Translations under genes and position numbers: made by a program
Origin: Azolla caroliniana
Taxonomy: Eukaryota; Plantae; Polypodiophyta
DNA length: 64,000 bases
Assembly: GCA_043228905.1 (NCBI GenBank)
Contig: JBHGNT010000022.1
Span: 3,658,001-3,722,000 of the forward strand
Reading direction: 5' to 3'
The notes under the pieces: model-generated
What the model saw: only the letters and a program-made list of their open reading frames with translations
Databases searched by the model: none
Told to the model about the DNA's origin: nothing
In this document: piece by piece, positions 1 through 64,000 of the stretch
Layout of the letters: each line of letters opens with the position of its first letter
Position numbering within the stretch: the first letter of the stretch is position 1

Positions 1-46
1 CTTCCCATTATTAGCACGACGCTCTAACCAACTGAGCTAATTGGCC
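1..46 (-). pseudogene. tRNA-Ile(AAU) copy 1, cut by window edge
   Basis: 5' half present; 3' side of the anticodon stem degraded (TGGGA). Confidence 0.85.
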
Positions 47-767
47 ATACACATAAAATGTTCCTTTTCACATTTTGAAAGTATCCAAAAACGTTATATA
101 CTCGTGCGACAAGAATGAATAAATAAATCCTTTCGAAACTTGTTATAGAGGTTTCTTGTTTGTGTTGCCTTTTCCTAATTATCATTTTATCCCCAACGTG
201 TAGATGTAGTCTATAATGATCGTTTTATATTACAAGTTATGAATTTATCCTCAACAAGCATACCCAATCAATAATGATCGATTTGGACTAAAAGGTATGA
301 TTTTATACTCTGGATATAGACCCAATGGTGAATGTTCACGACTTAATATGACTAAGTAGCTGAGCTTTTGTTTTTAATTTTTCTATTTGAAGTAAAGCCA
401 ATAACGAAGGATGATTTTATCTATAAGTGATCAATCAATATACTCGTGTTTTTAATTTTTCTATTTGAAGTAAAGTCAATAACGAAGGATCATTTTGATC
501 TATAAGTGATCAATCTATTCTCAAAAAATATGCCCAATCATGAATGATGATTTCCCTTTTTGAAGTTATTAATTTAATCTGAACAAGTATACCCAAATCA
601 TGAATGATCATTATTGTTTCCTTTATTCAATTTGAACTTATCACTTTGTACGCAACATACATACTTTTGTTTTAAATTTTTTTAGTATTTATCAACAAAC
701 TTGATGGCTACTGGAATGGTGAAGTTGTTAGAGAGCTTGGGAAATACTAATGAAGAATAGTTCATTG

Positions 768-841
768 TGGCCAATGGAGGTTTCGAACCTACGACCTTCA
801 CGTTATTAGCACGACGCTCTAACCAACTGAGCTAATTCACC
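768..841 (-). pseudogene. tRNA-Ile(AAU) copy 2, acceptor stem mismatched
   Basis: 5' end reads GGTGAAT against 3' ATTGGCC. Confidence 0.85.
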
Positions 842-1163
842 ATGTCTATTTTATATATTGCCAAGCATACACATAAAATGTTTCCTTTTCATATTTTGAA
901 ACTACACGAAAACGTTATATACTCGTGCGACATGAATGAATAAATAAATCTTTACCAAACTTGTTGTAGAGGCTTCCTGTTTGTGTCGCCTTTTCCTAAT
1001 TATGATTTTATCCTCAACGTGTAGATGTAATCTCTAATGATCGTTTTGTATTAGAAGTTATCATTTTATCGTAACGAAGAATACGCAATCAAGAATGATC
1101 GATTTGGACTAAAAGTTTTGACTTTATACTCTGGATATAGACCCAATCGTGAATGTTCACGAC

Positions 1164-1790
1164 TGTCCCACAACCAATCACATGACTCCACTCTGACATA
1201 GTGTCCTGGTGGTCCCACCTAGAACAACTCCAGCCCCTCCTCCGCAAAGCCATCACGAGCAACCTCCACCAAGCACAGCTACGCCAAAAACGACAACACG
1301 ATGCAGGCCGCGCCGACCATCAATACCATGTCGGCGACAAAGTCCTCATCTATTTCCCCATCCGTCGTCACGGCCGATGAATCGGTCCCTTCGAAGTTCA
1401 AAACCAGATACGCAACACTACATATCTGCTCCGTCGCACCTCCAACAACCGCTCTACCTTCGCCCACCAGTCTCGCATGAAGCCCTTCCATCAGCTACCA
1501 TTGCCCCCGTCCACACTCATGCCCACGCCCCCGCCCGTGTCATCCCCCCACCTAGAACCGTCGTCCACGCCCCGTGGCGATCCGACTGCACAATAAATTT
1601 ATTTTACAAGGGGGAACTGTGGCGGTCACATGGACAACACCCAAATTAGGCCACCTAAATTAGGCCCCTACAAGGCCCCCATAATTAGAAGAGCTAATTG
1701 AAGCGGGAGAACATCCTCCACGCGATGAGTAGTCTATAAAATGTAACTTGGAACGTAATGGAAAGTGAGCTATTCTTGAGAGCATTTCAG
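1164..1790 (+). mobile_element. Truncated LTR-like insertion
   Basis: GC-rich non-array sequence starting TGTCC, with TATAAAA near 1735. The array resumes at an earlier unit position, so there is no TSD. Confidence 0.55.
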
Positions 1791-2539
1791 AATATACTCG
1801 TGTGCCATGAATGAATAAATAAATCTTTTCCAAAGTTGTTGTAGAGGTTTCCTGTTAGTGTTGCCTATTCGTAATTATCATTTTATCTTCGATGTGTAGA
1901 TGTATTCCCTGATGATTGTCTTTTATTAGAAGTTATCATTTTATCGTGAAGAAGCATACCCAATCAAGAATGATCGATTTGGACTAAAAGTTATGATTTT
2001 ATCCTCAGGATATATAGCCAATCATGAATGTTCACGACTTAGTATGGCTAAGTAGCTTACCTTCTGTTTTTACTTTTTCTATTTGAAGTAAAGCCAATGA
2101 CGAATGATGATTTTGATCTATAAGTGATCAATCTATTCTCAAGAAATATGCCGAATCATGAATGATCATTTTCCTCTTCGAAGTTATTAATTTATTCTCA
2201 ATAAGTATACCCAATCCTTAATCATCATTTTGGTTTCCTTTATTCAATTTAAAGTTATCACTTTGTATTCAAAGGAAACCAAATCATGAAAGATCATTTT
2301 ATATGACAGGTTATACATCTAATCTCAAATTTAGCCAATCTTGAAAGATATGTCTAGATTGTAAGTTATAATTTTATCCTAAAAGTGTATAACCAATCGA
2401 CAAAAATCTCGCCTTTATATGCGGCAAGATACATACTTTTGTTTTAAATTTTTCTAGTCGTTGTCAACAAACTTTAGGGCTATTGGAATAGTAAAGTCGT
2501 TAGGGAGCTTGGGAAATACTAACGAAGACCAATTCATTG

Positions 2540-2613
2540 TGGCCAATGGAGGTTTCAAACTTGCGACCTTCGCGTTCTTAGCATGAAGCTCTAACCAACT
2601 GAGCTAATTCGCC
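2540..2613 (-). pseudogene. tRNA-Ile-derived copy 3, anticodon AAG, B-box mutated
   Basis: Anticodon loop CTAAGAA; T-loop TTTGAAA. Confidence 0.85.
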
Positions 2614-3424
2614 CTATTTGATATATTGCGAAGCCTAAACATAAAATGTTTCCCTTTCATATTTTGAAAGTATACGAAAACGTTATATACTCATGCGACA
2701 TGAATGAATAAATAAATCTTTTCCATACTGGTTGTAGAGGTTTCATGTTTGTGTTTCCTTTTCCTAATTATAATTTTATCCTCAACGTGTAGATGTATTC
2801 TCTAATGATCGTTTTGTATTAGAAGTTATCATTTTATCGTAAAGAAGCATACCCAATGAAAAATCCTCGATTTGTACTAAAAGTTACGATTTTATCCTCA
2901 GGATACATAACGAATCGTGAATGTTCACGAGGTAATATGGCTAGTCGCTTACCTTTTGTTTTTAATTTTTGTATTTGAGATAAACCAAATGACGAATAAT
3001 GATTTTAATTTATAAGTGATCAATCTATTCTCAAGAAATATGCCCAATCATGAATTTCCTTTTCGAAATTATTAATTTATTCTCAACAAGTATACCCAAT
3101 CATGAATGATCCTTTTGGTTTCCTTCATTCAATTCGAAGTTATCACTATGTATTTGAAGGAAACCAAATCAGAAAAGATCATTTTATATGAGAAGTTATA
3201 TATTTAATCTAAATTTTAGCCAATCTATAAGGATATGTTTGGATTATAGGTTATAATTTTATCCTAAAGGGGTATAACCAATCAACAATAATCTCACCTT
3301 AATATGCGGCCACATACATACTTTTGTTTTAAATTTTTCTAGTCTTTGTCAACAAACTTAATGGCTATTGGAATGGTGAAGTCATTAGAGAGCTTGGGAA
3401 ATACTAACGAAGACCAGTTCATTG

Positions 3425-3498
3425 TGTTCAATAGAGATTTCGAACCTGCGACCTTCGCGTTCTTAGCACGCTACTCTAACCAACTCACCTAATGAGCC
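3425..3498 (-). pseudogene. tRNA-Ile-derived copy 4, anticodon AAG, degenerate
   Basis: Several acceptor- and D-stem mismatches; loop CTAAGAA. Confidence 0.85.
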
Positions 3499-4406
3499 AT
3501 GTCTATTTTATATATTGCCAAGCCAACACATAGAATGTTTCCTCTTTATATTTTCAAAGTATATGGAAACATTATATACTTGTGCAACATGAATGAATAA
3601 ATAAATCTTTCCAAAACTTGTTGTAGAAGTTTCCTATTTGTGGTACCTTTTCCTAATTATCATTTTATCCTCAACGTGTAGATGTAGTCTCTAATGATCT
3701 TTTTGTATTAGAAGTTATCATTTTACTCTAACCAAGCACACCCAATCAAGAACGTTAGATTTGGACAAAAAGTTATGATTTTATCCTTACGATATATACC
3801 CAATCGTGAATGTTCACAACTTAATATGGTTAAATAGCTTAGTTTTTGTTTTTAATTATTCTTTTTGAGGTAAAGCTAATAACGAAGGATGATTTTATCT
3901 ATAAGTGATCAATCTATTGTCAAGAAATATGCCCAATCATGAATAATCATTTTCCTTTTTGAAATTATTAATTTATTATCAACAAGTATAGCCAATCCTT
4001 TTCCTTTTGGTTTCCCAATCATGAATGATCCTTTTGGTTTCCTTCATTCAATTCGAGACTATCGCTTCGACGGAAACCAAATCATGAATGATCCTTTTGG
4101 TTTCCTTCATTCAATTCGAGACTATCGCTTTGTATTCGACGGAAACCAAATCATGACTGATCATTTTATATGAGAAGTTATCAATTTAAACTCAATTTAA
4201 GCCAATCTTGAAGGATATGTGTGGATTACAAGTTACTATTTGATTCTAAAGGTGTGTAGCCAATCGACAATAATCTCGCCTTAATATGCGCCAACATACA
4301 TATTTCTGTTTTAAATTTTGCTTGTGGTTGTCTAAAAACTTTGTGGCTATTCGTATGGTGAAGTTGTTAGAGAGCATAGGAAATACTAACAAAGACCAGT
4401 TCATCG

Positions 4407-4480
4407 TGGCCAATGGAGGTATCGGACCAGCGACCTTCGTGTTACTAGCACGACGCTCTAACAAACTGAGCTAATTGGCC
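4407..4480 (-). pseudogene. tRNA-Ile-derived copy 5, anticodon AGT
   Basis: TCGTG-CTAGTAA-CACGA; T-loop TCCGATA; G18 lost. Confidence 0.85.
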
Positions 4481-5331
4481 ATGTTTATTTAATATTTTGC
4501 CAAGCCGACACATGAAAGGTTTCCTTTCCATATTTTGAAAGTATACAAAAACTTTATATACTCGTGCGACATGAATGAATTAATAAATCTTTTCCAAACA
4601 TGTTGTAGAGGTTTCTTGTGTGTGTTGCCTTTTCCAAATTATCATTTTATCCTCAACCTGTAGATGTGCTCTCTAATGATCATTTTGTGTTAGAAGTTAT
4701 CATTTTATCAAAACAAAGAATACCCAATCAAGAATGATCGATTTGGACTAAAAGTTTCGACTTTATACTTAGAATATAGACCCTTCACGTGTAGATGTAT
4801 TATTGTTTTATCGTCAACGTGTAAATATATTCTCTAATCATCGTTTTGTATTAGAAGTTATCATTTTATGGTAAAGAAGTATACCCAATCAATAATGATC
4901 GATTTTGACTAAAGGTTATGATTCTACCGTCACGATATATACCCTTAACGTGGAGATGGATTATCATTTTATCCTCATCGTGTAGACATATTCTTTTGGT
5001 TTCCCAATCATGAATGATACTTTTGGTTCCCTTCATTCAATTCGAGACTATCACTTTGTATTCGACGGAAACCAAATCATGAATGATCATTTTATATGAG
5101 AAGTTATCAATTTAATCTCAATTTTACCCAATCTTGAAAAATATATGTGGATTACAAGTTACTATTTTATTCTAAAGGTGTGTAGCCAATGGACAATAAT
5201 CTCGCCTTAATATGCGGCAACATACATATTTCTCTTTTAAATTTGCTTGTCGTTGTCTACATACTTTATGGCTATTCGTATGGTGAAGGTGTTAGAGAGC
5301 TTGGGAAATACTAACGAAGACCAATTCATCG

Positions 5332-5405
5332 TGGCCAATGGAGGTTTCGAACCTGAGACCTTCGCGTTATTACCACGACGCTCTAACCAACTGAGCTAAT
5401 TGGCC
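5332..5405 (-). tRNA. tRNA-Ile(AAU) copy 6 (C32G, G49T)
   Basis: A and B boxes intact; extra T-stem mismatch. Confidence 0.75.
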
Positions 5406-5955
5406 ATGTTTATTTAATATTTTGCCAAGCCGACACATAAAAGGTTTCCTTTCCATATTTTGAAAGTATACAAAAACTTTATATACTCGTGCGACATGAA
5501 TGAATAAATAAATTTTTTCCAAACATGTTGTAGAGGTTTCCTATGTGTGTTGCCTTTTCCTAATTACAATTTTATCCTCAATCGTTATGATACTACCTAA
5601 TCGTGTAGATGTATTATTTTGGTTTCCCAATCATGAATGATCCTTTTGGTTTCCTTCATTCAATTACAAGCTATCGCTTTGTATTCGACGGAAACCAAAT
5701 CATGAATGGTCATTTTATACGAGAAGTTATCAATTTAATCTCAATTTTAGGCCATCTTGAAGGATATGTGTGGATTACAAGTTACTATTTTATTCTAAAG
5801 GTGTGTAGCCAATCGACAATAATTTGGCCTTAATATGCGCCAACATACATATTTCTGTTTTAAATTTTGCTTCTCGTTGTCTACAAACTTTGTGGATATT
5901 CGTATGGTGAAATTGTTAGAGAGCTTAGGAAATACTAACGAAGACCAGTTCATCG

Positions 5956-6029
5956 TGGCCAATGGAGGTTTCGAACCTGAGACCTTCGCGTTATTACCAC
6001 GACGCTCTAACCAACTGAGCTAATTGGCC
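5956..6029 (-). tRNA. tRNA-Ile(AAU) copy 7 (same sequence as copy 6)
   Basis: Lies in a near-exact 624-bp duplication. Confidence 0.75.
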
Positions 6030-6579
6030 ATGTTTATTTAATATTTTGCCAAGCCGACACATAAAAGGTTTCCTTTCCATATTTTGAAAGTATACAAAAA
6101 CTTTATATACTCGTGCGACATGAATGAATAAATAATTTTTTTCCAAACATGTTGTAGAGGTTTCCTATGTGTGTTGCCTTTTCCTAATTACAATTTTATC
6201 CTCAATCGTTATGATACTACCTAATCGTGTAGATGTATTATTTTGGTTTCCCAATCATGAATGATCCTTTTGGTTTCCTTCATTCAATTACAAGCTATCG
6301 CTTTGTATTCGACGGAAACCAAATCATGAATGGTCATTTTATACGAGAAGTTATCAATTTAATCTCAATTTTAGGCCATCTTGAAGGATATGTGTGGATT
6401 ACAAGTTACTATTTTATTCTAAAGGTGTGTAGCCAATCGACAATAATTTGGCCTTAATATGCGCCAACATACATATTTCTGTTTTAAATTTTGCTTCTCG
6501 TTGTCTACAAACTTTGTGGATATTCGTATGGTGAAATTGTTAGAGAGCTTAGGAAATACTAACGAAGACCAGTTCATCG

Positions 6580-6653
6580 TGGCCAATGGAGGTTTCGCAC
6601 CAGCAACCTTCGCGTTATTAGCACGACGCTCTAACAAACTGAGATAATTGGCC
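6580..6653 (-). pseudogene. tRNA-Ile(AAU) copy 8, A and B boxes mutated
   Basis: T-loop TGCGAAA; G18 lost. Confidence 0.85.
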
Positions 6654-7344
6654 ATGTTTATTTAATATTTTGCCAAGCCGACACATGAAAGGTTTCCTTT
6701 CCATATTTTGAAAGTATACAAAAACTTTATATCCTCGTGCGACATGAATGAATAAATAAATCTTTTCCAAACATGTTATAGAGGTTTCTTGTGTGTGTTG
6801 CCTTTTCCTAATTATCATTTTATCCTCAACCTATAGATGTGCTCTCTAATGATCGTTTTGTATTAGAAGTTATCATTTTATCGTAACAAAGAATACCCAA
6901 TCAAGAATGATCGATTTTGACTAAAGGTTATGATTCTACCGTCACGATATATACCCTTAACGTGGAGATGGATTATCATTTTATCCTCATCGTGTAGACA
7001 TATTCTTTTGGTTTCCCAATCATGAATGATCCTTTTGGTTTCCTTCATTCAATTCGAGACTATCGCTTTGTATTCGACGGAAACCAAATCATGAATGATC
7101 ATTTTATATGAGAAGTTATCAATTTAATCTCAATTTTACCCAATCTTGAAGAATATGTGTGGATTACAAGTTACTATTTTATTCTAAAGGTGTGTAGCCA
7201 ATGGACAATAATCTCGCCTTAATATGCGCCAACATCCATATTTCTGTTTTAAATTTTGCTTGTTGTTGTCTACATACTTTATGGCTATTCGTATGGTGAA
7301 GGTGTTAGAGAGCTTGGCAAATACTAACGAAGACCAATTCATCG

Positions 7345-7418
7345 TGGGCAATGGAGGTTTCGAACCTACGACCTTCGCGTTATTAGCACGACGCTCTAAC
7401 CAACTGAGCTAATTGGCC
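7345..7418 (-). tRNA. tRNA-Ile(AAU) copy 9
   Basis: One acceptor-stem mismatch; C50T. Confidence 0.75.
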
Positions 7419-7968
7419 ATGTTTATTTAATATTTTGCCAAGCCGACACATAAAAGGTTTCCTTTCCATATTTTGAAAGTATACAACAACTTTATATACT
7501 CGTGCGACATGAATGAATAAAAAATAAATTTCCAAACATGTTGTAGAAGTTTTCTATATGTGTTGCCTTTTCCTAATTATCATTTTATCCTCAATCGTTA
7601 TGATACTACCTAATCGTGTAGATGTATTCTATTGGTTTCCCTATCATGAATGATCCTTTTGGTTTCCTTCATTCAATTCCAAGCTATCGCTTTGTATTCG
7701 ACGGAAACCAAATCATGAATGATCATTTTATACGAGAAGTTATCAATTTAATCTAAATTTTAGGCCATCTTGAAGGATATGTGTGGATTACAAGTTACTA
7801 TTTTATTCTAAAGGTGTGTAGCCAATCGACAATAATTTGGCCTTAATATGCGCCAACATACATATTTCTGTTTTAAATTTTGCTTCTCGTTGTCTACAAA
7901 CTTTGTGGATATTCGTATGGTGAAATTGTTAGAGAGCTTAGGAAATACTAACGAAGACCAGTTCATCG

Positions 7969-8042
7969 TGGCCAATGGAGGTTTCGGACCAGCAACCTTC
8001 GCGTTCTTAGCACGACGCTCTAACAAACTGAGCTAATTGGCC
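7969..8042 (-). pseudogene. tRNA-Ile-derived copy 10, anticodon AAG
   Basis: Loop CTAAGAA; T-loop TCCGAAA. Confidence 0.85.
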
Positions 8043-8893
8043 ATGTTTATTTAATATTTTGCCAAGCCGACACATGAAAGGTTTCCTTTCCATATTTTGA
8101 AAGTATACAAAAACTTTATATCCTCGTGCGACATGAATGAATAAATAAATCTTTTCCAAACATGTTGTAGAGGTTTCTTGTGTGTGTGGCCTTTTCCTAA
8201 TTATCATTTTATCCTCAACCTTTAGATGTGCTCTCTAATGATCGTTTTGTATTAGAAGTTATCATTTTATCCTAACAAAGAATACCCAATCAAGAATGAT
8301 CGATTTGGACTAAAAGTTTTGACTTTATACTCAGAATATAGACCCTCCACGTGTAGATGTATTATCGTTTTATCGTCAACGTGTAAATGTATTCTCTAAT
8401 CATCGTTTTGTATTAGAAGTTATCATTTTATGGTAAAGAAGTATACCCAATCAAGAATGATCGATTTTGACTAAACGTTATGATTCTACCGTCACAATAT
8501 ATACCCTTAACGTGGAGATGGATTATCATTTTATCCTCATCGTGTAGACATATTCTTTTGGTTTCCCAATCATGAATGATCCTTTTGGTTTCCTTCATTC
8601 AATTCGAGACTATCGCTTTGTATTCGACGGAAACCAAATCATGAATGATCATTTTATATGAGAAGTTTTCAATTTAATCTCAATTTTAGCCAATCTTGAA
8701 GAATATGTGTGGATTACAAGTTACTATTTTATTCTAAAGGTGTGTAGCAATGGACAATAATCTCGCCTTAATATGCGGCAACATACATATTTATGTTTTA
8801 AAATTTGGTTGTTGTTGTCTACAAACTTTATGGTTATTCGTATCGTGAAGGTGTTAGAGAGCTTGGGAAATACTAATGAAGACCAATTAATCG

Positions 8894-8967
8894 TGGCCAA
8901 TGGAGGTTTCGAACCTGCGACCTTCGTGTTATTAGAACGACGCTCTAACCAACTGAGCTAATTGGCC
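8894..8967 (-). tRNA. tRNA-Ile(AAU) copy 11
   Basis: 31:39 mismatch; otherwise near consensus. Confidence 0.75.
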
Positions 8968-9817
8968 ATGTTTATTTAATTTTTTTCCAAGCCGACACAT
9001 AAAAGGTTTCCTTTCCATATTTTGAAAGTATACAAAAACTTTATATACTCGTGCGACATGAATGAATAAATAAATCTCTTCCAAACATGTTGTAGAGGTT
9101 TCATGTGGGTGTTGCCTTTTCCTAATTATCGGTTTATCCTCAACGTGTAGATGTGCTCTCTAATGATCGTTTTGTATTAGAAGTTATCATTTTATCGTAA
9201 CAAAGAATACCCAATCAAGAATGATCGATTTGGACTAAAAGTTTTGACTTTATACTCAGAATATAGACCCTTCACGTGTAGATGTATTATCGTTTTATCG
9301 TCAACGTGTAAATGTATTCTCTAATCATCGTTTTGTATTAGAAGTTATCATTTTATGGTAAAGAAGTATACCCAATCAAGAATGATCGATTTTGACTAAA
9401 GGTTATGATTCTACCGTCACGATATATACCCTTAACGTGGAGATGGATTATCATTTTATCCTCATCGTGTAGACATATTCTTTTGGTTTCCCAATCATGA
9501 ATGATCCTTTTGGTTTCCTTCATTCAATTCGAGACTATCGCTTTGTATTCGACGGAAACCAAATCATGACTGATCATTTTATATGAGAAGTTATCAATTT
9601 AATCTCTATTTTACCCAATCTTGAAGAATATGTGTGGATTACAAGTTACTATTTTATTCTAAAGGTGTGTAGCAATGGACAATAATCTCGCCTTAATATG
9701 CGGCAACATACATATTTCTCTTTTAAATTTGCTTGTCGTTGTCTACATACTTTATGGCTATTCGTATGGTGAAGTTGTTAGAGAACTTGGGAAATACTAA
9801 CGAAGACCAATTCATCG

Positions 9818-9891
9818 TGGCCAATGGAGGTTTCGAACCTGAGACCTTCGCGTTATTACCACGACGCTCTAACCAACTGAGCTAATTGGCC
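9818..9891 (-). tRNA. tRNA-Ile(AAU) copy 12 (copy-6 type)
   Basis: Same C32G and G49T variant as copy 6. Confidence 0.75.
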
Positions 9892-10441
9892 ATGTTTATT
9901 TAATATTTTGCCAAGCCGACACATAAAAGGTTTCCTTTCCATATTTTGAAAGTATACAAAAACTTTATATACTCGTGCGACATGAATGAATAAATAAATT
10001 TTTTCCAAACATGTTGTAGAGGTTTCCTATGTGTGTTGCCTTTTCCTAATTATCATTTTATCCTCAATCGTTATGAGACTACCTAATTGTGTAGATGTAT
10101 TCTTTTGGTTTCCCAAACATGAATGATCTATTTGGTTTCCTTCATTCAATTACAAGCTATTGCTTTGTATTCGACGGAAACCAAATCATGAATGATCATT
10201 TTATACGAGAAGTTATCAATTTAATCTTAATTTTAGGCCATCTTGAAGGATATGTGTGGATTACAAGTTACTATTTTATTCTAAAGGTGTGTAGCCAATC
10301 GACAATAATTTCGCCTTAATATGCGCCAACATACATATTTCTGTTTTAAATTTTGCTTGTGGTTGTCTCCAAACTTTATGGCTATTCGTATGGTAATGTC
10401 CTCAGAGAGCTTGGGAAATACTAACGAAGACCAGTTCCTCG

Positions 10442-10515
10442 TGGCCAATGGAGGTTTCGAGCCTGCGACCTTCGCGTTATTAGCACAACGCTCTAACCAA
10501 CTGAGCTAATTGGCC
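10442..10515 (-). tRNA. tRNA-Ile(AAU) copy 13 (T54C)
   Basis: B-box reads GGCTCGAAACC. Confidence 0.7.
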
Positions 10516-10829
10516 ATGTGTATTTAATATTTTGCCAAGCCGACACATGAAAGGTTTCCTTTTCATATTTTGAAAGTATACAAAAACTTTATATCCTCGT
10601 GCGACATGAATGAATAAATAAATTTTTTCAAACATGTTATAGAGGTTTGCTGCTCGGGGGCTCCACTATATATAAAGAGGTTATATCACATGCGTTCATG
10701 ACATCTTTTATAAACCCCTTATACATATGGTTTTTACTATTTTAGATACCCTTCTATGAAAAAAGGACTAATAAAAATACCCCTTGGGGCCAGTATATAT
10801 TTTGAAAATAGCTCATTTTAAATGCCCTT

Positions 10830-11030
10830 ACATAAAAGTTACATGTATGTTTTATACATGTGTGTGTGTATGTATGTATGTAATATATTGTATTGCATAT
10901 GTTGTATATATTTTTATGTATGGGTTGTGTGTGTGTGTGTATGTTCATATGCATGTTTGTATTATACTATATGCGTTGTATATTTTTGTTGTATGGCATG
11001 TTTGTATGTATCTATGTGTTGTGTTTGTGT
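10830..11030. repeat. Degenerate (TATG/TG)n low-complexity tract
   Basis: Alternating purine-pyrimidine TG/TA/CA sequence. Confidence 0.9.
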
Positions 11031-11822
11031 AGTGGCTCCTGTCTATTGGACCTAAAATCATAAATATTCTTTTACTAATAAAGATTGAATAGTTCATTAT
11101 TTGGTTGGTCGATATTCTCTATTTAAACTTTATGAAATTTCATCAACAATCATCATGAATACTCCATCACTACAAGAAGTTCCTTCAAATGCTCAATTAT
11201 TTCTAACATCACAACATTATTTAACAAAGAAAAGATTAAAATATGACTAATTCAATATGTGAAGCTTATCAGGTAATATATGTGCTATATGGGTCAACCC
11301 ACATTTGACATACATATCAATCACACTATTGCCAATACAACATTTCTTTCTAATACATCTTTTCCTTAGTTGATATAGTTCGCAACAAACACATGCAAAA
11401 CCAACTTGCTATGATAATGAAACACTGAAGGTTCAAATAATGTTTCAAACAAACAATAATTCATTATACGAGAGGAAAGTAAGACGAGGGGTCTTCTTGC
11501 AATGTTTGCTTCTGCCTCTGCGAAGCTCGAGGTGGATAGCCATCACCTCAGATTGGAAATAATTGGGATTGGGGTTTCCTAAAGTAAAAATATTTCTTAT
11601 CATTTCCTTTCAATTTCAGGAATACAAAGGAAACATAACGAATACATTTTCCTAAACTATTATACATTCCTTGACAAATAAGCACAACCAAACTTGATTT
11701 CTAGTAAGCTCCTAAGAAGAATCAAGTTCAATATTTTCTCATGACTTTATTTGCATAGAAAAGGAGAAAACATGCAACAATGAGTGAAGAACAAGGCTCA
11801 ACATCCACCAAGGTCATTCACA

Positions 11823-11957
11823 TACCTGGACAATGGGACGATGAGCAAGTCTTGGTGCAACAATACTCTTCACAACTTGCCTCACAATGTAACATCAACT
11901 CCAATCAACCTATGTAGGGTCCTTCCCAAAGGAAGCACCGCCACCACAAGCTCCCCA
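11823..11957 (-). pseudogene. SAMS: S-adenosylmethionine synthetase gene fragment
   Basis: Hand translation [43 protein letters not shown] matches the SAMS/MAT motif [38 protein letters not shown].IVQV; two stop codons. Confidence 0.9.
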
Positions 11958-14390
11958 TGAGGCTTCTTAAGACAAAAAGAACTTTTCTTTCCTATCAAAT
12001 GACAATAACAAATACACAAATTAACATGGAAAAAAAAACATGAGAGGGATAGTTGCCAATGCATGTGTATATGTTCATATATGCATTAAAATACACACAC
12101 ACAAACATAACCATGCATATGAAAATACATATGCACACATGCAGACATAGAAACATGGTTAAAATTTGATATGGTACTAAACCAAGAACCCTCAGAATGA
12201 GGTTTGGATCCTGATGGCAACAAATTCTGCCTTTCTTGTTGTTACGGGCATGACCATTTAATATCCTATGGTGAGAATTTACCGTAGTATTCTATACACG
12301 TGGATAAGTGTGAGGGTTAAACGAGAGTGTAAAGAAGGGGAGGATTACTTTTAATCCTCGGGATTGAGACAACCCATTAGGTCAAGTGTGAACTTACCTG
12401 GGGGCCTTGGGTATCGCTATAAATAAGAGGCCTAGCTACCCTCTTTTGATCATCTTTTGACTACATCAAGACTCTACTCTTGTGGTGGGTCAACTCTTGT
12501 AGCGAGCGCAGCGCGCCAGCACCAGGTACGACTCGACGCCACGGCAGTGGTATGGGACGTCGATCGAGGCTCGAGTCCGTCTCGATCCCTTCGCTCGGGG
12601 GTGGTCGGGTGGATCGGCACCCTTCTTTCTCTTTCTCCTTTCTATCTATCATTTCTTTATCCTTATCTTAAGCTTACTTTAGTACTTAGATCTCTAATAT
12701 TTGGTATCAGATTTATGTACTAATGTTTCTTTGTTTTTCATTTGTCATTTGATTGATGTTGATCGATCGATGTGCGGTCGGCCTTGATCCAGACAACGAT
12801 CAACAAAGAACTTCGGTAACTCTTTCCATACTTTTTTTTTCTATTCTCTCTTCTCCCATCTAATCATGTGTTTAGTTTATATGTCTTTTTTTTTCATTAA
12901 GTCAATGATGTTGTAGTGGTCTTTAATTGATTATCTAAAACGTTTACATATGTGCACGAGGTCAATACCTCATTTGACATATTAATAATATGTGATGAGT
13001 GTCGTATGCATACGAGGTGAATACCTCAATTACGTATTACGTTCACGAACATATGTTACGTTTGCGTATGAGTTTAATACCTTGATTTGTTGTAAACGAT
13101 ATGCGGTTGGTCTCGTATGCGTAAGAGGTCAATACCTCAATTGCGTATTACGATGATCTCCTATTTGTGGATGTTTCGTGTGCGTAGAGGTATATACCTC
13201 GATTACGTATCTCGATCACATCATTTGTGGCTATTTAATATAACGATATGTTTAATATAGGCATATGTGGTCACATATATACGTATTTGATCGTATATAT
13301 GTGATAAGTAAGCATATGTGTATATTCGTTATTACGTGATTATATCGAAAGTTGTCCTTGTCGGGAAAAGGATGTTGTTGGCCGTCCTCACATTTTTGTG
13401 AGAATGGCTTTGTCACCATCCCTTTTTCAACAATTTTTTATTGTTGACAACCCCGTTGATGACCTCGATTTCGTTACGTAAAGAAACGCCAATAGCCATA
13501 ATGATGTTGAGTACATAGGGCTTGACCCACTTCAAGTGAGGTCGCTCCAATGATGCACGTATCCAACATCCCTCCCTCGTTACATGGATACGATGCCACC
13601 ATGAGCTCATTCTTACGAGAGGCATTCGTAATGACGTGACCATGTGATGGGCCACATGGGCCTACTACGAAACGAAGGCTCATTTGGCTTGACCATTACG
13701 TTGCAATTTGGCGTATGCCATCGTAATTACGAGACTTGAGGTTAGGTAACGTACCAACATAGTTTTGGTAAATGAGGGCGAAAGAAGGACCCTTGAAATA
13801 TATGTTCTTTTAAAAAAAAACATATATGATCAATTGCCTCGCATATCTCTTATATGCATCAAACATGAAGCATTCGAGAAGACCAACTTACTTGGTTGGC
13901 TCAAGTGTTTAATGTATTTCTTCTCGAGGTCTCGAGTTCAAATATGACCAAGACCATACAACATCCTTGATACATATGACTATAACACATGTTTAGACTT
14001 AAGGTCTAAGTGCACCTCGGGGTCCTCGTAATAGGACATAAAGAGCCGAAACCACATATGTGGGCACCGAAACATAGTTTATTGTTAACATTTTTTTTGT
14101 GTATAAACTATTCATGACGCGAACATACATGGTTGAGCCTCAGGGAGCCACCATGAAAAAATCGATATAGAGATCAGGGAAAGACATTTATTGGTCACCC
14201 CCATGGTTTTTAAAACACCTTTGTGTTACCATAGTAACCTGATCTTGAACCTCATCTCATACGTCTAGAGGGGTATTGACGTGAGATAATGATATCGATT
14301 AATGCTCGCCCATGATATGTTTACATCACGACATGATGTTATGACTATATCTCTGACCTTGTCCTATTTCTTTTCCAGAAATAATCTTTA

Positions 14391-15272
14391 ATGGATCAAA
14401 TTAACGACCCGATGTCATCCGCTCAAGCGGAAGGAACTCAAGGGAATCCTCTTGGACAAATGTCCACTGAGATGTATTTGGCACAAATAACCCAATACCT
14501 TAGTTTCACCGCTCAACAGATGACCGAACTACGGCAATCTCAGAGTGCTCTTGAGACACGTGTCATTAGTCTACAACATGAGACTAATAGACCTGATGAG
14601 CGACAAGGTGAACCATCATTTGTCGTTAAGCCATTTACTGGAGACAAAAAGGAAAGAACCGAAGAAGCAATCTGCACATGGCTGGGACGATGGGAGTCTC
14701 ATTTTGAGCTCTATCCCACGCCAGATAGTACGAAGATTGCATATGTTGGCCGAGAACTCGGGGGTAAGGCCGCCGCCTGGTGGCGTGGGCTCCGTACTAT
14801 GGGGAAATTGCCCGATACCTGGACAGATTTTGTCACGGTTTTTAAGGGCCAATTTCTGCAACCTCCCTCTTGAACCGAGGCAACACAAGCTTTAATGAAC
14901 CTCTCTAGTAGGAAATTTTCCTCTCTAGAAGACTATGTTCACCATGCTAGAACCCAAATCCAAAAATCGGGTCTAGAAGGGGACAATTGGTTGATAGCTT
15001 GTTTTGTCAATTGCATCCCCAATTCGGACAATCACTGGATAGTGCACGATAAGGATCCAAAATCCTTCGAAGAGGCCGTTGAAATAGTTCTTCGCTATCA
15101 ACGCACTTCGAAGAAGGACCACAACAAACCCAACGAAGCGCCCGGGACTAAGCAGTCGCAATTTGTTGGGAAACGCAAGACACCCAACAAATTCCTGGAT
15201 TGCGATTGTAAGCGACAACATCCTTTTTGTGTATTCTGCAAAAAGAAGGGTCATACAAAAGATAAATGTTGA
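14391..15272 (+). pseudogene. gag: Gypsy gag (interrupted) with CCHC zinc knuckle
   Basis: ORFs 14391-14873 and 14895-15272; LGGKAAAWW and CVFCKKKGHTKDKC motifs. Confidence 0.9.
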
Positions 15273-15383
15273 AAGCTCCAACGGAAAGAGCACGACAACA
15301 AAGCTAAAGCTGCAGACCATAAAGGTCAGATTCCTAATGTCCTTCAGGTCTATACACATCATTTAAGTAATTGTCAATGTTCT

Positions 15384-18300
15384 TTGCCTCACTATGTATT
15401 GGGTCCCAATGATTTACTACGTGCAAACGGGTATATCAATGGATCTCCCGTACAATTTTTATTTGATTCGGGAAGCTCACACAATTTTGTGAATGATCGT
15501 TTGGTTCAGATATGGGGAATCCAACCCACCGTAAGTGATCACACCTACACGGTGCACTTGGCTAATGGAAGAGTACAATATATCAACGAGGCGATTCATT
15601 CATTAGGAATTTCTATTGATACTTATATAGAGTAAGTAGACTTCCATGTAATGAATCTTTGTACCACTGATGTAATACTGGGTTATCCCTGGTTTTATAA
15701 TTAAAACTCTTCTTTATTTATTGATTGGGTTCTTCATTCCATTTCTTTTGTACTGAACGATTGTATGCATTTTATTCAATGTGTAAAAAAACAATCCCTC
15801 TCGATTGTTTCCTCGTGTCCATCAATATCCGAGTTGTCTTGTTCTACGTTATTTTATTGTGTACTTGATCCGGACATTCACGTTTACAATATCGATAATG
15901 TCCCGGTTCAATTAACATATTTTGAACAACAACAACTTGATGAAATCTTAAATGACTTTCATGATGTTTTTCCAAGTGAACTACTTGATGGGTTACCTCC
16001 TAAACGTAATATAGACCATCGTATAGATATTGTACCTGGTGTTGCACCAATAAGTATACCTCCATATCGCTTAAGTCGATCCGAAGAAGATGAGGTATCT
16101 AAGCAACTCAAGGACTATTTACGAATGGGTTATATACGTTATAGTAAATCTCCATGTTGTGCACCAGTTCTCTTGGTTAAAAAGAAAGAGGGCACATGAC
16201 GTATGTGTATTAATTACCGACGCTTGAATAAAGTGACGATCAAGAATTCGTACCCATTGCCCCGGGCTGACGATCTAATTGACCGTCTCCAAGGAGCTCG
16301 ATATTTTACGAAACTTGATCTCCGTACTCGCTACCATCAAATACGAATAAGTGAGGACGATGTTCCTAAAACGGCATTTCGTACGCGCTATGGCCATTAC
16401 GAGTTTTTGGTTATGCCTTTTGGTTTGACCAATGCTCCGGCTACTTTTCAACAAGAAATGAATGACATTTTCCGAGAACAACTTGGAAAATTTGTCGTTA
16501 TTTTCTTGGATGATATTTTAGTTTATAGCCGTACATTACAAGAACATGCTAGACATGTCCGCTTTGTTTTACAAACATTGCGTGACAAATAGTTTTATGC
16601 AAAGATCTCAAAATGTGAGTTCTTCAAGAAATCAATTACTTATCTAGGACATCTCATAACCGAACGAGGAGTTGAAATTGATCCTTCTCGCATTGAGAAA
16701 ATCAAGCTTTGGCCCACTCTTCGGAATATTCGAGAAGTTCGATCATTCCTTGGTTTTGTCGGGTTTTTGCGAAAGTCTCTTCGTAATTACTCCGAATTGA
16801 CGACACCGTTTACTGATCTTTTAAAAGGTCAAACGCGTAATTCTACAAAACCTATTGTGTGGAATGCTACACTAGACCTCGCCTTTAAGGAACTCAAGGA
16901 CCGGGTTTGCAAGGCTCCTTCACTTCTTTTACCTGATCCTTCAAAACCTTTTGAGGTTGAAACCGATGCAAGCGATTATGCTATAGGTGTTGTCTTGTAT
17001 CAAGATGGTAAACCAATAGCATTCGAGAGTAAGAAACTTGATTCTGCTCAATGTCGGTATACCATTCAAGAATAGGAATTATTTGCAGTTATACATGCGG
17101 ACCACGAGTCCTTGAAATATTTTTGTGACCAACAAGACCTGAAAGGTCGTAAGGCACGATGGGTTGATCTCATCCAGGACTTTGATTTTTCCATACGATA
17201 TCGTAAAGGTTCCATGAACATTGTCGCTGATGCACTAAGTCGCATCCGTGAAGTTAACAAGCTTAGCTTCACTGAAATAACATCAGATCTTTATGATCAC
17301 CTTCGAGGAAAGTATCCTGATGACAGTTATTTTGCAAAATACTGGGCAAGAGTTGAGTCTGGAACAGACACCACCACATCCTCGAAGGAATACTTCCATA
17401 TTGCTAACGGTTTGCTCTACCGTAATGGGAAGGTTTGTGTTCCAGATTTACCCGAGGTCAAAAAGAGGATTCTTTTTTAATGCCATGATGCACCCTCAAC
17501 AGGGCACCCTGGAATACATCGTACACTCGTTCTCATCTCCACTCAATTTTATTGGCCTAAGATGCGTCTTGACATACATAGCTATGTGGCTAAATGTCAC
17601 CAGTGTCAGGTTAACAAAGTCAAGCAACTTAAAGCCGCAGGACTTTTACATCCCTTGGACATTCCCAATAATAAGTGGGAAAGTATATCCATGGATTTTA
17701 TTGTTAGCCTTCCTCGCACCCAAAAAGGTCATGATGCCATTTGTGTTGTCGTTGATCGACTAACTAAAATGGCCAGATTTATTGCTACTAAAACCACGGT
17801 AACAGCTCCTGAATTGGCTTACCAATTCGTTGACGAATTGTTTCATTTTTATGAGTTACCGATGGATATCGTGAGTGATCGAGATCCAAAGTTTACTAGT
17901 GACTTCTAGACGCAAGTCTTTAAGAAGTTAGAAACTACGTTGAACATGAGCTCCACGGATCATCCTCAATCCGATGGACAGACAGAACGAGTAAATCAAA
18001 TTATTGAGGACATGCTTCGAGCATACGTTGGTGCAAAACCAACAAAATGGGAACGTTATCTCCCAATTTTGGAGTTTGCTTATAACAGCTCCAAGCATAC
18101 GTCGACGGGATATAGTCCTTTTATGTTGATGTATGGTTTTCAGCCCCGAGCCCCGATTGATGTTAATATACATCATGATGAGTTGCGAAGTACTCAAAAC
18201 TTTCTTCGGGATATGCAAGATATGTTGCATATTGCACGAGATAATATAAAAACAGCTCAAGATAGAGCGCGTTTTTATGCCGATCATCATAGGCAACCTC

Positions 18301-18773
18301 GTGTATTCAACCCTGGACAAAAGGTATTTTTACGTGTACCTCACAATTCTAAGACATTGTCTACGGGTAAGTGCGCTATGTTAGCCCCACGGTTTTGTGG
18401 ACCTTTTACAGTCCTCAAATGCATTGGGTCATCAGCCTATCGTCTCGCTCTTCCTGATGGTGTCGGAATTCATCCAGTCTTTCATGTGAGTCGTCTAAAA
18501 GAACTTCTTGGTTTTGGTGACAATACAGTTACAACCGAAACTCTGGTTACTTCTGAAGAATTATCTTCTAAACCACAAGTACCAGAAAGAATTCTCGATG
18601 TTAAAACAAAAAAATTACATACTAAAGAAATCCGAGAATTTAAAATAAAATGGATAGATAAATCAATAAAAGATGCCACATGGGAACGCGAAAATACTCT
18701 CAGAACTAATTTCCCTAACTTTCCATTGCAAGAGTGCAATGTTTTAAAGAGGGGGAGTATGTTACGGGCATGA
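15384..18773 (+). pseudogene. pol: Gypsy pol (protease, RT, RNase H, integrase, chromodomain) with many stop codons
   Basis: LFDSGSSHNF (protease); FLDDIL (RT); VETDASDYAIG (RNase H); IVSDRDPKF and GPF (integrase); VPERILD...KIKW...DATWE (chromodomain). Confidence 0.95.
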
Positions 18774-19363
18774 CCATTTAATATCCCGTGGTGAGAATTG
18801 ACCGTAGTATTCTATACACGTGGATAAGTGTGAGGGTTAAACGAGAGTGTAAAGAAGGGGAGGATTACTTTTAATCCTCGGGATTGAGACAACCCATTAG
18901 GTCAAGTGTGAACTTGCCTGGGGGCCTTGGGTATCGCTATAAATAAGAGGCCTAGCTACCCTCATTTAATCATCTTTTGACTACATCAAGACTCTGCTCT
19001 TGTGGTGGGTCAACTCTTGTAGCGAGCACGCCAGCACCAGGTACGACTTGACGCCACGGCGGTGGTATGGGACGCCGATCGAGGCTCGAGTCCGTCTCGA
19101 TCCCTTCGCTCGGGGGTGGTCGGGTGGATCGACACCCTTCTTTCTCTTTCTCCTTTCTATCTATCATTTCTTTATCCTTATCTTAAGCATACTTGAGTAC
19201 TTAGATCTCTAATACTTGTAGCTCATCTTGCACATCCTTACTTGCTAGGGAAGGGCCACTTCGAAGAGGTCAATCACGGTCATGGCTCTCTCTCTCTCTC
19301 TCTGTGTACTCTTTTTCTCTCCCCTTTTCCCCCCACGTCCAACCCCCAACCCCATTTCTTTCC

Positions 19364-20330
19364 TTTTTTTTTGATTGATAAGAAATCCTTGCTCTTGAAA
19401 CACACTAAATTATGTAGAAGAGCTAATCATATTGTCAATACATGGAAAAGGAAATTATAGATTGTCATTACCAAAAAATTGGCATGGGCAGAACAAAGGA
19501 AGTGACTCATTTCAAAATAGCCAACACACACCAACAATGCAATGTATTTGTAAGCCCCGGTTTCCTAAAGCATACAATATAATTTCCGCTCATGCCACAA
19601 CAGATCCAATTGTCTTGCCTTTTTTCCTTTGAATCTTCTTCTGCTAGAACTCAAGCTCCTTGCCATCAAGACTATAACCATCAGCTCTACCACATCGACC
19701 TGGTCGAGAAGATATGCAAGCAAGCAAACGACCACTGGAAATTTGATCTTCAAGGTGCTGGTCCAATTTCCTCTCCTTGAGTCGGTCAACATTTCTACGG
19801 ACAAAATGATTGCTTTTCTTTTCCTCTTCATCACTTGTAACAAGTGTCTCTCCTTCCTCAGATTCGGTCTTAGTAGCAATAGCTTTCTTTTTCTTCCCCA
19901 AATCTATGCCATAATGATTGTTCTACCACGTGTGGAAGGGTGTGGCATCAACTTGAACAATTGCAGATTTCACCAAAGTCTCTGTTCTGACAAGCTCATT
20001 GTTAGAAGCATTGTAGACAACATCTAAAATCTGTGTATGAAATACAACCTTAGATCCCCATGAATACTTTCCAGTATCGAGTCTTAGAGCTCAAAATTTC
20101 AGATTTCCACCATGCACTCGGATGTTCCTGATTGTTTTGTTGCTCGATAGCTTTGTCATTGCAGCTTATCCTCTTCTTGCACCATGTCTTCTTCTTGCCT
20201 CCTATGCCGCGCCTCTTGTGCGTTGAGTCCCGAGAGATACCCATCGCTTTGCTGCAGGAGGTCAAAGAGGCTTCTCTCCATTGACGCAGGAAAGCAAAAC
20301 TTCTCTCTCTCTCTCCTCTGTCTCTCTCTC
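19364..20330 (-). pseudogene. RPS8: Processed pseudogene of 40S ribosomal protein S8 (CDS 20244 to 19590)
   Basis: MGISRDSTHKRR.IGGKKK...ALRLDTG.YSWGS...[28 protein letters not shown]...[28 protein letters not shown]. No introns; one frameshifting deletion and three premature stops; GA-rich 5' UTR; A9 tail at 19364-19372. Confidence 0.95.
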
Positions 20331-21820
20331 TCCGTCTTTCTTATATTCCCCCCACTTTTTTGCTAAAACACTAACACATACATATGTATCTAATCTAGTA
20401 ATCTCCCCCCCCCCCCCTTTCTTCCCCCATTTTTTCAAACAATTGGCGTTTTAAAAATAGCGTGTGTATGTATGTACATATGTTTTATACATGTGTGTGT
20501 GTTCATGCATGTGCATATTCTTTAGGTATGTGTGTATGTGCTCTCTGTACATGTGCATATTTATGTATTTCATTCCGTGTGTTGTATGTATTGTGTGTAT
20601 GGCATGTGTATATATAAGTATGTGATATGTGTGTATGGTCTACATATGTATGTACATGCATGTGTGTGTTATGTGTGTGTATGTGCATGCATATATATAT
20701 GTATGTGGTGTGTGTATGTACGTATGTACAAGATTGTATTGTATATATTGTGTGTATGGCATGTGAGTATGTATGGTATGTGTTATGTGCTTGTGTATGT
20801 TCTATGTATGTGTATATGTATTTTATACATATAGCATGTGTGTATGTATGTGTTATATGGGTGTGTATGTTCTATATATATGCATACGTATTGTATTGCA
20901 TACATATATATATGTATGTGTTGCATGCATGTATTGATGTGTATATGCATGCATGTACATATTGTATTGCATTGTATAATTTTGTATCCATTGCATTATT
21001 GTATATATGCATTGTATGTGTGGCATGTGTACATGTGTATGTATGTACATATTGACATATTGTATTGTGTTGTCTGTGTTGTATGCATGGCATGTGAGTA
21101 TGTATAATGTATCCTTGTGTTATGTGTGTGTATGTTCTATATATGTGCATATGTATGTATGGCACATGTCCACGCACGTATGTATGTATGTGCTATATGT
21201 GTTTGTATGTTCTATACATGTATGTGTGCATGACTTCTATATATTCTACATATGTATGTATGTATTATGTATTGTACATATATCATGTGTCTATGTATGT
21301 ATGTGTGTATTTTCTATTGATGTACATATGTATGTATTGCATTGCATGTGTTGTATGTATTATATATATGACATGTGTCTGTGCATGTATGTTCTTTACA
21401 TGTGCATATGTATGTATCCTACGTATGGCACATGTATATGTGTTATGTGTGTATATTCATGCATACAATACAATACATACATACAACACACACCACATAC
21501 ATATATGCACATATGCATGCATGTATGTACATATTGTATTGTATGTATGTACATGTATGGATGTAAGTTGGTAACATTTATACATGTATCATTGTAGGCA
21601 TGTCTACGTATATACGTGTAGCAATGTATGAATGAATATATGTTTTTCCATGTACAAATGCACATATGTGTATATATGTAATATTTATGTATTTATGTAT
21701 GTATATTTCTAGGGTATTTTCATGTTTAGTATGTTTATTGCTCATATATGGATGTCTGTTTGCAATATGTACATAATATGCATGCATATATCCAATTTAT
21801 GTGTAAGTATACATATATTT

Positions 21821-24637
21821 TTTTTTAAAAAAAAAAAAGATATCCTGTCATTAGTATAGTCATTTTACAAGATTCAAAGTTCTATGTAATTGGGGGGGGG
21901 AAACAACCATTTCGGAGGTTGATAATGCCAATAAGGAGTACCACAGTTGGCTGTCATGAATGGAGAAGGTTTCCATATAGTGATAAACTCATGTCGTTGA
22001 GCAATCTTAGCATCAGAGTCACCAATAATACCATCCCATTGTCCCTTCAAAGTATGCACTATGTCTAACCAAATATTTGAGACCAATTCGGCTGGTGGTG
22101 TTTTCAGTTGTTGGAAAATAAGAGAGCACCTAGTCTTCCAAATATGATATATAGTGGTACTACTCAATATCTCCCATACTGGTTGGACTTCCTTTCGTAT
22201 TCCTGTAAACTGTAGTGACAACAATGGTACTTTATGTACTCTTCCAAAATTAGTGCAAAATCCATGGTCCATTGATTCGTTATCATAATGAAATACATCA
22301 CGGACAAGAGATGGCCAAACCACCATACCCCAAGTGAAAACCAACGGGGAGAAATAATTAGCAAAAATTCTAAGGAGATGTTGCCATATCAATTGAGACT
22401 CAATACATTCCCATAAGCAATGTTTTTGAGTTTCCATTTGTAAACGACATCGTGCGCAAGTAGACTCTACTCCCATCCTATGCAGCCATGTGCCAACTGG
22501 CAAGGCTCGATGTACAAGCAACCACTGTACATGCAATATTTGGTGTGGCTGTTTTCTAGCCCATAACACTACCCAAAAATTTGCCAGGAATTGGGGAGTA
22601 ATACCTTGTTGATTCCAAAATTGAAAAGCAGCCGGTGTCACATCTCGTATATCTGAAAGCACATGTCTTCCTAACTGTACAGAATATTGGAAAAAATTAA
22701 ATTTGTTACCCGTAAAAGGGTCTGTCCACTGATAATCCATTGGATCCCATTCTAATCTGAAAACCGGTATTTTAGCCAACACCCACAACTTCCAATGTGC
22801 CTTTATTTCCCCAATCATTGGGTCAATGTACCATTTCCGGTCAGCATATCCGATGATTCTTATCTTGTGTTCCATAGCATAAGGGTAATCTATCCTCATT
22901 TCCCCGGATTGTGTCAATTGGTTTGCTTCATCCACCTCAAAGGATCGGTAGGTCTTATCATCTGAATATCCTTTAACAGCCAAGAGTACTTCCAATCTTG
23001 AAAAGACCCCAACCCATCTGTGATTAGAGTTATTGGGTGGAATAGGAAATCTACTCATAGCCTCTTGAATTTGTTGGTACATTATTTGTCCCCCATGCAT
23101 ACTACCTAGGATTTCTTTTTGTTCTTCCCATGACCTTGATAAAAAACGTTGCCATGTCTGAACAGTTTTTGCAGGACCTTCTGCCATTTTTCCCCATGAT
23201 AACCATTGTCTAGAACCCAACAACGAACCATCTGATGTTGTAAACAACGGATTCCAAACTATCCTTTGTCTAATATACTCAATATAATGATTGGGCTTAG
23301 GTTTATTGCGAAGCAAACCAGGTAATACTTGTTTCCATGCCGAAAATACTGTTCTAATAAACCTGTCTTCCCACTTGTTAGCTGCAGGTACTCTGAAATT
23401 TTCCCTAAATATCCAGTTTACATCCTTAGACCAAGGGGCACCTAATCGAGGAAAGCAGTCTGAACAGCGGTCGAGTAATAGTATTTTCCATATCTCTTTC
23501 CCCGGCGTAAATCCTCTAATGAGCAACTTACTTAATAGTGCTCTTGATTGGTCTACTGGATCAATAATACCTAGTCCTCCTTTAGAGCGAGGTAAGGTAA
23601 TAACATCCCATTTTACTTTAGACCGAGCATTGCCTTCCGATTTGCCAGACCATAGAAAATTACGAATCAATCTGCGTATTTTCAGAATACATGACTTGGA
23701 GAATATCCAACATGACAAAACATACCAGGTTGACGCCAATAACACCTGATTGGCAACTATAACCCTACCAGCAAAAGACAACTTAGCTGAACTCCATAAT
23801 AACAGTTTTTGCCTCAAAGACAATAAGAGGGGAGCCACTTGATTTTCCATCGAAAGATCAACACCTATAGTACATCCTAGGTACTGAACTAGGCAACCTG
23901 ATGGTATCCATCGAAATTGCGGGTGCGGGTTCCATAACGGAGGATTTACATCTCCCACCCAAAATGCAAAGGACTTGTTCCAATTAACCAATGCACCTGA
24001 AGCCTTACAGAATGTGGATATGGCCACTTCTGTTTTTTCCAAATTTTCCAAATCACCTTTTAAGTATAGGGCAGTGTCATCTGCAAATTCAGCATCCCTT
24101 ACTTCTATATGTGAGAGGGGAGTGCATAGTCCACGTATACCAATATCAGCAGCATTCAAAAAAGAAATCATTGCCTCAGCAGAAAACAGGAATAGAAAGG
24201 GAGCCAGTGGACAACCCTGACGAACTGATCGAGAAATATAAAACAAAGGGCCATAATCTCCAGCCAACAAGACTCGGCTTTGTGCAGCATTATATAATGA
24301 GGAAATACCTTTTATCCATTCTTTTGAAAATCCAAAGCGAATCAATACCCCTTGTAAAAATTCCCAGTCAACACGATCATATGCTTTCTCAAAATCAAGC
24401 ATAAGAACAACCAACTTTTGATTAGATTTAGTTGCCAAGGCCACAGATTCCCAAAATGTGTACACACTATCCAAAATACTTCTTTCTCGAAGGAATCCTG
24501 TTTGAGTCGGATGTATAACTGTAGGCATTATGGTGCTGAGTCGTATACTAATTGCTTTAGCCAAAATTTTATACATTGTATTTAGTAGTGTAATCGGCCG
24601 CCATTTCTTGATGTCGAGTGAAGGAATATTGATGTCG
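21821..24637 (-). mobile_element. 5'-truncated L1/Tx1-type LINE
   Basis: 15-bp TSD AGTATACATATATTT (21806-21820 / 24638-24652); A-tail at the left end; uninterrupted RT ORF. Confidence 0.95.
21874..24620 (-). CDS. LINE ORF2 (RT plus C-terminal zf-RVT-like CCHC region), endonuclease missing, ~915 uninterrupted codons
   Basis: WRPITLLN, LDFEKAYDRV, VRQGCPLAP, FADD, CARC...ETQKHCLWEC. The first ~54 aa of the 969-aa track ORF are microsatellite read-in. Confidence 0.9.
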
Positions 24638-25330
24638 AGTATACATATATTTAATGTGTGTGTGTGTGTGTGTATGTCTATATGAAAGTATTGTAATTTG
24701 TATGAGCTTGTATGACCTATACATACGGTGATATGTGGAATATCTATGTATGTGTATGCATATATGCATGTGTCAAAGTACATGATTTAATGTGTCTGGA
24801 TGTGTGTTTATAATATGTGCATAATATGTATGTTTGTATATATCTAATGTATGTATGTGTATGTATATATGTACTGTAATAGTGTATGACCATGTGTGTG
24901 TCTATGTTTGTGTATGTGGTGATATACATTTACATATGTAATGTATGTATGTATGTATGTGTATGGATATATGTTTGTACAATTTGTATATGTAACATTG
25001 TAGGCATATGTACGTATATATGCATAGCAATCTATGAATGAATATATATATGCACATGTATGAACGTACGTATGTGTATATATGTAATGTATTTATGTAT
25101 GTATATTTTTGTGATATTTTCATGCTTAGTATGTGTATGGATCGTATATGGATGTATGTTTGTAACATGTAAGTAATATGCACTCATATATCCGATGTGT
25201 GTGTGTATGTATATGTATATGTAAGTATTGTAATTTGTATATATGGTGATATGCCGAATATGTATGTACATACATATATACATATATGTGTGTGTGTTTG
25301 TGTGTGTATGTAGGTATATGTTTTGTATAT

Positions 25331-25863
25331 ATTTATTTATTTATTTATTTTAAGAAGATATCCTGTCATTAGTGTAACCATTTTTACAATATTTAAATTC
25401 TATGTGATTGGGGGGGAGAAACAACCATTTTAGAGGTTGAAAATGCCAATAAGGAGTACCATAGTTGGCTATCATGAATGGAGTAGCTTTCCATATAGTG
25501 ATAAAGTCATGCCGTTGAGAAATTTTAGCATCAAAATCTCCAACAATACCATCCCATTGTCCCTTCAAAGTATGAACTATGTCTAACCAAATATTTGAAA
25601 CCAATTCAGCCGGTGGTGTTTTAAGCTGATGGAAAATAAGAGAGCACCTAACCTTCCAAATGTGATATATAGTGGTACTAAATATCTCCCATACGGGTTG
25701 AACTTCCTTTCGTGTTCCTATAAACTGTAATGACAACAATGGTATTGTATGAACACTTCTAGATTTAGTGTAAAATCCATGGTCCATAGATTCAGTGTCA
25801 TAATGAAATGCATCACGGACAAGAGATGTCCAAACCACCATGCCCTAAGTGAAAACCAATGGG
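25331..25863 (-). mobile_element. Second, short 3'-end copy of the same LINE family
   Basis: Homologous to about 21840-22350; (AAAT)n tail; 19-bp TSD AGGTATATGTTTTGTATAT (25312-25330 / 25864-25882). Confidence 0.93.
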
Positions 25864-27137
25864 AGGTATATGTTTTGTATATTGTGTAATACGTATGGAT
25901 TATATGATATGTAGTATGTAATTTAATTATGTGTCTGTGCGTGTATGTGTGTGTGCATGTGTGTGTAACTTGTTTGTATGTATGTAGCATTATGCATTTA
26001 CATATATGTATTTATGTATGTGTATGTACGTATTTACATATGATATAATATATATTTGTGCATATATTCATGTTTAGTCGGTATGCATAAATGGGTGTAA
26101 TATATGTATATGTATATTCATAGATGTAATGTTTAAATGTAGGTATATATCATGTATATGTATATATGTATACAATATGCTATTCCAAATTTCACAATTG
26201 TTTATAGAATATATTCTTTATTATCTCATTGAAATATCTAATATTTCATGGGCTTATGTATTTTTTTTTCTAACACAATTAATAATGCCCTTATGCAAAT
26301 ATATTTCTTATGTATTTTTTAATACCCTTACATACATACATTTTGTATCTCAATGGTTAATTTAAACCGCTTTTCATGAACTCACGTGCTATCATACACG
26401 TTTTGACAGTGAAGCCCACGGGGTTTCCTGTTTGTCTTGCCTTTTCCTAATTATCATTTTATGCTCAACGTGTAAATGTGTTCTCTAATGATCGTTTTGT
26501 ATTAGAAGTTATCATTTTATCGTAAACAAGCATACCCAATGAAGAATGATCGATTTGGACTAAAAGTTATGATTTTATCCTGAGGATATATACCCTTCAC
26601 GTGTAGATGTATTATCATTTTCTGGTCAACGTGTAGATGTATTCTCTAATCATCGTTTTGTATTAGAAGTTATCATTCTATCGTAAAAAAGCATACCCAA
26701 TCAAGAATGATCGATTTTGACTAAAGGTTAGGATTCTACCGTCACGATATATACCCTTAACGTGGAGATGTATTATCATTTTATCCTCATCGTGTAGATG
26801 TATTGTTTTGGTTTCCCAATCATGAATGATCCTTTTGGTTTCCTTCATTCAATTCGAGATTATCGCTTTGTATTCGACGGAAAAAAATCATGAATAATCA
26901 TTTTATATGAGAAGTTATCAATTTAATCTCAATTTTAGGCAATCTTGAAGGATATGTACAAGTTACTATATTATTCTAAAGGTGTGTAGCCAATGGAAAA
27001 TAATCTCGCCTTAATATCCGACAACATACATATTTCTGTTTTAAATTTTGCTTGGCGTTGTCTACAAAACTTTATGGCTATTCATATGGTGAAGGTGTTA
27101 GAGAGCTTGAGAAATACTAACGAAGACCAGTTCATCG

Positions 27138-27211
27138 TGGCCAATGGAGTTTTCGAACCTGCGACCTTCGCGTTATTAGCACGACGCTCTAACCAACTGA
27201 GCTAATTGGCC
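27138..27211 (-). tRNA. tRNA-Ile(AAU) copy 14 (C61A)
   Basis: One change from the array consensus. Confidence 0.7.
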
Positions 27212-27763
27212 ATGTCTATTTAATATTTTGCCAAGCCGACACATGAAAGGTTTCCTTTTCATATTTTGAAAGGATACAAAAACTTTATATACTCATGTGA
27301 CATGAATGAATAAATAAATCTTTTCCAAACATGTTGTAGAGGTTTCCTGTTTGTGTTGCCTTTTCCTAATTATCATTTTATCCTCAATCATTATATGATA
27401 CTACCTAATCGTGTAGATGTATTCTTTTGGTTTCCCAATCATGAATGATCTATTCGGTTTCCTTCATTCAATTAGAATCTATCGCTTTGTATTCGACGGA
27501 AACCAAATCATTAATGATCATTTTATACGAGAAGTTATCAATTTAATCTCAATTTTAGGCCATCTTGAAGGATATGTGTGGATTACAAGTTACTATTTTA
27601 TTCTAAAGGTGTGCAACCAATCGACAATAAATTCGCCTTAATATGCGCCAACATACATATTTTTGTTTTAAATTCTGCTTGTCGTTGTCTCCAAACGTTA
27701 TGGCTATTCGTATGGTGAAGTTGTCAGAGAGCTTGGGAAATACTAACGAAGACCATTTCCTAG

Positions 27764-27837
27764 TGGCCAATGGAGGTTTCGAACTTGCGACCTTCGCGTT
27801 ATTAGCACGACGCTCTAACCAACTGAGCTAATTGGCC
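27764..27837 (-). tRNA. tRNA-Ile(AAU) copy 15 (G52A)
   Basis: One change from the array consensus. Confidence 0.75.
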
Positions 27838-28688
27838 ATGTTTATTTAATATTTTGCGAAGCCGACACATGAAAGGTTTCCTTTTCATATTTTGAAACTA
27901 TCCAAAAAGTTTATATCCTCGTGCGACATGAATGAATAAATAAATCTTTTGCAAACATGTTGTAGAGGTTTCCTGTTTGTGTTGCCTTTTCCTAATTATC
28001 ATTTTATCCTCACTTGTAGATGTGTTCTCTAATGATCGTTTTGTATTAGAAGTTATCATTTTATCGTAAACAAGCATACCCAATGAAGAATGATCGATTT
28101 GGACTAAAAGTTATGATTTTATCCTCAGGATATATACCCTTCACTTGTAGATGTATTATCATTTTCTCGTCAACGTGTAGATGTATTCTCTAATCATCGT
28201 TTTGTATTAGAAGTTATCATTTTATCGTAAAAAAGCATACCCAATCAAGAATGATCGATTTTGACTAAAGGTTAGGATTCTACCGTCACGATATATACCC
28301 TTAACGTGGAGATGTATTATCATTTTATCCTCATCGTGTAGATGTATTGTTTTGGTTTCCCAATCATGAATGATCCTTTTGGTTTCCTTCATTCAATTCG
28401 AAATTATCGCTTTGTATTCGACGGAAACCAAATCATGAATGATCATTTTATATGAGAAGTTATCAATTTAATATCAATTTTAGCCAATCTTGAAGGATAT
28501 GTGTGGATTACAAGTTACTATTTTATTGTAAAGGTGTATAGCAAATGGACAATAATATCGCCTTAATATGCGGCAACATACATATTTGTATTTTAAATTT
28601 TGCCTGTATTTGTCGACAAACTTTATGGCTTTTCGTATAGTGAAGGTGTTCGAGAGCTTGGGAAATACTAACGAAGACCAGTTCATCG

Positions 28689-28762
28689 TGGCCAATGGAG
28701 GTTTCGAACCTGCGACCTTCGCGTTATTAGCATGACGCTCTAACCAACTGAGCTAATTATCC
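28689..28762 (-). pseudogene. tRNA-Ile(AAU) copy 16, acceptor stem mismatched
   Basis: 5' end reads GGATAAT. Confidence 0.75.
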
Positions 28763-29599
28763 ATGTCTATTTCATATTTTGGCAAGCCTACACCTAAAAG
28801 GTTTCCTTTTCATATTTTGAAAGTATACAAAAACTTTATATACTCGTACGTGTAGATATATTCTCTAATTATCGTTTTGTATTAGAATTTATCATTTTAT
28901 GGTAAAGAAGCATACCCAATGAACAATGATCGATATGAACTAAAGGTTACGATTCGACCCTCGGGATATATACCCTTAACGTGGAGATGTATTATCATTT
29001 TATCCTCATCGTGTGGATGTATTCTTTTGGTTTCCCAATCATGAATGATCCTTTTGGTTTCCTTCATTCAATTCGAGATTTTCGCTTTGTATTCGACGGA
29101 AACCAAATCATGAATGCTCATTTTATATGAGAAGTTATCAATTTAATCTCAATTTTAGGCAATCTTGAAGGATATGTGTGGATTACATGTTACTATTTTA
29201 TTCTAAAGGTGTGTAGCCAATGGACAATAATATCGCCTTAATATCGTGTGGATGTATTCTTTTGGTTTCCCAATCATGAATGATCCTATTGGTTTCCTTC
29301 ATTCCATTCGAGATTATCGTTTTGTAATCGACGGAAACCAAATCATGAATGATCATTTTATACGAAAAGTTATCAATTTAATCTCAATTTTAGGCAATCT
29401 TGAAGGATATGCGTGGATTACACGTTACTATTTGATTGTAAAGGTGTGTAGCCAATCAACAATAATCTCGCCTTAATATGCAGCAACATACATATTTCTA
29501 TTTTTAAATTTTTCTTGTCGTTGTCTACCAACATTGTGCCTATTCATATGGTGAAGGTGTTAGAGAGCTTGGGAAATACTAACGAAGACCAGTTCATCG

Positions 29600-29673
29600 T
29601 GGCCAATGGAGGTTTCGAACCTACGACCTTCGCGTTATTAGCACGATGCTCTTACCAACTGAGCTAATTGGCC
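29600..29673 (-). tRNA. tRNA-Ile(AAU) copy 17
   Basis: Three changes from consensus; A and B boxes intact. Confidence 0.8.
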
Positions 29674-30525
29674 ATGTTTATTTAATATTTTGCCAAGCTT
29701 ATACATGAAAGGTTTCCTTTTCATATTTTGAAAGTATACAAAAACTTTATGTACTCTTGCGACATGAATGAATAAATAAATCTTTCCCTAACATGTTCTG
29801 GAGATTTCCTGTTTGTGTTGCCTTTTCCTAATTATCATTTTATGCTCAACGTGTAGATGTGTTGTCTAATGATCATTTTGTATTAGAAGTTATCATTTTA
29901 TCGTAACTAAGCATACCCAATAAAGAATGATCGATTTGGACTAAAAGATATGATTTTATCCAGAGGATATATACCCTTAACGTGTAGATGTATTATCATT
30001 TTATCGTCAACGTGTAGATGTATTCTCTAATCATCGTTTTGTATTAGAAGTTATCATTTTATCGTAAAGAAGCATAGTCAATCAACAATGATCAATTTGG
30101 ACTAAAGGTTATGATTCTACCCTCAGGATATATACCCTTAACGTGGAGATGTATTATCATTTTATCCTCATCGTGTGGATGTATTCTTTTGGTTTCCCAA
30201 CCATGAATGATCCTTTTGGTTTCGTTCATTCCATTCGAGATTATCTCTTTGTAATCGACGGAAACCAAATAATGAATGATCATTTTATATGTAAAGTTAT
30301 CAATTTAATCTCAATTTTAGCCAATCTTGAAAGATATGCGTGGATTACACGTTACTATTTGATTCTAAAGGTGTGTAGCCAATCAACAATAATCTCGCCT
30401 TAATATGCGGCAGCTTACATATTTCTGTTTTAAATTTTGCTTGTCGTTGTCTACCAACTTTGTGCCTATTCATATGGTGAAGGTGTTAGAGAGCTTGGGA
30501 AATACTAACGAAGACCAGTTCATCG

Positions 30526-30599
30526 TGGCCAATGGAGGTTTCGAACCTGCGACCTTCGCGTTATTAGCACGACGCTCTAACCAACTGAGCTAATTGGCC
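30526..30599 (-). tRNA. tRNA-Ile(AAU) copy 18 (equals array consensus)
   Basis: Perfect acceptor and D stems; A-box TAGCTCAGTTGG; B-box GGTTCGAAACC; only the array-wide C50:C64 mismatch. Confidence 0.92.
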
Positions 30600-31451
30600 A
30601 TGTCTTTTTAATATTTTGCCAAGCTGACACATGAAAGGTTTCCTTTTCATATTTTGAAAGTATACAAAAACTTTATATCCTCGTGCGACATGAATGAATA
30701 AATAAATCTTTTCCAAACATGTTGTAGAGGTTTCCTGTTTGTGTTGCCTTTTCCTAATTATCAGTTTATCCTCAACCTGTAGATGTGTTCTGTAATGATC
30801 GTTTTGTATTAGAAGTTATCATTTTACCGTAAACAAGCATACCCAATGAAGAATGATCGATTTGGAGTAAAAGTTATGATTTTATCCTCAAGATATATAC
30901 CCTTCACTTGTAGATGTATTATCATTTTCTCGTCAACGTGTAGATGTATTCTCTAAACATCGTTTTGTATTAGAAGTTATCATTTTATCGTAAAGAAGCA
31001 TACCCAATCAAGAATGATCGATTTTGACTAAAGGTTAGGATTCTACTGTCACGATATATACCCTTAACGTGGAGATGTATTATCATTTTATCCTCATCGT
31101 GTAGGTGTATTGTTTTGGTTTCCCAATCATGAATGATCCTTTTGGTTTCCTTCATTCAATTCGAGATTATCGCTTTGTATTCGACGGAAACCAAATCTTG
31201 AATGCTCATTTTATATGAGAAGTTATCAATTTAATCTCAATTTTAGGCAATCTTGAAGGATATGTGTGGATTACAAGTTACTATTTTATTTTAAAGGTGT
31301 GTAGCCAATGGACAATAATATCGCCTTAATATGCGTCAACATATATATTTCTATTTTAAATTTTTCTTGTCGTTGTCGACAAACTTTATGGCTATTCGTA
31401 TGGTGAAGGTGTTCGAGAGCTTGGGAAATACTAACGAAGACCAGTTCTTCG

Positions 31452-31525
31452 TGGCCAATGGAGGTTTCGAACTTGCGACCTTCGCGTTATTAGCACGGCG
31501 CTCTAACCAACTGAGCTAATTGTCC
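31452..31525 (-). pseudogene. tRNA-Ile(AAU) copy 19
   Basis: Mismatches in three stems. Confidence 0.75.
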
Positions 31526-32377
31526 ATGTCTATTGCATATTTTGGCAAGACAACACCTGAAAGGTTTCCTTTTAATATTTTGAAAGTATACAAAAACTTT
31601 ATATACTCATGCGACATGAATGAATAAATAAATCATTTCCAAACATGTTATGGAGGTTTCCTGTTTGTGTTGCCTTTTCCTAATTATCATTTTATGCTCA
31701 ACGTGTAGATGTGTTGTCTAATTATCGTTTTGTCTTCGAAGTTATGATTTTATCGTAAATAAGCATACCCAATGAAGAATGATCGATTTGGAGTAAAAGT
31801 TATGATTTTATCCTCAGGATATATACCATTAACGTGTAGATGTATTATTATTTCATCGTCAACGTGTAGATGTATTCTCTAATCATCAGTTTGTATTAGA
31901 AGTTATCATTTTATGCTAAAGAAGCATACCCAATCAACAATGATCGATTTGGACTAAAGGTTACGATTCTACCCTCGGGATATATACCTTTAACGTGGAG
32001 ATGTATTATCATTTTATCCTCATCGTGTGGATGTATTCTTTTGCTTTCCCAATACTGAATGATCCTTTTGGTTTCCTTCATTCCATTCGAGATTATCGTT
32101 TTGTATTCGATGGAAACCAAATCATGAATGATCATTTTATACGAAAAGTTATCAATTTAATCTCAATTTTAGCCAATCTTGAAGGATACGCGTGGATTAC
32201 ACGTTACTATTTGATTCTAAAGGTGTGTAGCCAATCAACAATAATCTCACCTTAATATGCAGCAACTTACATATTTCTGTTTTAAATTTTTCTTGTCGTT
32301 GTCTACCAACTTTGTGCCTATTCATATGGTGAAGGTGTTAGAGAGCTTGGGAAATACAAACGAAGACCAGTTCATCG

Positions 32378-32451
32378 TGGCCAATGGAGGTTTCGAACCT
32401 GCGACCTTCGCGTTATTAGCACGACGCTCTTACCAACTGAACTAATTGGCC
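32378..32451 (-). tRNA. tRNA-Ile(AAU) copy 20
   Basis: Two structurally tolerable changes (a D-stem wobble and a D-loop change). Confidence 0.85.
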
Positions 32452-33303
32452 ATGTTTATTTAATATTTTTCCAAGCTTATACATGAAAGGTTTCCTTTTC
32501 ATATTTTGAAAGTTTACAAAAACTTTATATACTCGTGCAACATGAATGAATAAATAAATCTTTTCCAAACATGTTCTGGAGGTTTCCTGTTTGTGTTGCC
32601 TTTTCCTAATTATCATTTTATGCTCAACGTGTAGATGTGTTGTCTAATGATCATTTTGTATTAGAAGTTATCATTTTATCGTAAATAAGCATACCCAATA
32701 AAGAATGATCGATTTGGACTAAAAGATATGATTTTATCCTGAGGATATATACCCTTAACATGTAGATGTATTATCATTTTATCGTCAACGTGTAGATGTA
32801 TTCTCTAAACATCATTTTGTATTAGAAGTTATCATTTTATCGTAAAGAAGCATAGTCCATCAACAATGATCAATTTGGACTAAAGGTTATGATTCTACCC
32901 TCAGGATATATACCCTTAACGTGGAGATGTATTATCATTTTATCCTCATCGTGTGGATGTATTCTTTTGGTTTCCCAATCATGAATGATCCTTTTGGTTT
33001 CCTTCATTCCATTCGAGATTATCTCTTTGTAATCGACGGAAACAAAATAATGAATGATCATTTGATATGAAAAGTTATCAATTTAATCTCAATTTTAGCC
33101 AATCTTGAAGGATATGCGTGGATTACACGTTACTATTTGATTCTAAAGGTGTGTAGCCAATCAACAATAATCTCACCGTAATATGCGGCAACTTACATAT
33201 TTCTGTTTTAAATTTTGCTTGTCGTTGTCTACCATCTTTGTGCCTATTCATATGGTGAAGGTGTTAGAGAGCTTGGGAAATAGTAAGGAAGACCAGTTCA
33301 TCG

Positions 33304-33377
33304 TGGCCAATGGAGGTTTCGAACCTGCGACCTTCGCGTTATTAGCACGACGCTCTAACCAACTGAGCTCATTGGCC
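33304..33377 (-). tRNA. tRNA-Ile(AAU) copy 21 (T8G)
   Basis: One change from the array consensus. Confidence 0.8.
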
Positions 33378-33484
33378 ATGTCTTTTTAATATTTTGCCAA
33401 GCTTACACATGAAAGGTTTCCTTTTCATATTTTGAAAGTATACAAAAACTTTATAAAAGTTATTGTTTTATCCTTAGGATATAT

Positions 33485-36400
33485 GGTATTGCTAGGGCCA
33501 GACAACAGCCTAACACAGGGTGTCCCCTTAAGACATTTCACCAAACGGTGGTACGGTAGAATGACTTATGGCACAACGGTTAATTAGACCTTAATCGATT
33601 ACTTAAGAATACATCATTAAGACCCGTAAGATATACAATAAGCAGAGAACGGTAATCAACACTGACAGATTAAGGCAATAAGTTCTATTAGTTATCTGCT
33701 TTCCATTACATTGTAACCGGGCCTTTATATTGGTCTCCGGTGCGAATTACAAAATGGTGCCAACTGGCACCTTTTCCGGATCGGTCCGAATCCGGATTGG
33801 TATACTCATTCCGGTCTGTCCGTCCACATCTTCTCATATATTAGTATATATTATAAGAATACTAATTACAACAGTTCCCGAATAACTATTCCTTTCACAC
33901 TCTGGTTTGGACCTCCTTAAGCCTTCTTGCCGGCCGGTAACACATGGTATGCCCATGGGATAGTACCTTGTACGTCGAACCCATTATCCGGCCCTTTTAC
34001 GCTTCGTCCAAAATGTTCAGAATTCCTTGCTCTAAAATTTCCAATGGCTCAGTCTGCGGCTTCGTTTGTGCCTTTGGCACCGACGTTTTCTTCGTTGGTT
34101 CCTCTGTCGGAGTTGTCTCTGGCTGACTGACCCCGGCCTGGTCCCCATCTGGTCCTAGTACCGGCGACGGTTTCTTATCACTAAGGTTGACCAGTGCCAC
34201 CTTTCTCGCTTTTTCTTCCCGAAGCCGGGACCGCTCATAGCTCTCAAACTGGATTTGAGCCTCCAGCCAATCGTCGTCTAGTTGAGCTACGAGCTTCCGG
34301 ACATATACCAATTGTTCATCCGCCAGGGCTGTGAAATCTTCCGCCAGCTCATCCCTTATGGCGGTGAAGTCCTCTGAGGTCAGCGTATAACAGTCGTCAC
34401 CCTCCTTCCGCCGGTTTTCTACGTCCGCCCTGAGCAATTGGAGTTCTGCCGTATTCTGCGCCCATTTCCTCCACCAACGCACAGAGTTGTCGTCAATGAA
34501 GCTTTTGTTCTTAGTGAGCCATGACCGGAGGATGCATTGGATCCGTTCGGCTCCCATCCGTGATTTATTTTCTGCGGCTTGTCGCTCCTCCTTCAATTGC
34601 TTAATGACTCGGACCGTGTCCGCCTCCTGCTCCCTATAATGCGACAATTGATTTTGATAGGTTGTTTGCAACCTCTGTAATACCATTGTCGCTCTTTCCT
34701 TGTCTTCATGGTTCTGTTTGTGGAGCTCCATCCAGTCATTCGCCGCTTCCTCCAATAGCTTGGAACTCTCAGCTCGTTCTTCGGCGAGTGCCGTTGTGGC
34801 CCTATCAACTTCTTGCCGAGCTTGGCCATTCGTTCTTGTTGTTGCTTATACTCTGTCTCCAGCTGCTTGTAGTCCCGATGCAGATGATCAAAATCATCGG
34901 TCTTCTGCTTCAGCCTCTAGTTGATCCGCCGGTGCGCGCGGTTCTCCCGGTCCTTCTGGTGACGGAGTTCCTCCTTCAGCCTCTCGATTTTCGTCTCCAC
35001 CATCCGTCGCAGCTTGTCTTTTTCCTACAACAATTTCTCTTCTTCCTCCTTTAGCTGGTCGTAAGCATGATGTCCTTTACGCAGGTTTTCCTCTGCCCGG
35101 CGGAGGTTCTCAACACTCTTTTTCAATTCTTCTTTGGCCACCTTCTTCAAGTCGCGTTCGCGGCTCCGTAATGCTTCTTGTGTGGCAAGTTCATCTCATA
35201 ATTCTGCAAGCTCTTGGGCTTGCGCCGCATCTTTCTCCGGGAAAATTTGTGTCTCTGGGGTCTTGTTCCTCTATACATCAACCGGAGTCACCGGTGCTTG
35301 GATCTACGTTGCAGTTAAGGCCATTTTGGCCATGTCTCCTGTGATCCGATCCAAGTCTTGTTCGAGGCACCGTATCCTTGACCGAGTTGTCTACAGTTCA
35401 TCGGTTGTGACGAGCAACCATTCCATTGGCTGTCGATGCACTATTGTTGCGCTTGCACAGAGGGTTGGTTGATGGGTTCACTCGCTGGTGGCTGGTTCCG
35501 CCTTACTGCGTCGAGCTGCCCTTCTGGCTCTGCCAGCTGACCACTTTGCCGTTCCGGCTCTGAGTGTGTTTCGGCTAGCCGTCCCTTGTCTGCTTGTTCT
35601 TGGCCGGCTGGGAAGGTTGGCCTTTGTGTATCCGGCTCTTGAGTTACGGGGCTTGCCGGTGCTGCCTCTTGCGCAGGGACTTATGTGACCGGTTCCATCC
35701 AAACCGGTTCTGGTGCCTCCCTTGGCATGGGATGCTCAGTGTGAGTTGCTGGCGTTCTATCCTTCTGTAGGTCCGAACGCTTCTCGGCTGATTCAGCGGT
35801 GCTCTTCACCGGCCGCCGCTGGAGGTGCTCCATGGGTTCTTCCTCCATTTCCTCTGCCTGAGTCCCGAAATTCATTCTTGCCGCCAAGGTGTCCGTTTCT
35901 TGTTGCACCGGTCGATGGAGTGGGCTCTTCAGGGGCCGTGCCAGTGTCTCCTCCTGTGTTGCCGTCGGCCGCTTCCGGCTGGCGCGCTCCTTTGCCGCCT
36001 TCTTTGCGTCGGCCGTCTTCCCCTTAGTGGCCTTGGAGGCCAACAGTTGTTGCCGTTTCGAAGCAGGTTTCGGGGTGCTGTCCGTTGCTCTTCCCCGCTT
36101 CTTGGTTTAGACGGGCTCGACCGGTGGCGCCAATAGGGTGAGCCATTGCGTCACCGCATGCCATATTTTCCGGCTTTCCTTGCCATCCTTTCCTCTTACT
36201 ATATCAATTGTCGTACACATCCCATCGGCGATCAGCACTAGCCAATCCACCTTGACCCCTTCGTACGTTGCGATGATCAAGCCTGCTCGGTTCTGAGGCA
36301 TGACGGGGGGTCGAGGGTACACGTGGCCGAACTCATGGAGCACACGGGCAATTTCACGGAATAGCATATCTTTGCCACCCTGTGTCCTGTAGCCCTTGCT

Positions 36401-36835
36401 GGCGAGAGAGTACTGACCGAAATATTTGATGAGTTGCTCGGAGGTAGGATTGTCAATCGTGTAGATGCCTCCCTCCGGAACGCCTATTAGCGCACGGATC
36501 GCCTCCTCCGTGATCACTTCTGTGTCGATTTCTTTGATAATCTTTTCGGCCTCCTTGTGTGGCACCGCCTCCATGATCGTTAGGAAACCCTCTAGTCCGT
36601 GCTGCCGTAGCCATTTCTTGGTGGCTTCAGACAGTGTTTGGCAATCCATCTCTGCGTCGAGGTAGGAGAGCGTTGGCGAGGTTTGGTGTTGGGGAGAGTG
36701 TGAGAGAGAAAGTTCTGAGGGAGGGGGTTCTCTGTGTGCGAGCTCTCTGTGAATGATCTTCACACGTCTATCTACGTCTGTTCTCCTTGGTTCGCGATAG
36801 GACAAGGTCTCGATATGTGGGGATTTTCTCTCTGC
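33485..36835 (-). mobile_element. 3' fragment of an LTR retrotransposon: accessory coiled-coil ORF followed by a truncated LTR (33899 to about 33485)
   Basis: The minus strand starts TGTGAAAGG at 33899 with TATAAAGG downstream; upstream are broken ORFs 36107-36856, 35681-36043 and 33997-34755; no TSD. Confidence 0.65.
33997..36830 (-). pseudogene. Broken ~900-aa accessory ORF (globular N-terminus, low-complexity linker, E/K/R/Q-rich coiled coil)
   Basis: Consecutive minus-strand ORF pieces; no gag or pol motif recognised. Confidence 0.6.
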
Positions 36836-37144
36836 AACCAAATCATGAATGATCAATTTATATGAAAAGTTATCAATTTAATCTCAATTTTAGCCAATCT
36901 TGAAGGATATGTGTCGATTACAAGTTACTATTTTATTCTTAAGGTGTGTAACCAATCAACAATAATCTCGCCTTAATATGCGGCAACATACATATTTCTG
37001 TTTTAAATTTTTCTTGTCGTTGTTAACAAACTTTATGGCTATTCGTATGGTGATTTTTCTTGTTGTTGTCAAAAAACTTTATGGCTATTCGTATGGTGAA
37101 GGTGATAGAGAGCTTGGGAAATATTAACGAAGACCAGTTCATCA

Positions 37145-37218
37145 TGGCCAATGGAGGTTTCGAACCTGCGACCTTCGCGTTATTAGCACGACGCTCTAAC
37201 CAACTGAGTTAATTGGCC
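37145..37218 (-). tRNA. tRNA-Ile(AAU) copy 22 (G10A)
   Basis: One change from the array consensus. Confidence 0.78.
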
Positions 37219-38070
37219 ATTTCTATTTCATATTTTGCCAAGCCTACACATGAAAGGTTTCCTTTTCATATTTTGAAAGTATACAAAAACTTTATATACT
37301 CGTGCGACATGAATGAATAAATAAATCTTTTCCAAACTTGTTGTAGAGGTTTCCTATTTGTGTTGCCTTTTCCTAATTATCATTTTATCCTCAACCTGTA
37401 GATGTGTTCTCTAATGATCATTTTGTATTAGAAGTTATCATCTTATCGTAAACAAGCATACCCAATGAAGAATGATCGATTTGAACTAAAAGCTATGATT
37501 TTATCCTCAGGATATATACCTTTAACATGTAGATGTATTATCATTTTATCATCAACGTGTAGATGTATTGTCTAATAATCGTTTTATATTAGAAGTTATC
37601 ATTTTATCGTAAAGAAGCATACCCAATCAAGAATTATCGATTTTCAGTAAAGGTTATGATTCTACCCTCAGGATATATACCCTTAACGTGGAGATGTATT
37701 ATCATTTTATCCTTATCGTGTAGATGTATTGTTTTGGTTTCCCAATTATGAATGATCCTTTTGGTTTCCTTTATTCAATTCGAAACTATCACTTTGTATA
37801 TGACAGAAACGAAATAATGAATGATCATTTTATATGAGAAGTTATCAATTTAATCTCAATTTTAGCTAATCTTGAAAGATATGTGTGGATTACAAGTTAC
37901 TATTTTATTCTAAAGGTGTATAACCAATCGACAAAAATCTCGCCTTAATATGCAGCAACATACATATTTCTATTTTAAATTTTTCTTGTCGTTGTCAAGA
38001 AACTTTATGACTATTCGTATGGTGAAGGTTTTAGAGAGCTTGGGAAATACTAACGAAGACCAGTTCATTG

Positions 38071-38144
38071 TGGCCAATGAAGGTTTCAAACCTGCAACCG
38101 TCGCGCTATTAGCACGACGCGTTTACCAACTGAGCTAATTGGCC
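38071..38144 (-). pseudogene. tRNA-Ile(AAU) copy 23, defective variant
   Basis: D-stem GCTC/ACGC broken; T-loop TTTGAAA. Confidence 0.88.
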
Positions 38145-38966
38145 ATGTCTATTTCATATTTTACCAAGGCTACACATTGAAGGTTTCCTTTTCATATTTT
38201 GAAAGTATACAAAAACTTTATATACTCATGCGACATGAATGAATAAATAAATCTTTTCCAAACTTGTTGTAGAGGTTTCGTGTTTGTGTTGCCTTTTCCT
38301 AATTATCATTTTATCCTCAACATGTAGACGTGTTCTCTAATGATCATTTTGTATTAGAAGTTATCATTTTATCGTAAACAAGAATACCCAATGAAGAATG
38401 ATCGATTTGGACTAAAAGTTATGATTTTATCCTTAGGATATATACCCTTAACGTGTAGATGTATTCTCTAATCATCGTTTTGTATTAGAAATTATCATTT
38501 TATCGTAAAGAAGCATACCCAATCAAGAATTATCGATTTTCAGTAAAGGTTATGATTCTACCCTCAGGATATATACCCTTAACGTGGAGATGTATTATCA
38601 TTTTATCCTTATCGTGTAGATGTATTGTTTTGGTTTCCCAATTATGAATGATCCTTTTGGTTTCCTTTATTCAATTCGAAACTATCACTTTGTATATGAC
38701 AGAAACGAAATAATGACTGATCATTTTATATGAGAAGTTATCAATTTAATCTCAATTTTAGCTAATCTTGAAAGATATGTGTGGATTACAAGTTACTATT
38801 TTATTCTAAAGGTGTATAACCAATCGACAAAAATCTCGCCTTAATATGCAGCAACATACATATTTCTATTTTAAATTTTTCTTGTCGTTGTCAAGAAACT
38901 TTATGACTATTCGTATGGTGAAGGTTTTAGAGAGCTTGGGAAATACTAACGAAGACCAGTTCATTG

Positions 38967-39040
38967 TGGCCAATGAAGGTTTCAAACCTGCAACCGTCGC
39001 GCTATTAGCACGACGCGTTTACCAACTGAGCTAATTGGCC
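38967..39040 (-). pseudogene. tRNA-Ile(AAU) copy 24, same sequence as copy 23
   Basis: 896-bp period. Confidence 0.88.
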
Positions 39041-39862
39041 ATGTCTATTTCATATTTTACCAAGGCTACACATTGAAGGTTTCCTTTTCATATTTTGAAA
39101 GTATACAAAAACTTTATATACTCATGCGACATGAATGAATAAATAAATCTTTTCCAAACTTGTTGTAGAGGTTTCGTGTTTGTGTTGCCTTTTCCTAATT
39201 ATCATTTTATCCTCAACATGTAGACGTGTTCTCTAATGATCATTTTGTATTAGAAGTTATCATTTTATCGTAAACAAGAATACCCAATGAAGAATGATCG
39301 ATTTGGACTAAAAGTTATGATTTTATCCTTAGGATATATACCCTTAACGTGTAGATGTATTCTCTAATCATCGTTTTGTATTAGAAATTATCATTTTATC
39401 GTAAAGAAGCATACCCAATCAAGAATTATCGATTTTCAGTAAAGGTTATGATTCTACCCTCAGGATATATACCCTTAACGTGGAGATGTATTATCATTTT
39501 ATCCTTATCGTGTAGATGTATTGTTTTGGTTTCCCAATTATGAATGATCCTTTTGGTTTCCTTTATTCAATTCGAAACTATCACTTTGTATATGACAGAA
39601 ACGAAATAATGACTGATCATTTTATATGAGAAGTTATCAATTTAATCTCAATTTTAGCTAATCTTGAAAGATATGTGTGGATTACAAGTTACTATTTTAT
39701 TCTAAAGGTGTATAACCAATCGACAAAAATCTCGCCTTAATATGCAGCAACATACATATTTCTATTTTAAATTTTTCTTGTCGTTGTCAAGAAACTTTAT
39801 GACTATTCGTATGGTGAAGGTTTTAGAGAGCTTGGGAAATACTAACGAAGACCAGTTCATTG

Positions 39863-39936
39863 TGGCCAATGAAGGTTTCAAACCTGCAACCGTCGCGCTA
39901 TTAGCACGACGCGTTTACCAACTGAGCTAATTGGCC
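39863..39936 (-). pseudogene. tRNA-Ile(AAU) copy 25, same sequence as copy 23
   Basis: 896-bp period. Confidence 0.88.
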
Positions 39937-40758
39937 ATGTCTATTTCATATTTTACCAAGGCTACACATTGAAGGTTTCCTTTTCATATTTTGAAAGTAT
40001 ACAAAAACTTTATATACTCATGCGACATGAATGAATAAATAAATCTTTTCCAAACTTGTTGTAGAGGTTTCGTGTTTGTGTTGCCTTTTCCTAATTATCA
40101 TTTTATCCTCAACATGTAGACGTGTTCTCTAATGATCATTTTGTATTAGAAGTTATCATTTTATCGTAAACAAGAATACCCAATGAAGAATGATCGATTT
40201 GGACTAAAAGTTATGATTTTATCCTTAGGATATATACCCTTAACGTGTAGATGTATTCTCTAATCATCGTTTTGTATTAGAAATTATCATTTTATCGTAA
40301 AGAAGCATACCCAATCAAGAATGATCGATTTAGACTAAAGGTTATGATTCTACCCTCAGGATATATACCCTTAACGTGGAGATGTATTATCATTTTATCC
40401 TTATCGTGTAGATGTATTGTTTTGGTTTCCCAATTATGAATGATCCTTTTGGTTTCCTTTATTCAATTCGAAACTATCACTTTGTATATGACAGAAACGA
40501 AATAATGACTGATCATTTTATATGAGAAGTTATCAATTTAATCTCAATTTTAGCTAATCTTGAAAGATATGTGTGGATTACAAGTTACTATTTTATTCTA
40601 AAGGTGTATAACCAATCGACAAAAATCTCGCCTTAATATGCAGCAACATACATATTTCTATTTTAAATTTTTCTTGTCGTTGTCAAGAAACTTTATGACT
40701 ATTCGTATGGTGAAGGTTTTAGAGAGCTTGGGAAATACTAACGAAGACCAGTTCTTTG

Positions 40759-40832
40759 TGGCCAATGAAGGTTTCAAACCTGCAACCGTCGCGCTATTAG
40801 CACGACGCGTTTACCAACTGAGCTAATTGGCC
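40759..40832 (-). pseudogene. tRNA-Ile(AAU) copy 26, same sequence as copy 23
   Basis: 896-bp period. Confidence 0.88.
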
Positions 40833-41461
40833 ATGTCTATTTCATATTTTACCAAGGCTACACATTGAAGGTTTCCTTTTCATATTTTGAAAGTATACAA
40901 AAACTTTATATACTCATGCGACATGAATGAATAAATAAATCTTTTCCAAACTTGTTGTAGAGGTTTCGTGTTTGTGTTGCCTTTTCCTAATTATCATTTT
41001 ATCCTCAACATGTAGACGTGTTCTCTAATGATCATTTTGTATTAGAAGTTATCATTTTATCGTAAACAAGAATACCCAATGAAGAATGATCGATTTGGAC
41101 TAAAAGTTATGATTTTATCCTTAGGATATATACCCTTAACGTGTAGATGTATTCTCTAATCATCGTTTTGTATTAGAAATTATCATTTTATCGTAAAGAA
41201 GCATACCCAATCAAGAATGATCGATTTAGACTAAAGGTTATGATTCTACCCTCAGGATATGAGATGTATTATCATTTTATCCTGATCGTGTAGATGTATT
41301 GTTTTGGTTTCCCAATCATGAATGATCCATTTGGTTTCCTTTATTCAATTCGAAAATATCATGTGTTAAATTTTTCTTGTCGTTGTCAACAAATTTTATG
41401 GCTATTCGTATGGTGAAGGTGTTAGAGAGCTTGGGAAATACTAACGAACACCAGTTCATCG

Positions 41462-41535
41462 TGGGCAATGGAGGTTTCGAACCTACGACCTTTGCGTTAT
41501 TAGGACGACTCTCTAACCAATTGAGCTAATTCGCC
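41462..41535 (-). pseudogene. tRNA-Ile(AAU) copy 27, degenerate
   Basis: Mismatches in several stems. Confidence 0.85.
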
Positions 41536-42358
41536 ATGTCTATTTCAAGATTGCCAAGCCTATACATGAAAGGTTTGCTTTTCATATTTTGAAAGTATAG
41601 GAAAACTTTATATACTTGTGCGACATGAATGAATAAATAAATCTTTTCCAAACTTGTTGTAGAGGTTTTGTGTTTGTGTTGCCTTTTCCTAATTATCATT
41701 TTATCCTGAACGGGTAGATGTGTTCTCTAATGATCATTTTGTATTAGAAATTATCATTTTATCGTAAACAATCATACCCAATCAAGAATGATTGATTGGA
41801 ACTAAAAGTTATGATTTTATCCTTAGGATATATACCGAATTGTGAATGTTCACGACTTAATATGGCGAAGTAGGTTATGTTTTGGTTTTAATTTTTCTAT
41901 TTGAAGTAAGCCCAATCACGAAGGATGATTTTGATCTAGAAATGACCAATCTATATTCTCAAGAAATATGCCCAATCATGAATGAATATTTTTCTTTTCC
42001 AAGTTATTAATTTATTCTCAACATGTATACCCAATCATGAATGATCATTTTGGTTTCCTTTATGCAATTCGAGGTTATCAATTTGTATTCGAAGGAAATC
42101 AAATCATGAATGATAATTTTATATGAGAGGTTATAAATTTAATCTTAAGTTTAGCCAATATTGAAGGATATGTCTCGATTACAAGTTACATTTTTATCCT
42201 AAAGGTGTATAACTAAACGACAATAAGCTCGCCTTAATATGCGGTAACATACATACTCTTGTTTTAAAATTTTCTAGCCGTTGTCAACAAACTTTTTGGC
42301 TATTTGAATGGTGAAGTAGCTAGACAACTTGGGATGTAGTTACGAAGACCAGTTCATC

Positions 42359-45300
42359 AGATTTTCTGCCAAAACTTGGTGATAATTCTGTGAGGAACTT
42401 GATATGTGTGCCAGACTTTTGTAGCAGTCGGCTCTCGAGCAGTTTGAGCGGGTAGAATGTGGTTACCCAATCTAGTTGTGAATTGGAAGAGAGGGATGGG
42501 TTTGCTTCTTTGCCCCGTGGAAGGATCACGCCATGTCCATTGCCATGGGTCCAAACTGACCTTACGTAGCCATGTGTTTTCATGAGTACATATGTGCCAA
42601 TCGGGTTGTACTTTGATCAGATCAGGATCGACAATCCATTTATGACAACTATAAGTGAGTACTGGGATTGCGTTTTTCTGTGCGGCTCGCAATTCAGAGC
42701 CTTCGATTCTGTTTGGTGTTCCCCTACCTCTCGGGATCAAAGATCCCTCCTCTTCGTAGCCTATCCATTTCTCCATTGTCGTCGTTTGAGTAGCAGCTTC
42801 CCTAATCAGTAGAGCATTAATGATTTCCAATCTCATAGTCCATCCGCCCCTGATTCCATGGAGTATGTTTTCTTGATCTTGTAGTTGCAGTGACATAAAC
42901 CGTCTCCAACATTCTATACTTTTTCCTAGACCTTCTGCAATGTATCCCCATGACAATCCCTTACTTGATCCAAGTAGTTAATGAGATTCATCCTTGATAC
43001 ATGGGTTCCGTAGGATACGTGGACTTAGCCAGGCAGGTTCGGAACTCGGATGATCACACTTGAGCCCTCGTCTAATGCCACACCATGCCTTCCACATGGA
43101 TGCACTGAATCTATCCTCGAATTGGCGGGAGAAACTAGGTTTCAGATCCATGTTTAGAATCCATCCCGTTTGGGGGGCCCAATTGACCCCTTTTCGTGGC
43201 TTGAAGTAAGTGAAACGTAATCGCAGTAGCATTTTCCAACAGTCATTTCCTGGTTGGAGTCCTCGCACCACAAATTTGGCAAGTAAGGCTTTTGATTGTG
43301 AGAGGGGATCAATAAGACCCAATCCCCCTCTCGATTTAGGAGTTGTGAGTATAGGCCACGCCACCTTACCAGACCAAATGTAGTTGCATACCAATCATTC
43401 AATCTGATGTATACTTTCCTTGGAGATTGTCCAACATGATAGATTGTACCATGTTGTTACGAGTAGTACCTGGTTTGCCACTATGATTTGACCCGCTAGC
43501 AACAGTTTTTTCAAACTCCAATGTATCAACTTTTGTCGAATGGAATGAATAATGGGTGTAATCATAGTGGTCGGCAGTATGTTGAAACCAATTTGGAAAC
43601 CAAAATATTTGGTGCTCGCTCCTTGAGTGATCCATTTTAAAGTGGGATGTGGGTGCCAAGTAGGATGTGTTTCATGAGAAAGCCATATTGCACATGATTT
43701 GTGCCAATTGATCATGGCATTGGATCTCTTGCAGAATATGGATAACCCACTTTCTCGCTTTTGTAGGTTTTCCAAGTCCCCTTGCAGGTAGACCGTTGTG
43801 TCATCTACAAATTCTATATCGAGGATGCTTTGGTGAGAATGAGGCACGGGAAGACCACGTAGGTTGAGATGCTGCGAGTTGAGAAAGCAAGAGAGTGCTT
43901 TAGCGTCTAGAAGAAATAAGGATGGAGCTAGTGGGCAACCCTGTCGTACAGATCGGGATATTCGGAAAAAGGGGCCCCGTTCACCTGCTAGTGAAACGTA
44001 GTTGTTGTCGTTCCTATAAAGTTTTGCAATGCCTTTGACCCATGTCTATTGAAAGACGAGTTTCCCCATCACACTTTCTAGAAAGTTTCAGCATACCCTG
44101 TCATATGCTTTCTCAAAATCTAGTAGCACCACCGCTACCTTGTTGTTGGTACACTTGGCAAGGGCGACTACTTCCCAGAATGAGAAGAGGTTATCTAGGA
44201 TTCTCTTGATTTCTAATGAAACCTATCTTGGATGGATGAATGAGTTGAGGGAGAAGTGGTGTTAAACGGCGTGCCACGATTTCTGCGAGAAACTTATAGA
44301 CATTATTGAGAAGAGTTATGGGTCATCACTTGCTAATGTCATTGGCACTCCCACCACTTTTAGGAATGAGATGTATCATCCCCTATCCAAATTCCTTTGG
44401 CATGTTTCCAGAGGTGATGATCTCCTCATTTTCCTGGAGGAGGTCTTCTTTCGTACTGTCCCAAAGGCATGTGAAAAAGTGAGGGGTGAGGTCGTCGATT
44501 CCGGGGCAAATATTTGCATCCAAATTAGAGAGGGCCTCCCATATCTCGATGATTGATAGGGGCCGCACGAGCCATGTATTCATTTCCTTCGTGACTTTCG
44601 CGGGTATGCTTTGGAGGATAATAACTTTTCTTATGTCTTCCCCTGTGGCCATAGTATCTTCGGTAAGTAGGCGCTTATAGTAACTTGTGGCAATATTCCT
44701 CATTTCGTCGCCATCCTAAGTGGTCGTTCCATCCTCTCAGTTGAGGCTGTGCATCATTGTGCTAGCGTGTCTCGGGTCATTGGAGCGGAATAATTCCTTC
44801 GTGGTTTTGTCCCCTACTTGAAACGAGCGCGCCATCCTTCCATGAAATTCCATATCATATATTTCCTTTTCCACCATGTTGAGTTCATGTTTGGCCATGG
44901 CAACTTGTCCTGCGATCCAGCTACATGACGGGTATCTCTGTTGGAGTCATTGTAAGGCTATTAGTCCCTGTTTTGTCCTCAGTCACTTTTCCTGAGCATC
45001 CTGGCTTCTGCTCTTGACAATCTCATGTAGGAGAGTTGAAGCTCTTGTTAATTTAGCTAGAAGTTTGTCAGATGTTGATGAGTCATTGAAGGGTAATGAC
45101 CATTGGTTGGAGATTTGTTCCTTCACCTCTATAATTGTGTAAATAGTGTGTGGGATGTGAAGCTGGAATGGCTAACCGACGACCGGGTAATGATCAGAGA
45201 AAGTCTTGCCTAGAGTTATGCTACACCACCCTCCCTTCACTTCGAGAGCCTCGCCCACATAAATGCGGTCAATGCGAGATAGATTGGGTCCGCTATTCTG

Positions 45301-46141
45301 TCCGTCTGATCGGGAGAATAAAAGAGAGTCGGTTTTTTGTTGGAAGTTGTCAGAATGCCAGATGTCTCACAAGTTAAGGTGTACACATTGTTAGGAAACA
45401 AGTCCCTCCGGATGGGAAGTGAGAAGAACTGTGTTGATGGCCGAAACCGGAAATCGTGGAGATAGCCAACACGAAAGGCTAAACTTGTAAATAGTCGAAA
45501 GGTTACATTAGTATATAAGTACTTAGGGCAATCATGTTAGATATGTGCGTTATTGTAAAGTTACTGTTGATGAGGTTGTTGCCTTCGTAACTGTGAGAGT
45601 GAATGAGTGTGAGTGGAAGCGTGTGAGCTCCATAGCCGCCTGTTGGCGAAGCAGGATCTTGAGGTCAATGCCTCTGAGATCTCTGATTGTATTCCTTTCT
45701 CTCATAGTATTCTATTTCGGAGTTTGTGGACTCCACGTGGTTTTTTCCTAGTTCGGGTTTCCACGTTAAAATCTGTGTCATTCTCAGTTTCTGTATTCTG
45801 TTTTTCCCTTCCATTAGATTGACTATTATTCCACACACGTACAACCAGTTCTAGCCGGCAACGATTTTAACTTCACACATATCTTCTCCCATTGTTTACG
45901 TTCCCTTCCTTGTAGAACTATGGGGTTGTTGTTAGCGCTATCATGAATGGATTCGATCATATTAAAATTCCCTCGAATGGACCACTCATCCACATCTGCT
46001 ACTTGTAAGCGGATGCGTTCCCACAATGTTGCCCTTTCTGTTTTGTTATTTGGAGCATAAACATTGATGAAACACTAGCATTGCCCTTGGATGGCCAACA
46101 TGCAAAAATGTGCCCTACCAGGTATAAGTGATTCCTCTTGC
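42359..46141 (-). mobile_element. Degenerate L1/Tx1-type LINE (endonuclease remnant plus RT), truncated at both ends
   Basis: WSIRGNFNMIE (endonuclease-like); CPGIDDLTPHFF; LDFEKAYDR near 44100; RQGCPLAP near 43930; EFVDD; KSRGGLGLIDP. Related to the LINE at 21821-24637. Confidence 0.92.
45389..45875. mobile_element. Solo LTR inside the LINE
   Basis: TG...CA termini; TSD CACAT (45384-45388 / 45876-45880); TATA-like TATATAA near 45512. Confidence 0.88.
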
Positions 46142-46376
46142 GAGAAGTCATAAATTGAATCTCAAATTTAACCGATCTTGAAGGTAAACTCTGGATAACA
46201 TGTTACAATTTTATCATACATGAGTATAAACAATCACCAATAATATTGCCTTAATATGCCGAAGCATACATACTTTTGTTTTAAATTTTTATAATCGTTG
46301 TCAACAAACTTTATGACTATTCGAATGGTGAAGTCGATAGAGAGCTTGGGAAGTACTGACGAAGACCAGTTCATTT

Positions 46377-46450
46377 TGGCCAATGGAGGTTTCGAACATA
46401 CAACATTTGCGTTATTAGCACGACGCTCTAACCAACTGAGCTAATTGGCC
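46377..46450 (-). pseudogene. tRNA-Ile(AAU) copy 28, T and variable arms degenerate
   Basis: 5' half matches consensus; T-stem reads GTATG. Confidence 0.85.
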
Positions 46451-46828
46451 ATGTCGATTTTATATATTGCCAAGCCTACACATACAATGTTTCCTTTTCA
46501 CATTTTGAAACTACACGAAAACATTTTATACTCATGTGACATGAATGAATAAATAAATCTTTTCCAAACTTGTCGTAGAGGTTTCCTATTCCGAATTATC
46601 ATTTTATCCTCTGTTGAGAGTCGAACTCAACTTCCCATAGAGATAGGTTTCACACTAGCTCATGGACACACTAGGCTAGTTCTGTAAATAGTTGAAAGGG
46701 CACTTGCCCTTTAAACCAACGCATTGTAACTTAGTTGTTGTTGGAAGTAATATACAGTTTCTTGTTCGATCTCTCTCTCTGTTGATTCTTTACATGGTGT
46801 CATGAAGACATACATTTTGGCCTTACAA

Positions 46829-46883
46829 GGATTCGACCCCAAAACATCTTGGTCTATATGTTAGACCTTTAACCATTATAATA
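46829..46883 (-). promoter_or_regulatory. tRNA-like A-box/B-box cassette in LTR of element A
   Basis: Minus strand TATTATAATGG-N33-GGGTCGAATCC, with hairpin GGTCT-AACATAT-AGACC between the boxes. Confidence 0.55.
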
Positions 46884-47042
46884 ACATATATGATGTATAG
46901 TTATAATAAATGTATTATTAGTTATTACAAGATATTTAGAGTATTCTAGAACATTCTAAAGTATTCCGGAACATTTAAAAAGTATTCTAGAACATTCTAG
47001 GATATTCCATGATTATATTAAATATCATAAAAATCTAAAATA

Positions 47043-47060
47043 TTCTAGAACATTCTAGAA
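47043..47060 (+). promoter_or_regulatory. Perfect heat-shock element 15 bp upstream of the LTR TATA box (47076)
   Basis: TTCtaGAAcaTTCtaGAA; further copies near 46944 and 46985 and in the 3' LTR. Confidence 0.7.
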
Positions 47061-49790
47061 TACTCCATAAGGACCTATAAATAGGTGTCTATTCATTCAT
47101 CACAACTCATTTGGTTCAACACCAGTTTGTAGCCCCTTAGCCTACTCTTTGTAATCCTTGCTCTCTTATAATATAAACTTTATTTCCATTTCTAGTGTTC
47201 TCTCTCTCTCTCTCTCTATACCTTCTATTGTAATCTTATCTTTCTCTCTCCTATTCTCAAGTCTCAACAGTTTGAACTCAATATCTCTCTTTTCTTCTTC
47301 TCCAACTTCTTCTTCTTATCTTAACCTTATTCAAGAAAATCTAACAATTTTCTCTCGCAACTATGGAGTTCGTCAACAAGCAAGAATATATGCGTGTTCT
47401 CTCTGAGCTCGACATGCTAACAACCAAATTCGTGGCACTGGAGCATGAAAATCAAAGATTGCTGGGAGACCTACAACAAGTAAGTCTTGAGAAAGTATAG
47501 CAATATGAAGAATTATCTCAACGGGTGCATGGAGACTACTCTATTGCAACGACAAGCGGCCGAAGTTCAAACCTCGCTGAAGGAACCCAAGATTAGTCTG
47601 CCGACCAAGTTTGATGGTACAAGGTCTCAATTTCGTGGATTTTTAAATCAGGTACGGCTTGTGATTAAATTGCATCCTAGCCATTACCCAACTAATGTTG
47701 CTCGTGTGGGACTAGTTGGTACCTTGTTAACGGGTACCGTATTAGCATGGTTTGCACCACTCCTAGAGAAGCACTCACCATTATTAGAAGATTTTGAAGG
47801 GTTTAATAATGATTTCCAAGCCAACTTTGGAGACATTGATAGTATGAGCACCGCAATAAACAAAATTCGACAATTATGACAAGGAGATCGTCCTGCTTCC
47901 GCTTATGCAACAGATTTTTACCTTCTAGCATGTGATATTCCATGGGACAAGGCATCATTAATGGACCAATTTCATCAAGGTCTGCGTAATGATGTGAAGG
48001 ATTTACTTCTTACCTTCCATGATGATCCAAAATCTCTTACTAAAGCAGTAAGCCAAGCCGTGCGATGTGACAATAGCTTATTTGAGGGACGTTCTGAGCA
48101 CCAACAAATGTTATGCTTCCGAGCAACAGAAACACATGCTTCGGTGGTCGCAACTCCACCCCAAGTATCAAATTCAAGTGTGGTGGAAGACCCTACTCCA
48201 ATGGAAATCGAGACAACACAAAGTTGAGCTTAACACATCTAGGTGCCATCGATTCCCAGCTTCTGCCCTCTTAGACTCTGGAGCCAACTCTTGTTTCATG
48301 GATCGTGAGTTTGTGGTAATGCATAATATTCAGTTGCAGAAGCTCCCAAGCCCAGTGTCTATTGGAGTAATTGATGGACACCCCATAGCATCAGGTGATA
48401 TAGTTGAAGAGTCTGAACCATTTCGTGTAGTCCTCGGCAATTTGGCTAGTGTCATCTCATTCAACATCATTAGTAGTCCAGAGCACTCCCTAGTTCTTGG
48501 TCTTCCATGGTCTGAGCTACATAACCCAACTATTGATTGGAGAAAAAGAACCATTGAAGAGGTCACAATAGAGTCCGAGTCTCTTAAAACTCCAACAAAG
48601 GATATGACATTCCAAAAGATTTCGACAAAAATTATGTGAGGAAGGACGGAAGGAAGCCATGTTGGTGTTCGCAGTTTTAGCAACTCCCACATCGAGCTCA
48701 CAAGAATCGGGGGTCCAACTACCGAAGAAATATATAGAATTCTCCGATGTGTTTGATAAGGTGAAGGCCAATAGACTACCAGAGCATTGACCATATGATT
48801 GCCCAATTGATTTGCAGCCCGGAAAAGAGCCTCCATGGGGGCCAATTTATAACCTTTCGCCCACGGAGTTAGAGGTTCTTCGGGAATATATCGATGAGAA
48901 CTTGGCAAATGGGTTTATTTGGCATTCAAGATCTCCTGCCGGCGCACCCATATTTTTCGTTAAGAAAAAAGATTGTTCGCTTCGTCTGGTCGTGGATTAT
49001 TATGGATTGAATAAAGTAACTATTCGAAACCGATATTCGCTACCATTGATTTTGAGCCTTTTGGAATGCCCCAGTGGAGCTAAGTATTTCAAAATGTTAG
49101 ATCTTAGAGGTGCTTACAATCTTGTTCGAATTTGTCCTGGGGATGAATGGAAGACTACTTTCCGTACTCGCTATGGCCATTTTGAGTATACAGTGATTCC
49201 ATTTGGTCTCACGAATGCACCAACAATTTTCCAATATATGGAGAATGACATTTTTCGAGATTTCCTCGATATTTTCGTCATAATTTACCTGGATGATATC
49301 TTAATCTACTCAAAAACTCAAGAGGATCATGATATACACGTTCGACAAGCTTTTGCAACGGTTGCATGAAGTATTCTAGAACATTCTAGCATATTCCATG
49401 ATTATATTAAATATCATAACTATCTAAAATATTCTAGAACATTCTAGAATACTCCATAAGGACCTTTAAATAGGTGTCTATTCATTAATCACAACTCATT
49501 TGGTTCAACAGCAGTTTGTATTACAAGATATTTAGAGTATTCTAGAACATTCTAGAGTATTCCAAAACCTGCTAAAGTATTCTAGAACATTCTAGCATAT
49601 TCCATGATTATATTAAATATCATAACTATCTAAAATATTTTAGAACATTCTAGATACTCCATAAGGACCTATAAATAGGTGTCTATTCATTTATCACAAC
49701 TCATTCGGTTCAACAACTGTTTGTAGCCCTTTAGCCTACTCTTTGTAACCCTTGCTCTCTTATAATATAAACTCTCTTTCCATTTCTAGT

Positions 49791-49837
<47 letters not shown>

Positions 49838-50121
49838 CTTATATTACTTTCGATGAATGGGTGAATATCACATTTTTTTGTAAACCAATTTTGGCCTTAG
49901 AAGACGTTAATATATCTTTCTTTCTTCTTTCTTTCTCTCTCTCTCTCTATACCTTCTATTATAATCTTGTCTTTCTCTCTCGTATTCTCAAGACTCGACA
50001 CATGGTATCAAAGCATGTGGTTATCTGATCAAACTTGCTCAACTGTGTTGTGATCACAACACCGACGATCATCAGAACAAGTTGAAGCAACAGAGAAGAA
50101 ATCGAAATCATTAACACTCAG

Positions 50122-53100
50122 ATGGGAAGCGCTCTTTCTACAGAGAAGCTAGATCGAACAAAATTCGCATCTTGGGAGTACAAGATGTATCAATACCTTA
50201 TTGGACAAGACTACTGCAACTATATTGAATGTGCCCATGGAACGCAACCCAACCCAACACACGCTGACTACCCAACTTGGGAGCAGACCGTGAGCCGTGT
50301 GTTTTACTGCCTTGCATCATGCGATCATCATCACATGTTGGTCTACATTCAAGAGACGAAAACGTCGAAAGACGCAAGTGGCAATCTCAAGAAGATTTTC
50401 GCAGCCAACACGGTTGCACGTAAGATCCAACTCCGACAGGACCTAAATAGTATTCAACATAGGGACATGTCAATTGGCACTTACACCTTGAAGATCAAGG
50501 AGTTGTGCGATGCGCTCGGGTCGATTAATGTCGTCATCAACGATGTCGAATTGGGGCAAATATGCCTCGGAGGCTTGGCACCGCGATTCAACGCAATAAG
50601 GTCGGTCTTTCTCGCGAGAGAGAATCCTCCCTCCTTCTTTGATCTCTAGTTGATATTGTTGGTCGAAGAAAATCATGATCGACAAAGGAACAACTCAAAT
50701 GATGGTCAGATGCTATATTTGAACCTTTATGGAGGAAGAGGACAAGGTCGAGGAAATAGAGGTTGATTCAGATGAGGCCAACACAACCAAGAGCAACCCC
50801 GTGAACACAACTTCTACTACTAACAAGACGCATCAAACACAGAAGCATCCAATCATATGAAATCTCATGAAGATTGGTTCTGAGAATTATGCAATCCCGA
50901 ACGGCCGAGAAATGTCGAAATAGGCGATGACACGACTCATACAATACGGCGTATTGGGAACGTCTCATTCGGAAACTATGACAAACAAACCTACCTCAAA
51001 AACTTCCTGCATGTCCCAACCATCACGAAAAACCTGGTCTCTATTGGCCAGATTGTCGAATAAGGCATGCAAGTACGATTCAACATTGATGGAAGCTTCA
51101 TTGAAAAAGACCATCGAGTCATAGCTCATGGCCATCGAGAAGGCCGAATGTTTATCCTCGAGTCGAGCGAGGTGAAGTCTGCTATGTTTGCTAATGGCAT
51201 CAAAGTCGAAACTGACTTGAAACTGTGGCACAAGGGAATTGGCCACATCAAACTTCAGAAGCTCCAGAATATGAAATCAAAAGGAGTCGTAATCAGACTC
51301 CTGAACTTTACCAAGAAGGAGATTATTGGCGTATGTGAGGCGTGCTAATTCGGAAAACAACGCCGACATCCATTTCCAAAATAGAGGAATGTGAGCAAAG
51401 GGATCCTGGATGTCGTACATTCAGATCTATGGGGTTCGGCACAGACAACCACATTCGGCAGATGCCGATATTATGTCAAGTTCATCGATGGCTTCTCCAA
51501 GCACACCTAGTGGATCTACTTGATGAAACACAAGAGCGAAGTGTTCGGCCACTTCCGATGAGAATTCTCATGCTGGTACACACCCCAACAAAACCACGTA
51601 GCCGAGCGGAAAAATCAGCGCATAGTAGAGGTTTCACGCACAATGATGAACAAGAAGAACCTCCCGAAATCATACCAGGTAGAAGCGGCTAACACAGGTG
51701 TATACCTCATGAACATGTGTACAACCTCAGGGGTACATGACATAACCCCATATGAGATGTTTTTTGGAAAGAAGCCTGAGTTTCTGGCTCGATTGCCTGT
51801 GCATATTCCCGACAAGATGCGACAAAAGCTCGACCCGAAGTCAGAGAAACGTATCCTCATAGGATACTCATTGGAGAAAGAAGGATGCAAGTGCTATAAT
51901 CCCTCAACTCGAAAAGTTCGAGTAAGTCGAGACATTGTTTTCGTCGAGTCTGCATCCTGGTACGCACCAGAGACAACTTCGACTCTAATTCCGCTCGACC
52001 CGGAATACGCTGAAATAGAGATAGAAGATGAAGATCGGCTCATGCGCATGTTCGAAGAAAGCCCAATTATGACAAGGCTTAGTGGGACACAAGAGCCTCC
52101 AAGCGATCAAAGCACATCTCAGCCGAGTTTGAAGCTGGACAAAGAGAAGGAGAAAATGTTGGAGTATGAAGACAATCACATCGACGACAACAAATTGACT
52201 CACTCCCTCAATAGTGAGTTCAAAGGCCTTTACATCCGGACAAATGGAGAGAAGAAAGCCGTTGTGGGCGCGAACAAAAAACTATGGTGATCTACTTGTG
52301 AAAAGAACCATGTAAGCCAGTTCAGCTATAACATTTATATGGCGTACCATTACGCCTTTATGATGAAGGTAGCGACAGTACGGGAGCCGGAAACGTTTTC
52401 CGAAGCCGCAAAGGACCCCTAGATGGGATTGACACGATGAATGAAGAAATGCAAGCCTTATGCAAAAACGAGACATGGGATCTCGTTCCTCAATCTCCGC
52501 ACAACAACGAGATTGGATGCAAATGGATTTACAAAGTGAAACACAATGTCGACGGCTCTGTACATCGCTTCAAATCACAACTCGAAGCGAAGGGATACAC
52601 ACAAAAACATGGAGTCGACTATGAAGAGACCTTCTCCCTGGTGGCAAAGATGACAATGATGCGGACTGTGATCTCACTCGGAGTAGTGAAAGGGTGGCAC
52701 CTCCACCAGATGGACGTCAAGAACACTTTTCTTCAAGGAAAATTGGAAGAGGAGGTGTACATGGTACAACCACCCAGCTTTGAATTGCATACTCATCCAA
52801 AAGTCATGTGCCAACTCAAGAAGTCGATCTATGGTCTTAAGCAAGCACAACGTGCTTAGCATTCAAAGATCACGTAGTATCTTCACCAAATCGAAATCGG
52901 GAAATTCCCTATACATCCGAAACGAGTCGAACAACCGGATTGTCATCATCCTATACGTGGCTGATTTGGTCATCGGGGGACTAAATCTAGTCGAAGTCAA
53001 TACAGTGAAATCACTCCTATCCGACAGATTTGAAATGAAAGATATGCAGCAGCTCCATTACGTCCTTGGCATCGAAGTAATTCAGACACCAGTCGGGATC

Positions 53101-53225
53101 CTGATCTCTCAATGGCACTACGTTCTCAATTTACTCTACAAGTTCGGAATCACCGAATTGCTCTTGACAGTAATCTCAAGCTCGATGTTGATTCCGGCAC
53201 TGTTGAGTACGAGCCAACTCAGTAT
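50122..53225 (+). pseudogene. Copia 1 gag-pol, fragmented
   Basis: ORFs 50122-50649, 51067-51348, 51643-52290, 52437-52859, 52780-53256. Confidence 0.9.
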
Positions 53226-53240
53226 TGTCATGATATGGCA

Positions 53241-53296
53241 AGACTCGAACCCATGACGTTATGGTTACATGGGTTGAGCTCTTGACCATTAGACTA
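53241..53296 (-). promoter_or_regulatory. tRNA-like A-box/B-box cassette in LTR of element B
   Basis: Minus strand TAGTCTAATGG-N34-GGTTCGAGTCT. Confidence 0.65.
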
Positions 53297-53372
53297 TATG
53301 TTGTAATGCAAAGGATATTATTTTCATTTAAGTTTTACTATAGAAAATTGATGTATATTCTATATTTCTTTG

Positions 53373-53395
53373 GAACATTCTAGAAACTTCAGGAA
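53373..53395 (+). promoter_or_regulatory. Perfect five-unit heat-shock element 15 bp upstream of the LTR TATA box (53411)
   Basis: GAAcaTTCtaGAAacTTCagGAA. Confidence 0.7.
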
Positions 53396-55497
53396 TACTC
53401 CTAAGAACACTATAAAAGGAGGCACAAGGCATTATTTCGAACCAAATCGGTTCAACGCTAGTCTTAAGCCTCCTAAGCTACTATTGTATATTCTCTTAAC
53501 ATAATATATATCTTTTGTTATCATCATTGTCTCTCTCTGTCACTGTTTCCTCGAGAGAGAGTTCTACACCTCCCTTGCTACTAATCCTCATCTTTTAGTA
53601 CTAATTCCTTCTCTGTCTTAGCACTATTCCTGATAGTACTTCTCTGTCTTAGTATTGTTTCTAATAGTTTGAACTGATTTCTTCTCCTTCCTTCTCTTCC
53701 TGATCTTATTACTTCTCACTCCCTTCATACTATGGACATTGTTAACGCTCAAGAATATCAATCCGTTTTCTTGGAGTTGCAATGCTTGAAAGAGAAGTTT
53801 CTCGCATTGGAACAAGAAAATCAACAACTGTTGCGGGAGCTTCAACAAATCTCCTTAGAGAAGCAGCAGACGCAACAACAACATGGGGAACTAGCGTTAC
53901 GCGTGCAATAGCTCGAAGCAACTATAATAGCGATGCAACAACAAGGACCCAGTACGCAAGGGGTTCATAAAGATCCCAAGATCGGCCTTCCCATGAAATT
54001 TGATGGAACATGATCGCATTTTAGAGGATTCCTTAATCAGGTACGATTAGTCATTCAAATGCATCCTTCCCGATATCCCACCGATGCATCACAAGTGGGT
54101 TTAGTAGGCATGTTGTTAAGTGGCTCAACTTTGACATGGTTCGCTCCATTGTTAGAAAAGGAATCTCCTTTACTAAACCATTTTGAAGAGTTTTTAAGTG
54201 AGTTTAAAACTTGGTATGGAGATACTGACAGCATAAGAACAACAATGAACAAAATTCGACGATTACGTCAAGGTGATCATCCAGCCTCTACATACGCTGC
54301 CGATTTCTGCCTACTTGCCTCCGATATCCCCTGGGATGACCAAGCATTAAGGGAGCAATTTCGTTATGGTCTACGTAACGATGTCAAGGATTTACTCTTG
54401 ACCTTCCTTGAAGAACCAAAGTCATTGACAGAAGCAATTAGTCGCGTGGTTAGATGCAACAATTGTCTTTTTGAACGACGTTCGGAATGTCAGTTCCAGA
54501 TGCCAAGGGCAAGATCAAAGCCCATCTATGCCTCAGTGGTAGCAAAACCTTTTCAAAGGGATTCATATAATGCATCTCCGATGGAAATTGACACTACACG
54601 TCGTCGCAGACCATTTATTGTAGTGGACTAGGGCATATTGTACTGAACTGTGCCCATAGGCCAAGAAGAGAGGTAAACCAATAGTTGCTAGTTCTAATTG
54701 TACTAAACCTGAGTCTATTTCAATAGGAATATCTGATAGTCCTAATAGTACTAATAGCCGAAATCGATCGAATAAATTTGATGTCCTTAGTCAGTTAGAA
54801 GAAGAGTTAAACGACTAAGTCTTGCCAAAATAGGAGTTGTTTGGTTGGACAACCCTAGATCTGTGCAGCCCATTAGTGGTTACATTCCCTCTAAGCAAGT
54901 TAGCAATTTGTTCTTAGCCCAAGTAACAATTAGTACTAAAAGTACCTCTCCAGTACATGTCTCAGCACTCCTAGATTCTAGAGCTAATTCTTGCTTCATG
55001 GATAGGAATTTTGCCCAAGCTCATCAGATATCCCTAAGAAAACTCTCGTGTCCAGCCTTTGTAGTAGTCATTGTGATGGGAAATATGCGGAATAATCTCC
55101 GGCCACAACTGAAGCATAGATCACTTGATGACAATCAAACACAGAAGAAATGGGAATGGAGGTAAGTACACAAACAGAAAGAGAATACACAGGATGTTAA
55201 TGTGGAAAACCCCCCTCAAAGGGAAAAACCGCGGGAGCATAGAGGCAACGACCTCCTGCTCACGATCTTCGCTTGGCGGCGGTTACAACAGGGACATGCT
55301 CTGTATCACTCTCTCTCTCTCTATACAGTCGTTACACCAATTACACTATACAAAGATAATAACAACAACTATCAAAATAAAAACACTGTTTGCCCTAGGT
55401 CACATTTATACTAATATGACATTAGGACTATTTACATATATAGCCCTAATGGGCTCTCAAAAACATATCTACATATATGTCCCTTCATCCGGCGAGA

Positions 55498-55633
55498 GGT
55501 TCTCACCGGGACTTCCTTGTCGGGTACTTGTCATCCGGTTCTCACTGGGTCTTCCTTGTCGAGTACTCGTCCTCCAGTTCTCACCGGGTCTTCCTTACCG
55601 AGTACTCGTCCTCCGGTTCTCACTGGGTCTTCC
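55498..55633. repeat. 39-bp tandem repeat (about 3.5 copies) in the Copia 2 LTR
   Basis: Unit GGTTCTCACYGGGTCTTCCTTGTCGAGTACTCGTCCTCC. Confidence 0.9.
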
Positions 55634-57972
55634 GATGCTGGGCCTTCGTATCCCATCCGAAGGGACCGAGATCCTAACAAACTCGCCCTTCACTCCGGCA
55701 TGGGATGCCTAATCAATCCGATCCGCCTCCGGCATACATCTAGCTTGTCGGGTGTCAGCACCTTGGTCAGCATATCCGACCCGTTCTCCTCCGTGTGGAT
55801 CTTCGTCAGCACGAACTCTCAGTCTTCTACTCGCTCCCGAATCCAATGGTACCTCCGCTAGATGTGCTTCGTCCTGGAATGATATGCTGCGGTCTTCGCA
55901 AGGTGGATGGCACTTTGACTGTCACAATAGAGCCGGTATTCCTCTTGCTGGATCCCTAGCTCTTCGATGAAGTCCTTCATCCATAGTATTTCCTTGCCAG
56001 CTTCCACAGCCGCCATGTACTCTGCTTCCGTGGTTGACAACGCAACCGTCTTCTGGAGCCTCGATTGCCACGAAACAACTCCCCCCGCATATGTCATGAC
56101 ATATCCGGATGTTGACCGGCTGGTATCTGCATCAGCCGACATATCCGAATCAGTGAAACCGTCAAGTTGGGGTTTTACCAGAGCCGAATCGGAGGCACAT
56201 ATTTGAGGTGCCCTTCAAGTATCAGAGTATCCATTTTACCGCATTCCAATGCTCCTTGCTGGGATTGCTCATAAACCGGCTCACCACTCCGACTGCGTAT
56301 CCGATATCCGGTCGGGTACACCGGTCGGGCAGAGCATATGGTATCTTCATCATATCCGCCTTCTCTACCTTCGTCTTCGGCCTTTGCTTACCAGATAACC
56401 TGTAGTTTGCCGGAAGTGTCGATCCGACCGGTTTCACATCTGACATGTTGAATCGATGAAGCACCTTTGTCACGTACTCCTCCTGTGATAGCCACAATTG
56501 CTTCATTGGTCGGTCCCGGATGATATGCATCCCCGACATCTGTCTTGCCGGACCCAAGTCTTTCATTGAGAAGGTCTAGCTCAAGGCCTTCTTCAGCATC
56601 CGTATCTTGACTTGGTCTTGTCCGACGATCAACATGTCGTCCACGTACAAGAGGAGTATAAGGAAGTCTCCACCTTCGAACTTCTTCACAAATACGCAAT
56701 GATCGGCCTGCGACTTGTGGTACCCTTGATCGGTCATAAAGGAGTCGAATTTCCGGTACCATTGTCGGGGGGCCTGCTTCAACCCCTAGAGGCTCTTTTT
56801 TAACCGGCAAACCAGGTGCTGCTTCCCTTTCTTCACAAATCCCTCCAGTTGCTACATGTAGATCTTCTCTTCGAGTTCACCATGGAGGAACTCCATCTTC
56901 ACATCTAACTGCTCTACCTTGAGGTCCATGCTTGCTGCTATGCTCAACACCGTCTGAATGGAAGTCATCTTTACTACCGGGGAAAATATCTCGTCGAAGT
57001 CCACGCCTTCTTCTGTTGGAACCCCTTCACCACGATCCTGGCTTTGTACCTTAGAGGGTTGCCGACATCTCCCGGTTTCAACTTGTACACCCACTTGTTT
57101 TCGAATGCCCTCTTTCCTTTCGGCATCTCCACCAATTCATACGTGTGGTTCTCATGCAGGGAATCCATCTCGTCTTGCATGGCACTCAACCACTTGCGAC
57201 TATGGGTGTTATCCTTCGCTTCTTCGAAGCTTTTCGACTCCCCCTCATCGGTCAACAGCACATGCTCTGCATCCGGAAATCTCCGGGGGGGCCTTCTCTC
57301 TCTGAGAGGATATCTCCATGTTTGGCTTTCGGCAACCGACTCCTCTATTTGTTCTTCATCCGAATCCGATTCGGGGTCTTGGCCGGTTCCGGTTTCAGCT
57401 TCCTCTACTTCTTCTTCTGTTGGTTCCGTATCCTCACCGTAATCGGCTGGTTCCTCGAGTGTCAACTGGCTCTTAGCCGGGTGGGTCCAAATCTCATCGG
57501 AGTTCATTATCTTCTTCTCTGACTCCCAGTCGGCAAGAGTCTTTTCCTCCATGAAGATAATGTCTCGGCTCCGGAAAATCTTCTTGTCAACCGGATCCCA
57601 CACTCAGTAGCCGAACTCATCATCGTTGTATCCAAGGAATATGCATGGCCGAGTCTTTGGATCCAACTTTCCTCTCCGGTCCTTAACAACATGCACGTAC
57701 GCGAGACACCCGAACACCTTCAAATGTCAGTAGGACACTTCCTTACCGGTCCACACCTTTTGCGGCGTGTCTCCATCCAAGGGCACTGAGGGTGATCTGT
57801 TTATCACATACGTCATTGTCGACAACGCCTCAACCAAAATGTCTTGGGTAGTTTAGCATGTGCTAGCATACTCCGGACCCTCTCCATTATGGTTCGGTTC
57901 ATCCTCTCGGCTAGCCCATTTAGTTCCGGCGTCTTCGGCACAATAAATTCGAGTTGGATTCCCTTCAAGTGG

Positions 57973-59161
57973 TGTCATGTGAATCTTCTCACACTATGTA
58001 AATAATAATAATAATAAAATAAGTACTTTATATTAGCTTAATGGCATGTTATAGAAGATGGATGTTTGAGAAGATAGGGAAAATAGAACTATTATTTATC
58101 CCACATAGATAGGAAACTTAAGGCCTTGGCTATATAAGCACCTTGAGACCCTCATTTTCATTTGTGCTACACTTTGGCCACTTTGTCTTGATGGATGATG
58201 GTGGCCAAGTTCCCAAAAACCGGAATCGGGCCGTAAGCAAAACCGGAAACCGGCCGGCAAGCAAAATCGGAAACTGGCCGGTAAGCAATCCGGAACCGGC
58301 TGCTAAGCAAATCGGAACCGGGCCGGTAAGCAAAACCGGAAACCGGCCGGTAAGCAAAATTGGAAACCGGCCGGTAAGCAAACCAGAACTGGCAGCAGAG
58401 CTAGCGAGACAGTGACAATCGGCGACCGAACGGAACCGGCGATTGGACGAGGCTGGATGCAAACCGAACGGATAAAAGGATCATGTGGCTAATTAAAGTG
58501 AAGTGAAGAAAACTAAAGTAAAGGTCATGTGGACGGTCACATGCAACTAAAAGGAAAAGCCATGCAACTAAAAATAGATGCAACTAAAAGAAAAAGCTAA
58601 GTAGCTAAAAGTAGAGGCCATGCAACAAAAAGTGGACATGCATATGATCAACTGAGAACTCCATATAAAATTCCATCTTTTTTTACACTCATACTCTCTC
58701 CATATTAATTTTCTTTTCCTTCTTAGCTCTCTTATCTTAGGGAAGCCATATCTCTCATAAACTCTAATTTTCTTACAGAAGCCATAAGGGTCATAAACCC
58801 TAATTTCCCAACGAAAGCCATAAGACTCAAAAACCCTAATTTTCCCTACGGAAGATTTATCATTCATAATTCCAAAATTTTCCATACGAAAGCTATTCAA
58901 CTAATAAACCATAATCTCTTATCAAAGCCAAAAAACCCTAATTTTCTATAGAATCCATATCTTAATTTCCTCTTATCTATTACTGTAGTAATCTCCATTA
59001 GCTAAACTTTTTGTAATCTCAATCTTGAGATTGATTGTAATCTTTCTTTCCCTTTATTAATGAAATTTGTGAATCTTTCTCATTTTGTATTAATTGTTTA
59101 ATATCAACATACGAAATTGATATCTTCCGGTCGGAGGCCCCGGGGTCATATTTTCGCGACA
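57973..59161 (+). mobile_element. Solo LTR D inside the Copia 2 integrase, no TSD
   Basis: TGTCATG...CGCGACA termini; integrase frame continues on both sides; internal ~24-bp repeats GTAAGCAAAACCGGAAACCGGCCG (about 58215-58390). Confidence 0.75.
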
Positions 59162-59399
59162 ACGATATTCCCCTCCGTTATCTGCTCAAACCGCCTTCAG
59201 CTTCCGTTCGGTTTCTCTTTCCACTCTTGCATGGAGCTCCTTGAAGACAGATAACACCTGATCCTTCGTCTTCAACGGTGTGGCCCACAGCCTCCTGCTG
59301 TGGTCATCTATGAACGTCACGAAGTACTACGCTCCGGCATGGGACTTCGTGCCCACTTGACACACATCAATGTGCACCAACTCCAATGGTGCATTACGT

Positions 59400-62300
59400 T
59401 GTCGTAGTGTGAATCACACACTACGTGAAATATGTAAAATACTATATTCGATTTAAAGTATGTATAATAAATAAAATAAAATATTAAAATTATTTATTAT
59501 GTACATAGGGCAGGATTCAAACCTTGTACCTCCACATAGACAAACCCCAACCTTACCATTTTACTAACTTATCCTAAGTGTTTTAATATAGATTTAATAC
59601 GTATAAGACCTTTATTTACGCCTACCTTTATTAAAAGGAAAGTCATGCATTTTTTAGAATGTGTAAATACTTTATTTATAAGAAAAATGTACACCAATAA
59701 AAAAAAAGACTCGTCCACATCTAGCGAGCATGAGCACTATATTTAGGAAATAAAAGCATAGTGTAAAAAGGCAGCTCATGCACATTTAGTGTGCATGAAC
59801 ACTTTAGAAAAAACATGAAGCTATGCTTAGCCTCTTCCATCCTTATATAAGGAGGAGAGAAAGATGTATGGGGGTTGTTGCTTATTTTACAAGGGTGGAT
59901 TAATATAATATAATCGTGGGATTCATGAATTCGCTAACTATTTTTTTCTCTCTTAACCTGAGTACTCACTAATACACTATACTCGTGGGATTCATAAGTT
60001 TTTCATATCTTTCTTTCTTACAACATATTTCATAGTCTTCATTGCCTTAGAATTTCCTTTTCTCCTAGTCCAAAACCTCAGTGGTTCCCGCCCGACTCAC
60101 GCAACGATCCGGAGCCGAAAGGCACGACACAATTGGTGAACCCGACGTGAACACGAGTGGCAAGGAGATGGAAAATCAAGCGGAGGCTAACAACATGATG
60201 ATGATGTTCGAGTGGATGCTTCAAGAACAACGTGCGATGTCAGAGATAGCAGCGGTAGTAGAGCGGCTCGTGCAACAGATCGGGCAATTCAACGGAAAGG
60301 ACGTATCACGCTATCCTCAGGACTACAAGGCGGAAATGCTACGGTGCGGCATTTCGGAAGGACTGCAAGTGACAACCTTCAACCGGGTGGCTACCGATGG
60401 GCTTCAAGGAAGTATCCACAAACTATGACAACAAAATCCGACGTGGGAAGCATTTGAAGAGGCGCTAAAGACCATGTTTGCTATCGAGGACTCCTCCAAG
60501 GCAACGCGGAGAGGATTCGAGGATTGGGTGGAGACGCTTGACAAGGGGATGAAGGTGCTCGATGTGTTTTCAGCATTCGAAAATCGGTTCAGGAGGTTGT
60601 CTGCGAGAGATCAAGCTATCCTTGCACCGGACAAAGTTATCATGTTCTTACGAGCCGTAGACATCCGGGACCGGAAGGATCTTGGAGTGCTTTTAGAGGG
60701 CACGACTACCGAGAGTGGCCTCACCGAAACATGGGAAAGCATGCGGGATATCGTCGTGCAATACACAAAGAGGGGGCAATGGCTTGCCCACGAAGAAAAG
60801 AGGGTTTCGGAACCGATTCCGAAATCGAGATCCGGATCAGAAGACCATCAACTACGGGCTCAGGAAGCTACGACCGAGAAGGGAATCGACGCAACTACGG
60901 TGGAGCAGTTGCTGAAGGAGATTTAGAATCTAAAAATTGCGATGGTAAAGAAGTCAGATGACTGTTCCACAAGCTCCAAGTATATGGACCATGGGTGCAT
61001 ATGGTGCGATAGCACCAAACATGATCGGAGGGATTGCGACGAGCACAAGGAAGCGCTATGACGGGATCTTATCTACTACGAGGGAAATCAAATTCATTTG
61101 ATAGATTCTCGGAAGACACTCTGACCGAACTTCCGGAAAGGCGGCACGAAGAAGGTCCTAGAGGAGGAGATCGCAACGAAAGACAATTATGCGACAACCG
61201 CGGGAATACGTGTGGGGGAGTCATCTATAGCAAAGGCATCTTTTTGGCCGGAAGTGTTAGAAATTTCGAAGAAAGCCGACCATGATGAAATCCGAAGCGC
61301 CACAGAATGTATCCAGGAAGCTACGGGATGGGAGTGCCATGTAGATAAGAATAGCGTGCATGCGCTATGTCAATTGCATGAAGTGTATGTGGATGAAAAA
61401 CGACGGCGCACGGATGATGCGGCCGAACCATCAAAGACACCAGAAAGCTGGAACTCCAGAGGGAAGGGAAAAGAAAAGACGATTCCGGCATTCAAGCTCG
61501 CCTCGGACATCGAACAACAAACGGACTTGAAAAAGGTGTTCGAAGAGAGAATCCTCGATAGCCGGGTAGAATTTTCGCTTCGGGAATTACTCGGAATAGT
61601 GAAGAAGGAGTTCCATGATCTTCTTGTGGATCTCGTGAAAAGGAAAAGACAAACTACGGAGGAAAATGCATCGATGGTGAATGCAAATATAGTTCTGATG
61701 AATGACACCGATGTGGAGGACGAGATTCCGAATTCCCACTATACAAAGCCACACTGGGCGCGTGCAACTACCGAAACGCCTGTCCAAATCGGCAACATCA
61801 AAGAGCCCGTGCTAGCATTGATTGATCACGGATCGGAGATCAATTTGATGTCTAAGGAGTTCTACTAGAAAGGGAAGTGGCCTATTAACACCAATCATGG
61901 ATGGAAGATCCAGGCGGCCACTAAAGCAACGGAAGATCTATTTGCGGCTTGTCTGGATGTGACAGTGAAGATCGGGGATGTCGAGATCGACCAAAATTTC
62001 TTCGTACAAGACGAGGTCTCACACTCCATGATCCTCGAGCAACCCTTTATCACGGCTTCACGGATGGAGACGAAGGTGCTCGATAGCGGTGCGACTTTTG
62101 CACGAATTTGGAGCCAAAACGGAGGGAAATCCGTCCAATTCCTAACGGTGCCGGAAATCATGAAAGGAACAAGAGAGAGCTCTTGTCCCAAACAAGAATG
62201 GATTTTTAGAGTGGAATATTGCGGAGTGGGGAAGTGATAGTCCGAGAAGCCTTGATACCCCACACAAGAAGAAACCTCTCAGAGCAAAACAAGTACGAAT

Positions 62301-64000
62301 CGGTCTAGATGGGGCATCCACGTACACGGTCGTAACCGGAGGAATGAAGAAAGAATACCGAAAAGTGGAGGATAAGTTACGGTCGGCATCAATAATAAAA
62401 GAAGATGAAGAAATCGTGGGAATAGTTGAAGAAGTGTTCTATGGGACCACGTTACAACGGCTTGAAGAGCTCGCGGAAGATACAAGCCAGGGAAACCGGG
62501 TAATTCCGGTGGAATCGGTCGAGATGTACGAGATCATTGCGAAAATGGGGCCGGATGCGCTCCGCAAAGAAGAAGCAATGGTAAGTATGAAATACAAGAC
62601 CGTGGAGAAGAAGGTGAAACCAACCGCGGGACCGTTACCCGCCGATAGCGAACAAAAGAGGAAAGAAGTCTCGGGGGATCCGACACTTCGGAAGTCCATG
62701 GATATTGGACATGCCTTCATGGATGACAACCGGAAGAAACTTCGGATCGGTGGTGGGTTCCTATTAAAGAATGAAGAAGAACGATTCCGTGGGATGCTAG
62801 AGCGACATGGGAGAGCATTTGCATTTACATCGAAAGAAAGAGGATGCGCTGACCCGAAGATAGTGGAGTCGATGGTGATCTTCATGATTGACCATGTGTC
62901 GTGGAACCTGAAGCCGATTCCGGTGCCACGGGCACATATTTTGAAAATCATCGACTTGCTCAAGGAGAAGGTGGCGATGGGGATTCTAGAGCCATCAAAT
63001 GCTCTGTACTCAAATCAATGGTTTACGGTTCCGAAGAAGAATGGGTCACTCTGATTTATCCAAGACTTGCAACCGGTGAACAAGGTCACGATCCGGAACT
63101 CCGGAGTCGGTCCGATAGTGGACGAATTTGCGGAAGCATTTGCCGGTCATGCGATATACTCTATCGGATACCTCTACTCGGGGTATGACCAATTCCAACT
63201 AGCCGTGGAGAGCCGAGACATCACTACCATGCAGACACCGATAGGATTAGTCCATATGTGTACGCTACCACAAGGCGCGACGAACTCGGTCGCACATATG
63301 ATGAATGCAATGAACAAGGTGCTTCGAGACTGCATTCCGGAGATAATGATGCCGTTCCTAGATGACATTCCGATGAAAGGATGCACGGTAGAAGAAAAAG
63401 ATGAAACTATGGATGATCGAGGATGCCGAAAGTTCGTAGTCGACCATATTCGTGATTGCGAGAAAGAGCTTCGAAAGTTAGAAGATGTGCACCTAACACT
63501 TTCCAGGGAGAAATCGGCATTCAGGCAAGAAGAAATATTGGTAGTTGGACATCTATGTGGGCCCTACGGCCAAAGACCGTCACCGACCAAGATCAATGCA
63601 GTTCAAGCTATGAAAGAAATATGTGAGTCACAATCCGAAGGTTTCTCGGAGCATGTGCATTCTACCACATAAGGATTCCACACTATGCACATATTGCAGA
63701 CCCACTCTATCACTTGTGGCGGAAGGGTAAGAAGTTTGAATGGAAACTGGAGCATACCAAAGCCGTGAAGAAGATCAAGAAATCACTACGAAGGGCAAAA
63801 GCACTAAAGAAGTCGAACTATGACCGACCGATCATAGTAACGGTTGACACAAGTCCAACCGGAATTAGATGGGTCATCAATCAAGTCGATCCGGATGGTT
63901 CGCGATATCCGATCCGATTCTGAGGAAAGGTTCTCAACGAAAGGCAACGCGGATATGTACAAGTCAAAAGAGAATTACGGGGAGTTGTGTCGGCAATCAA
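59400..64000 (+). mobile_element. Non-chromoviral Gypsy element C with tRNA-Trp PBS (5' LTR 59400-60129), runs off the window
   Basis: LTR TGTCGT...ACGACA; PBS TGGTGAACCCGACGTGAA (60134-60151) complementary to the plant tRNA-Trp 3' end; gag from about 60168; protease LIDHGSEIN; RT LYSGYDQ, LPQGATNS, FLDD; RNase H VTVDTS. Confidence 0.92.
59513..59566 (-). promoter_or_regulatory. tRNA-like A-box/B-box cassette in LTR of element C
   Basis: Minus strand TAGTAAAATGG-N32-GGTTTGAATCC. Confidence 0.6.

What the first reader, a model, noticed from the sequence alone, without database searches (positions are those of the whole stretch)
1..46611. A tRNA-Ile(AAU) gene amplified as a satellite: at least 28 head-to-tail copies
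Seen: 28 co-oriented copies with tRNA-to-tRNA distances of 885, 982, 925, 624, 624, 765, 624, 925, 924, 624, (918), 626, 925, 911, 926 x4, 926, 896 x3 and 703 bp. The array continues beyond the left edge. Only one copy (30526-30599) equals the consensus, and changes hit stems and promoter boxes freely. Known: tandem tDNA clusters occur in plants (Arabidopsis tRNA-Pro and Tyr-Tyr-Ser clusters) and are largely silenced. Inference: this array evolves as satellite DNA rather than to raise tRNA dosage, and may be a heterochromatic or centromere-linked TFIIIC platform in a non-seed plant.
Basis: partly seen in the sequence, partly recalled or inferred. Interest (0 to 1): 0.72.

Follow-up and report, generated by a model that had tools for sequence, protein, structure and literature searches.

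The report
Tandem tRNA arrays under hidden selection
A plant genome holds about 160 tandem copies of an isoleucine tRNA gene in three arrays; single copies decay freely, but changes in the tRNA almost never spread through an array while changes in the spacer do, so selection likely keeps the arrays making a working tRNA rather than letting them drift as junk satellite DNA.

Summary
The array is real: 28 minus-strand tRNA-Ile(AAT) copies in the window, 45 in the whole cluster, 80 in a sister array on contig C15, and a third array with an unrelated spacer 0.8 Mb away. At least 10 ordinary dispersed genes exist. The arrays turn over like satellites (higher-order repeats, transposon insertions, methylation-type mutations), and rare changes hit the tRNA as often as the spacer. 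But variants that became common or fixed avoid the tRNA: 1 of 74 sites against 60 of 323 spacer sites. The deficit holds outside the promoter boxes and is absent in a dead tRNA relic of the third array. So the neutral-satellite reading fails. This is the pattern of rDNA arrays, likely selection on the array as a whole. Oddities: all 125 copies of the window type lack one T-stem pair, and few have a nearby terminator. Within the window's own clade the signal is only borderline and 3 of 28 copies look intact, so this array is likely the ageing one. Expression is untested. Ile arrays are known from maize and a moss. The scan's notes held no earlier report of this array.

The parts
1..1144 (-). 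Array block 1: cut tRNA-Ile copy (1-46) and copy 768-841; the array continues left of the window (17 more copies)
1165..1789 (.). 625-bp dispersed repeat inserted in a spacer (77-83% alike to two places on C15; LTR- or TRIM-like, not classified)
1792..10652 (-). Array block 2: 11 copies (2540, 3425, 4407, 5332, 5956, 6580, 7345, 7969, 8894, 9818, 10442); units of 624-982 bp; two copies read AAG and one AGT at the anticodon
10653..26421 (.). 15.8-kb compound insertion in a spacer; the unit resumes with a few bases repeated
12240..19218 (+). Ty3/gypsy element with chromodomain, LTRs of about 460 bp at K2P 0.034, broken frames
19650..20250 (-). Intronless, broken copy of ribosomal protein S8 (processed pseudogene); ends approximate
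21874..24786 (-). LINE-type reverse transcriptase frame (RVT_1 + zf-RVT)
26422..33455 (-). Array block 3: 8 copies (27138, 27764, 28689, 29600, 30526, 31452, 32378, 33304), mostly 926-bp units
29600..29673 (-). Intact-looking tRNA-Ile(AAT) copy (no broken pair beyond the family's T-stem mismatch)
30526..30599 (-). The copy equal to the majority of both arrays; differs from dispersed genes at gene positions 5, 60, 65, 69
32378..32451 (-). Intact-looking tRNA-Ile(AAT) copy
33456..36835 (.). 3.4-kb dispersed repeat replacing part of a spacer; no Pfam match
36836..42358 (-). Array block 4: 6 copies (37145, 38071, 38967, 39863, 40759, 41462); four share the same 8 tRNA changes in near-identical 896-bp units
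42359..46141 (.). 3.8-kb insertion with a reverse-transcriptase fragment (43398-44045, minus strand)
46142..46611 (-). Last, old unit of the array with copy 46377-46450

Best explanation
This is a tandem cluster of tRNA-Ile(AAT) genes, one of three in the genome, in which single copies mutate freely while tRNA changes rarely become common, so it is likely a birth-and-death gene array kept by purifying selection on the array as a whole for a tRNA-shaped product. Shown: the copy numbers, the satellite-like turnover, equal rates of rare change in tRNA and spacer, and the lack of common or fixed tRNA changes. Inferred: unequal crossing-over copies units at random; loss of one copy among about 160 is nearly invisible to selection, but spread of a damaged tRNA through much of an array is selected against. 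Inferred by analogy with the Arabidopsis Ser-Tyr-Tyr cluster: the arrays are methylated, mostly silent, and switched on in some cell type or condition as extra tRNA-Ile supply. The C15 array was likely seeded from the C22 cluster by capture into a DNA break inside an LTR, and the window's array is likely the ageing member.
For: Deep-branch changes (clades of 4 or more of 82 distinct copies): tRNA 6, seven flank windows 29-42, each window left out of the tree in turn; terminal changes 188 vs 141-172; flank tree length predicts 36. Tree-free: common (20%) or fixed variants at 1 of 74 tRNA sites vs 60 of 323 flank sites, p 2.6e-5; rare alleles 1.53 vs 1.49 per site. Majorities of C22 and C15 differ at 0 of 74 tRNA sites and 55 of 630 spacer sites, p 0.0025. 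The one common tRNA variant is at position 51, the base that is already unpaired. Constraint outside the boxes: 4 of 49 vs 14.9 expected; acceptor stem 0 of 15. It ends sharply at the gene ends. Third array: spacer unalignable, tRNA 69 of 74 identical with a fully paired T stem; common variants 5 of 74 vs 42 of 227 (p 0.016), four of them pair-neutral, while the co-amplified dead relic shows 4 of 74 vs 12 of 179 (p 1). Array genes carry a compensatory acceptor pair (positions 5/69) relative to dispersed genes. C15 junctions split one LTR at a single site with microhomology and a short inverted piece of the unit.
Against: None of 125 window-type copies has the paired base at position 65; the cloverleaf is 7-9 kcal/mol weaker than in dispersed genes (-19.5 vs -26.3 to -28.6). 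A T4 terminator lies within 110 nt of only 27 of 125 copies but of 8 of 8 dispersed genes. Only 4 of 45 C22 copies look intact, against 26 of 80 on C15 and 5 of 32 in the third array. Inside the young C22 clade (26 distinct copies, most of the window) the deficit is weak: deep changes 2 vs 6-15, tree-free p 0.05-0.4, and mean pairwise divergence of tRNA equals that of spacer (ratio 1.01). At a 10% cut-off the contrast shrinks (15 of 74 vs 107 of 323, p 0.036), and alleles seen in 4-7 C22 copies are not depleted (0.18 vs 0.11 per site). A damaged unit was recently copied four times. P values treat sites and events as independent, which recombination violates. No expression data.
Confidence: 0.6

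Rival explanations
1. Molecular drive without benefit to the plant: copies that are transcribed and processed serve as preferred donors in repair (for example RNA-templated conversion), which keeps the tRNA part uniform within and between arrays.
For: Conservation stops exactly at the mature tRNA ends. A T-stem mismatch is fixed in all 125 copies and never repaired, as expected if uniformity rather than function is kept.
Against: Dispersed genes would be donors too, yet their bases at positions 60 and 65 occur in 0 of 125 copies, and the ends they could not supply (positions 1-5, 60-74) are also free of common variants (0 of 20, p 0.016). Differences between gene types are mostly compensatory pairs. 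The mechanism still needs an expressed, folded RNA.
Confidence: 0.17
2. The window-type RNA is kept for a role other than bulk translation: a tRNA-like RNA with a weakened T stem that is a poor elongation-factor substrate, a source of tRNA fragments, or part of long read-through polymerase III transcripts.
For: Mismatch at the 50-64 pair (standard numbering) fixed in two arrays while the rest is constrained; first T4 at a median of 268 nt (C22) and 194 nt (C15) downstream, and 30 of 77 C15 spacers have no T4 at all. That pair 50-64 tunes elongation-factor binding is recalled knowledge.
Against: Anticodon AAT is kept in 119 of 125 copies and the anticodon arm is constrained (1 of 18 deep sites vs 5.5 expected). 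The third array keeps a fully paired version. No retrotransposon primer site matches the tRNA-Ile end.
Confidence: 0.14
3. Neutral satellite DNA that happens to contain a tRNA gene (first reader; the reading that PMC2886086 gave for the Arabidopsis array).
For: Equal rare-variant rates, higher-order repeats and amplified damaged copies, most copies broken. It may describe the window's own block today.
Against: Deep and common variants are about six-fold depleted in the tRNA although it is richer in mutable CG/CHG sites; the dead relic in the third array behaves like spacer while the live gene does not.
Confidence: 0.06
4. A TFIIIC-binding or centromere-linked chromatin platform in which only the promoter boxes matter.
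For: About three quarters of the fetched DNA around both arrays is repeated, mostly LTR elements.
Against: Constraint is no weaker outside the boxes than in them; host genes lie 9 kb (C15) and about 50 kb (C22) away; only two contigs carry this repeat.
Confidence: 0.03

Closest known systems
Arabidopsis Ser-Tyr-Tyr (SYY) and Pro tDNA clusters (PMC7544208 passages; PMC12308677 abstract, passages and first part of Discussion; PMC2886086 passages)
   Same: Tandem tRNA genes in heterochromatin, a cluster-specific isodecoder that differs from dispersed genes by a compensatory pair plus position 59, many pseudogenes, worst copies at the ends. Read as neutral in 2010, later found expressed in root-cap cells with a deletion effect.
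   Different: Single isotype here; three arrays on two contigs, about 160 copies against at least 10 dispersed genes; a fixed unpaired T-stem position; no near terminator; methylation and expression not measured here.
tRNA-Ile clusters of maize chromosome 2 (28 copies; PMC11700998 passages) and tandem tRNA-Ile(AAT)/Cys(GCA) clusters of 26, 18 and 14 identical genes in the moss 'Cpu' (PMC12652284 passages; supplement not readable)
   Same: Homocluster of tRNA-Ile, in the moss with the same AAT anticodon.
   Different: Those were described as counts of genes, in the moss of identical genes; here the copies are diverged, more numerous, built into higher-order repeats, and a test of constraint is possible. 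Their sequences were not compared.
rDNA and 5S rDNA arrays (PMC10462631 passages; Kellogg and Appels 1995 seen only as a title in reference lists, content recalled)
   Same: Coding and spacer parts differ in high-frequency but not in low-frequency variants; pseudogenes tolerated; birth-and-death with array-level selection.
   Different: rDNA arrays are the only source of their RNA; here dispersed genes already supply tRNA-Ile, so the reason for selection is open.
tRNA-derived SINEs and satellites (recalled)
   Same: Many tRNA-like copies with shared flanks, methylation-type decay.
   Different: Copies are not dispersed, have no SINE body or tail, keep a full cloverleaf with anticodon, and the tRNA part is constrained.

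Membership tests
Plant tDNA homocluster (definition in PMC13578239: 5 or more genes of one isotype within 5 kb) | At least 5 tRNA genes of one family within 5 kb | tested here: met
   For example 6 copies in 27138-31525 and 7 in 4407-8967.
Plant tDNA homocluster | Cluster-specific isodecoder distinct from dispersed genes | tested here: met
   Four fixed differences from 8 dispersed genes; this 3' end found only in the two arrays, 93 of 93 matches.
Plant tDNA homocluster | High DNA methylation and silencing in most tissues | tested here: inconclusive
   CG/CHG transition excess points to methylation; methylation and silencing themselves were not measured.
Functional tRNA-Ile(AAU) gene | Fully paired cloverleaf with invariant bases | tested here: not met
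   20 of 21 pairs; pair 51-65 (gene numbering) is C.C in the majority; invariant bases present. Met by the third array's main type.
Functional tRNA-Ile(AAU) gene | Oligo(T) terminator near the 3' end | tested here: not met
   T4 within 110 nt in 27 of 125 copies, against 8 of 8 dispersed genes.
Functional tRNA-Ile(AAU) gene | Mature, charged RNA | not testable with these tools
   No usable RNA run; see Tried and rejected.
Satellite DNA (neutral tandem repeat) | Head-to-tail units with higher-order repeats and concerted evolution | tested here: met
   5,882-bp repeat with 16 and 18 mismatches between neighbours; C15 copies form one clade, UFBoot 99.
Satellite DNA (neutral tandem repeat) | No part of the unit constrained as a gene product | tested here: not met
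Centromeric repeat | Present on all chromosomes in gene-free CENH3 domains | tested here: not met
   Two contigs only; host genes within 9-55 kb. CENH3 itself not testable.
tRNA-derived SINE | Dispersed copies with tail and target-site duplications | tested here: not met
   All matches sit in tandem clusters; spacer search scored 40 of 126 candidates, all on C22 or C15.

The most novel reading that the evidence does not exclude
This lineage keeps, by selection, large heterochromatic arrays of a dedicated tRNA-Ile variant with a fixed T-stem mismatch and no near terminator, transcribed as long or polycistronic polymerase III RNAs for a specialised job (cell-type-specific supply, or a non-translational RNA), and renews them by seeding new arrays into retrotransposon LTRs as old ones decay.
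Probability: 0.18. Interest if true: 0.75.

Novelty: new variant of a known kind. Interest (0 to 1): 0.5.

Why it matters
A 2026 review (PMC13578239, passages) calls it unresolved whether plant tRNA clusters are adaptive or by-products. The usual argument for 'by-product' is that they are full of broken copies (PMC2886086). This genome shows that broken copies and selection go together: with three arrays, a dead relic as built-in control and array-specific bases that allow read assignment, the question becomes directly testable here, and the same frequency test can be run on maize, moss and Arabidopsis clusters. A constrained tRNA with a fixed T-stem mismatch also asks how much imperfection a cytosolic tRNA can carry. 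My searches found no report of such a frequency-based test on a plant tRNA cluster; most subscription papers and the supplement of PMC12652284 were not visible.

Tried and rejected
Expression: no RNA holder listed; the one possible RNA run laid on the spacer, X13, gave 0 records; neither is evidence. Two other-species runs (X11, X12) gave 0 and 1 short record on the spacer at 80% likeness; a filter can hide contigs, so this is no proof of absence. Whole-genome-duplication origin of the two arrays: flanks share only transposons, neighbouring genes differ, and two of them have no close paralog at the other array; only two genes were tested. Primer for an LTR family: one genome match to the tRNA-Ile end plus CCA, not a tRNA or primer site. 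Sequencing errors as the source of copy variation: rejected because variants repeat across higher-order blocks, are enriched at CG/CHG and appear in short-read contigs; the high transversion share is unexplained. Conversion from dispersed genes: rejected. Upstream CAA motif: absent in most array copies (3 of 125) but also in 5 of 8 dispersed genes, so not diagnostic. Kellogg and Appels 1995 was not held. Look-ups in the scan's notes by place, words and sequence returned nothing on this array. Rows dropped: 16 of 125 copies with under 85% flank cover and 27 duplicates before the tree tests; 13 of 66 hits of the third array fitted neither class.
Full report
Observation. The window holds 28 copies of a 74-nt tRNA-Ile(AAT) gene, all on the minus strand, the first cut by the edge. 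ARAGORN finds 25 and Rfam 26. The largest holds a chromodomain gypsy element (LTR distance K2P 0.034), a LINE frame and a processed S8 pseudogene. The array is not an assembly artefact: 208 contigs of run X1 cover the spacer with a wide range of likeness. X1 may be the sample the genome came from, so it shows the DNA exists, not that it is widespread; 10 of 15 listed runs from 5 studies hold part of the stretch, and I laid only one of those ten.

The family in the genome. The window is C22:3,658,001-3,722,000 of a 523-Mb assembly. In 264 kb around it there are 45 copies over 109 kb; in 200 kb of C15 there are 80 copies over 93 kb with the same spacer family. A pattern for the array-type 3' end gives 93 matches, all in these two clusters. 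Patterns for a paired T stem give 8 dispersed genes and 2 more with a variant pair. The same search revealed a third array at C22:2.730-2.784 Mb (66 ungapped hits, 73 by BLAST) whose spacer does not align with the window's. About 157 Ile-type array copies thus face at least 10 dispersed genes. Pattern searches miss more diverged genes, so these are lower bounds.

The gene. The majority of the window and C15 arrays differs from the dispersed genes at four places: gene positions 5 and 69, which swap one acceptor pair for another; position 60 in the T loop; and position 65, which leaves a C.C mismatch at the second T-stem pair (50-64 in standard numbering, my mapping). No copy of 125 has the dispersed base at 60 or 65. 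The cloverleaf is -19.5 kcal/mol against -26.3 to -28.6. The third array shares the 5/69 pair, is identical at 69 of 74 positions and has a fully paired T stem through two other pairs. Terminators are poor: T4 within 110 nt in 9 of 45 and 18 of 80 copies, against 8 of 8 dispersed genes; 30 of 77 C15 spacers have none before the next tRNA. Copies with no further broken pair, 13 invariant bases and AAT: 4 of 45 on C22 (3 in the window), 26 of 80 on C15, 5 of 32 in the third array.

Satellite-like turnover (shown). Units vary from 313 to 982 bp by deletion and sub-repeats. C15 has a 5,882-bp, 12-unit higher-order repeat with 16 and 18 mismatches between neighbours and a 3,878-bp one. In the window a unit with 8 tRNA changes was copied four times. 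CG and CHG transitions run about 8-fold above A/T transitions on C22, as expected of methylated DNA. Rare alleles are as frequent in tRNA as in flank (1.53 vs 1.49 per site) and in stems as in loops.

The test that changes the reading. I aligned 82 bp upstream, the tRNA and 250 bp downstream for 109 of 125 copies (82 distinct). With each 74-bp window left out of the tree in turn, changes on branches to 4 or more copies number 6 in the tRNA and 29-42 in seven, partly overlapping, flank windows, while terminal changes number 188 and 141-172. The flank tree predicts 36 deep changes; allowing for the tRNA's CG content raises this to 45. Without any tree, sites with an allele at 20% or more, or fixed between arrays, are 1 of 74 against 60 of 323 (p 2.6e-5); the contrast holds at 15-30% and is weaker at 10%. 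The single tRNA site is position 51, the unpaired C, though it is also a CHG site. Among CG/CHG sites, 1 of 16 in the tRNA and 8 of 19 in the flank reach that class. The majorities of the two arrays differ at 0 of 74 tRNA and 55 of 630 spacer sites. The deficit covers the acceptor stem (0 of 15) and the part outside the A and B boxes (4 of 49 vs 14.9) and stops at the gene ends. The third array gives a control: its live type has 5 of 74 common variants against 42 of 227 (p 0.016), four of them harmless to pairing, while its dead relic has 4 of 74 against 12 of 179 (p 1).

Limits of that test. Sites and branches are not independent under unequal crossing-over and conversion, so p values are optimistic. 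Much of the signal lies on the branches leading to the young C22 clade and to C15. Within the young C22 clade alone the deficit is 2 vs 6-15 deep changes, and tree-free p is 0.05-0.4; pairwise tRNA and spacer divergence are equal there. Alleles in 4-7 C22 copies are not depleted; I read them as repeated CG/CHG hits, which is inference. So constraint is well supported for the family's history and for C15, and only borderline for the window's block today.

History (inferred). C15 copies form one clade (UFBoot 99) that groups weakly (73) with middle-aged C22 copies; the most diverged copies sit at the ends of the C22 cluster (the root is placed on an old C22 copy and is uncertain). The C15 array splits an LTR at one site with microhomology and a short inverted templated piece, which fits capture during break repair. 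Neighbouring genes differ between the sites (aspartokinase, HD-ZIP IV, MACPF, DUF1635, F-box on C22; ALDH, Tubby, PsbP on C15) and two tested genes have no close paralog at the other site, so a genome duplication is not the cause.

How it likely works. Units are copied and lost by unequal crossing-over. One damaged copy among many costs little, so rare damage builds at the neutral rate. A damaged lineage that takes over much of an array lowers output and is removed, so common variants avoid the tRNA. rDNA arrays show the same frequency dependence (PMC10462631, passages). What the output is for is not shown. The nearest precedent is the Arabidopsis Ser-Tyr-Tyr cluster: judged neutral from its pseudogenes (PMC2886086, passages), found methylated and silent (PMC7544208, passages), then found expressed in root-cap cells with an effect of its deletion (PMC12308677, abstract, passages and first part of Discussion). 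I put 0.6 on a like role as conditional tRNA-Ile supply, 0.17 on drive through transcribed donors, 0.14 on a non-translational RNA, 0.06 on neutral satellite and 0.03 on a TFIIIC or centromere platform.

Comparison and novelty. Tandem tRNA-Ile genes are in print for maize (PMC11700998, passages) and, with the AAT anticodon, for a moss (PMC12652284, passages; its supplement could not be read and may hold comparable sequences). This locus meets the definition of a plant tDNA homocluster (PMC13578239, passages). It works like an rDNA-type array; it is not a neutral satellite, a SINE or a centromeric repeat by the features tested. It fails two features of an ordinary tRNA gene (full pairing, near terminator), so I do not file the window-type copies as proven functional genes. 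New in degree and detail: three arrays outnumbering dispersed genes about 15 to 1, a constrained variant with a fixed T-stem mismatch, seeding into an LTR, and a measurable signature of array-level constraint with an internal control. Whether the plant is a non-seed plant was not tested; an unchecked note of this scan (e1-10587443) says 'likely a fern'. Verdict: new variant of a known kind, interest 0.5.

Noticed in passing
G000:C22:2,730,504-2,784,472 (L069, L074-L078): Third tRNA-Ile(AAT) array, mostly plus strand, unrelated spacer; a fully paired type (32 copies analysed) alternates with a dead tRNA-Ile relic with six broken pairs (21 analysed); the last five hits are inverted.
   Followed up: yes
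G000:C15:13,024,540 and 13,118,447 (L025, L034): The 80-copy array splits one LTR at a single site; 5 shared bases on both sides, 8-base microhomology at the right junction, a 36-base inverted piece of the unit at the left junction.
   Followed up: yes
G000:C15:13,086,241-13,106,300 and 13,106,842-13,114,600: Higher-order repeats of 5,882 bp (12 tRNA units, 99.7% alike) and 3,878 bp; 30 of 77 spacers lack any T4 on the coding strand.
   Followed up: partly
window 19650-20250 (minus): Processed pseudogene of ribosomal protein S8 inside the 15.8-kb insertion; several other broken S8 copies exist in the genome.
   Followed up: partly
G000:C19:4,020,880-4,021,415 (L070): A dispersed tRNA-Ile gene followed by three more copies of its 3' end at 154-bp spacing: a possible array in the making.
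   Followed up: no
both arrays: Transversions outnumber transitions at A/T sites (0.026 vs 0.011 on C22; 0.017 vs 0.006 on C15); unexplained.
   Followed up: no
window 2540, 7969, 4407: Anticodon changes to AAG (two copies) and AGT (one copy); both kinds carry other damage, so mistranslation is unlikely.
   Followed up: no
window 33456-36835: T-rich, 54% GC dispersed repeat with 256- and 282-codon frames and no Pfam match; several relatives on C22.
   Followed up: partly
window 46612-64000: Nested gypsy and copia fragments, with 10-bp tandem repeats in LTR-like ends.
   Followed up: no
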